IMG/VR virus record: IMGVR_UViG_3300014613_004232
Span: 1-64,000 of that record
Source: a virus
DNA: 64,000 nucleotides
Reading direction: 5' to 3' (one strand)
Under the pieces are notes generated by a model. That model made no database searches. It was not told where the DNA came from and saw only the letters and a list, made by a program, of their open reading frames with translations. The position numbers were made by a program, and so were the translations under genes. Shown here one piece after another: positions 1 to 64,000 of this stretch. Within the stretch, counting starts at the first letter, position 1, and each line of letters opens with the position of its first letter.

Positions 1-1299
1 ATGGCGGTTCACAGCGAGAAGATCACCGACAGGGTAGCAAAGGCCCTGCCCCAGCCGGCCAAGGGCTACACAATTTTCTGGTGCCCACGCACCGACGGGT
101 TCGGGGTCCGAGTGACCGCCAACGGCGCGCGGGCCTGGGTCGCCGAGCGCCGCGTCGACGGCGAGACGGTGCGCCGAACCCTTGGCAAGGTCACCGGCGC
201 CGCGGCCATCACGGCCGACGCCGCCCGACGCCTGCAGATCGACATCAGCAGCGAACTCCAGAACGGCAGGGACCGCCTCGACGAGCGCCGGGAGAAAGCC
301 GCCGAGGACAAGGCCGACGCCTTGACGGTCGCCGAGGGCCTGCGCCTCTACGCCAAGAACAAGAAGCGCCGCCACGGCAAGGAGTACATCCCGATCAAGG
401 ACCGGACCCGAGCCGACTACCTCAAGATGATCGCCCCGCCGGGAGTGACCAAGGGCGGCAAGGAGACCAAGGGAGGCGAGCTCTACTCGATCGCCGAGCG
501 GCCGATGCACCGGCTGACTGCGCCCGAACTGCTGGCCCTCCACAAGGCGCTGGCCGCACGTGGCGAGCGCCGCCAGGCCTACGCCATGCAGGTGCTGCGC
601 GCCGTGCTGCGCTTCCATGGCATCCAGATCCCCGACAACCCTCTGGCGCCGACCACGGCCGGAGCGAAGCGGATCCACATCGCACCCAGCCAGGGCGACC
701 CCACGCCGATCCCGGCGAAACGCTTGGGCGTCTGGTGGGCCGCTGCCCTTGCGCAGAAGGGCGACGCCGCGGAGCAGTTGCGCTGCATGCTGATGGCCGG
801 CGCCCGCCCGGGTGAGCTACCTCAACTGCTGGCGCGCGACGTCGACATGGACGACGGGTGCTTCACCTTGCGCGACACAAAGAACCGGGGCGACCATACC
901 ATCATGATGTCGAAGCAGGTCCGCGCCATCTTTGAGAAGCGGATGGACGCCAAGAAGCCCACTGACCTCGTCTTCCCCATCCAGGACCTGAGGGTGGTGC
1001 TTCGCAAGGTGAACGCGATTGCAGAGACGCCCCAGATCACCCCGCACTGCCTGCGCCACACCTTCGCCACCGTGGCCGAGTCGCTGGTGAGCAACTACGT
1101 GCTTAAGCGCATGCTCAACCACGTGACCAGCGGCGACGTCACGGGCGAGCACTACGTGCTGATCGACGAGGAGCGCATGCGCGCCGGGTGGCAGGCCGTC
1201 GCGGACTTCTTGGACGCGCAGGCATCGGGTGCCGCGTTGCCAGATCACCACGGCCTGCAGCGCGGCTCTTCACCAACCAGTTCCCCTGAGTTCCCCTGA
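1..1299 (+). CDS. int: Tyrosine recombinase/phage integrase with N-terminal arm-DNA-binding domain
   Basis: N-terminal GFGVRVTANGARAW...RRTLG arm-binding pattern; catalytic motifs GARPGEL, DTKN, HCLRHTFAT, MLNH, VTGEHY. Confidence 0.93.
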   Translation: MAVHSEKITDRVAKALPQPAKGYTIFWCPRTDGFGVRVTANGARAWVAERRVDGETVRRTLGKVTGAAAITADAARRLQIDISSELQNGRDRLDERREKAAEDKADALTVAEGLRLYAKNKKRRHGKEYIPIKDRTRADYLKMIAPPGVTKGGKETKGGELYSIAERPMHRLTAPELLALHKALAARGERRQAYAMQVLRAVLRFHGIQIPDNPLAPTTAGAKRIHIAPSQGDPTPIPAKRLGVWWAAALAQKGDAAEQLRCMLMAGARPGELPQLLARDVDMDDGCFTLRDTKNRGDHTIMMSKQVRAIFEKRMDAKKPTDLVFPIQDLRVVLRKVNAIAETPQITPHCLRHTFATVAESLVSNYVLKRMLNHVTSGDVTGEHYVLIDEERMRAGWQAVADFLDAQASGAALPDHHGLQRGSSPTSSPEFP

Positions 1300-1306
1300 G
1301 TTCCCC
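1279..1306. repeat. Tandem 10-bp direct repeat (AGTTCCCCTG x ~2.8) over the integrase stop
   Basis: agttcccctg agttcccctg agttcccc read directly. Confidence 0.85.
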
Positions 1307-1394
1307 CACGGTAACGAAGCGCCGCTCGAACTTTGTCGCACGCACGCAACAACGGAAAAGGCGGAATAATCACGTCAAGCCGGACCACAAACAA

Positions 1395-1424
1395 CAAAGC
1401 CGACCCCTAGGAAGGTCGGCTTTG
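1395..1424. terminator. 11-bp stem hairpin, possible intrinsic terminator (T-rich tail on minus strand)
   Basis: CAAAGCCGACC (1395-1405) / GGTCGGCTTTG (1414-1424). Confidence 0.6.
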
Positions 1425-1532
1425 AGGCCCGGTGAAGCACCAGGATCCCACTACTTTCGAGGACGTGGTGAGCGGATGATAACGCTCGCGGGGACACTGG
1501 CCGAGAAACCTCTGTCATGAAAGGACTCCACC

Positions 1533-1601
1533 GTGAGCACTTCGACCGAAGACAAGATCGTCCATGTGCGCGAGCACTGGCGTCGCCTCCCCCGTCGGTA
1601 A
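1533..1601 (+). CDS. Micro-ORF, 22 aa basic peptide MSTSTEDKIVHVREHWRRLPRR
   Basis: AAAGGA SD before GTG at 1533; TAA at 1599-1601, followed directly by a terminator. Confidence 0.55.
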   Translation: MSTSTEDKIVHVREHWRRLPRR

Positions 1602-1608
1602 CCGACTG

Positions 1609-1637
1609 AACGCCTCGGCCCCGGCCGGGGCGTTTTT
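1609..1637 (+). terminator. Rho-independent terminator
   Basis: AACGCCTCGGCC-CC-GGCCGGGGCGTT followed by further Ts; lies between convergent genes. Confidence 0.75.
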
Positions 1638-2200
1638 CATTGCTCGACCTGTTCGCTGGATCCGGTGGCTTCATCCTCGAAGCCTGCGATGCACAGCGGC
1701 CCCACCACACCCTTGATGTAGCGCTGCAGGCCGGTCACCTGGACTGCGAGTCGGTCAGCGACTGCTGCCACCTCTGCGCGTCGCTCGCTGCACTCGCTGA
1801 GTGCTCCGGCGGCGGCGGCGGCTCCATGAGCCAGCGATCCGGGGCCGGCGCCCGCGGCCTCTCGGGCTGCACGGTCACGAAACTCGGCGATGGTGCGCTG
1901 CAAGCTGCCAGTGTGAGCGCGAGACAAGGCAGCAGTGCGCGCCATGTCATCACGAAGGTTCGAGAGTTCAACTTGTGCCTCCAGGGCCTGCAAGGCCGCC
2001 TTGGTTGCTTCCTGCTGGCCAGCGAGATTCGCCGATGCCAGCGCCTTGTCATGGGCGACCTGCCACCTGGAGCGCTCAGCCTCCACAGCCGCATCGATCA
2101 CCGACCGCGCGTGCCTCTGGTGCAACCAGGCACCTCCGGCGACAGCGGCCACGAACGCGCCGACGGAAAAGAGGATGACCAGTGCGCGGTCCCCGATCAT
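1637..2200 (-). CDS. i-spanin (Rz-like)
   Basis: N-terminal TM helix then Ala-rich coiled coil; follows endolysin with TGATG overlap; contains an embedded lipoprotein ORF. Confidence 0.8.
   Translation of the reverse strand: MIGDRALVILFSVGAFVAAVAGGAWLHQRHARSVIDAAVEAERSRWQVAHDKALASANLAGQQEATKAALQALEAQVELSNLRDDMARTAALSRAHTGSLQRTIAEFRDRAAREAAGAGPGSLAHGAAAAAGALSECSERRAEVAAVADRLAVQVTGLQRYIKGVVGPLCIAGFEDEATGSSEQVEQ
1735..1950 (-). CDS. o-spanin (Rz1-like lipoprotein) embedded in Rz
   Basis: MTWRALLPCLALTLAAC lipobox and Pro-rich mature part, in an alternative frame inside Rz. Confidence 0.75.
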   Translation of the reverse strand: MTWRALLPCLALTLAACSAPSPSFVTVQPERPRAPAPDRWLMEPPPPPEHSASAASDAQRWQQSLTDSQSR

Positions 2201-2718
2201 CAGCCACCCCCGAGAACGCGGGCAATGGCCGATGCCACGACCCACTTCCTGGCCTGGTAGGAAGCCAGGTCAGAAGGGTTCGAGATGAAGAACACCTCGA
2301 CGACCATCCCGCCCAGGCCGACGAACCCGAGTTTCCCCCTGGCTGTCTTCGACTGGTCAATCCACCCGCCCTCACCTCGCAGGCGCAAGCCCAACGCCTC
2401 GGAGATGGCCTTGGCCAGGCGCTGGGCGCGGGCCTTGTCCGAAGGCTTGGAGACCACCTCGACGCCGGTCGCGGCAGGGTTGTCGTTCGAGTTGGTGTGG
2501 AGCTCCACTGCCCAAGCTGCGCCCGGCACCAGGGTCAGGGCGTGCACCAAGGGCAGGTTCTGCCAGCGGGCCCCATCCGTTCGGACGTTGTGGCCGGCCT
2601 CGGTCAACTTGATGGCAACCAGGTCCCGCAGTTCGGTCATCAGGTCGCGCTCCACCGCGCCGTTGCGGCAGGCCCCAGGATCTGAATCGCCGTGCCCGGC
2701 CGTGACAGTGATCTTCAT
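2200..2718 (-). CDS. Endolysin, N-acetylmuramoyl-L-alanine amidase (Amidase_3)
   Basis: TAGHG...E...ELHTNS...VEVFFISN zinc-amidase motifs. Confidence 0.9.
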   Translation of the reverse strand: MKITVTAGHGDSDPGACRNGAVERDLMTELRDLVAIKLTEAGHNVRTDGARWQNLPLVHALTLVPGAAWAVELHTNSNDNPAATGVEVVSKPSDKARAQRLAKAISEALGLRLRGEGGWIDQSKTARGKLGFVGLGGMVVEVFFISNPSDLASYQARKWVVASAIARVLGGG

Positions 2719-2921
2719 CGTCTGGATCTCGTCTTCGAAAGGTGTGGAACCACCAGGCGGCACCGATCGAGCGTGTCCAGACCCGCGTCGCGCACCATGC
2801 GCTCGGCGACGAAACTGGTCTCGATCACGGTGTGCCTGATCTCCTCAAGCGAGCGGTTGGGGTCCGAAAGGAGTCGCCTCTCGCGGACCCGGAGCTCGCC
2901 CTCGGACTCAAGCGTGGCCAT
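2715..2921 (-). CDS. Hypothetical protein (68 aa) in lysis cassette
   Basis: Fills the gap between two genes; ATGA overlap with the amidase. Confidence 0.55.
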   Translation of the reverse strand: MATLESEGELRVRERRLLSDPNRSLEEIRHTVIETSFVAERMVRDAGLDTLDRCRLVVPHLSKTRSRR

Positions 2922-2926
2922 GGCGC

Positions 2927-3859
2927 CTACTTCAACCTGTTGAACTTGAAGCCGAAGGACCCCGACGGCCGCCAACCGGCGTAACCCTTGCGCGTCTCGC
3001 TGATGTAGGAGATGAACGGCAGCGAAACCGTGAAGCCGAGGACCTGCACATCCGTGAGACACCAAAGCCATCCACCGTCAGGCCGGTGAAACGCGGGCGC
3101 CCACGGGCCGCGCACCACACGCTGTTTGTCGGCCACCCCCAGGACGTACCACGTGAGGTTGTGACACGGGTTGCGGAACCACCAGGCGACAGCGCGCCAC
3201 CAGCGCCACTCGCTTGACCTGCGCAGAAGCGTGTAGACCAGGCGCGGCCCCTTCCATGTGAAGTGCACACCACTGGGGATCCAGACCTGTGGAAAGGGAG
3301 CCCACAGGCAGGTGAGTTTTGGGACGTTGCAGGAGCTCGGGCGGCCGAAAAGGTTGAAGGTCACGCGCTTCCAGGTCAACTGGACGTTCGAGGGGACCAG
3401 CCACTCAGGTGGAGACCAACGCGGGTCACCCCACACGCCGTCCTCTTCGTTGTCGATCAGCAGCCAGAAGGGGTTCAAGGCCTTGAGCCACTTGCGGGCG
3501 ATCTTGCGCCGGGGCGACTGGAAGGACTGCAGCAATGCGGCTTGGCGCGCGTTGGGCTCCCACCAGTGTTCTCCGTCGATGATCCCTCGCAACTGGCGTC
3601 CGTATCGCAGCGTGACGAAGGCGACCAGCAGGCCCAGGGCCTGGGCAGAGACGGAGTCGGGACCGCCCGAGCTCCAGGGCGTCATGGCGAACCAGGCGCC
3701 CCAGATGGCGAGTCCTCGCAGCAACCACTTGGTGAGCCGGGACGAGGCCTGATCCGTGCCAAAGGCCAGCAGGATGTAGCCGCCAACGAGGATGGACAAG
3801 CCGATCAAGGTCTGGATCCAACCGAGAAGGCCGATGTCGGCCTGGAAGTGCACGATCAT
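2927..3859 (-). CDS. Membrane protein: 3-TM N-terminus plus Trp-rich phage domain (WWFRNP motif)
   Basis: Hydrophobic N-terminal helices; C-terminal WWFRNPCHNL...GW motif typical of phage lysis-region proteins. Confidence 0.6.
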   Translation of the reverse strand: MIVHFQADIGLLGWIQTLIGLSILVGGYILLAFGTDQASSRLTKWLLRGLAIWGAWFAMTPWSSGGPDSVSAQALGLLVAFVTLRYGRQLRGIIDGEHWWEPNARQAALLQSFQSPRRKIARKWLKALNPFWLLIDNEEDGVWGDPRWSPPEWLVPSNVQLTWKRVTFNLFGRPSSCNVPKLTCLWAPFPQVWIPSGVHFTWKGPRLVYTLLRRSSEWRWWRAVAWWFRNPCHNLTWYVLGVADKQRVVRGPWAPAFHRPDGGWLWCLTDVQVLGFTVSLPFISYISETRKGYAGWRPSGSFGFKFNRLK

Positions 3860-3860
3860 C

Positions 3861-4274
3861 TCAGTCCCCCTTCTTGGTTGCTTCGGGAAGCCAGCGGCCA
3901 AGCAGGGCCTTCAGCATCGGCTCGAAGTACCGCTGCCCGTACATGGCGATGGCCAGGGCGGCCACCGGGTCTGCTGCGGAGGCCGGGATGCTGGGGTCGG
4001 CACTCACCGCCTTGAGCAGTGGGCCGAACACGACGTAGCCGAAAATGCGCGCCCCGAAGAGGCCCAGGGCCAGCGAGGCGGCCAGGGTGGTCAGACCTTC
4101 GAGAAAACTGGCGAAACTCCAACTGCGCCGCTCGGCGTTGTTGACTGCGATCAGTGCCCCCAACAACGCCATGAGAGCAACGGTGACGGGGACACCGGCG
4201 CCTGTCGCGAGGACGTAGAGCGCGCCGAGGACGACGCCGACCCAAGTGTGGTCGGGATGGAACTGATCTGGCAT
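3861..4274 (-). CDS. Putative holin
   Basis: Small multi-TM protein with basic C-terminus, first gene of the lysis operon. Confidence 0.65.
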   Translation of the reverse strand: MPDQFHPDHTWVGVVLGALYVLATGAGVPVTVALMALLGALIAVNNAERRSWSFASFLEGLTTLAASLALGLFGARIFGYVVFGPLLKAVSADPSIPASAADPVAALAIAMYGQRYFEPMLKALLGRWLPEATKKGD

Positions 4275-4302
4275 TCGTGGACCTCGTAGGAAAAGTGGGC
4301 GA

Positions 4303-4343
4303 AGTGTTTCGCCCTCACCAACGGGTCAGATCGCAGATTTTCC
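4303..4343 (-). promoter_or_regulatory. Late-promoter motif (lysis operon)
   Basis: Minus strand GGAAAA-N29-AACACT. Confidence 0.75.
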
Positions 4344-4381
4344 AAAACGGCGTATCAACACAAAACTCCCCAGCCCGAACA

Positions 4382-7300
4382 TCACCCTGGCTGATCAGTC
4401 CAGGTGTCGAACCCGAACGTCTCCGTCGAGCCTGGATTGAGGTTGAACCCCGGATATCCGCCCGTGAGCGGCGTAGCGTCAGTCCATGTCTGAACCATGG
4501 AATCGTTGAGCCACACCTCCAACACACCACCCCCAACAGACCTCAGCTGCAACTCGACCTGATCGTCTTTGACGAGGGAATGCGGCGTAGTGGAAACTGA
4601 CGTGCCAGACTTGTAGAGTGCGATCTGGGTAGGGCCCATGCGAACGCTGTAGTTCGTCGGGTTGCCCGAATCCCCGCCGCCGCAGTGCACCGCGGGCCCA
4701 CCTTCCCAGCCAGTCGTGATGGCCGGGTCCGGGATGGTGAAGGTGACCTTGGACTGCTGCACATTGCCCTGCCCATTGGCATACCAAACGAGCCCGCTGT
4801 TGTTCTTCGCGATGTAAGAGCCCACCAGCCGTCCGCTGCCGTTGCAGAAGTAATACTCGTTGGCCGGGTAGTAGCCGAATGTCACCTGTCCCTGCCAGCG
4901 GGTTGCATCAAGAGACTTCAGCGTCGTGTTGAGCGCCGCAGAGAAGTTCCAGACGCCATAGCCATCCGGATCGAACTGAGCCGGCACGATGAGAATGCCT
5001 ATCGATGTCGCCAAACCGGTTTCGCCAGACTTGGTGGCTGAAACATCGCACTCGTACTGCGAGCCCTCGTCACCAGGCTGCGGCGTCACCGTGTTGGTTG
5101 TTTCGCCGGAGATGGCACTGCGAGTACCACCGCTGACCCTGAACCACTGGTAACCGTAGGACGTTGGACTGTTCGTCCAATCGCCAGTCGAAACGATGAG
5201 CGGATAGCCCGGTTGACCACTACCTGAGATCGCCGGCAGAGTCGTGCAGATCGGTGTGGTCGACGTGACCACCTGGAACAGGGGCGACAAGGCCTCTGCC
5301 GAGGTGCCGCTCTCGTTGACGCCGCGCACGCCCACCCTCACGAATTGACCCGCCCGGCCGGTGGTGACGAAGGTCTGTCCTGTGGCACCAGCGATCAGCG
5401 TCCCGCTTCCGTCGTACCAACGGAACAGGTGGTTGCTCGGGAGCGGAGAGAAGAGATACCCACCCGCTGTGACGGTGTTGCCCTCCACATTGCTACCCGT
5501 GATCGTCGGGGACGAGATCACCGAAGGCACTGGCACGACGTCGAACGGATAGAGAACGGACCTGCGCGAGGGAATCAGGTTGCGCGCGATGGCGTCAGGG
5601 TGCACGTAGGCAGTGAGGCCAAAGAACGGGCTGCTCAACAGGAGGTCGATGTCACCGGCGGCAAGGTTGACGAATCCGGGGGAGTCCGTCGCCTCGGACA
5701 GCCCATTGAGTCCAACGCCGGTGTACTGCACACCTCGGGCGATGTTCGAGGCGTAGTTGGTGTCATAAGCGGTCAGCACAAACCTGTTGCACCAGTTCGA
5801 CTGCCAATCCGCCAGGCCCTGCCAAGAGAAGAGACCGAACGGCGCGAGCTTGCCGGCGGGCGTCGCAGTCTTCGTGTAAAACAGGTTGTTGCGCGCATGC
5901 ACCGTGATCGGCGAGCGCGTGTTCCACATACTGAACAGAGGGACGCGATACGGGTCGTAGTAGACGCCCGTGTATCCAGACTGACCGTCCATCTCGGCCA
6001 GGACGATGTTGCTGTAGAAGTAAAGGTTTCCGCTGCGCAGTTCACCGTTTCCTCCGTCGCCAACGCCAATGACCGCCTGGGGCGTCCCCTTGACCAAGAA
6101 GGTGTTCCCGTAGCAGAAGATCTTCTGGACCATGAGGGTCCCAAGCGAATCAACGGCCTGGGACTCCAGGATCCCGTTTTGGGCGGAGTCTTCGTTGGAA
6201 GGGTCTCGGAAGGCAACAGCGTTCGCGGTCGCCGTGATGCAGTTGTACCGGTAGACCACCCCGGAGGAGCGCTCCTTGACGGCATCACCGTTCGAGCCGG
6301 GGTAGTTGGCCCCGATCACATTGAACTCGACGATCGTGCCGATCGCTTCGAGGTACATGCCGTGAGTGGAGTAACTGCCCTCGGAACTGCAGTTGTAGAT
6401 CCAGTTGTTGCAGACGTGGATCCGGTGCGACTGGAAGCGGTCGTGGTTCGTCGAGTTGACGAACACGCCCAGGCCGCAAGTGTGGATCTTGTTGCCCTGA
6501 ATGCAGATGTTGTGGCCACCGAGAACATAGAAGCCCTCGGAGAACTCACCCCAAGCCGTGGCGATCGTGGCGCCTCGCGGGAGCCTGTCCTTGGTCGGGT
6601 GGGCGTTCTTCAACTCCAACCCAGTGACGTGAATGAATCGGGCCTTCGTGCCGTAGGCAGTGCCATCCACGCCCGCAGTGAACGGGCCAATCGACACAAG
6701 CGCGCTGCCATCAAGGAGGGGATAGTGTCGCCCGTCGGCGCAGATTGCGTCAGCACCGTCGAAGACGGGCATGGCCCCTGTGACTGGATCGCGCACGCCG
6801 ATCACTTCAATCCAGGCATCTTCGGTGCCGCAGGCGGTCAGGACGATGGTTCGGTTGTACGCGGTCGGCCGGCTGTAGATGTAGACGCGATCGCCTGGCA
6901 GAAGGAACTCCCAAGGCACTTGGTCCACGTCGGTGTATGGCTTGCCGGGACCCACCTCGAAGTCGTAGGCGTTGCTCGGGCGCCCCTGTTGGTTTGGCAG
7001 CCGAAGGGTGTAGTCCCAGGGCGTGTAGTTAACAGCGTCCTGAACGAAAGTGCGGTCCGGAAGAGGGCGGCTAGGTAAGGGGTTGGGGGCTGGCCGATCA
7101 ATCACCGGCTGGGCCCGGTAGGACGCAAAGAAGGCTTGCATCTCTGCCGTCGTAGGAGGCGGCGGCGCAACGCTGACCCTCAGCAGACCCGTGAAGGGTG
7201 TTGTTCCATCGGTCGCGGTGTAAGTGATGTCAGGACTGACACCGCTCACGCTGGAGCTCAATGGGACGAGAGAGTAGGCGCCATTGGCGGCGATGGTGAG

Positions 7301-8029
7301 CTCACCAAAACTGGGGATGCTGACGCTGGAGCCAGGGGCATGGACTCCGCCGACGCCGGCCACTGCGAACGCCGTCACAGTCAGAGTTTGGCCTTCGTAG
7401 TCGAGATCGTTGACCAGGACATTTCCAACGGCCGTCTCGCCAGCACTGACCGACTTGTAGTCAGGGCGAGCGATAGGCGTTTGGTCCGTCCCATCGATCC
7501 GGATCTGAAAGTTCTGAGTCGTGCGCCCGCCGGCCTCGTCCATGACCGTGTAGCCGAAGGCGACGTTGACCTGCTGGCCAGCGGTGAGTGCGCGGGCGGC
7601 GTCATTCGGCGTGAAGACGTAGGCGCCATCAGCGCCAACGACCATGGTGCCGTAGGTTGTCGTGAAGGCGGTACCGAGGGTGCGCGGCACGCTGTTGTAG
7701 GAGATGCCCACCAAGGACATCGGCCCACCCTCCGGATCGACGGCGTTGTCGAGCAGGTTGCCAGCGATCGAGATGGCGGTGTCGGAGATTGCGCGAAGCG
7801 CGGCCTGCACCACCGGCAACTGGTTGATGGATGCCAGGGCGGCCTGGTGCGCGAGGACCATGTCCACGACCGCTTTGCCGCCGATCCACTCTGGGACGCC
7901 GGTCGTCTGGTTCTTGATCCACAACTTGTCGTTGGCGAACGTGTAACCCTGCTCACTGAGCTCAAGGTCGGCAGCGTCTGGTATGAGTTTCGTCGTGCTC
8001 CGACGTGTGCGAAGGCGCTCGATTGCCAT
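4382..8029 (-). CDS. Large fibre/tailspike: VCBS/cadherin-like Ig repeats, parallel beta-helix lyase-like domain, Ig-like repeats, C-terminal lectin-like domain
   Basis: GNLLDNAVDPEG and GNVLVNDLDYEG VCBS-type repeats; IEFNVI..N..GS.GDAVKERSSGVVYRYN beta-helix; PAISG...STGDW...YQW Ig repeats. Confidence 0.75.
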   Translation of the reverse strand: MAIERLRTRRSTTKLIPDAADLELSEQGYTFANDKLWIKNQTTGVPEWIGGKAVVDMVLAHQAALASINQLPVVQAALRAISDTAISIAGNLLDNAVDPEGGPMSLVGISYNSVPRTLGTAFTTTYGTMVVGADGAYVFTPNDAARALTAGQQVNVAFGYTVMDEAGGRTTQNFQIRIDGTDQTPIARPDYKSVSAGETAVGNVLVNDLDYEGQTLTVTAFAVAGVGGVHAPGSSVSIPSFGELTIAANGAYSLVPLSSSVSGVSPDITYTATDGTTPFTGLLRVSVAPPPPTTAEMQAFFASYRAQPVIDRPAPNPLPSRPLPDRTFVQDAVNYTPWDYTLRLPNQQGRPSNAYDFEVGPGKPYTDVDQVPWEFLLPGDRVYIYSRPTAYNRTIVLTACGTEDAWIEVIGVRDPVTGAMPVFDGADAICADGRHYPLLDGSALVSIGPFTAGVDGTAYGTKARFIHVTGLELKNAHPTKDRLPRGATIATAWGEFSEGFYVLGGHNICIQGNKIHTCGLGVFVNSTNHDRFQSHRIHVCNNWIYNCSSEGSYSTHGMYLEAIGTIVEFNVIGANYPGSNGDAVKERSSGVVYRYNCITATANAVAFRDPSNEDSAQNGILESQAVDSLGTLMVQKIFCYGNTFLVKGTPQAVIGVGDGGNGELRSGNLYFYSNIVLAEMDGQSGYTGVYYDPYRVPLFSMWNTRSPITVHARNNLFYTKTATPAGKLAPFGLFSWQGLADWQSNWCNRFVLTAYDTNYASNIARGVQYTGVGLNGLSEATDSPGFVNLAAGDIDLLLSSPFFGLTAYVHPDAIARNLIPSRRSVLYPFDVVPVPSVISSPTITGSNVEGNTVTAGGYLFSPLPSNHLFRWYDGSGTLIAGATGQTFVTTGRAGQFVRVGVRGVNESGTSAEALSPLFQVVTSTTPICTTLPAISGSGQPGYPLIVSTGDWTNSPTSYGYQWFRVSGGTRSAISGETTNTVTPQPGDEGSQYECDVSATKSGETGLATSIGILIVPAQFDPDGYGVWNFSAALNTTLKSLDATRWQGQVTFGYYPANEYYFCNGSGRLVGSYIAKNNSGLVWYANGQGNVQQSKVTFTIPDPAITTGWEGGPAVHCGGGDSGNPTNYSVRMGPTQIALYKSGTSVSTTPHSLVKDDQVELQLRSVGGGVLEVWLNDSMVQTWTDATPLTGGYPGFNLNPGSTETFGFDTWTDQPG

Positions 8030-8040
8030 TTGAACCTCGA

Positions 8041-8322
8041 TCAGAAGTCGCCGCCGTCGGACACGCCGGGCGCCGGCGCGGGGGACGGGGAAGGAGATGG
8101 GGAGGGAGAAGGTGCGGGGGACGGGCCCGGAGCGGGAGTGGGGGCCCGGTAGTCCTCTACGACGATGAGCGGGGTGGCTCGAACCATCCGCCCGTCCGTG
8201 TCAAAGAAGTCCGTCTTTGAGCCAGCCGCCGTCGACAGCGCGGTTCGGTCGGCAATGATCACCACTGGGATGCCCCGAATGGTTTGGCCGTCGTCGTCGA
8301 TGTACTCGATGATGCTGCTCAT
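8041..8322 (-). CDS. Small fibre adaptor: ~59-aa anchor domain, Pro/Ser linker, C-terminal DGGDF
   Basis: N-terminus is paralogous to that of the 42357-44807 tailspike; (PS/PA)n linker. Confidence 0.7.
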   Translation of the reverse strand: MSSIIEYIDDDGQTIRGIPVVIIADRTALSTAAGSKTDFFDTDGRMVRATPLIVVEDYRAPTPAPGPSPAPSPSPSPSPSPAPAPGVSDGGDF

Positions 8323-8348
8323 GACTTGATTGCAAGTTGTTGCGCCCA

Positions 8349-8389
8349 AGTCTCAAGCCCGCCATCCCCCCACCGCCGGTCGGTTTTCC
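8349..8389 (-). promoter_or_regulatory. Late-promoter motif
   Basis: GGAAAA-N29-GAGACT. Confidence 0.75.
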
Positions 8390-8401
8390 AGATCTTCCAG
8401 A

Positions 8402-8638
8402 TCACCGGCGCCGTGCCAAGATCTTCCCGAGTCCGGCCACGCTGCCGATGACCTTGTCGAATCGATCAAAGACTGCCCCCCTCGCTTGCTCCTTGAACTC
8501 CTGGTGTTTCAAGTAGTCCTTGAACGTCTCCGAAAGGAAGAATTCGTTGGCGTCCGACTCCCCCATCTGGCCTGCGAGGGGGGGCGCCGTGTTCGCGTAC
8601 AGGGCCAGCTTTGCCTTGATCTCAACGAGCGTGCGCAA
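8402..8638 (-). CDS. Hypothetical tail morphogenesis protein, possibly a frameshift extension of the upstream chaperone
   Basis: Coding-like frame overlapping the upstream stop; only a TTG start near the junction. Confidence 0.5.
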   Translation of the reverse strand: MRTLVEIKAKLALYANTAPPLAGQMGESDANEFFLSETFKDYLKHQEFKEQARGAVFDRFDKVIGSVAGLGKILARRR

Positions 8639-9377
8639 ATAGTTCGCGCGTGCTTGGGCTGATGCAGGTGGAGGATGGAAATCGAACAGGGGGCACCTCA
8701 ACCCCCGGTTCGTTCGGCATGCACACGATCCCGTCGTCACCAACGCCGAGGTGGAAGAACTGCCGCAGATCCTCCTGGCCATCCAGGAAGGTGTTCACCA
8801 GGCGCTCGAAGTGTGTCTCCCGCATCGCGCGCACGGCCTCGATTCGCGCCTTGTGCCACGCGAGCACGGCCACGTCGCTCATGGTCGACCAATCGGGGCT
8901 CACTCCCAAGGGGAGGATCTGCGCCGCGATGCAACCCACCATCCACTCGCCGCGGTGCGTGCACAGTTGCTCCAGCGCCTCCGCCTGCACCCCGAGCAAA
9001 GGACGCATCTCCATGGGGCCATCCCCGACGTCGATTCCGCTCAGCACCATCGAGCGCGGCTCGGCTGTGAAGTCGATGTAGCGCGACAGTCGGGCCTTGT
9101 CGCTGCCCCCGACCGAGAAGTCGGGGCCATCGTCGGTGACGCCCATCAGGTACTGGACAACCAGTCGGATGCGCTCGCTGACCGTCCACAGCCTGTGATC
9201 CTTCACATACGCGGCCGACGGGGCATCCGCCTGGGCAGCCGAGAACCTGAGGAACTGCGACGTGGCGACCTCGTGGCGAGAGGGGGGTATACGGCAGATG
9301 GAGATCGCCTGGTCAAGGGTCAACTCCTTGAGGGCGACGGACACCCGCGCCGTTCGGATTCTGGGGAAGTCGATCAT
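8622..9377 (-). CDS. Putative tail/baseplate assembly protein (P1-like morphogenesis)
   Basis: Position in tail operon; ATGA coupling with upstream gene. Confidence 0.5.
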   Translation of the reverse strand: MIDFPRIRTARVSVALKELTLDQAISICRIPPSRHEVATSQFLRFSAAQADAPSAAYVKDHRLWTVSERIRLVVQYLMGVTDDGPDFSVGGSDKARLSRYIDFTAEPRSMVLSGIDVGDGPMEMRPLLGVQAEALEQLCTHRGEWMVGCIAAQILPLGVSPDWSTMSDVAVLAWHKARIEAVRAMRETHFERLVNTFLDGQEDLRQFFHLGVGDDGIVCMPNEPGVEVPPVRFPSSTCISPSTRELFAHAR

Positions 9378-10159
9378 CGGTTGATGGAGTTGGCCCAGTC
9401 GCGAGCATCCCAGGCTGACAGGGACGCCAGCGCCATGGGCACTTGGGCAGAAAGCATGCGTCCGTCGGGGTCGCGCGGCGCGCCGAGCGGGTACGGGATG
9501 GACTCGATGACGAGTGGCGTGTAACTGCGGCCGGCGTACTGCATGCCGATGATGGTCGGGGTCTCTGAGGGCCAGGGAGACTGCAGGCTTCCCTGCGCGG
9601 CCTGGGACAGGACGCCGTCGTCTGCAAGCCTTCTCGGCAGAGACCAGTAGATGAGTTGATCGAGCGGGCGCTCCACCTCTTCGAACGGGTCAAGCTCCGC
9701 GCGGAACTGGGCGGTAAACGTGATCTTCATCGGCGGCAGGCCGTTGAAAACCTGGGTGCTGTTGAGTTTGGTCACCGAGGACTTCCCCTCCAGCGACCTC
9801 ATGGCGCCCTCGCCTCCAGTCCCGGTGATCCCCAGGGCCTGCCTGGCGTCCTCTGGAATGGACTTGATGATCTGATCCCACAGCGCGCCGAGGGGAGCCA
9901 GACCACCGGTCTGCAGCAGGGCCGACAACGTGGAGAAGCGCTGGTCCGCCCCCATGTTCTCGAAGGGTGACTGCCAGTTGATGGTGTGCTCGATGTTGGG
10001 CTCCGTGATGGGAGCCTGCACGATCGGAGCATCAGGGATCGGAACCCAGATGAACTTGTCGGCCACCTTCTCACGCCGGAAGGCGCGGAAGGTGGCGATC
10101 AGGTTCCTGTTGAGGCCGGTCCAGTCCGAAGACAGCGGCTTTACGACGGACTGGGTCAT
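9374..10159 (-). CDS. Putative baseplate/tail-tube initiator-like protein
   Basis: QVF.G.PPMKITFTAQFRA..DP..EV pattern of tube-fold baseplate proteins; gene context. Confidence 0.55.
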   Translation of the reverse strand: MTQSVVKPLSSDWTGLNRNLIATFRAFRREKVADKFIWVPIPDAPIVQAPITEPNIEHTINWQSPFENMGADQRFSTLSALLQTGGLAPLGALWDQIIKSIPEDARQALGITGTGGEGAMRSLEGKSSVTKLNSTQVFNGLPPMKITFTAQFRAELDPFEEVERPLDQLIYWSLPRRLADDGVLSQAAQGSLQSPWPSETPTIIGMQYAGRSYTPLVIESIPYPLGAPRDPDGRMLSAQVPMALASLSAWDARDWANSINR

Positions 10160-10171
10160 CGGCCTCTGGCC

Positions 10172-10924
10172 TTACTTGGCGTTCAGGCCCATCTTCGCGC
10201 GCACGCGAAGCGACTTCATGCGGGAAACCCGGGCGGTGGCGCTGTGAGTCTTCAGTTGCGCCTTCTTGATGGCGACCTTCTGCTTGGCAGACAGGCGCAC
10301 GGTGCCGGAGATGCGCTTGTTGATGCGCACCTTCTTGCCCGCGCGGACCGCCCAAGCCTTCTTGTAGACGGCGTCCAGGCTGGCCACCGCGCTGTCGAAG
10401 ACGGACTCCTGCGATTCGCTGTCGAAGGCGAAGGAGTCGATGTCGGCCAGTTCGGCGTCAGCACCTTCAGGGGCCTCGTTGGCCAGGAGCTCGCCCACTC
10501 GCAGACCGGCGGCTTCGTCGCCATCGTTCAGCAGGGACGAGATGTCCTCCTCGGGAACGCCCTTGGAGTTCAGGTAGTCCCAGGCCGCATTGAAGGCGAT
10601 GTCGATGAGGTTGGACTCCTCTTCGGTGATCTCGCCATCCTTGTTGGCATCGGCAATGCCGATCAGCATGGCGTCGAGGCGAGCGGCAAGCGTCTCGCCC
10701 TCGTCGAGGGCATCCGACGGAGTCACCGACCAAGCCTGCAGGGTGGCGGCCACGGCCGCGCGGATGTCAGCCAGGGCGAACTCAGCGGCGGCGCCAGCGG
10801 CGTCCATCACCTTGTCTTCCTTGGTCTTCTCCTCGCACGAGTCGAGGACCTTCTTGCCCCGCTGGGGGCCGATGGCATCCAGGCTCTTCAGTGCCTGGGC
10901 TGCCGGGTGCTGAGCGAACGTCAT
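10172..10924 (-). CDS. Putative prohead core/morphogenesis protein (acidic N-terminus, very basic C-terminus)
   Basis: C-terminal LSAKQKVAIKKAQLKTHS...RMKSLRVRAKMG resembles prohead core proteins; next to sheath and capsid. Confidence 0.55.
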   Translation of the reverse strand: MTFAQHPAAQALKSLDAIGPQRGKKVLDSCEEKTKEDKVMDAAGAAAEFALADIRAAVAATLQAWSVTPSDALDEGETLAARLDAMLIGIADANKDGEITEEESNLIDIAFNAAWDYLNSKGVPEEDISSLLNDGDEAAGLRVGELLANEAPEGADAELADIDSFAFDSESQESVFDSAVASLDAVYKKAWAVRAGKKVRINKRISGTVRLSAKQKVAIKKAQLKTHSATARVSRMKSLRVRAKMGLNAK

Positions 10925-10948
10925 GGAGCGTTCCTTTCTTGAGGGTGA

Positions 10949-12571
10949 TCAGCGAGTGAGGGTCTGGGTGATGAAGCCTTGGCGGGCCACACCGTCGAAG
11001 GAGGTCCAGTAGTTGATGTGGACGACGTCTGTGGAGCGCACCTCGTCGGGGACGACCGAGAACAAGAAGGCCGCATTGCCTTCGAGGTTCTTGGACTTCT
11101 TGAGCCACTTGCTGGCCTCAGCGTCTTCGAACAGGTTCTGCAAGAACGTGTTCATCGACTTGATGTAGGACTCCATGGGCTGCAGCAAGATCTCTTTGGA
11201 GTACATCGCAACCCAGTTGTCGATCGATGCGCTCATCTCGCCCACGGGAATCAGCTTCTTGTAGCTGACCCGGGTCTTCGCCGCCGTGAGGCAGTCCGTG
11301 TAGACGTAGCGCCCGCCCCCGTTGTAGAGCTCGAAGATCACCGGGTTGATCTGAGCCTTCGCCAGGTCAGACAACTGCTGCTCGCTGGGCTTGTGCAGTT
11401 GGCGGGTGGCGGTGCGCTGGATCGGCCACTCCTTGCCGGCAATCGGGTAGTTCTTGGGCGCGAAGCCTTTGGCGTTCACCCGGGCGTTGCGGCGGCAGGA
11501 ATACCCAGCGTTCAGGCCTGCAGTGCCCCAAACAGCACGTCCGCCACTCGCGGGGTCTTCCGCTTCGAGCGGGGCCCAATACTTGTGGACGTAGTGCGTA
11601 TCCAGCCCCAGCGCAGCGTCCAGGGTGAGCACTGCCTCAGGGTCCAGGTTGCCGGAATAGTCCAACTTCATGGGGATGTTGGCCTCAATGGCGAAGTCCG
11701 CCAACTTCGCCAGCAACGACAGCACCTGCGTGCCGCCGCTGATGATGTAGCCGAAGGGGTCGGTCGTGTTGCGCAGCGCGTCCACGGCGCGGTCGTAGTC
11801 GCCGGCCAAGTACGTCGTCGCGCCTTCCACGAAACAGTCCAGCACGGCAGAAGTAGGCCATTGGTCGCGACCGTCAGCGCCGCGTCCATAGGCATTCGAG
11901 GTTGTGGGCACGCCTGTGAAGGCCGCGTTCACCACCAAGGTAACCGACTCGGTCAGGTTCGCGGCCACATCGGGCAGATAGGCTGAGGCGCCGTAATCGT
12001 CCTTCGCGTCGGGGTTCACCGAGCCGGTGAACTCGTGCAGTCGGTTGCCTTCGGAGTCCAGCACGCGAATCGTCAGCGTTGGATTGAGGACGGGGATGCC
12101 ACCGGTGACCAGGGGCTCAGCGTGGACTGAAACCTTGATTCCGTCGTTGTGGCAGTCATGGTGCAACAGCGCGAGGCTGTAGGTCGCATCGGTGAGGTCC
12201 GCGCCGCCAACAGCGTAGGTGGTCGCACCGTTTCCCACATTGATCAGCGCCCACTTCTTCGTTGCGGCCGAGGTGTTCAGGCGGTAGACCACTGCCTCCT
12301 GGGCGCCGTTGAAGAGCGCGTCACGGAGTTGCAGTCTGGCCTCGTTGAGCAGGCTGGCACGCATGGTGTCAGCCTTGCCCGTCTTGATGTAGAGGTTGGA
12401 CCGGTTCACGCGGAAGGGCCGGTCAATGCGTCCGCGCGTGAAGCGCCCGACCATCGCGACGACCTGATCCGAGTTGTCCGGCGCCGCACCGTCGGTGTTG
12501 TCCGCCAGCGGGTTAAGCTGGTTGCCCGGCTGGAAACCCAGTTGACGGACGAAGGGGCGGAAGCCGCTCAT
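10949..12571 (-). CDS. Contractile tail sheath protein (P1 gp22-like)
   Basis: 540 aa; GRFTRGRIDRPF N-terminus, LAKAQINPV and C-terminal FDGVARQ sheath-like features; position after capsid as in P1. Confidence 0.85.
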   Translation of the reverse strand: MSGFRPFVRQLGFQPGNQLNPLADNTDGAAPDNSDQVVAMVGRFTRGRIDRPFRVNRSNLYIKTGKADTMRASLLNEARLQLRDALFNGAQEAVVYRLNTSAATKKWALINVGNGATTYAVGGADLTDATYSLALLHHDCHNDGIKVSVHAEPLVTGGIPVLNPTLTIRVLDSEGNRLHEFTGSVNPDAKDDYGASAYLPDVAANLTESVTLVVNAAFTGVPTTSNAYGRGADGRDQWPTSAVLDCFVEGATTYLAGDYDRAVDALRNTTDPFGYIISGGTQVLSLLAKLADFAIEANIPMKLDYSGNLDPEAVLTLDAALGLDTHYVHKYWAPLEAEDPASGGRAVWGTAGLNAGYSCRRNARVNAKGFAPKNYPIAGKEWPIQRTATRQLHKPSEQQLSDLAKAQINPVIFELYNGGGRYVYTDCLTAAKTRVSYKKLIPVGEMSASIDNWVAMYSKEILLQPMESYIKSMNTFLQNLFEDAEASKWLKKSKNLEGNAAFLFSVVPDEVRSTDVVHINYWTSFDGVARQGFITQTLTR

Positions 12572-12576
12572 GGTGA

Positions 12577-13083
12577 TCAGCCCTCCATGTAGAGTTCATC
12601 GGGCGCGGCGTCCAGGCGGACCTTGAGGTCACCTTGGAAGTGCAGCGCGTTCAGGGTCAGGGTGTTGCTCAACACCGCGACGGCCTGTGCCTCGTCGTGG
12701 AGCACCACGGGCACGGTAGCGCCGCCGCCCACGATCTGGGCCGTGATGGGCTCCACGACTGCCACATGCCCGTTGTTGCGGAGGAACGTGGACTTGGGAT
12801 ACTCCAGACCAGCGGCCCACTCCAGGGCAGCGGCCGGGACTTCCTGAGCCACCTTCTGGGTCGCGGCCTCCACGCCAGCGCCACCAGCGACGATGGGATC
12901 GCCCTGGTTGCCCGCGTCAGACCCGGCCTGGTCTGCCCCGGCGCCGGCGGCATCGCCTGCGCCCGATTCGCCGGTTTGATCGCCACCCTGGCCCGAAGTC
13001 AGGTTCTCGCCAGACTCACCGGTGGTGATGGTGCCAACCCCTGCCGCCGAAGCGGAGGGGCTGGCAGTCGCTTTTTTCGACAT
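12577..13083 (-). CDS. Hypothetical virion protein with Gly/Ala-rich N-terminus
   Basis: ORF with AAGGAG SD between capsid and sheath. Confidence 0.55.
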   Translation of the reverse strand: MSKKATASPSASAAGVGTITTGESGENLTSGQGGDQTGESGAGDAAGAGADQAGSDAGNQGDPIVAGGAGVEAATQKVAQEVPAAALEWAAGLEYPKSTFLRNNGHVAVVEPITAQIVGGGATVPVVLHDEAQAVAVLSNTLTLNALHFQGDLKVRLDAAPDELYMEG

Positions 13084-13119
13084 GCTCAGCTCCTTGTTGA
13101 GTGCTTCAGTGGGGCCTGA

Positions 13120-14778
13120 TTACTTCAGACCGGTGACGTTGAGCAGACCGCAGCCCTTGGCAGAGGGCTCGTGCGGGTTGACCACCGTGAAGTTGCGGGC
13201 GTACATCGCCAACTGCTTGTTCAGGTCCAGTTGGGTGCCGATCTCGACCAGGGTGGGCGCCACAGCGTCACCCAGCAGGATCGGGCAGCGAGCGACCTGG
13301 TTGCTGCGACCGATCAGCAGCATTTCAGCGCTGCTGAGGTCAGCCGCCTGGGTGACCACCTTGGGCGAGTAGTACACGTCGTACTTGCCGTACAACTTGC
13401 CGGCGCGGTAGATGCCGGGGCGCTCGGTCAGGCCCGAGGGCTCGAAGATGTCGCGACCGCAGGACAGCCATTGGTTGATCAGGAAGGACGAGGCATAGAC
13501 GAACGACACACCGAAGTCCATGGTCGTGTTGGCCATCTGTTGGCTCAGTTCACCCAGCGGGGCCTGGGCGTCCAACCACATCTGCGAGCGGTTCATCTGC
13601 AGCGAGCGATCGGCGTAGTCCAGGTCGTGGGTGGCGCTGTTGTGGACCGACAGCCTGCGGACGTAGCGCAGAGCCTGGTAGTGGCGCTCCATGGCCAGTT
13701 GGGTGCGCAGCGCCAGCAAGGCTTCGCTTTCGCCATCCAGGCCCAGTTCGTTGCGCAACTGGCCTTGTGCGTCGATGGACAGTTTCGTGGCGATGCGATG
13801 AGCGTTCGCGTACACCGACCAGACTTCGGCCTTGATACCGACCAGAGGGATCAGAGAAGGCTGGGTCTCGTAGTCGATGAAGCCCTGTACCACCACCTTT
13901 TGGTAATCGGCGGGCAATGCGGGGGTCACGCTGGTGATCTGCACCGCGCCAGATGCCACGGTGACGTAACCGGTCAGGGTGTGCGTGGTGCCGGCGATGG
14001 TCACGGAACCGGTGAAGGGGCTGTTGGCGGCGCTGCCAGTGGCGGTGTCAGTTGCGATGGGCAGACCACCCACATAGACGATGCTGCGACCACGAAGGAC
14101 GCCAACGCCGGTGCCGGCCGGATCGCAGAAGCCAGGGTTGCCAACCAGGTTCGAGGTCGTGAACTTCGAGTTGTACGGGCCTGAGCCATTGGTGTCGATC
14201 TCGACCATGCGCTGGCTGGAGGCGTACACGTCACCCACGTTGGTGCCGTCCATCAGTTCGCCCAGGGTGTAGTCGCCGAAGGCGGAGCCGGCTTGGTGCG
14301 AGAGGATGGCCAACTTGCCTTCGTTGGAGCCGATGTCGACCGGCAGGTAACCGGCGAACGGGATGGCTTCAGCGATGCCCGACAGGATGGCCACCACAGC
14401 GCGGTTGGGCTGCAGGGAGATCTGATCGTGATGGGCGCTCGTGACCGAGTCCGTGACGTGGATCAGGGCGGCGTGGCCTTGCTGGATGGCGGCATCGACC
14501 ACGTCGGCGGTCGGCTGGCGGCCGTGCGAGGTTTCGAACTCACGGATGCCCATGAGCACCGAGTCCAGGACCCGTGCATGATCATTTTCATCAGCGACCT
14601 CCAGGATCTGCGCCAGGCGCTTCGGCAGCTTGACGCCGTTGGCTTCGTTCTTCACCGAATCCAGAACGTCCTGGCCACGCAGGCCCGTACCGATGTCAGA
14701 CGACACGCTGTCGAGAAAAACGCCTGCTTCCTGCGTGGATGCGAGCGTGTAAATGGCTTGTTGCTGCTTCTTGGGCAT
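13120..14778 (-). CDS. Major capsid protein (P1 gp23-like)
   Basis: ~550 aa with strong codon bias; own late promoter; GIYRAGKLYG.YDVYYSP C-terminal pattern; GGAG SD before ATG at 14778. Confidence 0.85.
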   Translation of the reverse strand: MPKKQQQAIYTLASTQEAGVFLDSVSSDIGTGLRGQDVLDSVKNEANGVKLPKRLAQILEVADENDHARVLDSVLMGIREFETSHGRQPTADVVDAAIQQGHAALIHVTDSVTSAHHDQISLQPNRAVVAILSGIAEAIPFAGYLPVDIGSNEGKLAILSHQAGSAFGDYTLGELMDGTNVGDVYASSQRMVEIDTNGSGPYNSKFTTSNLVGNPGFCDPAGTGVGVLRGRSIVYVGGLPIATDTATGSAANSPFTGSVTIAGTTHTLTGYVTVASGAVQITSVTPALPADYQKVVVQGFIDYETQPSLIPLVGIKAEVWSVYANAHRIATKLSIDAQGQLRNELGLDGESEALLALRTQLAMERHYQALRYVRRLSVHNSATHDLDYADRSLQMNRSQMWLDAQAPLGELSQQMANTTMDFGVSFVYASSFLINQWLSCGRDIFEPSGLTERPGIYRAGKLYGKYDVYYSPKVVTQAADLSSAEMLLIGRSNQVARCPILLGDAVAPTLVEIGTQLDLNKQLAMYARNFTVVNPHEPSAKGCGLLNVTGLK

Positions 14779-14837
14779 CTTGATCTCCGTGGTTAAGAGC
14801 ACGTGCCAAACCCGGCGTGCGTGCCGATGCGTGACGC

Positions 14838-14878
14838 ATTCTTCGAAGAGTCAAGAGGGGTGATTTGGTCTGTTTTCC
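14838..14878 (-). promoter_or_regulatory. Late-promoter motif (capsid operon)
   Basis: GGAAAA-N29-AAGAAT. Confidence 0.8.
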
Positions 14879-14884
14879 GAAATG

Positions 14885-14908
14885 AAAAAGGCCCGCCGAA
14901 GCGGGCCT
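14885..14908 (-). terminator. Rho-independent terminator
   Basis: Minus strand AGGCCCGC-TTCG-GCGGGCC-TTTTT. Confidence 0.85.
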
Positions 14909-14928
14909 GAGAAGCGCTGAATGTCCGA

Positions 14929-15423
14929 TCAGGACTGGGTTTGCGGCGCACCGCCAACAAGCGACGCGAGCTCGTCGCGAAGCAGCTTGATGGAGTCCTT
15001 CAAAGCATCTCGGCGCTCGATCTTGGCCTTGAGCAAGTTCGATCGAGACACGCGGATGCTGGGTGGCAGAGGAACCTTCACGCGGGCGAGCGCACGCTGA
15101 AAGGCATCTCGCCCTTTGTCCAGGCGGCCCGCGATTTCGCTGATCGCTGCGTGGTAGTCGTCCTGGTCCTTCAGCGGCGTGACCTTGCCGTTGATCTTCA
15201 CTTCGAAGACGTCACCGGTGGACTTGAAGGCCATGGCCACCGTCTGCCCATCGGCAAAGGTGAGGTTGAGGTTGCGGTAGGTCACGCCCGCGCGGATGGA
15301 CATCTTCTTGTCCACCTCGGAGGTGATGACGTTGGCGCCGGCCAGACGGAAGCGCTGGACCACGGTCTTGACGGCCTTGTCCTTCTCGGACGGGTTTTCG
15401 AAGTTGAACTGCAGGGCCTTCAT
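14929..15423 (-). CDS. hdf: Hdf-like protein (DarA N-terminal-domain homologue)
   Basis: F.DGQTV...TGDVFEVKINGK.TP pattern shared with P1 Hdf/DarA_N. Confidence 0.7.
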   Translation of the reverse strand: MKALQFNFENPSEKDKAVKTVVQRFRLAGANVITSEVDKKMSIRAGVTYRNLNLTFADGQTVAMAFKSTGDVFEVKINGKVTPLKDQDDYHAAISEIAGRLDKGRDAFQRALARVKVPLPPSIRVSRSNLLKAKIERRDALKDSIKLLRDELASLVGGAPQTQS

Positions 15424-15431
15424 GGCTTACC

Positions 15432-15995
15432 TCACATTGGGTTGTCGGGGACGCGGTTGGAGTTGTCGAAGTGGCCACCGTGCGTGTTGAACTTGCTGCG
15501 CATCGTAGCCATCGACTTGGTGCCGCCTTGATCAGAGACGTTCTGGCCTGCAGTGATGTTCTGCAGTGCGGCGATGTTCTGTTGGCAGATGATGTTCTTC
15601 TCGACGATGAGGTCTGCACCTGCAACGGTCATCAGTCCATCAGTGACAGTGACCGTGGTAGCGCCCACCGTGATCAAGAGGGTGTTCTCCGCGATCAACT
15701 GCACGTTGGCGTGCTGCCACCGGCGCCACCCCGTTGGGTTGCCCGAGCGAGGGGTCCGGTAGCCCATGATCACCGGATAGCGGGGGTCGCCACCTTCGAA
15801 GGTGAGCCAGACCGGATCACCGGGGAGAATGCGAATCTCGGTGGTGGCCGCGTTGTCACCCAGGGGATTGCAGAAGACGGCTTCTGGCGTAACGCCAGAC
15901 CCATCCGTGATGCCGTCGATCGAGACCCGACAGGTTCGGGCCCCGCCGTCGTAGCTGGCGACAACTCCCGGCCACATGCCATGGATGACGTTCAT
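15432..15995 (-). CDS. Baseplate central spike (gpV/Gp5 OB-fold type)
   Basis: PGDPVWLTFEGGDPRYPVIMG; beta-helical repeats; C-terminal N.H..H metal-binding tip. Confidence 0.85.
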   Translation of the reverse strand: MNVIHGMWPGVVASYDGGARTCRVSIDGITDGSGVTPEAVFCNPLGDNAATTEIRILPGDPVWLTFEGGDPRYPVIMGYRTPRSGNPTGWRRWQHANVQLIAENTLLITVGATTVTVTDGLMTVAGADLIVEKNIICQQNIAALQNITAGQNVSDQGGTKSMATMRSKFNTHGGHFDNSNRVPDNPM

Positions 15996-16876
15996 GAGGA
16001 CAACTCCCCCAGCCAGGCCTGGGTGTACTGATCGCCGCCGATGGACTCGAACACGTGCGCGGCCGTGATGATCACCATTCGGTGACGGCCAACGTCGACA
16101 CGCTGGCCCGCGGCCAGGCCAGGCGTCAGTGCGGTTCGGTACTTCCTGCGCTGCAGAAGCACCTGCCCTAGGTTGTTCACGATCCGCTGGTCCGCGCGAG
16201 GCTGGTAGTGCACCCCACGAGAGGCTTCACGCCGGCCGGACACGATCACACCTGATGGCGCGGTCGTGAACGCGAAGGGCACCGCATGCCGCTCCAGGAA
16301 GTCGCTGTTCAGGACCTCAGTGGCCTCTTCCGGAACCACCAGCGTAGCGGGCTGAGCAACAAGCTCACCCAGTCGGCGATAGGTGATTGAGTTGTCGCTG
16401 TAGACCAGCGCGCCGGCTTCCTCCTGGAGGATCTTGGCCACCTCGAAAGAGGGCGTCATGCCAACGAAGCAGGAGAAGCGCGGCACGTTGAAGTCCGACC
16501 CGATGCGAACCTGCGCACCACAGGCCCGGTAGATCTCACCCAGGGGCGCGTTCTCTCGGATGACGGACCGCTGAAGACGGCGCGCGATGGGCTCACACGA
16601 TGCGAGCATGCCGATGACCTTCAGGCCCGAGGTCGGCTGGTCGCCCTGGATGGGAGAGTTGCCCGCCACCTGCTGGGACTTGACCACCACAAACTCAGCC
16701 TTGAGGCTTCCGACCTTGATGCGTTGGCCTTCCGCCAGCGCCCGCTCGACCTGGGCCGTGCGACGGGCCTCGATCTCGATGGTGGACGGGATAGGAGTCA
16801 GGTCCGTGCGCAGGATCACCCGAGTGACGACATCGGAGCCCAATGCCGCACCGCCGCCGGCTGGCGTGATGAGCAT
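15992..16876 (-). CDS. Baseplate hub protein (gpD/gp27-like)
   Basis: Directly upstream of the spike; size and context. Confidence 0.6.
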   Translation of the reverse strand: MLITPAGGGAALGSDVVTRVILRTDLTPIPSTIEIEARRTAQVERALAEGQRIKVGSLKAEFVVVKSQQVAGNSPIQGDQPTSGLKVIGMLASCEPIARRLQRSVIRENAPLGEIYRACGAQVRIGSDFNVPRFSCFVGMTPSFEVAKILQEEAGALVYSDNSITYRRLGELVAQPATLVVPEEATEVLNSDFLERHAVPFAFTTAPSGVIVSGRREASRGVHYQPRADQRIVNNLGQVLLQRRKYRTALTPGLAAGQRVDVGRHRMVIITAAHVFESIGGDQYTQAWLGELSS

Positions 16877-17256
16877 CAGGACACCTCGAAGGGCTCACCC
16901 ATGAAGGCGCGCTGGGGCAACGTCTCGTCCTTCATGATCCGGATGTCGGCCTCCACCTCGGAGGACTGGCGCCCGTAGAGCTCCAGTCCTCCGGATCGCG
17001 ACGCCTCCAGCCGGAGAGAGTTTTCCTTCTCGACCAGGAGGACGAACAGGGGCGAGATGATGGCCCACTCGGAAGCGCTGACCTCGGTGCTCTCGGCTAC
17101 GTCATCAAGGGACGGCGTCGCCCCTCCCAGAGTTCCCCAGCCAAGGTAATACTGAGTGGCGTCAATGGCTTGGGCCAACACCTCCTCGTCAACCAAGACC
17201 AGCCAACCCGGGCGGCGAGTCGCGACGAATTCATCAACCAGATCGCCGAGGTTCAT
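16876..17256 (-). CDS. Phage morphogenesis protein
   Basis: Translationally coupled to the hub gene. Confidence 0.55.
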   Translation of the reverse strand: MNLGDLVDEFVATRRPGWLVLVDEEVLAQAIDATQYYLGWGTLGGATPSLDDVAESTEVSASEWAIISPLFVLLVEKENSLRLEASRSGGLELYGRQSSEVEADIRIMKDETLPQRAFMGEPFEVS

Positions 17257-17264
17257 CTGTCACC

Positions 17265-17762
17265 TCAGACAGGCAGGATGTTGCCCGGGATGGTTTCGCC
17301 GTAGAACTGGAAGAACAGCGTGCCGGCGAAGGTCAGCACCTGAGTGCGGTTTTCCCAGTCGCGGTCCACCGGGTCCAGAACGATGAAGGCGTCGCGGATC
17401 TTGACGGCGCGGTAAAAGCGATCAGGCGAACCTTCGTACACGGTCGCGTTGAATCGCCCGCCCTTGGCATTGACGTTGTTCAGGAAGGCCTGGGCAATGC
17501 CGTTCACCGTCTCAGAGAAGGTGATCTGCCCCTGTTGGTGGACCTTCAGTTGCTGGGGCTGCCACGAGGCGCTGCCGACGGGGCCAGCGACCTCGATTTC
17601 GCCGCCCGGCGTCAACACCGGCCACGGGAACTGCTTGATGAGGATCGCCGCCTGAGGGAAGCCCTCGGGCTCGAAGAAGGCGTCGGAGTTGATCGCCTTG
17701 TCGCCGACGGCCTTGGCGAGGTTGTAGAAGCCCTTCAGGACTTCGGGACTGGAGAGAGACAT
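17265..17762 (-). CDS. Tail tube protein (P1 Tub/BplB-like)
   Basis: QFPWP...EIEV.GP.G...QQGQITFSET tube-fold pattern, 165 aa, own late promoter. Confidence 0.7.
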   Translation of the reverse strand: MSLSSPEVLKGFYNLAKAVGDKAINSDAFFEPEGFPQAAILIKQFPWPVLTPGGEIEVAGPVGSASWQPQQLKVHQQGQITFSETVNGIAQAFLNNVNAKGGRFNATVYEGSPDRFYRAVKIRDAFIVLDPVDRDWENRTQVLTFAGTLFFQFYGETIPGNILPV

Positions 17763-17795
17763 GGATGCACCCGCCCATGAAATGACGATGGGTGC

Positions 17796-17836
17796 AGTCT
17801 GGGAGGTGCCCTCTCTGCGTCTTTTGGCCGTTTTCC
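17796..17836 (-). promoter_or_regulatory. Late-promoter motif
   Basis: GGAAAA-N29-CAGACT. Confidence 0.8.
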
Positions 17837-17875
17837 GGATCAGAGCCGAGAGGGCTGCAACAGGGCCAGGAAACG

Positions 17876-17898
17876 AAAAAGCCCGCAACTGCGGGCTT
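17876..17898 (-). terminator. Rho-independent terminator of the accessory two-gene operon
   Basis: Minus strand AAGCCCGCA-GT-TGCGGGC-TTTTT. Confidence 0.8.
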
Positions 17899-17916
17899 CG
17901 GGGAGGGGAGACCTGA

Positions 17917-18456
17917 TCAGGCCGCCATCCGCACGGCCGAGGCGTGTGCCTGGATGCTGTTCAACGCCCGGGTTGGCCTCATGACTGCCACCTTGACACG
18001 CTCGGTGGGTTCTTTGTGGAGCTTGCGGGCGACAGCAGCGAGCACCTTGACCACACTGATCTGAGCCCGGCTGTTGCGGCTGATCATGTCGTATGCCGTG
18101 CAAAAGAACTCGCCGAGCAGATCGCGAACATCTTGGCGGTCAACCGTGCGCGTGAAGACACGCACGCGCCGCTCCTCTTCGGTTGAGGTGTGGTACTCGG
18201 CCAGCATCTCAACGATTCGGGTCAGCGATAGCTTTTCGGTCGCGCTGATGTGGAAGTTCAGCGTGCTGATCGTTTCCTTGTACTCCGGCGAATCTTCGGG
18301 CAGTCCCTCGAAGATCACCATGAGCGAGAGACGGTCACGCAAAGCGAAGAACCTGAACTTGAACTTCGTGACGATCAACTTGTTGTACTCATCGATCTGC
18401 AAGAACAGCACATAGCAAAGAAACGCACCGATGAGGAGACTGGCTAGCGATTCCAT
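17917..18456 (-). CDS. Accessory membrane-anchored protein (moron)
   Basis: N-terminal TM helix; lower GC; start directly abuts the upstream stop. Confidence 0.7.
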   Translation of the reverse strand: MESLASLLIGAFLCYVLFLQIDEYNKLIVTKFKFRFFALRDRLSLMVIFEGLPEDSPEYKETISTLNFHISATEKLSLTRIVEMLAEYHTSTEEERRVRVFTRTVDRQDVRDLLGEFFCTAYDMISRNSRAQISVVKVLAAVARKLHKEPTERVKVAVMRPTRALNSIQAHASAVRMAA

Positions 18457-18933
18457 TCACGTCCTCTGTTTGTTAGGTTGAGTGGCCCTTGCGGGGATCA
18501 TGTAGGACTCTTTCTGCCTCCCATTGCTCGTCGAGTGAGCAGTGAGGAACTTGCTCTTGTCCTGGCCCAGCATCAGTTGCTTGCGGACCTCGGAGAGTCT
18601 GTCGATTTCGTCCTGATAAATGCGCTTCGTCCTTCTGAGAAGCCAGAGCCAGCCAATGTTGGAGGCCAAGAGACAGGCCATCAGGACACCTGTGCTACTG
18701 CGGATGACCGCAAAGAGGTCTCGCACGATGCCGGCCAACTCCGACTCGGGCATCCTCCACAACACCATGCCAGCAATGCTCAGAAGCAACAACCCGAAGG
18801 CCGGAAAGACCTTGCCTGAGTTCAGCAGAGAGAAGACGCCGCTGAAGAAGTCCCGAAAGAACATCCATACGTTGTATGCATCATCGCCGCCTTTGCGACC
18901 ATCCGACTTGGCATCAGCCCCCCTCTTCGGCAT
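18457..18933 (-). CDS. Accessory 2-TM membrane protein (moron)
   Basis: Two hydrophobic helices plus short coiled coil; lower GC. Confidence 0.7.
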   Translation of the reverse strand: MPKRGADAKSDGRKGGDDAYNVWMFFRDFFSGVFSLLNSGKVFPAFGLLLLSIAGMVLWRMPESELAGIVRDLFAVIRSSTGVLMACLLASNIGWLWLLRRTKRIYQDEIDRLSEVRKQLMLGQDKSKFLTAHSTSNGRQKESYMIPARATQPNKQRT

Positions 18934-18996
18934 CTTTTCGCTCTTTCGTAGTTCTTTACAGACCCGCCGTCTAACAGCGACCGGCCAAACCTGCGG

Positions 18997-19024
18997 AAGA
19001 TATCACAACGATTCAAGTTGTAAA
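18997..19024 (-). promoter_or_regulatory. Candidate sigma70 promoter for the membrane-protein moron
   Basis: TTTACA-N16-TATCTT with TG extended -10. Confidence 0.45.
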
Positions 19025-19103
19025 CAGGGTCACCACGAGCGCCCACCGAGGCTCGCGAGTCCTGGGGGCAAAAGGTGCCCTCCTCAAAACAGAGCCTCAG
19101 TGC

Positions 19104-19133
19104 TTGACATTTTCGTGTGCGCGCACATAAATT
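19104..19133 (+). promoter_or_regulatory. sigma70 promoter with palindromic operator (upstream promoter of C4/antirepressor operon)
   Basis: TTGACA-TTTTCG-TGTGCGCGCACA-TAAATT; second palindrome GTTAGCGCTAAC at 19137-19148. Confidence 0.65.
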
Positions 19134-19173
19134 ATCGTTAGCGCTAACAATCAGCGCAAGACAAGCAAACTGC

Positions 19174-19203
19174 TTGACATCCTTCAGGTTGGTGTTCTAC
19201 GCT
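19174..19203 (+). promoter_or_regulatory. Second sigma70 promoter of the C4 operon
   Basis: TTGACA-N18-TACGCT. Confidence 0.6.
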
Positions 19204-19332
19204 CCGCTCCGTTGCTGAAAAAGAGGCAACACGGGCTTGGTCGCCCGGAACAAGGCGCAGCAAGCCGCGCCATCATCCAGAAGGCAGCGGCTTTTTCACG
19301 TCCGTGAAGCTGCGTGCACACGCGCTCCGTTT

Positions 19333-19410
19333 TATGGTGGGCCGTGTGGGGAGGAGGAAACTCCTGCCGGCCCCTTGTCCGGTCGACCAACCCTGCACGG
19401 TCTGCCGCCC
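19333..19410 (+). ncRNA. c4: C4-type antisense RNA (P1/P7 ImmI-like)
   Basis: Long closing stem, AGGAG-GAAA-CTCCT hairpin, and loops CCTTGT (19373-78) and CGACCAA (19384-90). These are complementary to ACAAGG/TTGGTCG sites upstream (19237-55) and downstream (19416-55, over the SD). Confidence 0.88.
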
Positions 19411-19462
19411 TTCGCTTGGTCGCGAGGTGCGGCGGGTTTCGACACCGCCACAAGGAGCCACC

Positions 19463-20260
19463 ATGGCTGACCTCTCGATTCAAGGCGCACTCGCGCTGAC
19501 CTCCTCCGCCTCCCTGACCATGTCCAGCCGCGAGATCGCGGAACTGACGGGCAAGAGGCACGATCATGTGATGCGCGACATCCGCAACATGCTTGAGGAG
19601 CTTGGCGAAGATGCCCCCAAGTTTGGGGCGATGTTCCCAGACGCTTACGAACGCCCCCAGCCTGGGTTCGTTCTTCCCAAGGACTTGACCATCACCCTGG
19701 TGTCGGGCTACTCGGTGGTCATGCGTCACCGGATCGTCACCCGGTGGCAGGAACTGGAACAGCAAGCAGCGCGTCCGATGACCCAACTGGAGGTGATCGC
19801 CGCCAACGCCCAGGCGCTGGTCATGATCGAGCGCCAGCAGCAAGCCATCATGGCCACCCAGCAGCAGACCGCCGCCAACCTTGCCAAACTGGAGACAGCG
19901 GTCAACGAAGTCGCCCACATGGCGGCATCAACCCAAGTGTGGGACCACTGCCCGCAGAACTGCGAGCCCATCACCAAGATCCGCGGGCGCATGCTCAAGC
20001 AGTACGGCCTGCCGGCCTGGGTGGTGGACATGGTGATGCGCGAACTCCCTCTGAGCCCTAAGGTGCACGGCATGGTGCGCAACGGGCACGAGGAGGCCAA
20101 GGGCATGCACTATGAGGTGTGGGCCGTGGCGGACGTGACCAGGACCTTCAAGCGATTCGTGGACGCGTGCAAGCCGGAGACGGCGCACTTCGCCAGCCAC
20201 CCAGACATTGATCGCCGCTTCCACATCAAGGCGGGCATGCTCTCGGGAGGTGCAGCATGA
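19463..20260 (+). CDS. Rha-family phage antirepressor/regulator
   Basis: MSSREIAELTGKRHDHVMRDIR and LVSGYS...R.RI..RWQELE Rha motifs; AAGGAG SD. Confidence 0.88.
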   Translation: MADLSIQGALALTSSASLTMSSREIAELTGKRHDHVMRDIRNMLEELGEDAPKFGAMFPDAYERPQPGFVLPKDLTITLVSGYSVVMRHRIVTRWQELEQQAARPMTQLEVIAANAQALVMIERQQQAIMATQQQTAANLAKLETAVNEVAHMAASTQVWDHCPQNCEPITKIRGRMLKQYGLPAWVVDMVMRELPLSPKVHGMVRNGHEEAKGMHYEVWAVADVTRTFKRFVDACKPETAHFASHPDIDRRFHIKAGMLSGGAA

Positions 20261-20607
20261 GCAACCTCAGCGCCATCCACGCCGCCGCCCTTCCCTCGCA
20301 ACTGCAGGACGTGGCCGAGCTCATCGCCCAGCACGGCCGGCCAGACCGCCCACCGAACCTTTATGCGAGCCTTCAGTCCCTCAGGACCATCGACCAACAG
20401 GTGTTCGACTACTGCGGGAAGATCGAGGCCCTGATGAAGGCAATGCTGGCCATCATCAACACCAGCACGGAAACCGAGTCGTCGGACACCCTGCGCCACC
20501 TGGCCAGACTGGCTCAACAGCGGGCGAACCTCTGCCGAGAAGACGTCACCGCCGCAGTCGAGGAGGCGGGCCTCCTCGCCCTGGACGAAGACTCCTTCAT
20601 CATCTGA
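20257..20607 (+). CDS. Hypothetical protein in antirepressor operon
   Basis: ATGA overlap with Rha gene; followed by hairpin at ~20617-20640. Confidence 0.7.
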   Translation: MSNLSAIHAAALPSQLQDVAELIAQHGRPDRPPNLYASLQSLRTIDQQVFDYCGKIEALMKAMLAIINTSTETESSDTLRHLARLAQQRANLCREDVTAAVEEAGLLALDEDSFII

Positions 20608-20695
20608 CCCACCAACGAGCCCCCTCATCGCAGGGGGCTCGGCCATTCAGGGCCCATGTAGAGTTACGACTCTTTACAACACTCAGGGTCGATTC

Positions 20696-21550
20696 ATGAA
20701 GAAGGGCGCAGTTCTTGTCGTCGTCGCTGCATCGTTTTGCAGTGTTGGGGCGTTCCTTGCAGCACCAAAGGTCAAGGAGTTCTTCTACCCAGAGGCTCCA
20801 ATGTGCGGTGACTTGAGCGTCGTGCGCGACGTCAAGTCTCTCCTCGTGAAGAAGACAGGCCGCGAGATGATGGGCATCGTCGGAATCCCTCCTGGTGAAC
20901 AGCAAGCCGCAATGCTGGATGAGCAGACCGACAAAAACCAGACGGAAATCTCGGCATTCCTGGATGCGGATGCTGTGACGATGAATGGATACGATGAAAA
21001 GACGAGAAAGAGAGAATGTCAAGCCGACATCAAGGCAGGCGATTCAAAGGCCGCATTTGCTCAATACACCGTGCAACTGACCGAGGATGGCAAACAATAC
21101 GTCGTCTTTGCAAAATTCGCCACGACAGATGGCAAGCCACCAGCCGCATACATAGATCTTGTTCGATCCGTCTACCCAGATATCGCCAAGCGCATTGACG
21201 AAGTTATCGAAGCGGAGCGCATAGAACAAGAGCGAAAAAATAGACTTGCCGCCCTCAGAGGAGAGCTAGAAGAGACCGTCGAAGCGGCAAAGCGAGCATG
21301 GAGAATCGCGCCCATGAACCTCCGCTTACTCTTCCCGAAGACTGACTACGAGCTATCGACAAGATTTTCCGACGCATGCACTGAAGGCGACGAGGAGGAG
21401 CGGGTCACATGCCAAATCGGCACTGCGAAGAAGGTGCATGAGTTCATCACCGAAGTGACGAATGGAAAGCCTGGAACGCAGCAGCCAACCCCCACGTCAC
21501 CCGCCGCCTCCCAGTCCGCCCGTGGCAATGTGAGCGATCGACCGGTCTGA
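20696..21550 (+). CDS. Membrane-anchored/periplasmic accessory protein (moron)
   Basis: N-terminal signal/TM segment, paired Cys residues, lower GC; converges on the tape-measure gene. Confidence 0.7.
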   Translation: MKKGAVLVVVAASFCSVGAFLAAPKVKEFFYPEAPMCGDLSVVRDVKSLLVKKTGREMMGIVGIPPGEQQAAMLDEQTDKNQTEISAFLDADAVTMNGYDEKTRKRECQADIKAGDSKAAFAQYTVQLTEDGKQYVVFAKFATTDGKPPAAYIDLVRSVYPDIAKRIDEVIEAERIEQERKNRLAALRGELEETVEAAKRAWRIAPMNLRLLFPKTDYELSTRFSDACTEGDEEERVTCQIGTAKKVHEFITEVTNGKPGTQQPTPTSPAASQSARGNVSDRPV

Positions 21551-23356
21551 GACGTTTTGGCCAATTTGGTCGGAGAAACTGATCTTGATGGGATCTGGAG
21601 CAGCATTGGAAAATGGTGGAATGCTAATGTCCGGCCCATCACCAATAGGCTTCACGAGCGAGTGGCTTCGAATACTCGGAACGCTGATGACGGGCGCGGA
21701 CGCACTAGCAACCCGGCGATCCGCGCGAAGCGCTGACATCACACTCTGAGCCGGGATCGACGCTCGATTTCCGGCCACGCCGTCATAGTACCCCCGGCCT
21801 GTGCGTGGATTCTCAGCGGATGCAAACTCCTTTGATACAGCAACTGCAGCGGCGCCAATGTCGTCGCTGCGGCCATTGATATAGTCGGAGATTGCCCTCC
21901 TCTTTCGCCCGACGATGAAGTCCCGGAAGATCCGCTCCTGCATATCAGGCGTGAATTTCTCTCCACCGCTTATTCCGAGCGCAGATACAGCTTCCTTCAT
22001 CGTGGAAGGAATAAGTTGATACTTCCCGACTGCAAACAGCCGACGGGCGTCGCTCTTCGGGAGCGCCTGCAGCGCCATTACTTCGGATACCGACATATTG
22101 GCAAAGTCCATCGACTTGCCCCTACTGTCACCAGCCCGGCCTCGGTTGAAAGAACCATAGTCACCTTCGTGCCGACCAATCAGGGCGCCAAGCGCCCCTC
22201 CAGCCGTGATGGCGACGGACTTGGCTGCCCCTCCGACATTGATCCCCGTGCTGTCGGCGACCCACTTGTTTGCTTTGGATGCTTGACCGGCGAAGGATGA
22301 GGCGGCGCCGCTCAGCAAATTGACGCCTCCCTCGTATGCCTTGCTGGCGGCTTCGGAGGTCGCGCTCCAGGCCTTTTGGGCAGGCTTCGCCACCCAGTCA
22401 TCCCATGCCTTCCCGGCCCGCTCCATGAGGGATGCCCAGCCGGCACGCATGCCGTCGATCCACTCGAACATCTTTTCCTGCACGCCGGAGGAGACCAGCC
22501 AGTCATGCACCTTCCCGCCGATCCACTTGCCGACCTCCCACGCAGCCCAGGCCGCCGCGACGGGCGCGAACACCCGGCCCAGAACGGCAGGGACCATCCC
22601 GGCGAGCCCAGCCAGGCGGCTGGTGATGCCTGCCGTGATCCCACTCAAAAGGCCGCTGCCGCTGCTCGCGCTCGCGGCGAAACCCTGCTCCTGATCAGCG
22701 CTCTTCTTGCGCGTCAGGGCCTGCCAGATCCGCTTGTACCAGCGCTCCTTCTTCTTCTCCGCGGCCTGGCCGAACGATGCGCGCCAGCCGCGCCCCATCG
22801 GCTCCCACACTTCCTTCGCCGCCTCGATCATGGGATCCATGCGGTCGGTGGACTGAGCGGCCGTCTCCTTGATGGCCTCGACGATCCGGTTCTCGCCGCC
22901 GGCAATCGCTTCGTCGGGCGCTGGGGCGTCGCCACGACCGCCGCCGCTCCCCGTCGACTTCCCCTGGCTGCCTGGCGTTGCGCCGGCCTTCACAAAGCGG
23001 CCCCGACTGTCACGCATCGCGGTGGCCGCCGCAACGGCCGCTGCGGCAGCCGGGATCGCGCGTGCAACTGCCTGGGTGGTCTCCCTCGGGGCGCGGGCGA
23101 TGGGCCCGGCCGCGCCGATCCTCGCCCCCGTGGTGCGCGGTGCCGGCACGACTGCAGGGATTGATGGCTCAGAGATTGATCGGCCACCCTGACGGCTCCT
23201 GGCCTGCCGCGCGCCGCGGCCGAGCATCGCGGACACGTTGGCGTCGATGCGGCTCAGGACCTGAAGGCCCGCGCGCTGCCCCGACAGCATCTCCTTGCTG
23301 ACGTCCAGAACCTCGCCGATGAGGAACCCTTGTTGGTCTGACTTGAGCATGCTCAT
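21497..23356 (-). CDS. Tape measure protein with C-terminal lysozyme-like muramidase (P1 Sit-like)
   Basis: Ala/Gly-rich helical body with Trp periodicity; LIGRHEG.Y...AVGKYQLIPST...FTPDMQE lysozyme motifs. Confidence 0.8.
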   Translation of the reverse strand: MSMLKSDQQGFLIGEVLDVSKEMLSGQRAGLQVLSRIDANVSAMLGRGARQARSRQGGRSISEPSIPAVVPAPRTTGARIGAAGPIARAPRETTQAVARAIPAAAAAVAAATAMRDSRGRFVKAGATPGSQGKSTGSGGGRGDAPAPDEAIAGGENRIVEAIKETAAQSTDRMDPMIEAAKEVWEPMGRGWRASFGQAAEKKKERWYKRIWQALTRKKSADQEQGFAASASSGSGLLSGITAGITSRLAGLAGMVPAVLGRVFAPVAAAWAAWEVGKWIGGKVHDWLVSSGVQEKMFEWIDGMRAGWASLMERAGKAWDDWVAKPAQKAWSATSEAASKAYEGGVNLLSGAASSFAGQASKANKWVADSTGINVGGAAKSVAITAGGALGALIGRHEGDYGSFNRGRAGDSRGKSMDFANMSVSEVMALQALPKSDARRLFAVGKYQLIPSTMKEAVSALGISGGEKFTPDMQERIFRDFIVGRKRRAISDYINGRSDDIGAAAVAVSKEFASAENPRTGRGYYDGVAGNRASIPAQSVMSALRADRRVASASAPVISVPSIRSHSLVKPIGDGPDISIPPFSNAAPDPIKISFSDQIGQNVSDRSIAHIATGGLGGGG

Positions 23357-24141
23357 TTCCGCTTGGGCTGATTCCAGGTGTCCACCTGGGTGAAGGTCAT
23401 CTGCAGTTCCTGGAGCGCTTGGTCACGGCGCGACATCTCGCACTGCAGTGACACAGCCCGGATCCGGCACTTGTTGCTGTAGGCCCTGGCCACCTTCTCG
23501 GCCGGCAAAGCCGGGCTGATGCCGTGGTCGTGCGGGAGTCCGTGCACGATCTCCATCTCGAAGGCGTACTTGCCTTGAGGGTTGAAAGTGCCGTCCTCAT
23601 TGGCGGCCTGGCGGCACTTGCGCTCGAACCAGCGCTTGAGGGTGCCAGCCTCGTCGTCAATGGTGGTGACCTGAATCTCGATGGCCTCCGTGCCGGTGAC
23701 CTTGTCCATCACCGCAGACCCCACGGGAACCTTGTCACCCATGAGCGTGATCAAGCTGTAGGACACGTCCAGGGCCAGCAGGTCGAACAGACCCGCCACG
23801 CCCACACCAGCGGATGCCCCATCGATCTCCATGGGCGGAGGATTGGGGTCAGCGATGCGCAGACAGAACACGTTCTTGCGCACGGGACCGGCGTCACGGA
23901 CCAACCGTTGGATCTCGGCAACTTGCCTCGGTGTCATCCAGCCCAAGAGCTCGTTCGGCCGATCTTCGAACGGGGTGCCGAAGACAGCCTGCAGCAGGTC
24001 TGCCGCCTGAAAGATCCGGGACGCCGCGCGGACGAGGGTGGGGCTGGCGCGCTGCGCTGCCATCAGGGCAGCTTTCCCGCCCGCGGTGCGCACCAGGGTC
24101 TCCGTGACCTTGCCGATGTTGGGGGTGATCTTGAAGTCCAC
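23353..24141 (-). CDS. Baseplate tail-tube-fold protein (gp54-like)
   Basis: DVSY...TT.DDE.GTLKRWF...ELQMTFTQ tube-fold pattern; GTG start just after the portal stop. Confidence 0.55.
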   Translation of the reverse strand: MDFKITPNIGKVTETLVRTAGGKAALMAAQRASPTLVRAASRIFQAADLLQAVFGTPFEDRPNELLGWMTPRQVAEIQRLVRDAGPVRKNVFCLRIADPNPPPMEIDGASAGVGVAGLFDLLALDVSYSLITLMGDKVPVGSAVMDKVTGTEAIEIQVTTIDDEAGTLKRWFERKCRQAANEDGTFNPQGKYAFEMEIVHGLPHDHGISPALPAEKVARAYSNKCRIRAVSLQCEMSRRDQALQELQMTFTQVDTWNQPKRK

Positions 24142-24143
24142 GC

Positions 24144-25706
24144 TCAGCCCCCGAAGCCGCCGCCGCCAAACCCGCCACCCTTGGCGTCCTCTTCCTTGCC
24201 GGCCTTGATCGCCTCTTCGAGCGCCTTGGCGTAGAGCTCCGCGTCGGTGGTTTCCATCTTGGCGACGCGCTCCAGAATGTGGGCGACCGCCTTGGCGTTG
24301 AGTCCAGTGTCCTTCAGTTGGGTCAGCAACTGAGCGACGAGGAGTCCGTTGTTGGAGGCGTCCATCTGGGTGCGCTGGTTCTCCGACTCCATGGCCGCGA
24401 TCGAGCCGTAGAACTTCAGCGTCCACGGTCGCTGCCCTGGTTCGAAGCGGATCTTGTGCTTGACCGCCATGTGCACGTCGACGATGTGGTTCAGGCAGTC
24501 CAGGGCCGCTACCCGGATCATGCGTGCTCGCTCGGCCGCCTGGACGCTCGTGCGGAGGAAGCCGCCCTCACCGAGCCCACCGGACAGCATGTCGGAGAAC
24601 CCCAGCATCGAAAGGTCCACCCCCAGCGAGCCGGACAGCAGCTTGGCGTGCAGCAGGACATCCTCGATCGTGGTGTTTGCGGCGCGCCCGGATCCCGTGC
24701 CGCCCGAGGAACTGGTGGACTTGAAGTCGATGAGTTGCTGCTTCTCGCCCCACGTGGGGAAGAAGTGCCGGATGCGCCCAGCGTGCAACTGCCCGGTCTT
24801 GAGCGCCTGTTCGTACACCTGCTTGGAGCGCTCCAAGATCTTCTTCAGGTTGCCTGTGAACTGCCGTTGCTGGGCCTCGGTCATGCCGTGCATCTGCCCG
24901 GTGATGATCGTCTCGTCGATCGAGTCCAGGATCCGTTGGTTCACCAGGCCGTTGAGGGTCGCGATGTAGCGGTAATACTGCTCCTCTGCCTCGGCGAGGA
25001 ACGACCCACCAACCAGCGACGGCATGAGCGGCAGCGCCTCGTCGTCATCCTCTGTGAGTTTCGTTCGCCAAGCCTTCTCGATCGCCAACGGCTGGGGGAC
25101 GTAGCCCAGGCGCGGCATCCTCATCCGGGCCATCTGGGCCATGGACAGTTTTTCCTTCTGCTTGGGGCCCATGGCCACCACACAGACGACCGTCTTGTCG
25201 CCCATTTCGTAGGCCTGGACCAGCGGCGGCATGACCATCTCGTCCGTGCAGAGGGACGTCACCCCCCTGCCCTGCTTGCTGTAGATGCGCGCGTAGGCGT
25301 CGCCGAACGCCACCCCGTTGTAGGCCAGGTTGACCACGTGCTTGTTGAGCAGATCGCCCAGGTCGTCGGCCACCTCTTCTGCGTAGGCGAGCATCTTCTT
25401 GTTCTCGCGCAGTTTTGCGTTGGCCTCGATGTGCACCATGCGACCGGTCTCATGATCAGCGCCCAGGGCAGAGGTCACGTTGATTCGAAGTGCGCCCGAG
25501 ATGATCGGGTCGAACTGCATCGCCTGGTAGGTCTGGTAGATGCTCTCGCGGTGCTGGGCGACCTTCTTGCCTGAGCCCAGCAGCGCGGTCATGGACAGCG
25601 ACTCGGCGTTGTAGAAGCCGGCCTGATCCACCTGGGCCACCTCCTCGCCGCCCCATCCGAACTTGGAAGCAATCGACTTGAGCCAGTTGGAGTTCTCTTG
25701 TGCCAT
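24144..25706 (-). CDS. Portal protein (P1 Prt-like)
   Basis: IYQTYQAM..DPIISGAL, AFGDAYARIY, IEDVLLHAK.L.G.LGVD.SMLGF.DMLSGGLGEGGF motifs. Confidence 0.85.
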   Translation of the reverse strand: MAQENSNWLKSIASKFGWGGEEVAQVDQAGFYNAESLSMTALLGSGKKVAQHRESIYQTYQAMQFDPIISGALRINVTSALGADHETGRMVHIEANAKLRENKKMLAYAEEVADDLGDLLNKHVVNLAYNGVAFGDAYARIYSKQGRGVTSLCTDEMVMPPLVQAYEMGDKTVVCVVAMGPKQKEKLSMAQMARMRMPRLGYVPQPLAIEKAWRTKLTEDDDEALPLMPSLVGGSFLAEAEEQYYRYIATLNGLVNQRILDSIDETIITGQMHGMTEAQQRQFTGNLKKILERSKQVYEQALKTGQLHAGRIRHFFPTWGEKQQLIDFKSTSSSGGTGSGRAANTTIEDVLLHAKLLSGSLGVDLSMLGFSDMLSGGLGEGGFLRTSVQAAERARMIRVAALDCLNHIVDVHMAVKHKIRFEPGQRPWTLKFYGSIAAMESENQRTQMDASNNGLLVAQLLTQLKDTGLNAKAVAHILERVAKMETTDAELYAKALEEAIKAGKEEDAKGGGFGGGGFGG

Positions 25707-25748
25707 GACGAGGGACGCCCGGTGGGCGTGGTTCTGCAGTTGGCCCGG

Positions 25749-25789
25749 ATGCTGCAACCGCTGGGCGCGACTACCTGGGCTTACTTTCC
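25749..25789 (-). promoter_or_regulatory. Late-promoter motif (portal operon)
   Basis: GGAAAG-N29-CAGCAT. Confidence 0.75.
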
Positions 25790-25804
25790 GAAGTCCGCCG
25801 CCCA

Positions 25805-25833
25805 TTGACATATTTTGTGTGCGCATACAAAAT
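25805..25833 (+). promoter_or_regulatory. sigma70 promoter with near-palindromic operator
   Basis: TTGACA-N17-CAAAAT; dyad ATTTTGTGTGCGCATACAAAAT. Confidence 0.65.
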
Positions 25834-25861
25834 AGAGGCCCCTGAACCCACGAGGTCTCCC

Positions 25862-26173
25862 ATGTATCGCGTTGTGCTCACTGGCGCGCCAGGCATCACA
25901 GAGTCAAGTCATGACCAGGTGCTCACCGCTTTCCGCCAAGGCCTGGAATCTGCCCTTGGTGGCGGGCCTGCCCAGGTCTCCGTGGCTCAGGCTGCCTACA
26001 TGCTGGCAGTTGGCCCCTATGGTGGTGAGCCGCTGCCCATTGACGCATCACGGGACGACCACGACACCGTCGAGCGCTGGAACACCGCCCTCGCTGCCGC
26101 GAAAGAGGCGGCCTTCCTGGGCTGGGTCAGAACCCCACCGGCAGCAAAGTTCGAAGTGAAGGCGTTCTCATGA
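25862..26173 (+). CDS. Hypothetical protein
   Basis: ATG downstream of the promoter; ATGA-coupled to the next gene. Confidence 0.6.
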   Translation: MYRVVLTGAPGITESSHDQVLTAFRQGLESALGGGPAQVSVAQAAYMLAVGPYGGEPLPIDASRDDHDTVERWNTALAAAKEAAFLGWVRTPPAAKFEVKAFS

Positions 26174-26415
26174 GCGACGAGTTGCCCAAGCGCAGAGGCC
26201 GCCCACCAAAGGAAGGCGCCAAGCCGACCAGCGCTGAGCGATCAAAGAAGTCCGAAGATGCGCTCAAACAGCGCGGTGGACTTCGAACCTCTGTGAACTT
26301 CACGCCAGAGGGTAACCAGGCCGCTCAGGCCCTGATGGAAGCGCACGGCTACTCGGACCGATCCGAGACGGTCAACGAGACCCTGATCAAGGCCGCAGCG
26401 AAGATCAAGCGCTGA
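26170..26415 (+). CDS. Small DNA-binding protein (KRRGRPPK plus ribbon-helix-helix-like)
   Basis: Basic GRP motif; RTSVNFT beta-ribbon followed by two helices. Confidence 0.6.
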   Translation: MSDELPKRRGRPPKEGAKPTSAERSKKSEDALKQRGGLRTSVNFTPEGNQAAQALMEAHGYSDRSETVNETLIKAAAKIKR

Positions 26416-27169
26416 CGCTGGCCGGGCCTACCTCGAACAGGTGACGGGCCTGCAGGTCCACGTGCAGCGCAAAGCAGCCGGCGTTGTCGATCACCGGCTC
26501 ACCGCCTGCCGCCCGGCCGAGGTGGATGGCGCTGTCGAGTTGTCCCGTGCGCTCCATCTCGTCGAGCCTGCGCTGGGCCTCGTCTTTGCCGCCGGCGTAG
26601 ATGTCCGCCGTCCAGAGTTGCCCCCCGCGCTCGAACTCCACGCGAAAGGGCGTGACGGGAACCTGCACTTCTGCGGTGGCGCTGTCGACCACCACCACCC
26701 CATCGGCCAGGGGTTCCCCTTCCTGCACCGCCCCCTCCAGAGACGCCACATCCTGGCCGAGCACTCGCGCCTGCATGTCGACGTCGAAGAGCACGTAGGA
26801 CTCGCCGCCATCGGCATCGAGCCAGAACTGCGCATTGCCGACGAACCAGGTCGCGCGATAGTGGTCCTTGAACATCTCGCCAGCCACCAGCGCCGCGAAG
26901 GGGTGGAGGTCGCCGCCGTACTCGGCCAGGATGACCGCATCGGCGGCCAGCCCCAGGTCGTGCCCCAGGCGGGCGAGCGCACCTTTCACGGCCCACCAGT
27001 AGGGGCCAAACTCCAGGTACTGGGCTGGCTTGGTCTTGAGCCGAGTGGCGATGGTCTCGGCGGCGAACTGAGCCGGGTTGCGCCCCGGGGCGGATTTCGA
27101 CAGGGCGCGGGCGACTTCGATGGACCGGGCGTTGATGTCGGCCGCGCTGATCTTGAATTCGGTGAACAT
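26405..27169 (-). CDS. ulx: Ulx-like protein (DarB-associated antirestriction component) with C-terminal extension
   Basis: RL...P.QYLEFGPYWWAVK matches my recollection of P1 Ulx (Y..YGPYW..IK); directly downstream of darB as in P1. Confidence 0.72.
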   Translation of the reverse strand: MFTEFKISAADINARSIEVARALSKSAPGRNPAQFAAETIATRLKTKPAQYLEFGPYWWAVKGALARLGHDLGLAADAVILAEYGGDLHPFAALVAGEMFKDHYRATWFVGNAQFWLDADGGESYVLFDVDMQARVLGQDVASLEGAVQEGEPLADGVVVVDSATAEVQVPVTPFRVEFERGGQLWTADIYAGGKDEAQRRLDEMERTGQLDSAIHLGRAAGGEPVIDNAGCFALHVDLQARHLFEVGPASVSA

Positions 27170-27180
27170 CTTGGTTTCCT

Positions 27181-30100
27181 TCAGGCGGGGACCTTATAGA
27201 GGGCCTTGGCGGCCTCAGGGTACTTCTGGACGATGATGTCCCAGGCGGCAGCCGGCACGTTCCATTGCAGCTTGCCAGCCTTGCCCATCCAGAGGGCGCG
27301 CCCGCCGGCCAGGGCTGCGGCAGCCTTGATGATGCCCATGTTGGGCTTGGTCTCGCCGGCGATGCCAACCTGACCGGCGGAGTCCTGCACCACCTCACCA
27401 GGCGACGGCTGGACCACCCCGGCCAACTGCGCCAGTCGGGCGAAGGTCTCGACCTCCTCGCCGCCGTTCATCGCGGTCAGGTTCTCCTCGATGAACTGGG
27501 TGAACTGGGTCTGGCGCACCGGCAGCAGCCCCTCCGGCATGACCAGCGTCACAAAGCCCTGTGCGTCAGCCTTGCCGTAGGGCGTCTCGCGGCGGCCCGC
27601 ACCCGGGATGCCGTTGAAGTAGACCCGGGCCTCACCCGTCTTGCTGGTCCAGGGGGACAACTTGAGCGGGGAGGACTGCACTGCGGTCTCGTTGACTGCA
27701 GGCGCCACCGGCTCGGACACCGAAGCAGGGGGCGTCTCGTCCCGGGCTTCTGGTTCGGGCTCCGGTTCTGGCGTCTTCTGAGCCTTGAGCGCCAGCGCCT
27801 CGGCCATCTCCTCTTCCATTCGCTTGGCTTCAGCTTCGCGTTCGAGTTGTCGGATGCGTGCGTTCACCGCATTGCGCATGGTGAATGGGGTCCACTCATC
27901 AATGAGCGCACCTTCAGGCAGCACGAGGTAGCGGTCAAGTACGGGTCGGGCCAACTGCTCCATGAACTGGTAGACCTCCTTCTCGGTGGTCGCTTTCGAC
28001 AGCGAAGCAGTCACCTCTGAGGAGGTCGGCCAATTGCCCATTTCAACCAACTTGGGCCGAGACTGGTTCTGCCAGAACTTGTCATTCGCGTCCGCCGCCC
28101 CGCGAGTGGCCACCAGGTAGTCTCGCTGCGTGAAGGGGGTTCCTTCGGCCTTCGCGACGTCGGCCAGTTGCTTCATTCGATCGTCAACCGATGGGCAGTC
28201 CTTGTAACCAGGATGAGCGATGCTGAAGTTGGATGCGGCGTCCATCACGACCTTCCGCCCGTTGCTGCCCCAATCGATCACGCCCGCCTGCCGTGCCGCC
28301 AGGGCCAGGAGCGCTGGGCTCAGCCCACCGGCGGTCACATCAATCGGGTACCGGAAAGGACCGGCACCCAGAATCACAGCTTCGCGGTCGCACTCCACCT
28401 TCACGGGCGCCTTGCGACGAAGTGCAACATCAGGCACAACCGACCCGAACAGGTAGGCCACGTTCGTGTTGGTGACCCCATCAGCACCATCGTCGAACTC
28501 GGCGGCCTCGTTCAGGGCCGCTTCGTACTCGGGCGAGCCGAACATGATGAACTCAGCGCCGGCCGTCATGGCATCGGCGGGGGTGATCACCAGGCCCTTC
28601 GGGTACCGCACGATCCGGTCCGGTGCGTCCATGATGCACAGGCGGCCATCCTTGAGGCGCACGAACATGCCCTTGGCCAGCACCTGGCCGCTGTAGACAG
28701 CGACCTCGCCGGCGCGCTGGGCGGCGATCAGTTGGGCGGGCAGCGTCCCATCCTGGCTGGCCAGACGGGCGAAGTCCTTCATGGCCTCTTCCTGCATGCG
28801 CTCGGCCGAGGCAACTTCCTGCTGCCACTCCATGTCCAGGTCCGAGCCCTCGACAACCTGAACGTGTGCGATGACGCGGTTCTCAATTGCCTCGCGCACC
28901 TTCGAGGCGTTGCTGTAGTGCGTCTCTGCGTTCAGGACGCCCATGATGCCGTTGCGCGTGCTGATGTTGTAGCCGCCGGACTTGATGGTCACGCTCGCAT
29001 CGATCTCGCGCACCATGCCGGCCACCTTCGCTTCGAGCTCGGCGATGCGGGCCTGCAGCTTGACCAGCCCGTCTGCCTTGAGTTTGCCGCCCTCGGCGCG
29101 CGCCTTCATGGCCTGCAGCGTCACCCGCAGGTCGTAGAGCGCCATCACCTTGCTCTTGGCCCAGTCCTCGGGCTTCTTGAAGGCCTTGACGAAGTCCGCC
29201 TGAGCGGCAGCCGTGCGCAGGTTGATCACCTGGCGTGCACGGGCGCTCTCGGCCCGAGCCTGGCGCTCGCGCAGCGCGGCGCGCTCCTGAATCGCTGCGA
29301 TGGCCTTCTCGTCGCCCATCGACTGGATGAGCTCGTCGTACTGCTCGTTGGTCAGGCCACCGGCCACTTGCACGTCGTTTCCGCCGTCCGGGCTCATGAC
29401 GTCGTTGATCCAGTCGGCCTTCTTGGTGGTCAGGGTGCGCTTGTACTGGTCGAAGGTGCCGTCCGCGTCGTAGAAGTAGACGTTGACGCGCTCCACGCGG
29501 TTGCCCTGGCGCGCGCCGCGGCCGTTGCGCTGGGTGGTCGCGTCGGGCGTCCAGCCGATGGTGAAGTGGTGGATCGCCTGGGTGCCCACCTGCAGGTCAA
29601 TGCCCACCTCGGCCTTCTCATTGGCGATCACGGTACGGTACTTGGCGCCCTCGCCCTCCGCGTTGAAGCCGTCCTGGATCTCCTGGATCTCGTCGGCGCT
29701 CTTGATCGTCTTGCCGCTGATGATGGTGATCTGGTTGGCCGGGATGCCGGCGCGCTTGGACAGCACACGCCGGATCTTGTTGTGCATCGGCAGGATGTCG
29801 CAGAAGATCAACTGCTTCACGCGGCCGGTACCGCGCGGGTTGCCCTCCTCCGTGCGCACGTTCTCCAGCAGCGCGGCCAACTTGGGCGGCACGGTGCAAT
29901 CCAGGTCGATGCCTGCCTTCTCGGCCATGGCTTCGAACTCCGTTTGCACGGTGGTGTCCATGGTGTCGACGGCGATTCGGCCGTCGGCCAGCACCTGGGC
30001 TTCGATCCGGCAAGGCAGCAACTGCAACTCGGCCTCACCGTCGCGCGTCACCTTGGGCTTGCCGACGGCTTCCGGCCGGGTCAGCGGGCCAGGAGCTCGG

Positions 30101-33100
30101 CGCCACTCGGTGCGATTCTTCTTGTTGAACTGCTCGCACACCTTGCGCGCGGCCTCGCGATCTGCCTCGCTGATCAAGTAGTAGGTGGCGCGGTCGTCGA
30201 GTTCTGGGTCCGCGATGATCAACGTCATCTTGTTGATGAGGTTGAACGGGTGGGCGATCAGCGAGATCGGCTCGCCGAACTTGGCCGCCACGGTCTGCAT
30301 GGCCTCAATCTGGGCGTCCGTCGGGAACCCGGTCGTCTTCATGGACTCGCGCGCACCCTGGTAGGCCAGGCGGTAGAGCTCCAGCAGGGCCTTGCTGCGC
30401 GGCGCCAACTGCACGCGCACCTGGTTCTCGGGCGCCTCGGGCACGTGGATGGTGCCGCCCACGTCCTTGGCCGTCTTGATGGTGGCCACCGTGTGCAGAA
30501 GGCCGCGCAGCAGGTTGACGTTCTGCAGGCCACGGAAGACACGCATGGTGCGCGGCACGCCGTCGATGCCTAACTCCTCGTCCTCCTCGATGTCGCACAT
30601 GACCTCCATGAAGGCATCGGCGCCCTTGGCGCCCATGGTCAGCGCGTGCACCTTGTCCTCACCGGCGGCCAGGCACATCATGGAGTAGATCTCCAAGGGG
30701 CTGTTCGTCACCGGGGTGGCGGTAAGCACCAGCGGCGGGTCGCCGCCCTCGCCCTCTCGCACGAACCAGGCCTTGATCTGCGCATCCTTGCCGCGCTGGC
30801 TGGCCTCGCTCACGCTCAGGAACTTGGCCGCGCTGAAGTCGACCGTCTCCTTGCTGTTCTTGAAGGCGTGGCCCTCGTCGATGACGATGGAGTCGATGCC
30901 CATGTCCTCGAAGAACGGGATTGCGGCCGACTTCTGACCGGTGCCGCTGGTCACCTCGGACAACTTCGACTCGGCGCGCTCCGTCTCCGCCTTCTTGTCG
31001 CTGCCGGTGTACGCAGGGTCCACGCGGCGCATGTAGGCCTCGTAGGCATCGATGGTTTCGTCCTTGAGCGGGATCGCCTTGAACGCCTCCATCGTGCAGA
31101 AGATCATCCGGTGGCGGTTCTCCAGGATGCGGGTGAAGTCGCGGGTGTAGTTGCCCGAGTCCATCTTGACGCTGCCGTCCTCCAGCACGTCCAGGCCCAC
31201 CCACAGGCAGTGGTCACCCGAGGCGAAGACGGGAGGCTTGTACCCGGGCTGGTCCTTGACACCCTTTCCGGTGACCAACTCGACGCGCCACTTGGACAGG
31301 ACCGAGTTGGGGACGACGAAGATGGTCTTCTTCTTGACCCCGATGGACTGCACGTAGAGCACCGCGGCCGCAGCCGTGGCCGTCTTGCCCAGGCCAACGC
31401 CGAAGCCATTGATGCCGCCGAAGGTGCGACCCTGCTTGCGAGCGTAGGCCGCCTGGTAGCCGTGGGCGCTGAAGTCGGGGTGCAGCCCCGGGATCTGCAG
31501 CGGCGATTCGTCGTCGACCTCGCGGAAGTACAGCCGCGCGGGATCATTCACCGTCTGGTGCAGGCGGTCCATGATGAGCGGGTGCGCCTTCACCCACTGG
31601 TCGAACTGCGCCGAGGCGGCCTTCGCCATGTCCTGCAGCATCTTCCGGCGCATGTCCTCCAGCGCCGGGTTGGCCAGGGCCTCGTCCTTGCTGGTCCGCG
31701 TGGACAGCGTGCCGCGCTTCAGGTACTCGGCAAATCGCTTGAGTTGTCGCTCACGCTCGTTCGAGGGCGACTTGATGTCGCAGATGATGACCTTGTCGCC
31801 ATCCTCGTCCAGGCCCACGACGAATGCCGGGTGCATGAACCGGCGCAGGAACTCGGCCTTCTCCTCCAAGGTCACGAAGGGGCTGAAGAGGTTGTAGCGC
31901 AGGGTCTCCGGGTTGATGACGTCCACGCGCTCGGATGCCAGGGCCTTCTGGCGCAGCAGCTTGTCGCGCACCGCCCCCGTTTCCTGCCCGATCTCGGCGT
32001 CCAGGCGGGCCAGCAGCGCGCCCAGGTTGCCCACGTAGAAGTCATCCGCCCGCATCGCTGCGGCGCCGCCGTCCACCACGCACCAGCCGTCGTCGGCCAG
32101 GGGGTCGAAGTCTGCGCCGTATATGGCGCGCAACTGCTCGACGGGGATCCGGTTGGTCTGGGCGCGGTACTTGAACGCGTCCACCTGGGCCTCCGTGTCC
32201 AGCGTGACGCCGGCCATGACGTCCTCGGCGACATCGCCGGTCCAGACGGGGCTGAAGCCGGAGCGTCGGTCGTACATGACGCCGATCTTCTTGAGCGCCG
32301 CCTTGCTGCCGGCGGTGAACTTGGCGAAGCCCTTCTTGGCTGTCGCAGCGTTCTCGCGCATGCCCTTGCTCAGGAAGGGGTACTCCGCATCGAAGTTGAA
32401 GCCGACTTCGCCGCCGTGGGCTTGAGAGACCTGGACGACGGCCAGGCCAGTCATCAGCGTGTTCCAGTAGCCCGTCTGCTGGGCTCGGTCCACCTTGGCC
32501 ACGTCAGCGTGCGCGGCGCGCAGCCAGTCGGGCATGTCCAGTTCCTTGCCGGTGCGCTGCAGGTGCGCGACGAACTGGCCCGCCTGCTCCCAGGTGGCGC
32601 TCTGCTGGGCAGCGCTCAACGCGCTTGAGAGCGTCTGCCCCAGCCCGTCGAAGGACGAGTCCTCGGCCGCCTTGGGCAGGGCCACCCACACGCCGTTGCG
32701 CATCTCCAGGGTCTGGCCAGCGGAGACCATCGTGTCGCCCTCGGCGTACAGGATCGGTGACGTCTCGGAGGCATTGAGCAGGGCCCAGTCGATGCGGCTG
32801 CCCGGGAACTTGCGCAGCAGTTGGCCGATCTCGGCGGGGCCTGCATTGCTCAGCACGCGGTCGACGTCACGGAACTTCGAAGGGTCCTTGGCCTTGAACT
32901 CGCCCAGCACGAAGCGACGGCCGTCGCCCATGAAGTAGTTGCCCGCGATGAACTCGACCCACAGCACGTTGGCTTTGGTCAACACCTCGGGGCTTTGCTC
33001 CTTGAGCTCGGCGATCTTCTCGGCGGCGTCGCGCCCGAACTTGCGCAGCACGATCACGTCGGTGATGGTGTCCGCATCAGCCGTGCCGAAAACCGAATTC

Positions 33101-34089
33101 GGGAGGCGGTAGGCGCCCATGAACTCGGCCTTGTAGGAGATGGCGATGCGCAGTTTCTCCTCTCGCCCGCCCTTGCCACTGACAATACGCGGCGGGACGA
33201 GGAACGCGGCCAGGCCGCCCGGCTTCAGCTTCTCCATCGAGCGCTGGATGAAGTAGCTCTCCAGCGTGTCATCCTGGTACCGGTCGTCCAACTTGCGATT
33301 GGCGCCACGGTCGTGCACGCCGCCAAACGGCACGTTCGTGATCACCGCGTCGAACTGCTCGTCGGCCGTTCGGCTGGCCACCGCCTCGAACGGGCTGACG
33401 ATAGCGTTGTAGCCTGGCCCACCGTTGACCAGTTGGTTGATTCGACCGGAGACCTCTGAGAGTTCCACCGCCTCGATTGCGGCATTGGGCGGGGCAGTTG
33501 CGCCAAACACGCCGGTACCGGCCGCCGGGTCCGACACTTTGCCGCCGGCAAAGCCCATCTCCACCAGCAGGCTCCACATGCCCTGGGCGATGGGCTTGGG
33601 GGTGTAATACTCGTAGGCGCTACCCTTGAGGCCATCGGCCCCGATCAGGTTGCCGCCGGTGCCGCTGTACTTGGCCAGAGTCTGCTTCTGCTCGTCCGTC
33701 AGGGAATCAGCCGACACCTCGCCAGCATCGATGCGGCGCAGCAGCGCGATCGCGTCTGCGTTGTCCTTGCGGCGGTGCGAGCTCTTGCGGTTCGGGTCGT
33801 AGTCGAAGAAGTGGGCGGTGGACACCCGCGGCTGTGCCACGGGCTCGGGACCGCCCTCAAGTTGGAAGGCCGACGCTGCGCGGCGTCCGGCTTCAAGGTC
33901 GACCCCCAACTTCCCGAGGACGACGATGATCCGAGAGGCGACCTTGGCCGACTTGAGCGCCGCCATGGGGACGCCTGGCTGGATGACTGCCTGCTCCTTG
34001 AGCAAGGCGGTCAATTCGGAGGTCAGTTTGAGTCGAGCGAGAACGCTGATGGGGGCATCGGAGGCCCCGTCAAGAACTGCATTGAGCAT
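27181..34089 (-). CDS. darB: DarB-like antirestriction protein: adenine methyltransferase plus SNF2/SF2 helicase
   Basis: EYYTPKPIA, DPAAGTG, TNVPFG MTase motifs; GVGLGKT, DEGH, TATP, GIDLQ, QRNGRGARQGN helicase motifs; 2302 aa. Confidence 0.92.
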   Translation of the reverse strand: MLNAVLDGASDAPISVLARLKLTSELTALLKEQAVIQPGVPMAALKSAKVASRIIVVLGKLGVDLEAGRRAASAFQLEGGPEPVAQPRVSTAHFFDYDPNRKSSHRRKDNADAIALLRRIDAGEVSADSLTDEQKQTLAKYSGTGGNLIGADGLKGSAYEYYTPKPIAQGMWSLLVEMGFAGGKVSDPAAGTGVFGATAPPNAAIEAVELSEVSGRINQLVNGGPGYNAIVSPFEAVASRTADEQFDAVITNVPFGGVHDRGANRKLDDRYQDDTLESYFIQRSMEKLKPGGLAAFLVPPRIVSGKGGREEKLRIAISYKAEFMGAYRLPNSVFGTADADTITDVIVLRKFGRDAAEKIAELKEQSPEVLTKANVLWVEFIAGNYFMGDGRRFVLGEFKAKDPSKFRDVDRVLSNAGPAEIGQLLRKFPGSRIDWALLNASETSPILYAEGDTMVSAGQTLEMRNGVWVALPKAAEDSSFDGLGQTLSSALSAAQQSATWEQAGQFVAHLQRTGKELDMPDWLRAAHADVAKVDRAQQTGYWNTLMTGLAVVQVSQAHGGEVGFNFDAEYPFLSKGMRENAATAKKGFAKFTAGSKAALKKIGVMYDRRSGFSPVWTGDVAEDVMAGVTLDTEAQVDAFKYRAQTNRIPVEQLRAIYGADFDPLADDGWCVVDGGAAAMRADDFYVGNLGALLARLDAEIGQETGAVRDKLLRQKALASERVDVINPETLRYNLFSPFVTLEEKAEFLRRFMHPAFVVGLDEDGDKVIICDIKSPSNERERQLKRFAEYLKRGTLSTRTSKDEALANPALEDMRRKMLQDMAKAASAQFDQWVKAHPLIMDRLHQTVNDPARLYFREVDDESPLQIPGLHPDFSAHGYQAAYARKQGRTFGGINGFGVGLGKTATAAAAVLYVQSIGVKKKTIFVVPNSVLSKWRVELVTGKGVKDQPGYKPPVFASGDHCLWVGLDVLEDGSVKMDSGNYTRDFTRILENRHRMIFCTMEAFKAIPLKDETIDAYEAYMRRVDPAYTGSDKKAETERAESKLSEVTSGTGQKSAAIPFFEDMGIDSIVIDEGHAFKNSKETVDFSAAKFLSVSEASQRGKDAQIKAWFVREGEGGDPPLVLTATPVTNSPLEIYSMMCLAAGEDKVHALTMGAKGADAFMEVMCDIEEDEELGIDGVPRTMRVFRGLQNVNLLRGLLHTVATIKTAKDVGGTIHVPEAPENQVRVQLAPRSKALLELYRLAYQGARESMKTTGFPTDAQIEAMQTVAAKFGEPISLIAHPFNLINKMTLIIADPELDDRATYYLISEADREAARKVCEQFNKKNRTEWRRAPGPLTRPEAVGKPKVTRDGEAELQLLPCRIEAQVLADGRIAVDTMDTTVQTEFEAMAEKAGIDLDCTVPPKLAALLENVRTEEGNPRGTGRVKQLIFCDILPMHNKIRRVLSKRAGIPANQITIISGKTIKSADEIQEIQDGFNAEGEGAKYRTVIANEKAEVGIDLQVGTQAIHHFTIGWTPDATTQRNGRGARQGNRVERVNVYFYDADGTFDQYKRTLTTKKADWINDVMSPDGGNDVQVAGGLTNEQYDELIQSMGDEKAIAAIQERAALRERQARAESARARQVINLRTAAAQADFVKAFKKPEDWAKSKVMALYDLRVTLQAMKARAEGGKLKADGLVKLQARIAELEAKVAGMVREIDASVTIKSGGYNISTRNGIMGVLNAETHYSNASKVREAIENRVIAHVQVVEGSDLDMEWQQEVASAERMQEEAMKDFARLASQDGTLPAQLIAAQRAGEVAVYSGQVLAKGMFVRLKDGRLCIMDAPDRIVRYPKGLVITPADAMTAGAEFIMFGSPEYEAALNEAAEFDDGADGVTNTNVAYLFGSVVPDVALRRKAPVKVECDREAVILGAGPFRYPIDVTAGGLSPALLALAARQAGVIDWGSNGRKVVMDAASNFSIAHPGYKDCPSVDDRMKQLADVAKAEGTPFTQRDYLVATRGAADANDKFWQNQSRPKLVEMGNWPTSSEVTASLSKATTEKEVYQFMEQLARPVLDRYLVLPEGALIDEWTPFTMRNAVNARIRQLEREAEAKRMEEEMAEALALKAQKTPEPEPEPEARDETPPASVSEPVAPAVNETAVQSSPLKLSPWTSKTGEARVYFNGIPGAGRRETPYGKADAQGFVTLVMPEGLLPVRQTQFTQFIEENLTAMNGGEEVETFARLAQLAGVVQPSPGEVVQDSAGQVGIAGETKPNMGIIKAAAALAGGRALWMGKAGKLQWNVPAAAWDIIVQKYPEAAKALYKVPA

Positions 34090-34117
34090 GGCTGCGCGGC
34101 TGGTGGATTTGCCGCGC

Positions 34118-34158
34118 AGTGTGGGAATCGGCGCCCCCCTTCAGGAGGCCCGTTTTCC
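34118..34158 (-). promoter_or_regulatory. Late-promoter motif (darB-ulx)
   Basis: GGAAAA-N29-CACACT. Confidence 0.8.
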
Positions 34159-34174
34159 GGTTACAGAGCCCTGA

Positions 34175-36334
34175 TCAAACGCCCTTCGCTGCAGCCACCG
34201 CCGCCGCCGTGTAGGCCTCGGCCGCACGGTTCAACATGCCCATCATCTCGGCGTCATCGGCGTACTTGGTGAACATGGGTTCGAGCTTGTCGAAGATGCC
34301 CGGATCCAGCAGGTCGATGGTCCCGTCGATGATCGACTGCAGGTATGCCTGGTCCTCAGTAGGGGCTACTTCGGTAGCTTGCGGCTGGCCCGGTTCGGGC
34401 GTTGCTTGGTCGCCACCATCGCTGCCAAACGGGATGGCGGCTGAAAACTTCTTGGTCATGGGGTTCCACTCGGAGGCATACACGGGGATGCTGTCGGCGT
34501 CGTAGCCTTGGCTTCCGGCAGACGCCTTTGCCAGGTCAAGCGTGTCGTAAGTGGTCAGAAGCACCCAAGAATCACCCTGCTTCGCCCGCCACTCGACAGA
34601 GGAGCCGACGATGTCCGTTTTGATGACAAACCGCGTTTCCTGGTGGCGTGCTTGCTTGATGACCGCCGGCGCGGCTCCCTGACCAGCCTTCTGTTCCAGT
34701 TCGGCGATGCGCTTGCGCGTCGTCCCGATCACCCCGTTGTTGTTGGACAGCATGTAGTCCGCAAAGCCGATGCGCCCCGCGAAGTCGGGCTTCTTCAGCC
34801 CCTCGATGGTCACCTGGTTGAGGCCCATCTCGATGAGCCCTTTGTCGTTGCCGGCCTTGATGAGCTTGTTGGCCTTCTTCATGAACTCCTGTTCGGCCAT
34901 GAGGGCCGCAAGTTTGGCTCGCAACTTCTCCAGGGCCTGGGGGTCATCCGAGGTGATGGCGCCCTTGGGAGCAAGGCGCTTGAGAGCGTTCAGGCGGGTC
35001 AGGTCATTGTCGGCCGGGGCTGCGGGCGCCGGCTGGCTGGGCGGTGCCGGCGGGGCCAGGCGGTCGACCTCCTGCAGGATCTTGGCTGCGGTCTCCTCAG
35101 GGGAGACGCTCAGGTCATCCTCGATCTCGACATCCGAGGAGCCAGGGAACTTGACCTTGTAGGTCAAGAACGCCATGGCCTCCAACTTCAGATCCTTCTG
35201 GATGTCGATGCTGCCAGAGGATTGAATCACGCGCGCATCGCCTCGGCTGTGCGTGTCGGCGTTGTGGTCAGTGCCTCGCACCATGCCGGCGGCCTTGAGC
35301 GCTTCGCTGATGGCACCGGCCCGGATGTTGAACTTCCCTTGCTTGGCTCGGGCCTCCTCATACGGATCCACCTTTGCCACCTGGTTCTTCGCCTCGGCGA
35401 TCGACTGGTTGAGATACGCCATGGTGTACTGAGGCACCTCGTGCATGCCGGATGTGCGGACGCTCGTGGGGTTGGCCACCACCGCCTCAATCCGCTCGGG
35501 CGACAGGCCATTGTTGCGGAGGTAATCGCGCGCTTCGCCACGCCCCATGTCCTTGGTCAGGCCCTCGGCCTTCAGACGGTCCTGTCGGGCGATCGTGCTC
35601 TCTGCCTTCTCGAACAGGTACTGCGGGTCGCTGACTCCCTCAGGCCACCCACGCTGCGCCAGTTCCTTCACGCTCTCGACGAGAGGCAGCAGGCGCTCCG
35701 AGAAATCGACTCGCAGGAGTTCGGCGTCGTGCTGCTGCTGGTAACTGGTGAGCAGATACGACAAGGTGTCGTAGGCCTCGCGAGCCTCGGCCTTGGTCAC
35801 GCGCGCCTTGGAGACAGCGGGCGCCGGCGCCTCCAGGCCAGCCAGTTTGGCCGCCCCTTCCGGGGTGACGGCAAGGCCATCCTTCACGAAGACAAAGCCC
35901 AGGATGTTCAAACCGGCCATCTTCACGCGCTGGCGCTTGTAGCCGGCGGCCTCGCAGGCCTTGATCTTCGCCAGATCATCGGCGGCCCGACCAGCACCGG
36001 ACGACTTCTCACCCTCGAAGGTGGCGGTCGCGGTCAACTGCATCATGCCCAGATCGACCCCCGTGCTGAAGAGCAGGTGCTGGTTGCGCCTGGGCAGCGT
36101 GCGGAACTCGGGGGGGATGGAGCTCGTGAATCGAGGGGTCCACTCCACCAACAGCGGCTCCAGCGGCACGGCGACGTCGTTCGCGACCAGTGCCGCAGGC
36201 TTGGCGGTCTCCTCGCGCGCTGCGAGGATGGACTTAGCCACATCCAGCTTCGCCAGTGCCGTCGGGGCCTGGGCCAGTTGTGTCCGCAGTGAGGGGATGC
36301 TGCCAGCGTCGTCCAGCGCAAGTGCTTGGGTCAT
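34175..36334 (-). CDS. Polyvalent virion protein with DUF3560-like segment and DarA_C-like C-terminus
   Basis: ITSDDPQALEKL...GF.DY.LSNNNG.I...RKRI segment; C-terminal D.AYLQSIIDG...L..AA.AY helical domain. Confidence 0.65.
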   Translation of the reverse strand: MTQALALDDAGSIPSLRTQLAQAPTALAKLDVAKSILAAREETAKPAALVANDVAVPLEPLLVEWTPRFTSSIPPEFRTLPRRNQHLLFSTGVDLGMMQLTATATFEGEKSSGAGRAADDLAKIKACEAAGYKRQRVKMAGLNILGFVFVKDGLAVTPEGAAKLAGLEAPAPAVSKARVTKAEAREAYDTLSYLLTSYQQQHDAELLRVDFSERLLPLVESVKELAQRGWPEGVSDPQYLFEKAESTIARQDRLKAEGLTKDMGRGEARDYLRNNGLSPERIEAVVANPTSVRTSGMHEVPQYTMAYLNQSIAEAKNQVAKVDPYEEARAKQGKFNIRAGAISEALKAAGMVRGTDHNADTHSRGDARVIQSSGSIDIQKDLKLEAMAFLTYKVKFPGSSDVEIEDDLSVSPEETAAKILQEVDRLAPPAPPSQPAPAAPADNDLTRLNALKRLAPKGAITSDDPQALEKLRAKLAALMAEQEFMKKANKLIKAGNDKGLIEMGLNQVTIEGLKKPDFAGRIGFADYMLSNNNGVIGTTRKRIAELEQKAGQGAAPAVIKQARHQETRFVIKTDIVGSSVEWRAKQGDSWVLLTTYDTLDLAKASAGSQGYDADSIPVYASEWNPMTKKFSAAIPFGSDGGDQATPEPGQPQATEVAPTEDQAYLQSIIDGTIDLLDPGIFDKLEPMFTKYADDAEMMGMLNRAAEAYTAAAVAAAKGV

Positions 36335-36359
36335 GGGATTCTCCGTTGAGGCGGACCGC

Positions 36360-36400
36360 ATTTGGCCCGCCCTCCGGCCTCACTCGCTCGCGGCCTTTCC
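36360..36400 (-). promoter_or_regulatory. Late-promoter motif
   Basis: GGAAAG-N29-CCAAAT. Confidence 0.7.
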
Positions 36401-36411
36401 GAAAGCCCACC

Positions 36412-36672
36412 TCACTGGAGCTCGAACCAAGGAGGGGCGATCACCAGGAGCCCGTCCGGCCGCTGGCAGAAGTGCAGCAGGTCAGTCGGGGCCAGCCGCT
36501 CTGTGGTGAGGCTGATGCCGTCGATGTTGGTGGAGGCGCGAATCTCGCGCTCCACGTACTCGATGGCGTCTGGCTCGCCATCCAGCCTCACCCCGCGCTC
36601 GTCCTCGGGGAAGGTGGCGTCGACGGCGCCATAGGGAGTGAAGCAAACGAAGGCGTCAGGGTTGCTGGGCAT
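36412..36672 (-). CDS. Small acidic protein after ddrB (same position as P1 hxr)
   Basis: Overlaps the ddrB stop; synteny only. Confidence 0.55.
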   Translation of the reverse strand: MPSNPDAFVCFTPYGAVDATFPEDERGVRLDGEPDAIEYVEREIRASTNIDGISLTTERLAPTDLLHFCQRPDGLLVIAPPWFELQ

Positions 36673-38482
36673 AGGTCTTCAGGGTCTCGTTCATCAGTTG
36701 ACGTTCGGTTGGGCGGCCGTTCTTGATCCAGTCGAAGATGCGCGCCCGGACCTCATCCAGATCACCCACGACCTGGCAGCGGGCAACGGCGTTGTTGCCG
36801 ACAAAGCCCGGACCATCCGCGATCGACACCTGGAAGATCACATGGCCCTTCTTTGGCCTGGTCCTGTCAAAGCCAGAGGTGTACTCGGTCACCTTGGCCG
36901 CCTGGTAGACGAGGTAAACCGTCGTGCCATCAATGTGAGCGCCGACGTAGGACTGCACGCTGTAGATCCTCTTGTACCCGCCTTCGATCCGCTCCATGGC
37001 AACCGGGTTGACCGAAGGCATGTCGGGCCGCAGGGTGATCCTGCTGGCCACTTCCTTGATGAGAACGGCCCGGGCGTCAGCCTGCGCCTCCATGAACTCT
37101 GCCTGCACGGTGGCGTTCTTCTCGCGCACGTCATGGATGAGCTTCATCAGCTTGTTCGCAGGCGTCTTCATGACGCCTTCGAGCAACTTGAAGATCTCCG
37201 GATCCTGCGCCATCCGCTGGCCGAGCAGCAGCGGATCGCTCAGCGACTCCATGGCCATGGACATCACCTCGGTGGCGTCCGGGTAGAACTTGCCCACGTA
37301 GTGGCTGAAGAAGTGGTCCCGATAGGCCTTCTCACTCGACCGGTACCCATTGTTTCCGGTCAGCGAGCGAAGGGTGTGCAGCCCCGAACCGTCGGAGCGC
37401 TTGTTGAGGAAGGCCTTCGCCGCCCACAGTATGCTCGGGTCGGACTCCAGGTGATGGCCCAACTCGTGCCACAGGGTGCGCTTGTCGAAGTCTGCGTCGA
37501 TGTTGATCACTGCACTGCCGTGGCCGTGGACGCCCGTGGCGTTGGCGCGCCTCGACCCGTTGGTGCTGATCTGCACCGCCCCCAGTCGACCGGCGCTGAG
37601 CCGATAGAACTCCGCCATGTCAGCCCTGACCTGCTCCACCGGGTAGCCGCCCTTCTTCATCCGAGTGGCAGCCGCCTTGGAAATCTCCTGCTTGGCGGCC
37701 CAGTCCACCGCCTGTTGCTCGGAGACAGGAGACCATTCCTTGAAGGCTGAGATGACCGAGTTGCCCGCTTCCCGCAAGGTAGCCCCGGCGCGGGCCAGCG
37801 CCACCTGACGCTTGCCGGCGGCCAGGGTTCGGCGGTCTTTGAACTCGTCGACAAGCTGCTGGTGAGCGTCGTAATACTCGTCGTAGGTGGAGCCACCGGG
37901 CTTGCCAGGGTTGAGGCGGTTTCGCAGTTCCTCAAAGGCGTGCTTCTGCTCGTCGTTGAGCTCAGCCATCACCTGGTTCTCTGCCGAGGTGGCCTGCTCA
38001 TAGGCCTCCGCTCCCTGCGTCAGCGACTCGCGGAGGGTGTCCACGACCGTCGAGGCGCCCGCAAATCGGGCCAGTTGGGCATCAGGGAAGCCCATCGGCA
38101 CATTGGGGATCGACAGTTGGGAGACCGCCCGCGAAACCGTGTTTCCGTCGAGCTTCGCCGTGCTCGCCACCGATTCGACGTAACGCAAGACGGGCCTGAG
38201 GATGAGTTTGTCCTCAGCCACCTGCACTTCGTCAGCACCGGACTCAGCCAGGGCGTGAAAGTGCTCCGTCGCCCGCTTGATCGCGTCAAGCGGATCCATG
38301 ACGTCGATGTCCTCCGCGCCGGCCGCGCGCAGCCCCAGAAGAGCAGCGCGAACCGCGGAGACGCGCTTGGTGGCCACGATCAGGTGTCCGGCGTTGTCGG
38401 CCCGCCTGGCCTCGCCTTGGGCCTCCCGTGCGGATTGGAGGTCCCTTGCGAGACCGAGTCGGGTGAGAACAGGCGCGCTCAT
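36656..38482 (-). CDS. ddrB: DdrB-like protein with zincin metallopeptidase motif
   Basis: FDKRTLWHELGHHLE...YVGKFY...TEVMSM; follows darA. Confidence 0.75.
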   Translation of the reverse strand: MSAPVLTRLGLARDLQSAREAQGEARRADNAGHLIVATKRVSAVRAALLGLRAAGAEDIDVMDPLDAIKRATEHFHALAESGADEVQVAEDKLILRPVLRYVESVASTAKLDGNTVSRAVSQLSIPNVPMGFPDAQLARFAGASTVVDTLRESLTQGAEAYEQATSAENQVMAELNDEQKHAFEELRNRLNPGKPGGSTYDEYYDAHQQLVDEFKDRRTLAAGKRQVALARAGATLREAGNSVISAFKEWSPVSEQQAVDWAAKQEISKAAATRMKKGGYPVEQVRADMAEFYRLSAGRLGAVQISTNGSRRANATGVHGHGSAVINIDADFDKRTLWHELGHHLESDPSILWAAKAFLNKRSDGSGLHTLRSLTGNNGYRSSEKAYRDHFFSHYVGKFYPDATEVMSMAMESLSDPLLLGQRMAQDPEIFKLLEGVMKTPANKLMKLIHDVREKNATVQAEFMEAQADARAVLIKEVASRITLRPDMPSVNPVAMERIEGGYKRIYSVQSYVGAHIDGTTVYLVYQAAKVTEYTSGFDRTRPKKGHVIFQVSIADGPGFVGNNAVARCQVVGDLDEVRARIFDWIKNGRPTERQLMNETLKTYAQQP

Positions 38483-41400
38483 CAGCCGTTCACCTTCTCG
38501 TCAAGGTTGGCCCAGTAGGTGATGGCGTCCTGAGCCAGTTGCTCGACTTCACCGGTCAGCAGACCCGCATCGTTCAGGGCGTTCACGCAGGCCTCGATGG
38601 TCGCCAGGGTCAGGGACAGGTGGGCGGAATCGCTCTCCCCGGCCAGGATCGAGCGCAGTACGGCCACATTGCCGTCCTCGACCGCTGGGGTGGGCTCCGG
38701 CGCGGGCCCGGGTGTCGGCTCCAGCAACCACTTGACCAGGTACTCCGGATCGGAGCCGCGCGGCGCCGGGGCGCCGTTGGGGTCCTTGACGCGCTCACCG
38801 CCCAGGTCACCGACGTAGATGATGGCCTTGCCGTCGCCGGCGATTGTCGCCACGCCGGCCTGCACGCCGTCTTTGAAGATTCGCCCCACGGCGGCCAGCT
38901 TGGCGCCGGTCTCCAGCCGGTCGAGCGCTGCCGTCGCACCGCCCACCCCCTCCTCGGGGACTGAGTCGACCGAGTCGAACGCGGCGACTTCTTCCACATC
39001 CCAGGAGACGGATGCGCCGCGCGCCTTGGCGGCTTCGTCGATGGCCTTGGCCGTCGCGAACATGCTGTAGTCCGGATCGGCGACCGTCTCGGCGATGTAC
39101 TGCTTGAAGCGATCGGTCGCCTGGCCGAAGCGGTAGGCCTCGTCCACCTTCTGGGCAGGCGTGAGCTCGCCGGCGGTCTCGGCGACCTCTTCCTGGTCGG
39201 CCAGGTCATCGACTTCCTGACCGTCCGCGCCCATGACCTTGAGCACGTAGAAGTTCAGCACTTCAACGCCGGCCAGGACCCCAGCATCGTCCAGGGCCAC
39301 CTCGTGTTTGACGGCGGATCCGTCCTGTGCCACACTTTGGCCGTCTCCAGCCGATTCGTCGGCGGAGTCCAAGGCCGGATCGGTCGGGCTTTCTCCCGAC
39401 TTAACGATCCGGCTTTGTTTTTTGGCGAGCAAGGCGGACGGCGAATCGGACAGGTTGTACATGAAGCGGCCGTGCTCCATCTCGGCCAGGCTGACACCCA
39501 CTTCCACCGACAGCCCGCCTACGCTCACCCAACCCACCAGGTGGTGGAAGGCGCTGGCGCTGTCAGGGCGTGTTTTGTCGGTGGACTCCGTCCCGACGTG
39601 GTACCCCTTGCGCAGCAGATTCGGGATTGCAGCCAGCAACTTGACCCGCAACAGGTTGTAGGTCAGACCGCGCTTGACCTTGCCCCAGGACACACTGCCG
39701 TTGACCTTGATGTCGCCGATTGAGGTGTGCTTGTAGGTGTTGCCCTGCAATTCGCTGCGGAAATACTCTCGCGCGGCGTCGAAGACCTGCTTGTGCGCCG
39801 GGATCGGCTCGCCATCGTCATCGGTGGGGCGAATGCGGGAAAGCACCTCGGTACCGTCCAGTGTGGCGAGGACGGTGGTGGGCACGCCAGCCAGGGGGTT
39901 GTTCGGGTCGGGCAAGGCCGAGACAGGCTGCACCTCGGTGGCTTCACCCACCACTTCGCCCGGAACAACGATCGGATCTGGCTTGGATGCCTCGGCGTTC
40001 TCCTTGCGTTCGGTCCAGCCGGCGATCCACTGCTGAGCCTCTTCTTCGCTGAGCCCGGCCGGGGGGATCTCCGACTCTCCCCGATGCCATGCCTTCTGGC
40101 CTTGCGTGAAGGGGTCGAACTTGGAGCGCGCCAGAGTCATCGCCTCGGGGCCCACGATTCCCTCGACCAGCATGCCGAGGTCAAGCGCCTCGCGCGTCGA
40201 GAGGTCGAACTCAGCCATCATCTTCGCGCGGCGGTCGGAATAGGCGGCGTAGCCCTCGCTCGTCAGCACCTGGGCCAGTTCCTGGGCCATGGATTGAGGG
40301 TTCTTCTCACCCTCGGACGCGGCCGGGACAACAGGGGCGATGATGGCCGGCACCGCGGCGCCAGGTCCGAAGACTTCGTGGAGTTTCCGGGGGTAGACGA
40401 TCGGGTACTTCGAGCCCCCGTCCGACACACGGAAGCCAGCCGCAGCCCCGAGAGACGCCCGAATGGCGTTTCGAGAAACCCCCATGTAGTCCACGAGGAA
40501 CTGACCTACGGCGGACTGATCCACGTAGGCGTGCTGAGGCTGCAGTCCGAAGAGGTCGCGCAACTCAACATCGGTCGGTTGCACGCCCTGTTTCAGCTTC
40601 TCGGCCACGGCCTTCGCAAGCGCATCGCGCTGCAGGGCAAGCTCGGCGCCATCGGCTGCTTGCTTCAGGAATAGCGCCAACGAGGCGGCGGCCTCATCGA
40701 TCGAATCGGCCAGATTGCCCTGGTTGCCCTGCGCCCTCGCGATCCACTTGCCTGAACCCAGGGAACCTTTGCCAGGCAAGATTTCGGTGTCAGCCGGCAG
40801 CCCGTGCTTATCGATCGCAGCGCTCATCTCGGCGGCGTTCGCGTCCGCACCAGATTGAGGGGGGACAGGGGTGATCTCGCCATCGCCCTTGGCGATCCGG
40901 GCCACCTCAACGTCGTCCTTGAGTTTCGCGAGCTCGGCCTCCAGGACTGGGATCTCGGCGTCGATCGCGGCATGCTGGGCGGCCAGGTCGGCCGCGCGGG
41001 CGTTCGCGCGCTTGAAGGCCTCGGAGTTCTTGTCGGCCAACTTCATCACGCGGCGGGCCACCTCGCGGGCGGGGATGTCGCGGCCACGCTCAGGGGCGGC
41101 CCAGATGGTGATGTCCTTCTTGTTGAGCATCCACTTCCAGGACACCAGTTCGTCCATGGGGGTGAGCTTGGCGGGCGTGGTGTCGGGGTTGTGGAACCAC
41201 ACGGTGACCGCCTGGCCGTCGTTCATGGCGAAGACCACGGCAATCTGCATGGTGCCCCGCATCTTCACGGGGTCGGCGATGGTGAAGTCCACAGGCTGCA
41301 CGACCGCGGCCGAGGCCTTCATGACGTTGAGCAACTGCTCCATCTTGCGCTGCAGCATGCCGACCTCGACCACCATGGCATCCATGACTGCGCGGCCCTC

Positions 41401-42099
41401 GATGTCGGGGTCGGTCATCAAGTCGTCGACGGTGCAGGCGTCCAGCAGCAGCCCTCCGTCGTCGGCCAGCCGCATGTCGTAGATCAGGCGGGACAAGGGC
41501 TTGCTGGTGGGCAGGGCGTCAGCGCCCCATGCGACTTGATCCATGGTTTTTTCACCTTCGTGGGGGAGTTGGTCAGGGGTGATGGCCACGGCCTTGTTGC
41601 CATGGCGCAGCCACCACTTGAGTTGATCGATCGACAGGGGGACGATGGAGCGCAGGCCGCGCCAGCCCTTGTCGTAGGAGTGCAGGTAGCCGTCTCGGGC
41701 CTGGGCTTCAGTCGCGAAGCCGACCATGACCTTGTGCTCGTCAAAGCCGCCCTTGGCGTCGCCCTGGTTGATCACCCAGGCGCGCGTCGACTCGGGGAAC
41801 GGCCCCAGGAAGATGTCGACCGCGTCGCCGTCGGCGCCTCGGGTGCCGGCGATGTAGCCGTAGTGGGCGGCCATGCGGTTTGACCAGGTCTTGCCATCCG
41901 GGCTTGTGCCGCTGCGCACGCTTCCGCGCACGTTCTCGACGCGAACGTCCAGGCCCTGAATTCGGGCACGCCCCATCTTGTAGTTCCCGGCGACCGACTG
42001 GGCCGGAGTTGGCAGCGGTCGGCAGTTGTTGCCGGTGGCGGCTTCATTGGCGGCCCGCTCCAGTTCGGAGAAGGCGCAGGGCGTCGTGTGTTTGTGCAT
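38482..42099 (-). CDS. darA: DarA-like polyvalent antirestriction protein (InPase-like + DarA_N + Rmf-like + LPD3-like + DarA_C)
   Basis: GNYK.G...HYGYI..T.GADGD.VD.F.GP...FDEHKVM.GF (InPase); DGQ.VTVWFHNPD.TP...WKWMLNKKDIT (DarA_N); C-terminal DarA_C helices. Confidence 0.85.
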   Translation of the reverse strand: MHKHTTPCAFSELERAANEAATGNNCRPLPTPAQSVAGNYKMGRARIQGLDVRVENVRGSVRSGTSPDGKTWSNRMAAHYGYIAGTRGADGDAVDIFLGPFPESTRAWVINQGDAKGGFDEHKVMVGFATEAQARDGYLHSYDKGWRGLRSIVPLSIDQLKWWLRHGNKAVAITPDQLPHEGEKTMDQVAWGADALPTSKPLSRLIYDMRLADDGGLLLDACTVDDLMTDPDIEGRAVMDAMVVEVGMLQRKMEQLLNVMKASAAVVQPVDFTIADPVKMRGTMQIAVVFAMNDGQAVTVWFHNPDTTPAKLTPMDELVSWKWMLNKKDITIWAAPERGRDIPAREVARRVMKLADKNSEAFKRANARAADLAAQHAAIDAEIPVLEAELAKLKDDVEVARIAKGDGEITPVPPQSGADANAAEMSAAIDKHGLPADTEILPGKGSLGSGKWIARAQGNQGNLADSIDEAAASLALFLKQAADGAELALQRDALAKAVAEKLKQGVQPTDVELRDLFGLQPQHAYVDQSAVGQFLVDYMGVSRNAIRASLGAAAGFRVSDGGSKYPIVYPRKLHEVFGPGAAVPAIIAPVVPAASEGEKNPQSMAQELAQVLTSEGYAAYSDRRAKMMAEFDLSTREALDLGMLVEGIVGPEAMTLARSKFDPFTQGQKAWHRGESEIPPAGLSEEEAQQWIAGWTERKENAEASKPDPIVVPGEVVGEATEVQPVSALPDPNNPLAGVPTTVLATLDGTEVLSRIRPTDDDGEPIPAHKQVFDAAREYFRSELQGNTYKHTSIGDIKVNGSVSWGKVKRGLTYNLLRVKLLAAIPNLLRKGYHVGTESTDKTRPDSASAFHHLVGWVSVGGLSVEVGVSLAEMEHGRFMYNLSDSPSALLAKKQSRIVKSGESPTDPALDSADESAGDGQSVAQDGSAVKHEVALDDAGVLAGVEVLNFYVLKVMGADGQEVDDLADQEEVAETAGELTPAQKVDEAYRFGQATDRFKQYIAETVADPDYSMFATAKAIDEAAKARGASVSWDVEEVAAFDSVDSVPEEGVGGATAALDRLETGAKLAAVGRIFKDGVQAGVATIAGDGKAIIYVGDLGGERVKDPNGAPAPRGSDPEYLVKWLLEPTPGPAPEPTPAVEDGNVAVLRSILAGESDSAHLSLTLATIEACVNALNDAGLLTGEVEQLAQDAITYWANLDEKVNG

Positions 42100-42122
42100 G
42101 GCGGGCGCTTTTGTGCCCGCGC

Positions 42123-42163
42123 ATGATCTTGTCGGCCGCCGGCGCCCTACCCGCCTCTTTTCC
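42123..42163 (-). promoter_or_regulatory. Late-promoter motif (darA-ddrB)
   Basis: GGAAAA-N29-GATCAT. Confidence 0.75.
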
Positions 42164-42165
42164 GA

Positions 42166-42350
42166 TTACGGCGACCCGATCGCCTTGATGCGAGAGACAG
42201 CCTCGCTGAAGATGCTCTCGGCCGCGGCGTCATCGACTGCCTCCTGAATTCGGTACTTGGCGGTCAGGCGGATCCGGGCGATTTCCGAAAACCCGCTACG
42301 GTCAATCGCTGCGGGCAATGCCGCACTCAAGCCGATCGCAAGGACAACTC
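42166..42350 (-). pseudogene. 3' remnant of a tail-fibre assembly-like gene
   Basis: IRLTAKYRIQEAVDDAAAESIFSEAVSRIKAIG resembles fibre-chaperone C-termini; no convincing start of its own. Confidence 0.4.
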
Positions 42351-42356
42351 GTCCGG

Positions 42357-44807
42357 CTACAGCCTGTTGTCCCGGGCGACATATCCAACCGGTGCCGCCG
42401 TCACGTTTTGACTTATCGGCATGGCAATGCCCGGAAACTTGCAATCGACAATCGCGAGGGCAGAGACCCGGTACGGCGAGATTGCCGCAGCCCCCACGCC
42501 AACATGGTTGTCCGTGTTTGGCGCTGGCGTGAATGTCAGGTCAACCAACTTTGCCGTGTTGTTGGCCACCTCGATGTTCCCTAGGCCGACCACGGTGGCG
42601 TTGCCGAGACCGACCAATTCGCCAGTCAACTTTCGCAGTCCGAACGACGAATCCCCGTAGACGCGCCGGATGTAGTAGTAGCCGTCAAGCGTGCCGGTGC
42701 TCAGCACGTTGTTGTAGATGCGGACAATCTGCCCCGCCTTCCAGTTGCCGTGCGCAACCTGAAACACCGAGTTCTCTGATCCGGAGATGGCAGCGATGTT
42801 TCGGGGGTGTAGGGAGTTTCCGTTGACGGGGAACGAGACACCCGATACGCCAGGCGGAATGTTTTCGATTGCCCCGGTAACAAGGGTGTCGGCTGAGTTT
42901 GAAAGCATCACGGGAGACATGCTTGCGTTGAACTCAGGCCCGCACACCATCCTGCAAGCAATCGTGTTCCCCTTCGACAACTGAATTGCCGAGTCGTTTG
43001 AAACAAGTCCCCCTCCGGCAGGCACCAGCGGGAAGTAGCTTCGCAGCGTGATGCCCTCGCTGTCGGAGATCCAGAAGGAACGAAAGCGCGTTGCGGCTCC
43101 CGTTGTATCGTTGATCCTGATGTGACCGGTGATTTCAGCGCTCTTCCCAGCCACCGATTTGACGCCGTATGCGTTCACGCCGTCATGCTGCATGAATAGC
43201 TGCAAGGTGCAGCCGGCACCAGACCCACCGGTGGGCGAATTCGGGGTTGCAGGCAATACGCTGTACTCGCCTTCGTCCAGCCGGCGAACCGCTTGGACAG
43301 CCCCATTGGCGTCTACCTGGGTCACGAGAAACTTCGCTTGACGCACGTATGTGCCACCAGCCGGGTTGATCTCGTCGCCAACGGCGTAGCCGACTCCAGA
43401 TCCGACAGCGACGAGGAGGCCGGTTGTCCACGGGTTGTAGCCCGTCGTGTTCAGTGGAGCGCTATCGCGATATGCAATGTCGCTAAGCTGGAACGTGTTG
43501 GCCGTCAGGTTCGCAGGCATGACCTGATAGAACCCGTTGAGTGCGTTCATGCCACCGATCGCAGGAATCAGGTGCACGACCTTGCCGGCAGTCAGCCCGT
43601 GATTGTTCAGCGTGACCACGGCAGCGGCGGCCTGGGTAACAGCAGTCGGGCTGCCAACAATGACACCGGACACAGCATCCCAGACTGCATTGCCCGCAGT
43701 GCCGACTTCAAGGTCAGCGTGGATGCGAATAGCTCGAAGATCGTCTGGGTTGCGGAAGCCAGCAGCTGCATGAGAGAAGATCGACACACCACCGTTTCTA
43801 AGCAAGCCAGACTTGCCGGACACCTGCACGTCGACGTTCTGCACGCGCCCGGTCTTGGTGTAGTTTTCCGGTGCGCCTGAGAACGCTTTTGTGACCGGCG
43901 TGTAGACCTTGATCGCAGCGCCACGCGCGGAAACGCAAGTGATGTTGCGGGCAATGAAGTAATCAAGCCCCTGGTCGTCCATGTACAGAGCTGACCGAAC
44001 GCGGTCGTCACCGGCCGCAAGCGCGTCGTCTCCCGCCTCGATGTACCAGTTGTCCCAAACGCAGCCACCGTACTGCCAGTGGGCTCCGTCCTGGTACAAG
44101 CCGGCCTGGCCAAGGATCCGGCCGTTGAGCATGCGAGCGTAGCCGCCGCCGCGCGTGGCCCAGTTTCGCGACCACTGCGATGTGATCAGCGTCAGGCCGT
44201 CAGCCACGAAGTTGCGGACGTTGTAAAGATCCAGGACGGCAAGCGTGTCCTGGTTGTTGGCGTCCAGAACCCCGTTGCGCACAGTGATATTGTCGGCATT
44301 GCCGTACCAGGTGTTGCCAGTCTTCTTGAGCTCAGCACACAGGATTGAGCCGCGCGCTGTGAGCGCGCCAGCCCCGCTATAGTCGGCATTGCGGATCTTT
44401 TTCAGCGTGGAGCCGTTTAGATCAATGTCAATGTTTGAACGGACAAATAGGCCATCAACTAAGTACGTACCGTTGACTGGAAGCACAACCTTCAACTGAC
44501 GCTTTGCTACCCTCGCAGAAGCCGACATATCGTCGATGAACTCTTGCAGGATCGCCGTATCGTTTCCTCCGGACTCTGCGGGCCCCATATACGGGCCATA
44601 GTTGTTCCCTCCGACGCCTGGCTGGTTGGGCCGGAAGTCCTCCATGATGACCAATGGCGTTGCGCGGATCAAGCGCCCATCTTCATCGATGTAGTCCGTT
44701 TTCGATCCGGCCGTCTGAGACTGGAGCGTGCGATCGCCGATGATCACAACCGGGACTGCTGTGATTTCCTGTCCATCGACGTCGACATATTGAATGAGGC
44801 TGCTCAT
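42357..44807 (-). CDS. Tailspike/depolymerase (pectate-lyase-like beta-helix with FCCH-like inserted domains)
   Basis: NDTAILQEFID...GTYLV beta-helix cap; DGAH..IEAGDDALA; VVTL.NHGL.AG..V...GGM..LNG.Y domain; lower GC. Confidence 0.8.
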   Translation of the reverse strand: MSSLIQYVDVDGQEITAVPVVIIGDRTLQSQTAGSKTDYIDEDGRLIRATPLVIMEDFRPNQPGVGGNNYGPYMGPAESGGNDTAILQEFIDDMSASARVAKRQLKVVLPVNGTYLVDGLFVRSNIDIDLNGSTLKKIRNADYSGAGALTARGSILCAELKKTGNTWYGNADNITVRNGVLDANNQDTLAVLDLYNVRNFVADGLTLITSQWSRNWATRGGGYARMLNGRILGQAGLYQDGAHWQYGGCVWDNWYIEAGDDALAAGDDRVRSALYMDDQGLDYFIARNITCVSARGAAIKVYTPVTKAFSGAPENYTKTGRVQNVDVQVSGKSGLLRNGGVSIFSHAAAGFRNPDDLRAIRIHADLEVGTAGNAVWDAVSGVIVGSPTAVTQAAAAVVTLNNHGLTAGKVVHLIPAIGGMNALNGFYQVMPANLTANTFQLSDIAYRDSAPLNTTGYNPWTTGLLVAVGSGVGYAVGDEINPAGGTYVRQAKFLVTQVDANGAVQAVRRLDEGEYSVLPATPNSPTGGSGAGCTLQLFMQHDGVNAYGVKSVAGKSAEITGHIRINDTTGAATRFRSFWISDSEGITLRSYFPLVPAGGGLVSNDSAIQLSKGNTIACRMVCGPEFNASMSPVMLSNSADTLVTGAIENIPPGVSGVSFPVNGNSLHPRNIAAISGSENSVFQVAHGNWKAGQIVRIYNNVLSTGTLDGYYYIRRVYGDSSFGLRKLTGELVGLGNATVVGLGNIEVANNTAKLVDLTFTPAPNTDNHVGVGAAAISPYRVSALAIVDCKFPGIAMPISQNVTAAPVGYVARDNRL

Positions 44808-44832
44808 GGCATGGGAGGCTAGTTGCCACGCC

Positions 44833-44872
44833 AGTCTGCAATCTCAGTTTCCACGAGAACCTCTCGGTTTCC
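44833..44872 (-). promoter_or_regulatory. Late-promoter motif (tailspike)
   Basis: GGAAAC-N28-CAGACT. Confidence 0.7.
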
Positions 44873-44885
44873 GAAATCATCAACC

Positions 44886-45401
44886 TCAACTTGGTAGGAT
44901 CGGCTCAAGCGCGTGCAGATCGTCGCGAGGCTGCAGGAGGTACTTCCGGGTGTAGGGCGGGATGAGCACGTTGCCCACCACGTCCTCAACCGTGAAGGCC
45001 ATCACCACGCCCAAACCCACCTTGAGGGCGATGAGGTCCTGGTTGTCCGGCTCGAAGAACTCAGGCGTGCCCGGCTTTGCAAGGCATGCAATCTGGGCCT
45101 CCTGCATGGCCGCCTCCGGGGCGTTGTCCCGGTCGTTGATCGATGCCGGCTGCTGGATGCCAGCGAAAAGCAGTTTCGCCTCTCCGACCAGCACGTAGTC
45201 GAACTCGGCTTCGTCCTCGTTCTTGAGCACGCCCATGCCGCCCAGCGTCGGCGCTCCGCCCATCTCACTCGCGCCGCCACCTGGTGCGGGCTCGGTGCGA
45301 AGCACCCGCTTTCGGTAGACGTCGCAACCCATGGCGTTCGGGTGGTTGAGCACCACCTGCCGGATGTTGTGGCTGGCGCCGAGTGGCACGTTCGTGAGCA
45401 T
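44886..45401 (-). CDS. Putative head-tail joining/neck protein
   Basis: Structural operon context; GGAGG SD. Confidence 0.5.
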   Translation of the reverse strand: MLTNVPLGASHNIRQVVLNHPNAMGCDVYRKRVLRTEPAPGGGASEMGGAPTLGGMGVLKNEDEAEFDYVLVGEAKLLFAGIQQPASINDRDNAPEAAMQEAQIACLAKPGTPEFFEPDNQDLIALKVGLGVVMAFTVEDVVGNVLIPPYTRKYLLQPRDDLHALEPILPS

Positions 45402-45411
45402 GATTCCTCCT

Positions 45412-46434
45412 TCAGGGTTTGACCTTGGCGAGCATCGCCGCCAGTTGCTTCTGAGACAGCAACCCCATGGCGGCCAGCTTCTTGGCGTTGGCCTCGAAGT
45501 CCCGGCGGGCGCGCGCCAACTTGGCAGGGTTGATGTTGGCCGCCCCGGCCTTGGTCGACGTCGCCTGGATGGCCTTGGCCCGTGCCAGGCGCTGCGCCCG
45601 CTCGGTGGAGCTCTCCACTTGGTTGCGCTTCCAGTTTGCCTCCTTGGACTGCCGGTCGGCGATTTCCTGGGCCTCCTTGAGGCTCAAGACTTTTGCTTTA
45701 CGTTGGACCTCCCCCCGTCCCTTCTCGATCCAGTCGGCCAGCCGGATGCGAACCGCCGGCGAGCTCAGCGTCTGCATGACCCGCAGCACGTGCTTGCAGG
45801 CCACCCCTACCAGGTGTGGATTCCGCTCCTTGGGATAGCCCGTCTCGTCTCGGCCGGCGTTGAACTTGCCGATGGTGGCGATGTAGCGGAAGAAGTAGGT
45901 GTGCCGGCCGCAGTCGCAGTCGAACTTCAGCGGCCCGGTGGCCACGAACTTCGCCATGTCGGCCGGCTTGGAAGGGCTGGAGATGGCCGCGGACCAGTTG
46001 AGGAGGTCGACCTTCACGTGGTGTCGGGTGACCTCGCTCTCCGGCCCGGCATTGGTGACGAAGTGGATCAGCCCGCCCAAAGACTGCAGGGGCACAGCCG
46101 TGCGGATCTGCACGTTCGCCCTGTCGCGGTCACCTGGCAGCGAGTGATCGATCACCGACTTCGCCGTGATCCCGCCCTTGAACTGCTTGCCAGCCGTCTT
46201 GACGTTCGCCCTGAAGGTGCGCAGGTCCTCCAGAGTGATGTTTCGGACCTGACCGCCCAGGGTGGTCTGGAGCATGCGCCCGGCGTCGTACTCCCCCGAC
46301 ACCTCGGCCGGGTTGAGGATCGTGGCCGCCCGCTCCCGCCTGGCGACGTCGCCCAGGTAGCGCCCGCGCGCCTCCTTGTTGGCGCCGCGAAGGTTCTTCA
46401 GGGCCGCCGGCGAGGCCTTAGATTTCGTTGGCAT
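45412..46434 (-). CDS. P1-like tail-region protein with SWIM-type Zn finger
   Basis: FDCDCGRHTYFFRY...GVACKH motif. Confidence 0.65.
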   Translation of the reverse strand: MPTKSKASPAALKNLRGANKEARGRYLGDVARRERAATILNPAEVSGEYDAGRMLQTTLGGQVRNITLEDLRTFRANVKTAGKQFKGGITAKSVIDHSLPGDRDRANVQIRTAVPLQSLGGLIHFVTNAGPESEVTRHHVKVDLLNWSAAISSPSKPADMAKFVATGPLKFDCDCGRHTYFFRYIATIGKFNAGRDETGYPKERNPHLVGVACKHVLRVMQTLSSPAVRIRLADWIEKGRGEVQRKAKVLSLKEAQEIADRQSKEANWKRNQVESSTERAQRLARAKAIQATSTKAGAANINPAKLARARRDFEANAKKLAAMGLLSQKQLAAMLAKVKP

Positions 46435-46708
46435 CGAATCCGGCCCGCAACTTCATGGCCCGAAGCTGATCCGGGGTCGGCAGGACCAGGGTTCGCTCGG
46501 ACATGGGGGTCTCAGGGGAGTCAAGCCCGGCAGCGGCCTGAATCACCAGGCTCTCATCCCAGGTCCCATACACCCTCTTCGAGACCAGGGGCAGATTCGC
46601 ACGCTCATCCGGCAGCGTGGGGTACCGGATGGCTGCGCCCCAGGCGGGCGTCTGCTGGGCGAACCGACGCACCAAGCCAAAGAGCATGTTGCGCGAGAAG
46701 TCCCTCAT
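46418..46708 (-). CDS. Baseplate LysM/tail-X-like protein
   Basis: DER.NL.LVS.RVYG......I.AAAGL...LVLPT pattern. Confidence 0.65.
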   Translation of the reverse strand: MRDFSRNMLFGLVRRFAQQTPAWGAAIRYPTLPDERANLPLVSKRVYGTWDESLVIQAAAGLDSPETPMSERTLVLPTPDQLRAMKLRAGFDANEI

Positions 46709-47409
46709 TCGACGGCGCCCTGCTCATCCCAGACGATGGCCTGGACTCCCTCAGCCGAAGTGGCGGCAGCGATCTGCGCTTCAAGAATGCCCTTGCGCTG
46801 CAGCTTGGCCAGCGTGGCAGCGTAGGCGTCCATGCCCACCTTGCGGATCTGCTCGGACGTATGGAGTTGATAGGACCATTGGCCCTCGCCATCCCGGCAC
46901 CAGAAAGGAGCGCGCCACGCGGGGTCGATGTCCGCGATCTCTCGGGCCACAGAAACGGAGGCCTGCAGGTTGGCCTGGTCGGTGAGCTTGCATGGGTAGA
47001 AAAACTCCTCACCCAGGGCATCGGACGGGAACCCGGCCACGATTGCGGCCTCGCAGTCGGCCACGATATCGGCGATGCGCTTGGTCTTGACGTCGCTCAG
47101 GCTTGGGCCAGGGTCTGCGTCGAGCGCGCCGGCGGGCGGCTCGATGCCGGCCCGCTTGATCTCATGGCGACTGCGGTCAGCCAGCCAGTAGACATGGCCT
47201 GTCCAGTCGGGGATCACCTCCCAGGCGGTGCGCTCGGGATTGATCTTCGCGATCTCCCTGGGGCCGGTGGGTGGCGGAGCGAACTTGACCGAGTTGACGG
47301 GGTAGGTCCATTGGTCCTCAGTGAAAGGGACCAAGTAGGAGTCATCCAACTCCAGCGGTCCGGTGCTGAGGTCGTCGTGATCGAAGGTATGAACGATGGG
47401 ATTGGTCAT
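46705..47409 (-). CDS. Tail fibre assembly chaperone (DUF4376-like C-terminus)
   Basis: WEVIPDW.G..YW; I.AGF.SDALG...DQANL..S...L.AQIAAATS.E.V.AIVW. Confidence 0.8.
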   Translation of the reverse strand: MTNPIVHTFDHDDLSTGPLELDDSYLVPFTEDQWTYPVNSVKFAPPPTGPREIAKINPERTAWEVIPDWTGHVYWLADRSRHEIKRAGIEPPAGALDADPGPSLSDVKTKRIADIVADCEAAIVAGFPSDALGEEFFYPCKLTDQANLQASVSVAREIADIDPAWRAPFWCRDGEGQWSYQLHTSEQIRKVGMDAYAATLAKLQRKGILEAQIAAATSAEGVQAIVWDEQGAVE

Positions 47410-47411
47410 GA

Positions 47412-48509
47412 TCAAGTCTTGATGACGCCAGCGAAGGCGGTCGAGCGGCCTCGGGTTTCAGTGGCGATCCGCGGTGCACCGTACCCACCGAGTTCACCCA
47501 CCCAGGGGGTGTAGATCTCCCAGCCATGGCCATTGCCATTGGTGGTGGTGTCGCTGACGTCGCCTTCCGAAGGCCCGTTTTTGAAACCATGGCTGTGACC
47601 CTGGAACGCGTCCTGCAGCCAGGCGCCAAAACTCTGACCGGGAAGCACCCCGCGGAGGTCATCCCAGAACCGGATGTGCTCGCCTCGAACATCTGCGGAA
47701 GCGAACGTACCGTCGCCGTTGTCCTTGTAGAACAAGGTGCCGGCGGTCCAGCCGCTGGAGAGCATCAAGCCGTGATGCTTCGCCCAGTGGTAGAGCGCCA
47801 AGGTGTTCGGCAGGCCAGTCACGCCGGTCTTGATCCAGGCGTTACGCGGGGTGGGCTGGGTGTCAGGCCTGAGCCAGCCGATGTCGACAGAGGCGTACCC
47901 GATGTAGTTCGCCCCGTTCGCCGTGAAGGACTGCCAAGTCATCAGGGAGTTGAAAGCCGCTGACCAGATGGGCCCCTCGTCAACGGTAGGCAGCGCCGCG
48001 GCTGCGCCGAAGTGCCGGATGTACTGGACGTGCGGGTGGGGGTTGCTCAAGTGCTGGGCCATGATGGCCAGCGCCAGCGCGCCACCCGGATCAACCTCGA
48101 TGGTCACCGACCCGGCTGGCACCCGGGTGACCTTCATCGCGAACTGACCCACCCAATCGATGGTGTTGCGCTGGAAGATGGTGGTGCCCGGCGCCGAGTG
48201 GACCGCAAAGAGCACCCCGCCTGCATCCGGGTCGCCGGCATAAAAACCGATCTCGCCCACGTTGTAGGGGGCGCCAGCGTATGACGGCAAGTATGCGGAG
48301 ACCAGGAAGCCGCCTGAGCCAGTGGAAACTGAACCAGAGATGGCCACCTTCTCCTTGCGAAGCACCAGCGCCACCGCATTGTCGGCCGGGGCGTACTGCC
48401 CCTGTCCGAGAACGATGTGGGTGATCTTGAGCTGGATGCCGTCGGCGTCAGCATTCACCGCCGCAGCGAGACCGGCGTCGGTGATCTTGGGGGAGATGAC
48501 GGTTGGCAT
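47412..48509 (-). CDS. Tail fibre protein (baseplate-attached N-terminus, collar domain)
   Basis: ITDAGLAAA...EIGFY...LFAV N-terminus; PHPHVQY; DVRGEHIRFWD...Q.DAFQGHSH...ETRGRS.AF collar/tip motifs. Confidence 0.85.
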   Translation of the reverse strand: MPTVISPKITDAGLAAAVNADADGIQLKITHIVLGQGQYAPADNAVALVLRKEKVAISGSVSTGSGGFLVSAYLPSYAGAPYNVGEIGFYAGDPDAGGVLFAVHSAPGTTIFQRNTIDWVGQFAMKVTRVPAGSVTIEVDPGGALALAIMAQHLSNPHPHVQYIRHFGAAAALPTVDEGPIWSAAFNSLMTWQSFTANGANYIGYASVDIGWLRPDTQPTPRNAWIKTGVTGLPNTLALYHWAKHHGLMLSSGWTAGTLFYKDNGDGTFASADVRGEHIRFWDDLRGVLPGQSFGAWLQDAFQGHSHGFKNGPSEGDVSDTTTNGNGHGWEIYTPWVGELGGYGAPRIATETRGRSTAFAGVIKT

Positions 48510-48542
48510 GTCAGGGTCGTTCCGGGGCTTGAAAACACCCGA

Positions 48543-48583
48543 AGCATTCACGTCACGCCAGCCTGGTCGGCCGCCCGTTTTCC
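48543..48583 (-). promoter_or_regulatory. Late-promoter motif (tail fibre operon)
   Basis: GGAAAA-N29-AATGCT. Confidence 0.75.
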
Positions 48584-48585
48584 GT

Positions 48586-49059
48586 TTACACGGTGAAGGC
48601 GGAGATCTCCTCCATGAAGGCCAGGGCCCCATTGACAGTTCGCTGACGGCTCGCAGCAAGGCAGGCGAACATGACGGCGACCTGGGCGCAGGTGATGTCC
48701 GGGGAGATCCGGTACCGGACGCCGCCCTCGTCGACGCCGTCGCGCTCGATCTTGTTCGATGGGTTGTGGCGCGCCGCCTTCTCACTCAACGCGAGCAACT
48801 TGAGCCCGTCCATCTCGAAGAATGCCCGAATGGCCGCCTGCAGGTCATCGTCGGACACCAGGTCATCTCGGTGCGTGTCACGCTCCTGGTTGCTGATCTT
48901 CAAGAGCTCGGGCGCTTCGCCCGGGTCGTAGGTCTTGCTGTCTTGCACCAGCAGCAGGTCCTCCTCATGGTCGAAGGCCCCGTACAAGGACACAGGCTCT
49001 CCGCTGAAGCCCGCGATGTTGACGCGAAGCAGGACGGTCGAATCCTTCTCGTCAATCAT
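48586..49059 (-). CDS. Hypothetical morphogenesis protein
   Basis: ATGA-coupled within the structural operon. Confidence 0.55.
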   Translation of the reverse strand: MIDEKDSTVLLRVNIAGFSGEPVSLYGAFDHEEDLLLVQDSKTYDPGEAPELLKISNQERDTHRDDLVSDDDLQAAIRAFFEMDGLKLLALSEKAARHNPSNKIERDGVDEGGVRYRISPDITCAQVAVMFACLAASRQRTVNGALAFMEEISAFTV

Positions 49060-49820
49060 GGCCTGATCCAGTCCTCTTCGTGCACGTAGCCGGCCCTCGG
49101 CGCGTTGGCACCCAGGGCCTGCACCACGACCAAGAAGCCGTCCGGGTCATCCGCGGTACCGGAGCCCTGGCCATCCCCGCCGGAGGCCGGGGCCTGCAGC
49201 AGAGGCACGGTCGCTCGCAACTGGAAGTCCACGGTCAGGATGGTGAGGTTCTTGGCCTCGCCCGCGGGCGTGTTGATCGCCTGGATGTCGGGCGTCTCCA
49301 GCACCACTGGCCAGTGATCGTCCATGCCGGCCAGCCGGAAAATCGAGTGGAACCGGCGGTTCTCGGTCGCACCAGCAAACATCTGCAACTGCATGGCGAC
49401 TGAGCGAGCCGTGGGGTCCTCCGGCGCGCAAATGGCCACCTGGGCTCGGATGTCGGCAGTGACCGCCCGCATCTTGAAAACGCGGTGCTTGGGGTCGCCG
49501 GGGATGATCACATCCACCGGGTTGAGCATCTGACGGCCGTAGTCGGCTGGCGCCGGCATGTAGTCCTTCGACATCGCGGCGATCATCACCGGCAGCTTCG
49601 GGTGCGGTGTGTCGCTGTCGTCGTTGTCGTTCTTGCGCCAACTCGACAGCATCTCCTCCACCTGATCGACCATGCGGCCTGGGGCCCACACTGCCGACTT
49701 GGCGAAACCGCGCTGACGAAACTCCGCGAGCGCGGGGGTGTCCGCCACCAAGTGCTCGCTGTAGAAGCGCCCCAGGTAGCGCCCGAAGGCGGCCTTGATG
49801 GGATCAGTGAAGTTCGCCAT
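49056..49820 (-). CDS. Putative tail terminator/completion protein
   Basis: PKLPVM... pattern and context. Confidence 0.5.
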   Translation of the reverse strand: MANFTDPIKAAFGRYLGRFYSEHLVADTPALAEFRQRGFAKSAVWAPGRMVDQVEEMLSSWRKNDNDDSDTPHPKLPVMIAAMSKDYMPAPADYGRQMLNPVDVIIPGDPKHRVFKMRAVTADIRAQVAICAPEDPTARSVAMQLQMFAGATENRRFHSIFRLAGMDDHWPVVLETPDIQAINTPAGEAKNLTILTVDFQLRATVPLLQAPASGGDGQGSGTADDPDGFLVVVQALGANAPRAGYVHEEDWIRP

Positions 49821-49823
49821 GGG

Positions 49824-50681
49824 TCAGTTGCGCAGCAGGCGGGTGACCAGGCCGGACAGCGGCCCGGATGGTTCGGAGCTCTTGTCCGACGGCAGGGCCT
49901 GAAGGGTCGCCAGAGGCATGCTGGTGAAACGGTCCCAATCCTCGGGCATGGCGTGCCTGTCTGGAGCGATGCGGGCATCCTCCAGGTGGATGCTGTCAAG
50001 GTTCACCGCCCCACCCTTGGCAATCATCGCGATCAGTGCCTCGTTGTCCTGTGCCGACTTCTCCAGCGCGGCCAGGGCCTGCTGCAGTTGTGCGTGCACG
50101 GAGTCGAAGAGTTGCGCCAGAACGCCGGAGCCCTGGGCGTAGTCCCCCACGACGCCATCGAGCATCACAAGCAACTCCTCCTCGGCGTCAGGCCCGGCCG
50201 AGTCCAGGGCGAGCTTGTGGCCACGGTTGAAGGTGAAGTTCGGCTCCAGGACGTAATCGAAGCCGTAGAACCCCGTCGGGATAGCCGGACTGGTGTTCGG
50301 GGAGGTCACGATGGCCGAGGAGAAGCCGCCGGTCTGCGACTGGTACAGGGCCTTGGCCACGACCCCGCCTGGGGTGTTCAGGAACTCGGCACGGTGGGTG
50401 ATGGTCCCATCCGGTTCGGCGCGCAGTTCGACCGTGCGGATGGCCGGATCGATCGAGACGACCTTGCCGTCGACAATCCCGCCCTCGGCCGGCTCCATGC
50501 CGAACTTCAGGCGCGGCCAGTGGCCGTAGTAGCCGACCATGTCACCATGCTTGACCTTCTCCTGCACGCCGGCGGAGTTGATCAGACGGGCAAGGGCCAC
50601 GGTGTCGAAGTTGCGATCCTTGCCCCGGGCGGCGCGCCCGCGCTCACGCACGTTGAAGGTGATGGGGTCGGTGACGAGCAT
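49824..50681 (-). CDS. Prohead protease (P1 Pro-like)
   Basis: GYYGHWPR, H..EFL.T..G, GGFSSA, FYGFDYVLEPNF motifs; AGGAG SD. Confidence 0.82.
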   Translation of the reverse strand: MLVTDPITFNVRERGRAARGKDRNFDTVALARLINSAGVQEKVKHGDMVGYYGHWPRLKFGMEPAEGGIVDGKVVSIDPAIRTVELRAEPDGTITHRAEFLNTPGGVVAKALYQSQTGGFSSAIVTSPNTSPAIPTGFYGFDYVLEPNFTFNRGHKLALDSAGPDAEEELLVMLDGVVGDYAQGSGVLAQLFDSVHAQLQQALAALEKSAQDNEALIAMIAKGGAVNLDSIHLEDARIAPDRHAMPEDWDRFTSMPLATLQALPSDKSSEPSGPLSGLVTRLLRN

Positions 50682-50692
50682 GCTGCTCCTCC

Positions 50693-51319
50693 TTAGACGA
50701 AGTTCGTGGTGAAGGTTTGGATGGCCGCGCCGGTGTAGAAGCCGCATGCCAGGCCGAGTTCGGCCTCGCTGCGCTGCTCCAGGGTGATGCTCAGGACGAT
50801 TCGCGCGGGCACCACGGATCGCAGCGCCGGCGCCACGGCGTCGACATCGGCGCCAGATGTCACCCCCGAGGAGATGACGACGTTGACCCGGCTGGTCAGG
50901 AAGTGGTTGCCACCGTCGGAGAGGACCAAGTCCACCGGATAGGTCCCGCCCTTGAGGCACCACAACTGGTCGACGCGCCAGCCCTCCGGCCACAACAGCC
51001 GAAGGTAAAGGCGCAGCATGTGCAAGCCACGCTTGGGGTTGCGCGCCTTCCAGGCCCTGAAAAGGAAGCGCATGGTTTCCTCGTCGCCGCGGCGGACCAG
51101 GGCCAAGCCCTCGTTCTTCACTGCGCGCTCGAACTGCTCCAGGGAACCCAGTTGCGGCATGCCGATCGTCTTGATCTCCCGCTCGGCCGGGCGGATGAAG
51201 GTCTCCACCAGGTGCACGAACAAGCCCTTGAGCTCGGACTCCATGATGTCCGCCTCGTGGGACTCGCGCAGCGGCGTGAGGTCCGGCTCGGGCTGGGGGA
51301 TCAGCGGGAAGTCGGCCAT
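50693..51319 (-). CDS. Baseplate wedge protein (gpI-like, P1 gp16-like)
   Basis: WKARNPKRGLH.LR.YLR.LWP...V.PAR..L motifs; follows J-like gene. Confidence 0.7.
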   Translation of the reverse strand: MADFPLIPQPEPDLTPLRESHEADIMESELKGLFVHLVETFIRPAEREIKTIGMPQLGSLEQFERAVKNEGLALVRRGDEETMRFLFRAWKARNPKRGLHMLRLYLRLLWPEGWRVDQLWCLKGGTYPVDLVLSDGGNHFLTSRVNVVISSGVTSGADVDAVAPALRSVVPARIVLSITLEQRSEAELGLACGFYTGAAIQTFTTNFV

Positions 51320-52749
51320 CAGTAGCTCCACAGGGAGTTGCCGAACTTCGCGCTCTTGACGTCAACCGTGAGGCTCGCCCCGGTCACGTGCAGGTACTGC
51401 TCGGGCAGAAGCGTCACTGGGATAGTCACGGTGGCCTTGAAGTCTGCCGATGCGTCCTGGAGCGCTGGCACCTTCGCCTCCAGGAGCTTGTTGAGGTCCT
51501 GGTTGGGAACGGGATTGCGCATGCCCCGCGAGACCGCCTTGGCCCCATCTCCGTACTCGCCCAGCACGGCGGTGGTGATCTGGGCCTCCACGGCGGCGAT
51601 GTCGTGCACCACGGACACGCTCGCGTCCACCGTGACAGGGATCGGCGTCAGGACAGTCGGCACGAACCGGACCCTGTAGGAGTCGTCCGCCCGCTTGACC
51701 AGTTCGCGGACTCGGGCCTCGAACTGGGCATTGCTCATCCCATCGACCAGGCCAGAGACGAACAAGGTGTTGATGTTGTCGACGTTGGCGCCCCGCACGC
51801 TCTCCTCGATCTGCTCGTTCCAGACGCTCAGGAATCGAGGAGTGAGGTAGCGACGCAGTAGCGCATCGAACTCGGCCAGGAACACCGCGTTGTGGTCGTA
51901 GATCGCGGGGTAGCGCGCCATCACCCGCAGATCCGCCATGGATGGGGGGTTGGCACCGGTGTCTTCCACCGAGGTCAGGGAGGCCTTCACCAGTCCATCC
52001 CCGGGCGTCAGGATGTACTGCAGAGTGAAGGTGTCGCCTGCGCTCAGGTCGCTGATCTCGCCCTCGCATTCGGTCATGCGCAACTCGAAGACGTCGCCGG
52101 CGGTCACGCTGAAGCCCACGCGCGTCGAGTCACCCATCCGGACCCACAGTCGACGTAGCTCGTCGGTTTCCAGGGTGTAGGCGAGTTGGCCAGCCGTGAT
52201 GTTGAAGAACTCGGGCGAGTAGGTGAACTCCACCCCGCTCTTCCAGACGCTGAGCATGGTGAGGTGAGAGGAATCGCTCACCGGCACCTGGATCTCGTAG
52301 AACGGCTGGGCGATCTGCACCTGGTGCGTCACGGTCCGGGTGCTCTTCTGGGTGAGGGCGACCGAGCCGGTCTGGCCCGCGGGGATGGTCACCGAGGCGT
52401 CCGCCTGGTACAGGCGCCCCTTGTTGTCCATGAGCAGGCGCCCGGCGATGACCGTGAAGGCGGAGGGGCCGTCGTTCTTGAGGGCGATCGTGCCGCGCCA
52501 CGGGCGCGCGAGCGGCAGGATGCCCTTGAGCGCCGCGTCGGCCAGCACCGTCGAGTCCAGGGTCTTCGTGAACGCCTCGAACCGCCCAACCTCGGAGTGC
52601 TGGGCCAGCAAGAAGGACATCTCCACCTGCGCGCCGATCTGCGCCAGCACGCGAGGGTCGCCAGCCTGGGCGGCCAGGGCGATGGACGGGAACTGGGACA
52701 GCGCATTGAGCGCTGCCTGTCGGATCTGATCCTTGGTCGGTGCGCTCAC
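51319..52749 (-). CDS. Baseplate J-like protein (P1 BplA-like)
   Basis: STVLADAALKGILP; ETDELRRL.VR.GD...G; J-like size and position. Confidence 0.8.
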   Translation of the reverse strand: MSAPTKDQIRQAALNALSQFPSIALAAQAGDPRVLAQIGAQVEMSFLLAQHSEVGRFEAFTKTLDSTVLADAALKGILPLARPWRGTIALKNDGPSAFTVIAGRLLMDNKGRLYQADASVTIPAGQTGSVALTQKSTRTVTHQVQIAQPFYEIQVPVSDSSHLTMLSVWKSGVEFTYSPEFFNITAGQLAYTLETDELRRLWVRMGDSTRVGFSVTAGDVFELRMTECEGEISDLSAGDTFTLQYILTPGDGLVKASLTSVEDTGANPPSMADLRVMARYPAIYDHNAVFLAEFDALLRRYLTPRFLSVWNEQIEESVRGANVDNINTLFVSGLVDGMSNAQFEARVRELVKRADDSYRVRFVPTVLTPIPVTVDASVSVVHDIAAVEAQITTAVLGEYGDGAKAVSRGMRNPVPNQDLNKLLEAKVPALQDASADFKATVTIPVTLLPEQYLHVTGASLTVDVKSAKFGNSLWSY

Positions 52750-53039
52750 AGGGCCTCCACGTCGATGCTTTGGCCCAGGACGTCGATGCGGATGACCTTG
52801 CGGTCGAAGTCAGCATCCACCGCGCTCACGCTCACGGTCCCAGCAGGCGCCACCGACAGAATCGGGATGTCCATCCGCATCTTGGCGATGAGGTCATCGG
52901 CCGCAGGAGAAGACATCGGCTGCATCAGCATCGACTTGACGTCCGAGCCATAGTCGGACCCAAGGTAGCCATTGGGTGGGCACCCAAGGTGGTGGGTGAC
53001 CATCCCTTGCAGGTCTTGGGGGGTGAGGGTCTGAGCCAT
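52746..53039 (-). CDS. Baseplate wedge gp25/gpW-like protein
   Basis: H.L..P.NGYLGSDYGS...K.R.DIP.L motif. Confidence 0.75.
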   Translation of the reverse strand: MAQTLTPQDLQGMVTHHLGCPPNGYLGSDYGSDVKSMLMQPMSSPAADDLIAKMRMDIPILSVAPAGTVSVSAVDADFDRKVIRIDVLGQSIDVEAL

Positions 53040-53046
53040 GGCGGCG

Positions 53047-53087
53047 ATTTGGCCTCTTGGCACGCCACGGTGCGGCGGTCACTTTCC
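53047..53087 (-). promoter_or_regulatory. Late-promoter motif, probably giving a leaderless mRNA
   Basis: GGAAAG-N29-CCAAAT; ATG follows only 7 nt after the hexamer. Confidence 0.7.
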
Positions 53088-53091
53088 AGAA

Positions 53092-53282
53092 AGGCGAAAG
53101 CCCCCGAATGAAGAACCGACATCCGGGGGCCCTCTTGCTCCATGAGACTAGACGCCACCACCTCTCGGCGGCTTTCGGCGCCCTGGAGCCTGCTCTACAC
53201 CTGTTCAGACCTGGGGGCACAGTGGTACGACTGTGCCGGCACTTCACCCTGCCGGCAGACCCTGAACTGGCCTTGCTTGGGT
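53092..53282 (-). ncRNA. Unannotated structured late ncRNA (~190 nt) with own promoter and terminator
   Basis: Promoter motif at 53289-53329; several helices with G-U pairs and a GAGA tetraloop on the minus strand; terminator at 53092-53130. Confidence 0.65.
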
Positions 53283-53288
53283 GAGGCC

Positions 53289-53329
53289 AGTTTCATCGGG
53301 CTCAGGCGCCCGGCCCTGGCACGCTTTCC
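53289..53329 (-). promoter_or_regulatory. Late-promoter motif driving the ncRNA
   Basis: GGAAAG-N29-GAAACT. Confidence 0.7.
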
Positions 53330-53670
53330 GAATCCACCGCCGATGGAGGAATCAGGGCAGAGGGCTGGCAGTGCCAAACCTGGATCGTCTCCACTACGGC
53401 GCCTCCCTCTTGCGGGTGGATCTCGACGCCCTGGACGTACATCCCGGTCGCATCGATCTTGAGCACCTGGACGTCAAAGATTGGCTGAAAGACGTTGGGC
53501 TTGACCTGCCCGTAGAAATCTGCCTTCAACTCTGCCTGGAGCCGAACGCGCCCTTTCTCGTCACCCGGCAGGCGATCAAAGATGGACAGGTCGCCCTCTT
53601 GTGGCGGCTGAAGTTCAGATCGCTTGAGGCGGCGGCCCTGATCTCGTAGGCGGGTGACTTGGCAACGCAT
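53302..53670 (-). CDS. Hypothetical protein
   Basis: ATG ORF with protein-like composition downstream of tRNA-Arg. Confidence 0.55.
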   Translation of the reverse strand: MRCQVTRLRDQGRRLKRSELQPPQEGDLSIFDRLPGDEKGRVRLQAELKADFYGQVKPNVFQPIFDVQVLKIDATGMYVQGVEIHPQEGGAVVETIQVWHCQPSALIPPSAVDSESVPGPGA

Positions 53671-53704
53671 GGACGCATTCTGCCTCCACCATCAGCCTGG
53701 CATG

Positions 53705-53780
53705 TGGCGCGCCGGAGAGGACTCGAACCCCCAACCCTGGGCATAGGAAACCCCTGCTCTTTCCGTTGAGCTACCGGCGC
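53705..53780 (-). tRNA. tRNA-Arg (anticodon CCT)
   Basis: Full cloverleaf: GCGCCGG/CCGGCGC acceptor, loop TTCCTAT, TTCGAGT T-loop, encoded CCA. Confidence 0.92.
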
Positions 53781-53790
53781 GCGGAAGTGA

Positions 53791-54111
53791 TCAGCCGGCC
53801 TGGGCAGCCAGGCGCTCTTTCAGGGCGTAGCCCATGAGCACCCACAGCTTGTGCACGGCGTTTTCGTAGGCCACCTTCTCGCCGATCTGCGGGCGGTCGT
53901 TCTCGGGGGACACCGAAACCGATGGGTCGCCCGTCACAGCGAAACCGCTCTTCGTCGTGATGACGGCCCAGCGCAGCACCTGGCCGCCCGTGGAAACGTG
54001 CTTCACGTACTCGACGTCGACGATGTTGGCTTTCAGGTCCTCGGGCGTGACGCGCGGGGACTTGTCGGCGCCGTGTTCCTTGATCATCTGCTCGGTCTGC
54101 TGGTCGCTCAT
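53791..54111 (-). CDS. Phage Gp49/Gp66-family protein (candidate Acb4-like nucleotide sponge)
   Basis: PRVT...LRWAVITTKSGFAVTG.PS.SVSPEND...IG...A..NA...LW.L.GY.LK family signature. Confidence 0.8.
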   Translation of the reverse strand: MSDQQTEQMIKEHGADKSPRVTPEDLKANIVDVEYVKHVSTGGQVLRWAVITTKSGFAVTGDPSVSVSPENDRPQIGEKVAYENAVHKLWVLMGYALKERLAAQAG

Positions 54112-54257
54112 GAGTGCTTTCAGGTTGATGGTGAGAAACTGAAGGGCAGGCTACCTTCGTCATTTGCAAGGCCGCTTGTCTCGCCCGGTTGCACCGGGGT
54201 CATCGGAGCTCGTCGCCCGCGTGCGCCAGCGTGTGGCCACGGAATCCAGTCATGTGC

Positions 54258-54409
54258 CCTTCACTTCAGCGGGCAGGGCTTGATACCTGCTAGGTGAAGG
54301 CGTCCACTCGATCGCACCCAGCGCTACCCGGCTCCCTCGCAGGTCCGGACGGTGTTGTCCACTAGGACGCATCAGCGCGTGTCCATCCACGCCGCCGCTG
54401 AAGTGAAGG
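54258..54409 (-). ncRNA. tRNA-like structured element with extended acceptor stem and large central domain
   Basis: 15-bp perfect closing stem; D-like hairpin GCGTG/CACGC; T-like hairpin GCAGG-TATCAAGC-CCTGC; inner stem GCGTCC/GGACGC. Confidence 0.55.
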
Positions 54410-54541
54410 TCCCCGCTACTTTCCCGGGGTGGTCAAGACCCTGTCTCAGGAGGGCGTGGCCTGGGAGGGTTTGCATGGATCGGGGCAGACCCCTCGCGTA
54501 ACTGCTGCCCGTGCTCTGTGAGGCGGCTTTCGCCACCAGGA

Positions 54542-54832
54542 TCAGTCGACCTTGCGCACCCAGCCGATGTTGGCGCCCACGCTGACCTGGACCAGGCTGG
54601 TCATCTGGCCGTTGTCCCATTCGCCGGTGAGGTAGCCGCTCAGGTTGCCGGAGATCTCGAAGCCTTCCTTGGCGTCGGGCAGCAGGTCGATGACGGCGTT
54701 GGCGTTGGCCAGGATGGCCGCTTGGTCGGCTGCGTGCACCGGCTGGGCATGGACGATCTCGGCGACTTTCTCGGCGACTTGGGCTTTGGCTGCGGCCTTG
54801 TCGGCGGCGCGGATGCTGATGCTGTAGGACAT
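54542..54832 (-). CDS. Hypothetical phage protein
   Basis: Strong codon bias; GAGG SD. Confidence 0.7.
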   Translation of the reverse strand: MSYSISIRAADKAAAKAQVAEKVAEIVHAQPVHAADQAAILANANAVIDLLPDAKEGFEISGNLSGYLTGEWDNGQMTSLVQVSVGANIGWVRKVD

Positions 54833-54904
54833 GGGGAACCTCTGGTGGTTGATGGTGAAGGAGGCAGGCGATGCGGTCCTGCCTGGTGAGAAGCGTGGAG
54901 GCGG

Positions 54905-55291
54905 CTACTTCAGCGCCTTGATCTCGTAAGCGAACGGGCTCCACACCTGCACGAGGGCGGGGTCCGTGAAGTGGGCCGGCTTGACCTTGGCGCGCGCCAC
55001 CTCGGACGTGATGGCGCTCACCGAGGGGGCACTGAACAAGGCAGCAACCGCTCGCTGGGTGGTGACCGCGTTGCACGTGGCCTTGGTGCACACGAACATT
55101 GTGGGCAACTCCTCACCCGGGCAGTACCAGGCGACAAAGGCGCCCTTGGCGGGGAACTTGAACAAGGCCGACGTGCCCGCGCCGAATGGCTTGGGCACAC
55201 AGGTGACAGGGGCCGCCTGGCTGACCGAGACGGCGAGCAAAGCGGCGCACAAGGCCAGCAGAGATGGAAGGAAGCGACGGGTACGGCTCAA
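54905..55291 (-). CDS. Secreted protein with signal peptide and 4 mature-region Cys
   Basis: GGAG SD plus TTG; RRFLPSLLALCAALLAVSVSQA signal peptide. Confidence 0.6.
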   Translation of the reverse strand: MSRTRRFLPSLLALCAALLAVSVSQAAPVTCVPKPFGAGTSALFKFPAKGAFVAWYCPGEELPTMFVCTKATCNAVTTQRAVAALFSAPSVSAITSEVARAKVKPAHFTDPALVQVWSPFAYEIKALK

Positions 55292-55793
55292 GGTGGCTCC
55301 AAGGTTGTGCGATGTCGGAAGAGTTCGAGGACGCCGAGACAATGCAGGGTGAAACAAAGATCCAGAACCCGCGAACGGGCTCAAGCGTGCGTGCCACAAC
55401 CTGAGAATCAATGCAGGGTGTCTGGCGCCCTCGGGTCTGCATTCGCCTGGGTGCTCCTGGCTCGGGCTCTTGCCCTGGTGTTCCCTGACTAGAGAGAATG
55501 CAGACCCGAAGGCCCTGGCGAACTGCGCCAGGAATCAGGGCAGGCCTTCCACCTGCTCGGCATGGCTCGGGGGTTCCGCTGCAGCAGGATCCCATCACGG
55601 ACTCACACCGCTATGCCGGGCACTTCAACGCTGCATCCCGGTCAGGCCCCAGCGCGGGCTTTCTACGCTCAGTCGTCGAAAGCACACGGCATGCGCTTTC
55701 GGCGACTGGCGCCGGAGACAAGAGCCCGGTGGGCCGCCTCGTTGCGCACCGACCGAGGATCGCGCAACCGTTCAATCTCACCTCGGTTGATGC

Positions 55794-55868
55794 TGGAGCG
55801 GGCTGGGGGAATCGAACCCGCCATGAGTGGCTTGGAAGGCCACGGCCTGACCATTCGGCCAAGCCCGC
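55794..55868 (-). tRNA. tRNA-Gly (anticodon TCC)
   Basis: GCGGGCT/AGCCCGC acceptor, U73, GTGGC-CTTCCAA-GCCAC arm, CCA. Confidence 0.92.
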
Positions 55869-55875
55869 ATGAATG

Positions 55876-55952
55876 TGGTTGCGGTGTCTGGATTCGAACC
55901 AGAGACCTTCGGGGTATGAACCCGACGCGCTACCAGGCTGCGCCACACCGCC
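55876..55952 (-). tRNA. Initiator tRNA-fMet (anticodon CAT)
   Basis: 1:72 mismatch (G:A); TCGGG-TTCATAC-CCCGA arm with three consecutive G-C pairs; CCA. Confidence 0.9.
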
Positions 55953-56191
55953 ACACCTTCAAGGCTGCCGCCGTTGCACCCCCCGGGATCCCCCAGAAGC
56001 AGCAGCAGTCTTGAAGGCCCCGGCTTCCCGGGATCGTCAAGGGCAGTTCGATGCCAGCGCTTCTCCGCGTTGCCGCGTCGGTTCGATGTCAGGTGCGCTC
56101 ACACAAAGCAGTGGCTTTCACAACAAAGGGAGGAGACTTCAACATGCACGCCCGGCGCTAACCCGGATCGACGCCCCTGCATCGCGTCGCC

Positions 56192-56232
56192 AGTTTGTGA
56201 GGGTGTCAAACCGTGGTGCCGAACCGTTTTCC
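56192..56232 (-). promoter_or_regulatory. Late-promoter motif heading the tRNA/ncRNA cluster
   Basis: GGAAAA-N29-CAAACT. Confidence 0.75.
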
Positions 56233-56248
56233 GAAATAGACCGCGCCT

Positions 56249-56836
56249 TCAGTAGGCGCTGCCAGGCTGGCCTGGATCGTTGGAGCCGGTGCAGGCGTTG
56301 GCGCAGGAGTTCGCCTGAGGGCAGCGCTTGTTCCCGCAGGTCGGGCACAGCACCATGCGGACCGACCCGATGTCGGCAAGGCTCACCGGCCGACAGGTGT
56401 GGCACTGGCCGCACGGCTTCGGCCTGGACGACAGAAGCCGGAAGGCCTCGGCAGCCACGGCCCCGAAGGTGTCGGCCCGGATCTCTTCGGCTTCCTCGTC
56501 CTCGTCCGGTTCTCCCGTGACGTGGCCAACCTCGTGGGCGAGCATGTGGAGGACGTCACCAGGTGCGGCCGCGGGGTCTGCCCAGGCGTGGATGGTCCGG
56601 GTCTCCGTGTCGACGAAGCCCCACATGCCCATTTCGCGGATGCTGTCCACGACCTGCTCGACGGTCATGGCCTCGTCGTCTCCGTTGGGCGAGGTCACGC
56701 CGATCACGGTGGTCGCGGGGAACTCGGCGGCCGTGATGCCCTCGGCAAGGCAGGCGGCCTCCCACATGGCGTAGAAGACGTTCTCCGGGGTCGTGTGCCA
56801 GACGATGCACAGGGGTTCGATGGGTTCGATGATCAT
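56249..56836 (-). CDS. Zincin-like (HExxH) protein with C-terminal Cys-rich Zn-finger
   Basis: LAHEVGH...E..AD; C..C..C...CPTCGNKRCP...C. Confidence 0.7.
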   Translation of the reverse strand: MIIEPIEPLCIVWHTTPENVFYAMWEAACLAEGITAAEFPATTVIGVTSPNGDDEAMTVEQVVDSIREMGMWGFVDTETRTIHAWADPAAAPGDVLHMLAHEVGHVTGEPDEDEEAEEIRADTFGAVAAEAFRLLSSRPKPCGQCHTCRPVSLADIGSVRMVLCPTCGNKRCPQANSCANACTGSNDPGQPGSAY

Positions 56837-57022
56837 GCTCGTGGTTTCCAGTTGCGGCGGGCCTTGATCCGCCAGAAGAGGCGCCAGCGGCGCGCGTGGT
56901 CGTTGCGGGACTTGCAGGCTGTGCCGGTGTGCACCCGGCCGTCGATCAGCCGTGCGACCCGCCTTGAAGGGATGGGGCGGGCGCGCAGCTTGTCGCCCAC
57001 CTGCTCATAGGCGCGGCGCACG

Positions 57023-57280
57023 TCAGCCGGCCGAGGAGTTGGGCCAGGGCCCGGCCCCGGGCTGCTCCTTGTTCACCACGACGATGCTGCGAGCAACCCG
57101 AGGGGTGATGCGGATCGCGCCCTTGCGAGCGAGGGCCTGCAGGTGGTCCTCGGCGGCGTTGGTCGAGGAGAAGCCCATGGCCTCCGCGATCTCCGAGCGG
57201 GTGGGCGCGAAGCCGTGGTTGCCGATGTAGCGCTTGATCCAGTCGAGGACCTTGGTCTGTGCTTGCGTGAGTGCCTTCAC
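57023..57280 (-). CDS. LexA-like winged-HTH DNA-binding domain only
   Basis: LT.AQ.KVLDWI...GFAPTRSEIA..MGF.S.NAAEDHL.AL.RKG.I. Confidence 0.85.
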   Translation of the reverse strand: MKALTQAQTKVLDWIKRYIGNHGFAPTRSEIAEAMGFSSTNAAEDHLQALARKGAIRITPRVARSIVVVNKEQPGAGPWPNSSAG

Positions 57281-57489
57281 TTCTCGGCTTCCGTGGTGCG
57301 TTTGTAGTTGGGGCGCAGCCCGTTCTTGGACAGGCCGCCCAGGTCGCCTTGGGCACGGCGGACGGCCTCCGGGTCGTCGGACTCAAGGTCGCGCTGGCGC
57401 CCTGCCACCCGGGCCTGCCTGATCTTGGCGGCCTTGAGCATGTCGTCCACCTTGAGGACCGGGACGTAGTTCTTGCTGAATGCGTTCAT
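57277..57489 (-). CDS. Hypothetical protein
   Basis: Coupled by overlaps on both sides. Confidence 0.55.
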   Translation of the reverse strand: MNAFSKNYVPVLKVDDMLKAAKIRQARVAGRQRDLESDDPEAVRRAQGDLGGLSKNGLRPNYKRTTEAEK

Positions 57490-58589
57490 GGAGTGGTTCC
57501 TGGGAAGCCGTCATGTTGCGCGCCAGCCAGCAGGCGGCCGGCGGCCTTCTTCCCGATTCGGAAGCAGGTCATGGCCTCTGCGCCCTGGCGGTACGCCATC
57601 GGCTCGGTCACACCATGGACTGAGCCGTCCAGGTGAAGCACCACCCCGTCCACCGTGCAACGACGCCCATAGATGTCGTCCAGGTTGGACTGATCCTCAT
57701 GAGGCTTTGCCTTCACGTTGGAGACAAAGAGGCTGGTGTGCTCGGCCTCGTCCATCTGGCCAATGGGCTTCCACTCGCCCCACTGCTTGAACAGGAATGG
57801 GACGCCCGCAGCCGCGCACTGATCGCGCAGGGACTGAGCCCAGTCCGGGTGCATGGGGCGCGCGCCAGGGCCGCTCTCGCCGCCCGCGATGACCCAGTCC
57901 AGCGGCTGGGCCTCCTTCTTTCTGGGGCCGTTGTCCCACTTCCAGACACCGGTGAGGGCGTCGGCCTTCGCAGCAAAGAGGTGAGGCGTTACGCGAGTCA
58001 GGTCTACCGGCCCCAGCAGCGGCTCCATGCTCAGGAAGCGGACGCGCGCGGGGACATCGAGCAGTTTCGGAATATCACGGTTCGCCTCGGCCTGGCTGGT
58101 GATGGTGGCGCCGATCCAGACGTTGGGCCAGGGAGCATCGGTCGTCCATAGCGCGAGCTCGCTGTTGTTGAACTCCACCGTCGCGGCGGCCTCGGCAATC
58201 ATGTGCCGTGCGTTGCCAATGCGCTTTGTCAGCAGCAGCCAGTCGAGGTCCGGCGTCTTTGCGATCAGGCTGAAGAGGTCGGCCCGCCATTGGCTGGGCA
58301 CCTGGTTGTCGAACACGTCCGCCAGGCTGGCGCAGAAGACGCGTTGCCGGCGGCCGTGCTGGGCCATGAACTCGGCGGCGCGCTTCTGCCACTTCTCGGG
58401 CTTGTCCCAGGTGTCTTTGCCCGTGCGGCGCCGGGGTGCCCCTGGGCCCCAGTTGGGCGCCTGGCCGCCACCGAAGCGAGCGTTGCGCGTCTCGGCATAG
58501 CAGTTGTCGCAGCCTGGGCCCACCTTCTGGCAGCCCTCCCAGGGATTGAAGGTGTGGTCGCACCACTCGATGTTGGTGTTCTCGCTCAT
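57486..58589 (-). CDS. Phage Gp37/Gp68 (DUF5131) radical-SAM-like protein
   Basis: IEWCDHTFNPW.GC.KV.PGCDNCYA; LLTKR; FLSMEPLLG; WVI.GGESG; FLFKQWG. Confidence 0.92.
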   Translation of the reverse strand: MSENTNIEWCDHTFNPWEGCQKVGPGCDNCYAETRNARFGGGQAPNWGPGAPRRRTGKDTWDKPEKWQKRAAEFMAQHGRRQRVFCASLADVFDNQVPSQWRADLFSLIAKTPDLDWLLLTKRIGNARHMIAEAAATVEFNNSELALWTTDAPWPNVWIGATITSQAEANRDIPKLLDVPARVRFLSMEPLLGPVDLTRVTPHLFAAKADALTGVWKWDNGPRKKEAQPLDWVIAGGESGPGARPMHPDWAQSLRDQCAAAGVPFLFKQWGEWKPIGQMDEAEHTSLFVSNVKAKPHEDQSNLDDIYGRRCTVDGVVLHLDGSVHGVTEPMAYRQGAEAMTCFRIGKKAAGRLLAGAQHDGFPGTTP

Positions 58590-59104
58590 GCCAAGGCCCC
58601 CTTGCCTGCCCGCGCCTGATCGTGGGCGATCACCAAGAGTCGCGGGTCGGCGTTGGTGAGCACATCCAGAAGCAGGCGCTTCTCTTCCAGGTAGACCCGG
58701 GCAAACTTCGGGTCGTGCTTGACGATGCTGCTGGTGTTGCTGATCAGGTCAGCCACCTTGATGTTCTGGACCCACCAAGGGGCAGATGCCAGACGCTTGC
58801 GGCTCGCTGCCTTGCGCTCGGCCCGGTTCCCCACCTCCAGGTCGGAGAGGGCGAGCACGCCGGCCTGAACTTCAGGACCGAAACGGCGGCACACCTCTGC
58901 AGGGGTCACGTCCTGGTCCTCGATGCAGTCGTGCAGCCAGGCGGTCGCGATGATGGTTTGGCTGAACTCGGTGTAACCCGACACGGTGGCCACGACGCCT
59001 GCCACCTCGGCGAGGTGATCAGCGTAAGGGTTGCCGGTGTACTTGCGCGCCTGGCCGGCGTGCACCTCGCGGGCGAAATGCATTGCTTCGAAGGCAAGGC
59101 TCAT
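58586..59104 (-). CDS. HD-domain small alarmone ((p)ppGpp) hydrolase-like protein
   Basis: FA...H.GQ.RK..G.PY..H...VA; AWLHD.IED; IK.AD..SN. Confidence 0.85.
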   Translation of the reverse strand: MSLAFEAMHFAREVHAGQARKYTGNPYADHLAEVAGVVATVSGYTEFSQTIIATAWLHDCIEDQDVTPAEVCRRFGPEVQAGVLALSDLEVGNRAERKAASRKRLASAPWWVQNIKVADLISNTSSIVKHDPKFARVYLEEKRLLLDVLTNADPRLLVIAHDQARAGKGALA

Positions 59105-59325
59105 GGCGCGACCTCCGCATCCTTGTGCAGTTCGTAGCCGCCGCGCTTGCCGTTGAAGCGCTTCAGGCTCGCCTTGGTAGAGCGAGAACCTGCGTGCCCA
59201 CCGCTGCGAGCCGCCAGCATGATGGTGGCCTTCTGCTCCTGATCATTGACGCCAATGACCTCGACGTAGCGATCAAAGCGAGGATCCACCTCTTTCCAGA
59301 TTTGCCCGACCTTGACCGTGCTCAT
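59101..59325 (-). CDS. Hypothetical protein (SH3-like VKVGQIWKE.D.R)
   Basis: Coupled small phage ORF. Confidence 0.6.
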   Translation of the reverse strand: MSTVKVGQIWKEVDPRFDRYVEVIGVNDQEQKATIMLAARSGGHAGSRSTKASLKRFNGKRGGYELHKDAEVAP

Positions 59326-59585
59326 TTGTCACCGCCCTTCTTGCCGGTGAAGGACATGGCCTCCAGTTTCGCGATTTGCTTCTTCAGGCTGGCGATCTTG
59401 GCGAGGCGCTTCTTCTCGGCCGCCTGCTTGGCTTCGGCTTCGGTCTCGTGGGCATCCCGGCCCAACTTGAAACCTGAGCAGTAGCCACTCGGGAAAACGT
59501 AGCCGTAATCGCTCACTTTGCCGTCCCAATCTGCGGCCTTGATGCCGTAGGTCAGGGCGTACTTGCTGATCCACAGCGATTTCAT
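59322..59585 (-). CDS. Hypothetical phage protein
   Basis: WI.KYALT.GI...K.IASL.KQI.KLE pattern; coupled. Confidence 0.65.
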   Translation of the reverse strand: MKSLWISKYALTYGIKAADWDGKVSDYGYVFPSGYCSGFKLGRDAHETEAEAKQAAEKKRLAKIASLKKQIAKLEAMSFTGKKGGDK

Positions 59586-60310
59586 GCTGCTGCTCCTTGA
59601 GTTTTGTCGATGAGGGGGCGGACGTCCTTCAACATCCGGGCGTTGAGGTAGCCGTCTGCCGACCTGACGCGGACGAACACGCGGTGCAGCGAGTCACTGC
59701 CGCCCAGGTCCTTCCACACGTAGTAGCCCACCACGGTGTGCGCCACCCAGCGCTCGGAGCGGCCGAGGTGGATCAGGACCTTGTCGCCCACCTGGGGCAG
59801 CACGTCGCCATAGACCGGTTCGAGGCCCAACTGGCCCACGGCCTCGCAGACCTCCTGCAGGTGCTCGAACTCGTCGGCCAGGCCATCCAGGTACGGGCCC
59901 ACGATGGAGAGCTCGTACTGGCGGTTCTCGGAGTAGCTGCCGCCACCGATGCTGTCGCGCGCCCGCTCGATCACCTCGTGCCAGCCAAAGGGGATGGCCT
60001 TCTTCTCCTCGGGCTGATCAGGCTTGATGGGCTTCGGTGATTGACTCGCCGTCTGGAAGATCCGGACGAGTTCGTCGATGGCCTCGGCCGAGGCTGAGGC
60101 GTCCCACTTCAAGTGGTTGCGCCCGTACACCACCCACAGGGCGAGGTTCATGGGCAGCAGGCCCCAGGCAGACGTCGACACGATCCAAACCAGCCACAGC
60201 GCCTGGTTGACCAAACCAACGGCCCAGGCCTTCGGGTGCTTGTTCCCGGCCATGAGCGTCATCCAGATGGTGACGGCCGAGAGGAGGAACGGGAGGTACT
60301 GGGCGATCAT
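59582..60310 (-). CDS. Fusion: PnuC/SemiSWEET-like 3-TM N-terminus plus soluble phage domains
   Basis: AW.VGL.NQ.LWL.WI.....WGLL motif in the first ~70 aa. Confidence 0.55.
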   Translation of the reverse strand: MIAQYLPFLLSAVTIWMTLMAGNKHPKAWAVGLVNQALWLVWIVSTSAWGLLPMNLALWVVYGRNHLKWDASASAEAIDELVRIFQTASQSPKPIKPDQPEEKKAIPFGWHEVIERARDSIGGGSYSENRQYELSIVGPYLDGLADEFEHLQEVCEAVGQLGLEPVYGDVLPQVGDKVLIHLGRSERWVAHTVVGYYVWKDLGGSDSLHRVFVRVRSADGYLNARMLKDVRPLIDKTQGAAA

Positions 60311-60744
60311 GCTTCACCGCCCTTCTTGCTTGGCTGGAACTCCTTCGGCACGCCGCGCAACTCGCGTTTGCTTGACAGGAAGGTAGGTGCCTTCTCTGAC
60401 TGGACATACCGAACCCCGCTGACGCTGACTATGAGCTTGAATCGGAAGGTGTGATTTCCATCTTCACCAACGCGGCGAACGACCAGCACACCGGTCGGCG
60501 TCTTACGCACGATGACGACTTCGCAGTCAATTGAGACGCGCCCGGTTCTCCACTCCAGGGTCACCATGCGGCACTTGGGCAGGCCAGCATCGGCGGCAAC
60601 ACGTGCGGCTCTCACGGTGCCAATTGCCTCGACGAGTTCACGCTCCAGACGCTTGACTGCCTCTTGAGCCGAACTGAGTTCTTGAGCCTTGGCAAGTCGT
60701 GCAGCTTCAGCAGCGACGACCTCAGGTGGCAATTTGCTCTTCAT
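60307..60744 (-). CDS. Hypothetical protein
   Basis: Coupled ORF. Confidence 0.6.
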   Translation of the reverse strand: MKSKLPPEVVAAEAARLAKAQELSSAQEAVKRLERELVEAIGTVRAARVAADAGLPKCRMVTLEWRTGRVSIDCEVVIVRKTPTGVLVVRRVGEDGNHTFRFKLIVSVSGVRYVQSEKAPTFLSSKRELRGVPKEFQPSKKGGEA

Positions 60745-61157
60745 GCAGCACCGCCCTTCGATTCGGCAACCTGCCCGCTCGCCGTCTTCAGGCCCAACGC
60801 CTTCAGGACGGCCTCCACCACGAACACACCATGGTCACCGGTCGGGTCTTCACTGAATGCCTGCAGGGCCTCGTGCACCTTGGGCTGGTCAGCGATGGCT
60901 TCCATGTCGAACCAGGTGTGCACCTTCGTGACGGATGGGGGCAGCAGGTCCAGCACGGCGGAGGCGATCTCATCGACGCGCGACGCTTGATCAGCCACGC
61001 GGACGAAATCATCGGCGTGCATGGTCCCGATCTGCCATGCAGCCCAAACGCGCATGCAGTCATAGGCATCGCCCAGGGACTCCTGCACGGCCTCCCAGAC
61101 GGCAGTGCTCAAGGCCTCATCGCGGGGGCTGGATTCAGGTGTGGTGGTGTCGCTCAT
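60741..61157 (-). CDS. Hypothetical phage protein
   Basis: LGDAYDC.RVW.AW..GTM..DDF motif; coupled. Confidence 0.65.
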   Translation of the reverse strand: MSDTTTPESSPRDEALSTAVWEAVQESLGDAYDCMRVWAAWQIGTMHADDFVRVADQASRVDEIASAVLDLLPPSVTKVHTWFDMEAIADQPKVHEALQAFSEDPTGDHGVFVVEAVLKALGLKTASGQVAESKGGAA

Positions 61158-62413
61158 GTCGTGCTTTCGAAGTAAGGGCTGACGCTGAATCCAGCGCAGC
61201 GGTTGAAACGGGTGGAGGAGCCCGAGAGGTATTCGCCCATGAGCTCGGAGCCGAGCCAGCGCCGGCCGTTGGCCTCGGCCGCCGCAGCGGTAGTGCCCCA
61301 GCCGTGGAACGGGTCGACGACCAGGGCGCCCTCGGGGCTCAGGTAGCGGACGAGGAAGTCGGCCAGGCCCAGGGGCATCGCCGCGCCGTGCACCGGCAGG
61401 CCGGCGGCGCGGGCTGCCTCCCTGGCCCGTTTGAGGTCAGAGTCCCCGGCCGCCTGGGCGAACTGCAGGACGTTGCGCGGGATCCGCCCGGCCGTGGGTG
61501 CACCGTAGGAGCCGGGGCGCAGGGTGTAGGCGCCGTCGTTGCGCGCGCTCGATCGCTGCACACCGCCCTGCTGGATCAGACGCAGGTGGCGCGCGGTGTG
61601 CTCTTCGAGGACGCGGCGGTTGTCCGCCAAGCAGGCGCGCGGGTCGTTGGTGAAGACGTAGACCGGCTCCCATGCGACGTTGAGTTGCATGCGCTCCTTC
61701 GACGCCCACGCGACCGGGCCCGGCGGCTTGGTCGGGTTGTGCCAGACCAACTCGTCCATCTTGTGCAGGCCCAGGCGGTCGCACATGGCGATGACCAGGC
61801 GCTCCCGGTAGGTCGAGCGCGACGGCATGCCTGGCTCGAAGATGTCGTTGCTGACGTTGAGCGCGATGGTCCCGCCTGGCACCAGGTGGCGCGCGATCGG
61901 CTCCAGTTGCTCGCACAGCCAGTCCACGTAGGCGGCCAGGGGCACATTGCCGTAGGCGCGAGGCTTGGCCAGCGGGTACGGGGGGCTCGTCAGGCAGAGG
62001 GTGATGGGCTCATCGAGGGCGCCGAAGACGTCCGCGCAGGAGCCCCACAGGGCCACGCCCAGGTCGGTCGAGTACGCGACCATCACGGCGCGTGGCTGCT
62101 GGGGCGTCAGCGCCTGGCGCGCGCCCGAGGTCAGTTGCCACTCGCCACGGCGGCCCGGTACCGGCTCAAGCCAGCCTTTGGCCTTGAGGGTCTGTTGGTG
62201 CCAACGCACCCGGCGCGCGGCCGTGCTGTGCGCCTGGCCGGTGCGGCCGATGGGCTGGCGGCTCAGGAACTCGGTGACCGGCTGCCCGGCCCGACGCGCG
62301 GCGGCCTGATACAGCCCTCCATTCGAGAGGCGCCCCTCCTCGGTTCCGGCGTATGCCTTCACCACCTCGCGCAGGCTGTCCGGCAGGTCATCCAGCAAGG
62401 GGAGTTGCTGCAT
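61154..62413 (-). CDS. Site-specific DNA methyltransferase (beta class, SPPY; probably N4-cytosine) with N-terminal wHTH
   Basis: TSPPY catalytic motif before VVDPFHGWGTT SAM motif; Mrr_N-like RVRW....L...G.LE...RGEW N-terminus. Confidence 0.9.
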   Translation of the reverse strand: MQQLPLLDDLPDSLREVVKAYAGTEEGRLSNGGLYQAAARRAGQPVTEFLSRQPIGRTGQAHSTAARRVRWHQQTLKAKGWLEPVPGRRGEWQLTSGARQALTPQQPRAVMVAYSTDLGVALWGSCADVFGALDEPITLCLTSPPYPLAKPRAYGNVPLAAYVDWLCEQLEPIARHLVPGGTIALNVSNDIFEPGMPSRSTYRERLVIAMCDRLGLHKMDELVWHNPTKPPGPVAWASKERMQLNVAWEPVYVFTNDPRACLADNRRVLEEHTARHLRLIQQGGVQRSSARNDGAYTLRPGSYGAPTAGRIPRNVLQFAQAAGDSDLKRAREAARAAGLPVHGAAMPLGLADFLVRYLSPEGALVVDPFHGWGTTAAAAEANGRRWLGSELMGEYLSGSSTRFNRCAGFSVSPYFESTT

Positions 62414-62416
62414 GGA

Positions 62417-62647
62417 TCAGCCCCCGAACGACGCCACGAACTGGGCCATGGCCTGCAGGTCCTGGAGCTCCGCGAACATCACCGCCGGCCACAGCGCGCC
62501 GGCGACGAGGCAGGCCAGCGCCTGGGGGATGGCGTCGACAGACCAGTGCATGTCGCCCATCCAGATCAGCACGGCCATGAACGCGCCGAAAACGACGGCG
62601 CCGATGGCGACGTAGGCAGTCAGCAAGCCAGAGAGGAAGTCCTTCAC
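62417..62647 (-). CDS. Small 2-TM membrane protein
   Basis: AGGAG SD, GTG start, two hydrophobic helices. Confidence 0.6.
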   Translation of the reverse strand: MKDFLSGLLTAYVAIGAVVFGAFMAVLIWMGDMHWSVDAIPQALACLVAGALWPAVMFAELQDLQAMAQFVASFGG

Positions 62648-62698
62648 GATGTCTCCTGTTGAGGTTGAGAGAGGGAATGCAGCGGCTCAACGGGGGCG

Positions 62699-62739
62699 AC
62701 TTTCTCGCCCTCGCTGTATGTCCGTTCAGTGCGTTTTCC
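62699..62739 (-). promoter_or_regulatory. Late-promoter-like motif upstream of the MTase operon
   Basis: GGAAAA-N29-GAAAGT; CCGTTCAGTG direct repeat nearby. Confidence 0.6.
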
Positions 62740-62772
62740 GAATCGGCTGGATGGCCGTTCAGTGGTTTGGCG

Positions 62773-63282
62773 TCAATCGCTGACGCCGAGGTAGTCGCGC
62801 CAGTGCACCTTGCGGCCGCCCACCAGGAAGCCCCAGGGGTTGATGCGCCGGCCCATGATGAAGAGGGTCCAGACGCCACCGTCCTTGCTCACCGAGGCGA
62901 TGCGGTGAAACGTCTGCGCCGTCGCGGCGACCGTGTCACCTGGGATGCGCGAACGCCTGACACTGAAGATGTCCTCTTCGACGTAGCAGCCACGGAGGAT
63001 GATCGTGCGGTAGTTGAAGGGGTTGTCGTGTAGGTCCCGGTCGTGGTCCGGCAGGCATATGTGGTGCACACGCACGGAGAACGGCATCCAGGACTTGGGC
63101 ATCAGGTGCCCGCGTTCGTCTGCCTTGAGGGTCCACCGGGGCATCAGCCACCAGCGGCGCATGTAGACGCCCTCCTCCCCGGCGATGTGGAAGTACGGCG
63201 TGCGCTGGGCCCTGGCGATGAGCCAATCCACCAGTCGGGGGCGGGCAGCGATGAAGCGGGCGATTGCGGTCCAGGACATCAC
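62773..63282 (-). CDS. Phage cupin-like protein
   Basis: YM.RW; HHI..PD.DRDLHD.PF...IL.G.Y.E; FHRI; WTLF..G...WGF. Confidence 0.75.
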   Translation of the reverse strand: MMSWTAIARFIAARPRLVDWLIARAQRTPYFHIAGEEGVYMRRWWLMPRWTLKADERGHLMPKSWMPFSVRVHHICLPDHDRDLHDNPFNYRTIILRGCYVEEDIFSVRRSRIPGDTVAATAQTFHRIASVSKDGGVWTLFIMGRRINPWGFLVGGRKVHWRDYLGVSD

Positions 63283-63545
63283 GCCTCCGTGTTCCAGTGG
63301 GCCAAGTGCGGCCGGGTGGTCTCGATCCGCACGCCGTGGTGATCAGCCACCAGGGTTTGCGAGCCTCCGAAGCGGCGCTGGAGTCGGTCCGCGATGTCTT
63401 CGTGGAACCCCTTCTGGATGTCCTCGACCTCCTTGAGGATGTCCTCCACCGGGATCACGGCCCCGGTGTTGATGGTGAGGTCGAACTCGACGCGGATGCC
63501 ATTGGCCGGGCACTTCGCGAAGAACTTGGTCTTGTAGGTGTTCAC
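63279..63545 (-). CDS. QueF-like T-fold protein (7-deazaguanine pathway)
   Basis: F.AKCP...I.VE.I...GFHEDIAD.L motifs; adjacent to a TGT-like gene. Confidence 0.6.
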   Translation of the reverse strand: MNTYKTKFFAKCPANGIRVEFDLTINTGAVIPVEDILKEVEDIQKGFHEDIADRLQRRFGGSQTLVADHHGVRIETTRPHLAHWNTEA

Positions 63546-64000
63546 AGCAGCACCGCCTGTTCTTGCATGGTTTCAACGCGGTTGAAGTCGAAAGCGGGAG
63601 GCGCGTTGTGGGCCTCGATTCGGCCGCGCATCACCTGGGCGCGCGCCGGCTTTCCGATGGGGAGGTAGCGGCCGTTCTTCCACTGGGCGTCGATGCCCAC
63701 GTTGCGGCCGATGTTGGTGGAGTCCGCACTGGCGAAGGGGAAGCGGGTGAAGACCGCCGGATCCAGCATGCGCAAGCCGTGCAGCTTGCAGGCCGGACGG
63801 CCGGTGTCGTCACACAGGACCCGCATGGCCTCGTACATGCGCGCCCACCACTCGACGGTTCCGACCTGGGCGAACTCCCCAGAGGACCCGAGGCACACGC
63901 GCGGCCACTCCCGGGACAGACGCTCCAAGCGCTCCAGGCTCTCGTGCAGGTGCCACACGGGGGCGCCGAACCAGCGCGGCAGCGGCCACTCGGCCAGTAG
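63542..64000 (-). CDS. TGT-fold/DpdA-like DNA-guanine transglycosylase (5' end beyond the window)
   Basis: PVWH..E...RVCLG...KLHGLRML...PFASADSTN; frame stays open to the window end. Confidence 0.6.
   Translation of the reverse strand, partial: LLAEWPLPRWFGAPVWHLHESLERLERLSREWPRVCLGSSGEFAQVGTVEWWARMYEAMRVLCDDTGRPACKLHGLRMLDPAVFTRFPFASADSTNIGRNVGIDAQWKNGRYLPIGKPARAQVMRGRIEAHNAPPAFDFNRVETMQEQAVLL

Follow-up and report, generated by a model that had tools for sequence, protein, structure and literature searches.

A Box-and-Hexamer Signal Heads Probable Late Transcription Units of a Temperate, Distantly P1-like Phage

Results

The stretch of DNA analyzed here (the window, 64,000 nucleotides) belongs to a 93.8-kb provirus of 64% GC that carries P1-type virion genes, a DarB-like gene, and a C4 RNA. 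The phage is a temperate, distantly P1-like myovirus; its GC content and a capsid protein just 22.7% identical to gp23 exclude P1 itself. No close relatives were found in IMG/VR with the capsid protein, a capsid alignment, or the helix-turn-helix (HTH) protein discussed below as queries, and the proteins of Xanthomonas phage Rb1 are only ~45% identical to those of the present phage.

A preliminary description of the window had listed 14 minus-strand copies of a signal consisting of GGAAA(A/G/C), a 29-nt spacer, and a hexamer. All 14 read exactly as claimed, down to the single 28-nt spacer at 44833-44872. They are placed in short gaps between genes, after the stop codon of a minus-strand gene and either 7 to 56 nt ahead of the next start codon or before tRNAs. 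The sites are as follows, in window coordinates unless marked as genome positions.

4303-4343, minus strand: box TTTTGGAAAAT, 29 nt, AACACT; precedes a 137-aa gene (3861-4274) and an operon with an Amidase_3 endolysin (2200-2718)
8349-8389, minus strand: ATCTGGAAAAC, 29 nt, GAGACT; precedes an open reading frame (8041-8322) and a 1215-aa gene (4382-8029)
14838-14878, minus strand: TTTCGGAAAAC, 29 nt, AAGAAT; precedes the major capsid gene (13120-14802), its box adjoined by a terminator hairpin and T tract
17796-17836, minus strand: ATCCGGAAAAC, 29 nt, CAGACT; precedes the tail tube gene (17265-17762)
25749-25789, minus strand: CTTCGGAAAGT, a weaker box, 29 nt, CAGCAT; precedes the portal gene (24144-25706)
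34118-34158, minus strand: AACCGGAAAAC, 29 nt, CACACT; precedes the DarB-like gene (27181-34089; 2302 aa, N6 methylase and SNF2 helicase)
36360-36400, minus strand: TTTCGGAAAGG, 29 nt, CCAAAT; precedes a 728-aa gene (stop at 34175, likely start ATG 36334)
42123-42163, minus strand: AATCGGAAAAG, 29 nt, GATCAT; precedes the gene for a 1205-aa internal-head-type protein (38482-42099)
42246-42286, minus strand: TTTCGGAAATC, 29 nt, GAATTC; a weak and doubtful extra copy outside the original list
44833-44872, minus strand: TTTCGGAAACC, 28 nt, CAGACT; precedes an 816-aa gene (42357-44807)
48543-48583, minus strand: AAACGGAAAAC, 29 nt, AATGCT; precedes the tail fiber gene (47412-48509)
53047-53087, minus strand: TTCTGGAAAGT, 29 nt, CCAAAT; precedes a baseplate-region operon (52746-53039 and downstream)
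53289-53329, minus strand: ATTCGGAAAGC, 29 nt, GAAACT; no credible open reading frame in ~200 nt downstream
56192-56232, minus strand: TTTCGGAAAAC, 29 nt, CAAACT; 240 nt upstream of tRNA-Met (55876-55952) and tRNA-Gly (55794-55868), its box adjoined by a terminator-like hairpin (56243-56259)
62699-62739, minus strand: ATTCGGAAAAC, 29 nt, GAAAGT; precedes a 76-aa gene (62417-62647) and a DNA methyltransferase (61154-62413), the entire putative promoter region being duplicated at genome 66010
Further copies: genome 66010, 69873, and 73919, minus strand; genome 93538, plus strand

The sites are followed by capsid, portal, tube, fiber, baseplate, endolysin, DarB-like, and terminase genes, and eleven of them do stand upstream of lysis, virion, or DarB-like genes, as had been described. 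At some sites, the downstream genes (those for a NinI-like phosphatase, a methyltransferase, and the tRNAs) are not clearly late ones. The signal had also been proposed to mark hidden transcripts. Of the sites concerned, 56232 points towards tRNA-Met and tRNA-Gly and genome site 66010 precedes a 541-aa gene with a TTG start, so that 53329 alone has no obvious product.

Counted over all 93.8 kb of the genome, TTCGGAAA has 10 minus-strand copies and no plus-strand copy, TCGGAAA has 13 and 1, respectively, and half of the minus-strand copies of GGAAA (35 of 70) are noncoding, though noncoding DNA makes up 16.5% of the genome. When the hexamer was included as GGAAA-N31-ANANT, the window held 8 matches against 0.52 expected, a number reached in none of 100 shuffles, and all 8 lay on the minus strand, which bears out the motif against both its shuffled control and the opposite strand. 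A matrix trained only on the capsid-gene promoters predicted in other prophages and applied at a cut-off of at least 14 bits returned 8 minus-strand sites and no plus-strand site, with ~0.4 found in simulated sequence. Starting from the box alone (the 35 intergenic minus-strand copies of GGAAA), the sole information peaks were an A at offset +36, an A at +38, and a T at +40, and no −35 signal was present, offsets +12 to +17 never exceeding 0.14 bits.

These comparisons changed the initial picture of the signal in several respects. The box had been read as the symmetric TTTCnGAAA, but its core is (T)TCGGAAAAC; the left arm is unconserved in relatives, and at several of the phage's own sites it is formed by the T tract of the terminator before it. 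Nor is the regulon confined to 14 members, as at least three more good copies lie outside the window, and the two-part signal, which lacks a −35, heads at least 17 probable late transcription units. Other known arrangements were considered and rejected: N4-type hairpin promoters (the hexamer falls in a hairpin loop at only 6 of 18 sites, and no structure is shared), the Xanthomonas PIP box TTCG-N15-TTCG (a single TTCG is present and is unconserved in relatives), and P1-style geometry (there is no −10-like hexamer four nt past the box).

The same signal, in the form GGAAAA-N27-29-nAnA(A/C)T, was found upstream of the capsid gene at 32 of the 33 related prophage loci with upstream DNA, in hosts ranging from 40 to 68% GC. 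Hosts with the GGAAAA box include Burkholderiales, Nitrosomonadales, Methylococcales, Chromatiales, Halomonas, Aeromonas, and Xanthomonas; in a Moraxellaceae clade, GTAACC-N27/28-hexamer takes its place. Orthologous junctions of Rb1 also carry sites: Rb1 41685 lies at the same junction as 8349-8389, Rb1 44078 (with 17905 in the relative L015) at the position orthologous to 17796-17836, Rb1 51754 at the gene orthologous to that after 42123-42163, and Rb1 67746, the counterpart of 48543-48583, before the Rb1 tail-collar fiber gene. When 26 orthologous putative promoters were aligned, the positions without any variation were GGAAAA, A(−11), and T(−7) alone; A(−9) is present in 90%, and no −35 column is conserved. 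The hexamer thus has the A at −11 and T at −7 of a sigma-70 −10 element, and a canonical −35 hexamer 16 to 18 nt upstream of it is absent. The hexamers had been characterized as −10 elements lacking the first T, a trait that does not generalize: the hexamers of the 114 unique family sites begin with T in 43 cases, C in 31, G in 24, and A in 16, and genome site 73919 has TAGCCT. The commonest hexamer in this set is TATATT, and TACAGT and TACCAT are also common, which indicates that the hexamer is an ordinary −10.

The spacing of start codons is consistent with transcription initiating just past the hexamer. An ATG lies 6 to 8 nt past the hexamer at six sites in relatives and at the phage's own sites 53087 and 69873, a distance that fits transcription starts at these positions. 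At 53047-53087 the ATG follows the hexamer by 7 nt, and the ATG of the Rb1 orthologue follows GACAAT by 6 nt, which suggests a leaderless mRNA. The hexamer of 36360-36400 overlaps an ATG; there, translation more likely starts at 36334, where an in-frame ATG is served by a GGAG ribosome site.

The signals had been described as late-type and unlike those of P1, and the comparison agrees. The annotated late promoters of P1 (AF234172) consist of AAGTnACTT, 4 nt, and TAnnAT, so that the P1 site is centered at about −22 and 4 nt from the −10, whereas the box here stands 28 to 29 nt from the hexamer. AAGTnACTT is not enriched in the window: with up to one mismatch, the P1 box AAGTNACTT had 4 matches where 7.3 were expected, every one of them on the plus strand. 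All 93.8 kb of the genome, searched in six frames, lacked any match to the P1 Lpa protein or to PF25716 (BPP1_LPA). The Mor family (PF08765) was unmatched genome-wide at E ≤ 1 and had no match among 48 nonvirion proteins, the Ogr_Delta zinc finger (PF04606) had none at E ≤ 1, and sigma-70 region 2 (PF04542) had none in a search with a valid control. T7-type RNA polymerase (PF00940) was likewise unmatched, but its control also matched nothing; the phage may encode a very divergent sigma factor or RNA polymerase.

The activator proposed to read the sites had not been identified in the window, and the gene of the present candidate lies outside it: an XRE-type HTH protein encoded at genome 78060-78734 (PHROG 7396, with no assigned function) is, judged from sequence comparisons, the most likely activator. 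Its gene sits in an early or middle operon upstream of the late units and on the same strand, and no late box precedes it. This protein and RdgC are the only nonvirion proteins that the phage has in common with Rb1, and the HTH protein was matched once, and once only, in all 10 related host genomes. In relatives its gene usually stands directly before terS, which it adjoins or overlaps in L015, L013, and L010; in the present genome it lies 8 kb from terS, and the C-terminal half of the protein resembles those of relatives weakly. A 234-aa orphan just upstream of the present terS was rejected as the activator, having no family match and being absent from Rb1 and from five related host genomes.

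The generic XRE fold, which is typical of repressors, is the only recognizable domain of the HTH protein. Structure searches returned generic HTH-domain matches only, the Atlas matches were nameless HTH clusters, and the C-terminal part, ~120 residues in three helices, had no structural match. The 17 closer homologues are nameless or labeled just “XRE-family regulator,” and the family has no profile similarity to Lpa (hhalign probability of 1%). Where the box is GTAACC, in the Moraxellaceae, the beginning of helix 2 and also helix 3 of the HTH carry different residues. The link between protein and box consists of co-occurrence and this single clade-level covariation, in a clade that also differs in host family, and the protein could instead be a packaging or immunity factor.

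Discussion

We consider it probable that these signals are late promoters with a sigma-70-type −10, at which the box docks a phage-encoded activator, most likely the XRE HTH protein. In the proposed model, each element would be the promoter of one late transcription unit, in which the hexamer acts as a −10 with A(−11) and T(−7) essential and no −35. GGAAAAC (7 bp, at about −47 to −41), held 28 to 29 bp upstream of the −10, would dock a phage activator, which would substitute for the −35 contact by bringing in the host RNA polymerase. Transcription would begin about 7 nt past the hexamer, at some units at the A of the start codon, so that the mRNA would be leaderless. The alpha subunit of RNA polymerase could contribute through the A tract, which falls at the proximal UP-element subsite. 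A wider proposal is put forward tentatively, with slightly less than even confidence: that PHROG 7396 is a previously undescribed class of late activator, whose single asymmetric 7-bp box near −44 (GGAAAAC, or GTAACCC in one clade) replaces −35 recognition at all late promoters of a large clade of temperate P1-like phages in Beta- and Gammaproteobacteria, the box and the recognition helix having coevolved.

The box might instead be read by a host component, with late timing coming from elsewhere; the component could be a conserved host transcription factor or the alpha C-terminal domain acting on the UP-like A tract (−45 to −42). With the hexamer taken as −12 to −7, the A tract coincides with the proximal UP subsite, and the GTAACC clade also belongs to a different host family, the Moraxellaceae. 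We nevertheless regard a host reader as quite unlikely: the GG of the box is invariant even in hosts of 40 to 45% GC, where A tracts are common, which indicates base-specific reading, one box serves all of the host groups listed above, from Burkholderiales to Xanthomonas, and the sites are restricted to the phage late strand. An unlikely reading, given somewhat more credence, is that the promoters are read with another phage factor missed by the searches, such as a divergent sigma-like protein or appropriator or a conserved hypothetical of the virion module, leaving the HTH protein a role in, for example, pac-site recognition or immunity. Many genes of the present phage have no family match, several small conserved hypotheticals are common to all relatives, and XRE proteins are usually repressors. 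Genes of the late operons could not start late transcription, however, and the six-frame search gave no sigma, Mor, Ogr, or Lpa signal; only the HTH protein joins a DNA-binding fold, single-copy conservation across the family, expression upstream of the late promoters, and box-linked residue changes.

That the element is no promoter and acts in RNA, as a processing site, a nut- or put-like antitermination site, or a translational operator in polycistronic transcripts, seems very improbable. All sites do lie between co-oriented genes, and at six of them, including 62739, 4343, 66010, and 69873, the hexamer is in the loop of a small GC hairpin. Yet RNAalifold found no shared structure in the 26 orthologous copies, what is conserved corresponds precisely to a −10 element and a box at fixed DNA spacing, and the ATGs at 6 to 8 nt fit transcription starts. 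Terminator-like hairpins with T tracts also stand ahead of several boxes, where upstream transcripts should therefore end.

Literature searches found no description of the motif or of regulation in phage Rb1. Read as late promoters, the signals would furnish an annotation rule for late operons, likely starts, leaderless genes, and tRNA and noncoding units in widespread, unstudied P1-like prophages, whose hosts include Xanthomonas, Burkholderia, Paraburkholderia, Nitrosomonas, Methylobacter, Halomonas, and Aeromonas. They also offer one named candidate activator and a natural specificity pair, GGAAAAC and GTAACCC. In evolutionary terms, a P1-type virion module appears to have been joined to a different late switch, a fresh example of a familiar strategy and not a new principle.

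The likeness to P1 is extensive, as P1 is also a temperate myovirus with homologous virion genes, a DarB-type gene, and a C4 RNA, and its late genes are likewise split among numerous operons, every one of them served by a separate promoter that lacks a −35 and pairs a −10 with a short box peculiar to the phage. The gene order lpa-pacA, which places the P1 regulator just upstream of the terminase genes, has its parallel in the HTH-terS order of relatives. The P1 box, however, is a 9-bp palindrome, AAGTnACTT, with its center at −22, in contrast to the asymmetric GGAAAAC centered at about −44, and P1 has Lpa (gp10), of which the present genome has no homologue. Phages P2, 186, and P4 (Ogr, B, and Delta) likewise have several late operons whose promoters combine a −10 with an upstream activator site replacing the −35; their Ogr-type activators, which are zinc fingers, recognize TGT-N12-ACA near −55, whereas the present phage has no Ogr_Delta match.

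In phage Mu, an HTH activator turns on several late operons from a position upstream of and overlapping the −35 region, at promoters whose −35 is poor or absent (PMC4461284). An HTH activator at promoters without a −35 is proposed here too. Mor and C are small Mor-family proteins that bind dyad-symmetric sites as dimers, whereas this genome has no Mor-family match and its box has a single conserved half. By fold, the DNA-binding domain of the candidate is nearest to XRE activators that touch sigma region 4, namely C.BclI, C.AhdI, and the lambda cI N-terminal domain with sigma region 4. Lambda cI at PRM and the C proteins of restriction-modification systems activate from sites adjoining or overlapping the −35 region; they are dimers on palindromic operators and also repress, whereas the candidate carries its three-helix C-terminal part of ~120 residues.

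Motif and distribution

All 14 sequences of the preliminary description, minus-strand copies of GGAAA(A/G/C) followed after 29 nt (28 nt once) by a hexamer taken as the -10 element, read as written. Their conserved core is (T)TCGGAAAAC; the minus strand of the genome has 10 copies of TTCGGAAA and the plus strand none. Half of the minus-strand occurrences of GGAAA lie within non-coding DNA, which makes up 16.5% of the DNA. Offset scanning started from all intergenic minus-strand copies of GGAAA, whatever sequence came after them, and found downstream information only at +36, +38, and +40 (A, A, and T), that is, at hexamer positions 2, 4, and 6; the -35 position was flat and carried no information. 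Eight matches to GGAAA-N31-ANANT were counted, every one of them on the minus strand, versus 0.52 expected. Sites are named here by the ends of the minus-strand promoters. Beyond the window, further copies lie at genome positions 66010, 69873, and 73919, and a plus-strand copy at 93538, the only convincing one on that strand, precedes a plus-strand gene. That gene (93614-93835) is the last one, at the contig end. The similarity between promoters 62739 and 66010 extends past the motif into about 60 nt of flanking DNA (cactgaacgg...agccg, box, ... gttgagccgc).

Genome 93538-93578, plus strand: GGAAAAC, 29 nt, CAACAT
Window 62699-62760 and genome 65970-66031: duplicated promoter region with flanking similarity

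Relation to phage P1

The observation is real, and the core inference drawn from it holds: these signals form a predicted late-promoter class distinct from that of P1, with a putative reader encoded outside the window. The class is a variant of a well-known strategy; a literature search found no description of a GGAAAA-box late-promoter class. P1 late promoters consist of AAGTnACTT, 4 nt, and TAnnAT, and the AAGTnACTT box is not enriched in the present phage, from which the P1 late activator Lpa and its Pfam family are both absent. Searches of this phage for Mor, Ogr/Delta, and sigma-70 region 2 likewise gave no match. A T7-type RNA polymerase profile returned nothing for the phage and nothing for its control either.

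The contig is a single sequence of 93,835 bp (64% GC; the window is its first 64 kb), classed as a complete provirus, with almost all genes on the minus strand. Identity as P1 was rejected, the major capsid protein being only 22.7% identical to P1 gp23. Among phage records, DNA similarity was found only to Xanthomonas phage Rb1, whose major capsid protein is 46.6% identical. Kinship to P1 is real at the level of modules, including portal, tube, and fibre genes with an internal-head protein, a 2302-amino-acid methylase-helicase of DarB architecture, and a C4 antisense RNA.

Window 19330-19412, plus strand: C4 antisense RNA (Rfam RF01695, 66.8 bits)

Plus-strand open reading frames (ORFs) at window positions 19463-20260 and 20257-20607 come after this RNA; the arrangement resembles the immunity cassette immI (c4-icd-ant) of P1/P7 type, here in a phage of 64% GC.

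Conservation in relatives

In Rb1, GGAAAA-N28/29-hexamer signals stand ahead of the capsid, tube, internal-head, baseplate-region, fibre, and lysis genes, at junctions orthologous to those of the present phage. A profile search, taking one genome per species, located relatives of the capsid gene (32-45% identity) at 39 prophage loci, the hosts being Beta- and Gammaproteobacteria of 37-68% GC. The arrangement GGAAAA, 27-29 nt, nAnA(A/C)T was present in 32 of the 33 scanned loci having DNA upstream of the capsid gene, a set that left out three Moraxellaceae loci, which have no GGAAA box. When 26 of these promoters were aligned, GGAAAA, A(-11), and T(-7) alone proved invariant, with A(-9) in 90%; the spacer kept its length and not its sequence, and RNAalifold detected no common RNA structure. 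A matrix built from foreign promoters alone recovered eight minus-strand sites and no plus-strand site in the present genome, versus approximately 0.4 in simulated sequence, and in five relatives nearly every site was on the strand of the late genes, at matching junctions.

Two proposed features of the class did not survive this comparison. Of 114 unique family sites, 43 have T as the first base of the hexamer, and TATATT is the commonest hexamer. T-less hexamers characterise the present genome and capsid promoters but not the class as a whole; they speak mainly for -10 elements that are weak and activator-dependent. The supposed pseudo-dyad has AAAnCC as its left arm in most relatives, so the box is asymmetric. 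In the present phage, some of the "TTTC" arm is no more than the T tract of a terminator. The ATG of a long ORF lies 6-8 nt past the hexamer at six of the relatives' sites, as well as at 53087 (where the spacing is conserved in Rb1) and at the terS site 69873 of the present phage. This is the position expected of a sigma-70 start, and it indirectly points to predicted leaderless mRNAs.

Positions and downstream genes

Each site comes immediately after the stop codon that ends the upstream gene, with the next start codon 7-56 nt further on. The downstream units are the endolysin operon, a 1215-amino-acid protein, capsid, tail tube, portal, the DarB-like gene, a 728-amino-acid protein, a 1205-amino-acid head protein, an 816-amino-acid protein, the tail fibre, the baseplate region, and a methyltransferase operon, joined beyond the window by a 541-amino-acid gene, terS-terL, and a NinI-like phosphatase. 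At 14878, 53087, and 56232 the box directly adjoins a strong terminator-like hairpin and its T tract, so the units look like terminator-promoter modules.

Site 53329 has no ORF downstream; the roughly 200 nt separating it from promoter 53087 (window 53092-53288, minus strand) contain no credible ORF and may represent a small late RNA. Strong hairpins occur in this interval. Site 56232 is 240 nt upstream of tRNA-Met and tRNA-Gly. The three phage tRNA genes share an ORF-poor 3-kb stretch into which this late-type promoter points.

Window 53705-53780, minus strand: tRNA Arg-CCT
Window 55794-55868, minus strand: tRNA Gly-TCC
Window 55876-55952, minus strand: tRNA Met-CAT

Candidate activator

Outside the virion and terminase genes, the present phage and Rb1 have in common only RdgC and an XRE helix-turn-helix (HTH) protein, our candidate activator. 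In Rb1 the HTH protein is encoded by CDS 729-1343.

Genome 78060-78734: XRE HTH protein, match to PHROG 7396 (function not assigned)
Genome 69897-70601, minus strand: 234-amino-acid orphan gene, directly upstream of terS, in the HTH place of relatives

The HTH protein has exactly one match per genome in 10 of 10 related host genomes. In relatives with a sufficiently long flank, the HTH gene is found 7-9 kb upstream of the capsid gene, in the same orientation, and either immediately precedes terS or overlaps it, which is the place occupied by lpa before pacA in P1. For the orphan, neither Pfam nor PHROG gave a match, and neither Rb1 nor any of five related genomes has a homologue. The HTH gene follows its upstream gene without any late box; the protein should therefore precede the late units in synthesis. 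In the AlphaFold model of the HTH protein (pLDDT 77), three long helices come after an XRE domain. Only the XRE domain is matched by solved structures, among them those of controller proteins and of lambda cI in complex with sigma region 4.

Prophages of Moraxellaceae have GTAACC(C) as their box, which lies 27-28 nt ahead of the hexamer and on the late strand only. The HTH homologues of these prophages carry changes where helix 2 begins (SQ to TE or KP) and within helix 3 (GYxNSxKL to G/R-L/I-K/R-N-P/K-K-V). As a sign that the HTH protein would read the box, this covariation is suggestive only, being a single event confounded with host family.

Additional sequence features

The 93-amino-acid ORF behind site 8389 (window 8041-8322, minus strand) and the 816-amino-acid protein behind site 44872 (42357-44807, minus strand) have paralogous N-termini (MSSIIEYIDDDG and MSSLIQYVDVDG, respectively). 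The 93-amino-acid ORF is followed, in a different frame, by the 1215-amino-acid gene, an arrangement that could reflect a frameshift, a split gene, or a shared anchor domain. A second repeated motif, distinct from the late signal and with inverted copies resembling GGGGTAAAC / GTTTACCCC, occurs in the early and regulatory regions of Rb1 and may be an operator set.

Rb1 4712-4790 and 9073-9140 (first Rb1 piece, L001), and around 24523 and 32796 (second piece, L002): second Rb1 motif

Follow-up and report, generated by a model that had tools for sequence, protein, structure and literature searches.

In an uncultured P1-like provirus, a promoter-to-terminator unit that contains no protein gene is the probable source of a folded RNA some 190 nt long. 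The unit occupies the gap between a small gene, ORF122, and the baseplate/tail-fibre operon. The reading that we favour, and to which we give an even chance, is a stand-alone accessory ("moron"-type) sRNA gene, the 3'-most member of a tRNA/ncRNA island, acting via its structure; the unit is best filed as a new unclassified phage-encoded sRNA moron. A preliminary description of this locus had proposed such an RNA and offered several roles for it. We compared its claims with promoter scoring, fold statistics, family models and the DNA of related phages, and most of them held, with exceptions in one domain, in the terminator and in one of the proposed functions.

Genomic setting

The provirus (93.8 kb, IMG/VR) has about 64% GC, and nearly all of its genes lie on the minus strand. 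The window, i.e., the whole 64-kb stretch of DNA that was analysed, is its first part. The baseplate protein of the provirus is distant kin of the versions found in Xanthomonas phage Rb1 and in the P1-like Escherichia phage D6. The landmarks needed below are as follows.

19330-19412, C4 antisense RNA (P1/P7-type immunity), an Rfam match above the gathering threshold
51319-52749, minus strand, phrog_1369 baseplate gene, next in the baseplate/tail-fibre operon
52746-53039, minus strand, phrog_4683 gene of 97 aa that opens this operon (PHROGs match; ATG at 53039)
53302-53670, minus strand, ORF122, a small all-beta protein with a basic N-terminus (homologues of 64-82% identity)
53705-53780, tRNA-Arg-CCU
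55794-55868, tRNA-Gly-UCC
55876-55952, tRNA-Met-CAU

The candidate RNA sits within a gap of 262 nt, with ORF122 upstream and the phrog_4683 gene downstream; intergenic gaps in this genome are mostly shorter than 130 nt.

A family of late-type promoters and its copy upstream of the RNA

When the motif [CT]GGAAA followed by NANNNT was counted at each spacing, 11 minus-strand occurrences fell at exactly 30 nt, against 0-3 at each of the other spacings from 20 to 39 nt and none on the plus strand at 30 nt. With the rest of the provirus included, the family comprises 17 copies. Scores were obtained with a position weight matrix (PWM) from which the copy under test was omitted (leave-one-out), applied to both strands of the 93.8 kb. 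Two copies flank the candidate RNA.

53289-53336, minus strand, late-type promoter P1 with the box GGATTCGGAAAG (spacing histogram and leave-one-out PWM)
53039-53088, minus strand, P2, late-type promoter of the baseplate operon (PWM score of 14.6-18.6 bits; conserved layout)

P1 has CGGAAA as its box core (53330-53325, context GATTCGGAAAGC), and 30 nt of spacer separate this core from GAAACT, the -10-like hexamer at 53294-53289. P1 scores 24.2 bits and ranks tenth in the provirus, with only training sites above it; other family copies reach 22-30 bits, and the best non-site on either strand stays at about 10-11 bits. The full copy of the late promoter announced in the preliminary description is thus real, in both score and spacing. 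P1 shares with the family the box, the spacer and the hexamer on the gene strand, and departs from it in having no coding start within about 50 nt. In 15 of the 17 copies a coding start, belonging to a long ORF with high GC3, follows the hexamer by 4-51 nt (this count includes the copy at 66011 and the one at 44873, the latter with its ORF start at 44807). Only P1 and the copy at 56233 deviate, and both are located in the tRNA island. Because no coding start follows the P1 hexamer at this distance, the product of P1 is expected to be non-coding.

The timing implied by the word "late" is inferred from the genes served, i.e., from the position of the motif before virion genes. The motif is also found ahead of methyltransferase and DNA-modification genes: the copy at 66011 (66011-65913, minus strand, beyond the window) precedes a DNA cytosine methyltransferase with the motifs FGSVCSGIE and GGTPCQAFS and a TTG start, so the motif is not confined to virion genes. 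Another copy (48584-48509, minus strand) lies inside the long tail-fibre-like ORF 47412-48785, with an in-frame ATG 33 nt past the hexamer; either that gene really begins at 48509 or it also yields a shorter isoform.

ORF122 and the possible conservation of P1

The P1 box coincides with the codons (D)SES of ORF122, and the ORF122 stop codon (53304-53302) lies inside the P1 spacer. ORF122 is a real gene and encodes a conserved protein of no known family: its homologues form four clusters, about a dozen relatives are known, and all come from ENA or Logan assemblies. Searches of PHROGs and Pfam gave no match, the predicted structure (pLDDT 65) had no significant match in the PDB, and the Atlas matches provided weak tail/baseplate-like leads only. 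Scans of IMG/VR and the JGI metagenomes with ORF122 returned one relative, 38% identical, in a different context and with no RNA.

Among the homologues the core is conserved and the C-terminal tail is highly variable. Within this tail the dipeptide ES is invariant in all ten family sequences that have a tail, always with the stop codon 6-7 codons further on; in the window the ES codons, TCG GAA AGC, form the CGGAAAG box. Given an invariant dipeptide in a variable tail at a constant distance from the stop, the simplest reading is a constraint at the DNA level, which indirectly suggests that P1 is conserved in the relatives that carry ORF122 and that the variable part of the tail is an unconstrained spacer. 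Alternatively, a constraint on the protein could account for the invariance of ES.

Coding potential and fold of the candidate RNA

The predicted RNA and its parts are listed next.

53092-53282, minus strand, predicted RNA of about 190 nt (fold stability, no Rfam match, no coding signal)
53203-53267, minus strand, domain 1, an irregular hairpin of some length with GUUCAG/CUGAAC as its closing stem (mean pair probability 0.88)
53137-53189, minus strand, domain 2 (pair probability 0.98)
53089-53134, minus strand, terminator-like hairpin (53134-53096) followed by the tail UUUCGCCUUUC (about -28 kcal/mol)

The 5' end is placed near A53282, as suggested by the hexamer-to-start distance at other promoters (7 nt), and the 3' end would fall at about 53092-53089, judging from the hairpin and the U-rich tail. 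A hairpin further upstream, ACUGGCCU/AGGCCAGU, overlaps the -10 hexamer of P1 and the start site, so it would form only on read-through transcripts from ORF122.

ORFs in the gap, on either strand, have no match in PHROGs or Pfam, and a search of 5.8 billion proteins found no homologue of the longest antisense ORF; the earlier statement that the transcript has no credible ORF stands. The one frame that deserves mention starts at AUG 53122 and runs out of frame into the phrog_4683 gene. A Shine-Dalgarno-like AAGAGGG is placed at a good distance, 8 nt upstream of this AUG; against translation, the AUG lies within the 15-bp terminal hairpin, the overlap with the next gene would exceed 110 nt, and the frame itself has no PHROG or Pfam match. 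We regard a small protein as a very improbable product of this unit.

The Rfam 15 search of the window at gathering thresholds found only the C4 RNA and the three tRNAs, leaving the candidate RNA unmatched, in agreement with the initial failure to place it in a known family. With permissive filters the best sub-threshold match was DUF3800-VII, at 20 bits versus a threshold of 36.2, with only the terminal hairpin aligned.

The RNA (53282-53092) has a minimum free energy (MFE) of -92.8 kcal/mol, with z = -3.3 compared to dinucleotide shuffles. For the full stretch taken in the preliminary description, the minus strand has z = -3.5 and the plus strand z = -1.4, and G.U pairs make up 12 of the 65 MFE pairs; the strand preference that had been proposed from G.U pairs and the GNRA loop is supported in silico. 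After regression of MFE on GC content, the RNA is the most stable of the 1,596 minus-strand windows of 191 nt, and the region of the true C4 RNA comes fourth.

It should be noted that stable folds arise easily in a genome with 64% GC. Coding-region windows at 39560 and 2360 are almost as stable after the GC correction, and this similarity, together with the absence of the element from all relatives with DNA, favours the view that the gap is a functionless, GC-rich spacer, a remnant of the insertion of an ORF122/tRNA cassette upstream of P2, in which the fold is due to chance and P1 is inconsequential. The fold is nevertheless top-ranked and strand-specific, the genome is tightly packed, and a full-strength promoter whose box codons are conserved is unlikely to persist while serving nothing. 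On these grounds a functionless spacer appears unlikely.

All sequence elements quoted in the preliminary description are present on the minus strand. Domain 2 has exactly the fold that was given there: GCUCCA/UGGAGC around GGCGCC/GGCGUC, a GAAA bulge, and GCCGCC-GAGA-GGUGGU with its GNRA loop; the 3' internal loop is UAGUCUCA. For domain 1 the quoted stems exist and their proposed arrangement as a three-way junction is disfavoured: a single irregular hairpin has a predicted -31.2 kcal/mol, compared to -13.8 and -20.4 kcal/mol for the junction models, which are thus 11-17 kcal/mol worse. The local hairpins GCCGGCA/UGCCGGC and GGCACAGU/ACUGUGCC overlap each other and are alternatives to the long hairpin.

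The terminal hairpin and promoter P2

The terminal hairpin has 15 bp (core GCCCCCGGAUG/CAUUCGGGGGC), a 9-nt loop and a pair probability of 1.0. Its tail UUUCGCCUUUC is an interrupted U tract, with 4 U in the first 8 bases, and continues straight into the P2 box, which begins 8 nt after the end of the hairpin. The stem is GC-rich, as expected of an intrinsic terminator; the loop is longer than the expected 3-8 nt, and the 8 nt after the stem hold fewer than the expected five U. A consensus terminator scan did not report the site, owing to the loop and the interrupted U tract. Of the earlier claim that the transcript ends at a terminator, the strong hairpin is just as described, whereas its agreement with the terminator consensus fails; the terminator is non-canonical, and with such a loop and tail termination may be partial. 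The same layout, a terminator and then a promoter box, occurs at two other operon boundaries, 14879 and 17837, there with cleaner U tracts.

P2 is composed of TGGAAA (53088-53083), 30 nt of spacer, CCAAAT (53052-53047), 7 nt and the ATG at 53039. It is the weakest copy of the family, and its hexamer CCAAAT lacks the A at position 2. The same hexamer occurs in the promoter at 36401, where a normal gene start lies 25 nt downstream; P2 is therefore probably functional. A box, a spacer of 29-30 nt, a hexamer, 5-7 nt and an ATG precede the phrog_4683 homologue in at least 13 relatives (loci L001, L002/L004/L022/L034, L006, L012, L013/L014/L020, L023, L027, L030, L035, L036 and phage Rb1, accession PQ569993), for instance at about 820-875 in L001, 3650-3705 in L004 and 3160-3210 in L033. 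The baseplate proteins of the P2-bearing relatives are 34-57% identical to that of the window. The short distance between hexamer and ATG implies a leaderless mRNA for the phrog_4683 gene. This phylogenetic footprint shows P2 to be the ancestral promoter of the baseplate operon and supports the promoter model, in which 29-30 nt separate a CGGAAA box from a -10-like hexamer and the ATG that follows is leaderless. The architecture spans metagenomic P1-like proviruses and the cultured Xanthomonas phage Rb1, which offers a handle for mapping the late regulon in this group. With a conserved promoter of its own right past the hairpin, the baseplate operon can be separated from the RNA unit, and the independence claimed for that unit gains in silico support.

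The tRNA island as a possible transcription unit

The copy of the promoter at 56233 is a full late-type one, and a 240-nt leader without an ORF leads from it into tRNA-Met and tRNA-Gly (56233-55953, minus strand). Since this promoter leads into the tRNAs, the whole 3.2-kb island, with its three tRNAs, small ORFs and structured segments, looks like a single predicted late transcription unit, the 3' limit of which is the hairpin of the candidate RNA; the consensus terminator scan found no other terminator-like site inside the island.

A second very stable structure without an ORF lies at 55400-55560 (minus strand, z = -4.9), between tRNA-Gly and the next ORF. It consists of a short hairpin followed by a 17-bp stem, CCUUCGGGUCUGCAUUC/GAAUGCAGACCCGAGGG, and has no late promoter of its own. 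The 14-nt repeat CTGCCCTGATTCCT is found at 53360-53347 and at 55543-55530, the latter being the start of this structure; we set it aside as evidence because a 14-nt repeat is expected by chance in a window of this size.

The layout of the island raises the possibility that the region is a 3'-UTR and insulator with a leaky attenuator and makes no functional RNA: it would stabilise and end the island transcript from 56233, and read-through from P1 across the imperfect terminator would add baseplate mRNA bearing a Shine-Dalgarno sequence (AAGAGG, 13 nt before the ATG), supplementing a weak P2. The low score of P2 agrees with this scheme, as do its CCAAAT hexamer (NANNNT in all relatives), the poor U tract, the lack of any other terminator-like site in the island, and a layout like that of lambda PR'-6S-tR' and StxS (PMC7547250). 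Conversely, CCAAAT precedes a normal gene start at 36401, so P2 probably works, and its leaderless layout has been kept exactly. Moreover, the ensemble contains no anti-terminator fold, the pair probability of the terminator being 1.0, and the hairpin alone would suffice for an insulator, which leaves two further stable domains (0.88-0.98) unexplained. We consider an insulator, the main rival, rather unlikely, and the accessory sRNA gene remains the reading that we prefer.

Distribution in relatives

At the P2 junction of all of the at least 13 P2-bearing relatives, both the RNA and ORF122 are absent. All relatives that were compared have a tight gene junction here. The gap in Rb1 is 56 nt; L004 carries different cargo. 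Comparison of the region with 46 related loci (blastn and nhmmer) gave no homologue at this locus; blastn against phage and plasmid collections gave tRNA matches only, or none; and two core motifs, sought as exact patterns in IMG/VR, gave no homologue. A covariance model built from the single sequence (R1) and run on all loci and on the whole records of five relatives had a best non-self match with an E value of 0.3. Four complete relatives (85-100 kb) that share the virion module have neither the RNA, according to model R1, nor ORF122.

The relatives with DNA that come closest have baseplate proteins 54-57% identical to that of the window, and lack the RNA element; in IMG/VR, GTDB genomes and JGI metagenomes no relative exceeds 57% identity of the baseplate protein. 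Closer kin are seen at the protein level, with homologues of the 97-aa phrog_4683 protein at 74-88% identity and of ORF122 at 64-82%. Judging from these loci, the RNA unit is cargo specific to its lineage and forms the 3' end of the tRNA/ncRNA island. Because relatives that do not have the RNA keep P2, the RNA is neither a required leader nor a core component of the virion. The idea of a packaging or structural virion RNA, one of the roles raised in the preliminary description, is disfavoured for the same reason: the virion genes are shared with relatives from which the RNA is missing.

The slot directly upstream of P2 holds other cargo in relatives. In L004 (3100-3600) it contains a tRNA-like gene on the opposite strand, together with a 131-aa ORF that seems to have a signal peptide, and in L003 (3770-3925) an AT-rich small ORF. 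Accessory genes seem to have a hotspot at this junction.

Proposed mode of action

In the scheme that we favour, transcription would start from P1, within the last codons of ORF122, near 53282; the transcript would fold into two stable hairpin domains and end at the hairpin 53134-53096, which may also terminate the upstream island transcript and insulate P2. The layout resembles that of MicL, whose promoter lies in the coding sequence upstream and whose terminator is shared with that gene, so the same RNA might also be released by processing of the long island transcript. The RNA is nearly all paired, and the phage offered no convincing antisense target: complementary stretches in the 94-kb provirus do not exceed 13 nt, which is the chance level, and when the RNA was paired by RNAduplex with the 5' ends predicted for 16 late mRNAs, it performed no better than shuffles (overall p of about 0.3). 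These results lead us to expect action in trans by structure, i.e., protein binding or a decoy role, rather than seed pairing.

A broader proposal is that the RNA founds a new class of structured RNAs that are expressed late, bind proteins and travel as cargo of phage tRNA islands. It would be inherited together with ORF122 and act as a decoy or cofactor (e.g., to counter a nuclease that targets RNA, or a host defence), as a small counterpart of GOLLD and ROOL. We hold this to be doubtful.

Comparison with known systems

The pRNA of phage phi29, a structured packaging RNA, has about 170 nt, is linked to the production of virions and is a core component conserved among phi29-like phages. In contrast to this core and conserved RNA, the candidate is missing from complete relatives whose virion genes are the same, and it has no Rfam match. 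The C4 antisense RNA of P1/P7 (RF01695), which is regulatory, is likewise a small structured RNA of a P1-like phage; it differs from the candidate in locus and fold, its model does not match the candidate, and it acts in lysogeny and immunity, not late.

Type-I 3'-UTR sRNAs, such as MicL in cutC and DapZ (PMC4102768; review PMC9438474), share three features with the candidate: (i) a promoter within the 3'-terminal part of the preceding coding sequence, as P1 lies in ORF122; (ii) a shared terminator; and (iii) the absence of an ORF. They are Hfq-dependent, seed-pairing RNAs of enterobacterial chromosomes, whereas the candidate is phage-borne and nearly all paired, has a weak U tail and yielded no target in the phage.

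Lambda PR'-6S RNA-tR' and StxS of Stx phages provide a terminated late-promoter transcript of about 190 nt upstream of late structural genes, and StxS demonstrates that such a short late RNA can be regulatory (PMC7547250). The candidate resembles them as a short terminated transcript of about 190 nt, as predicted here, directly upstream of structural genes. An important distinction is that the late genes of lambda need Q-mediated read-through of the terminator, whereas the baseplate operon has its own conserved P2; therefore, the defining feature of the 6S/StxS system, downstream late genes that lack a promoter and depend on read-through, fails here. In addition, P1 is one of 17 promoters of an activator type, whereas the lambda-type promoter is constitutive.

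GOLLD and ROOL are structured phage/prophage RNAs of unknown function, often found beside tRNA islands, and GOLLD rises during lysis (10.1101/2024.12.08.627333). The candidate is similarly structured, phage-borne and near a tRNA island. GOLLD and ROOL have 500-800 nt or more and Rfam models, neither of which matches the candidate, whereas the candidate has about 190 nt and a simple fold of three hairpins. Phage and prophage tRNA islands repeatedly carry structured RNAs such as these two, and the candidate, if true, would add a compact example, some 190 nt long and with a clearly defined promoter and end, that is easy to clone and to test.
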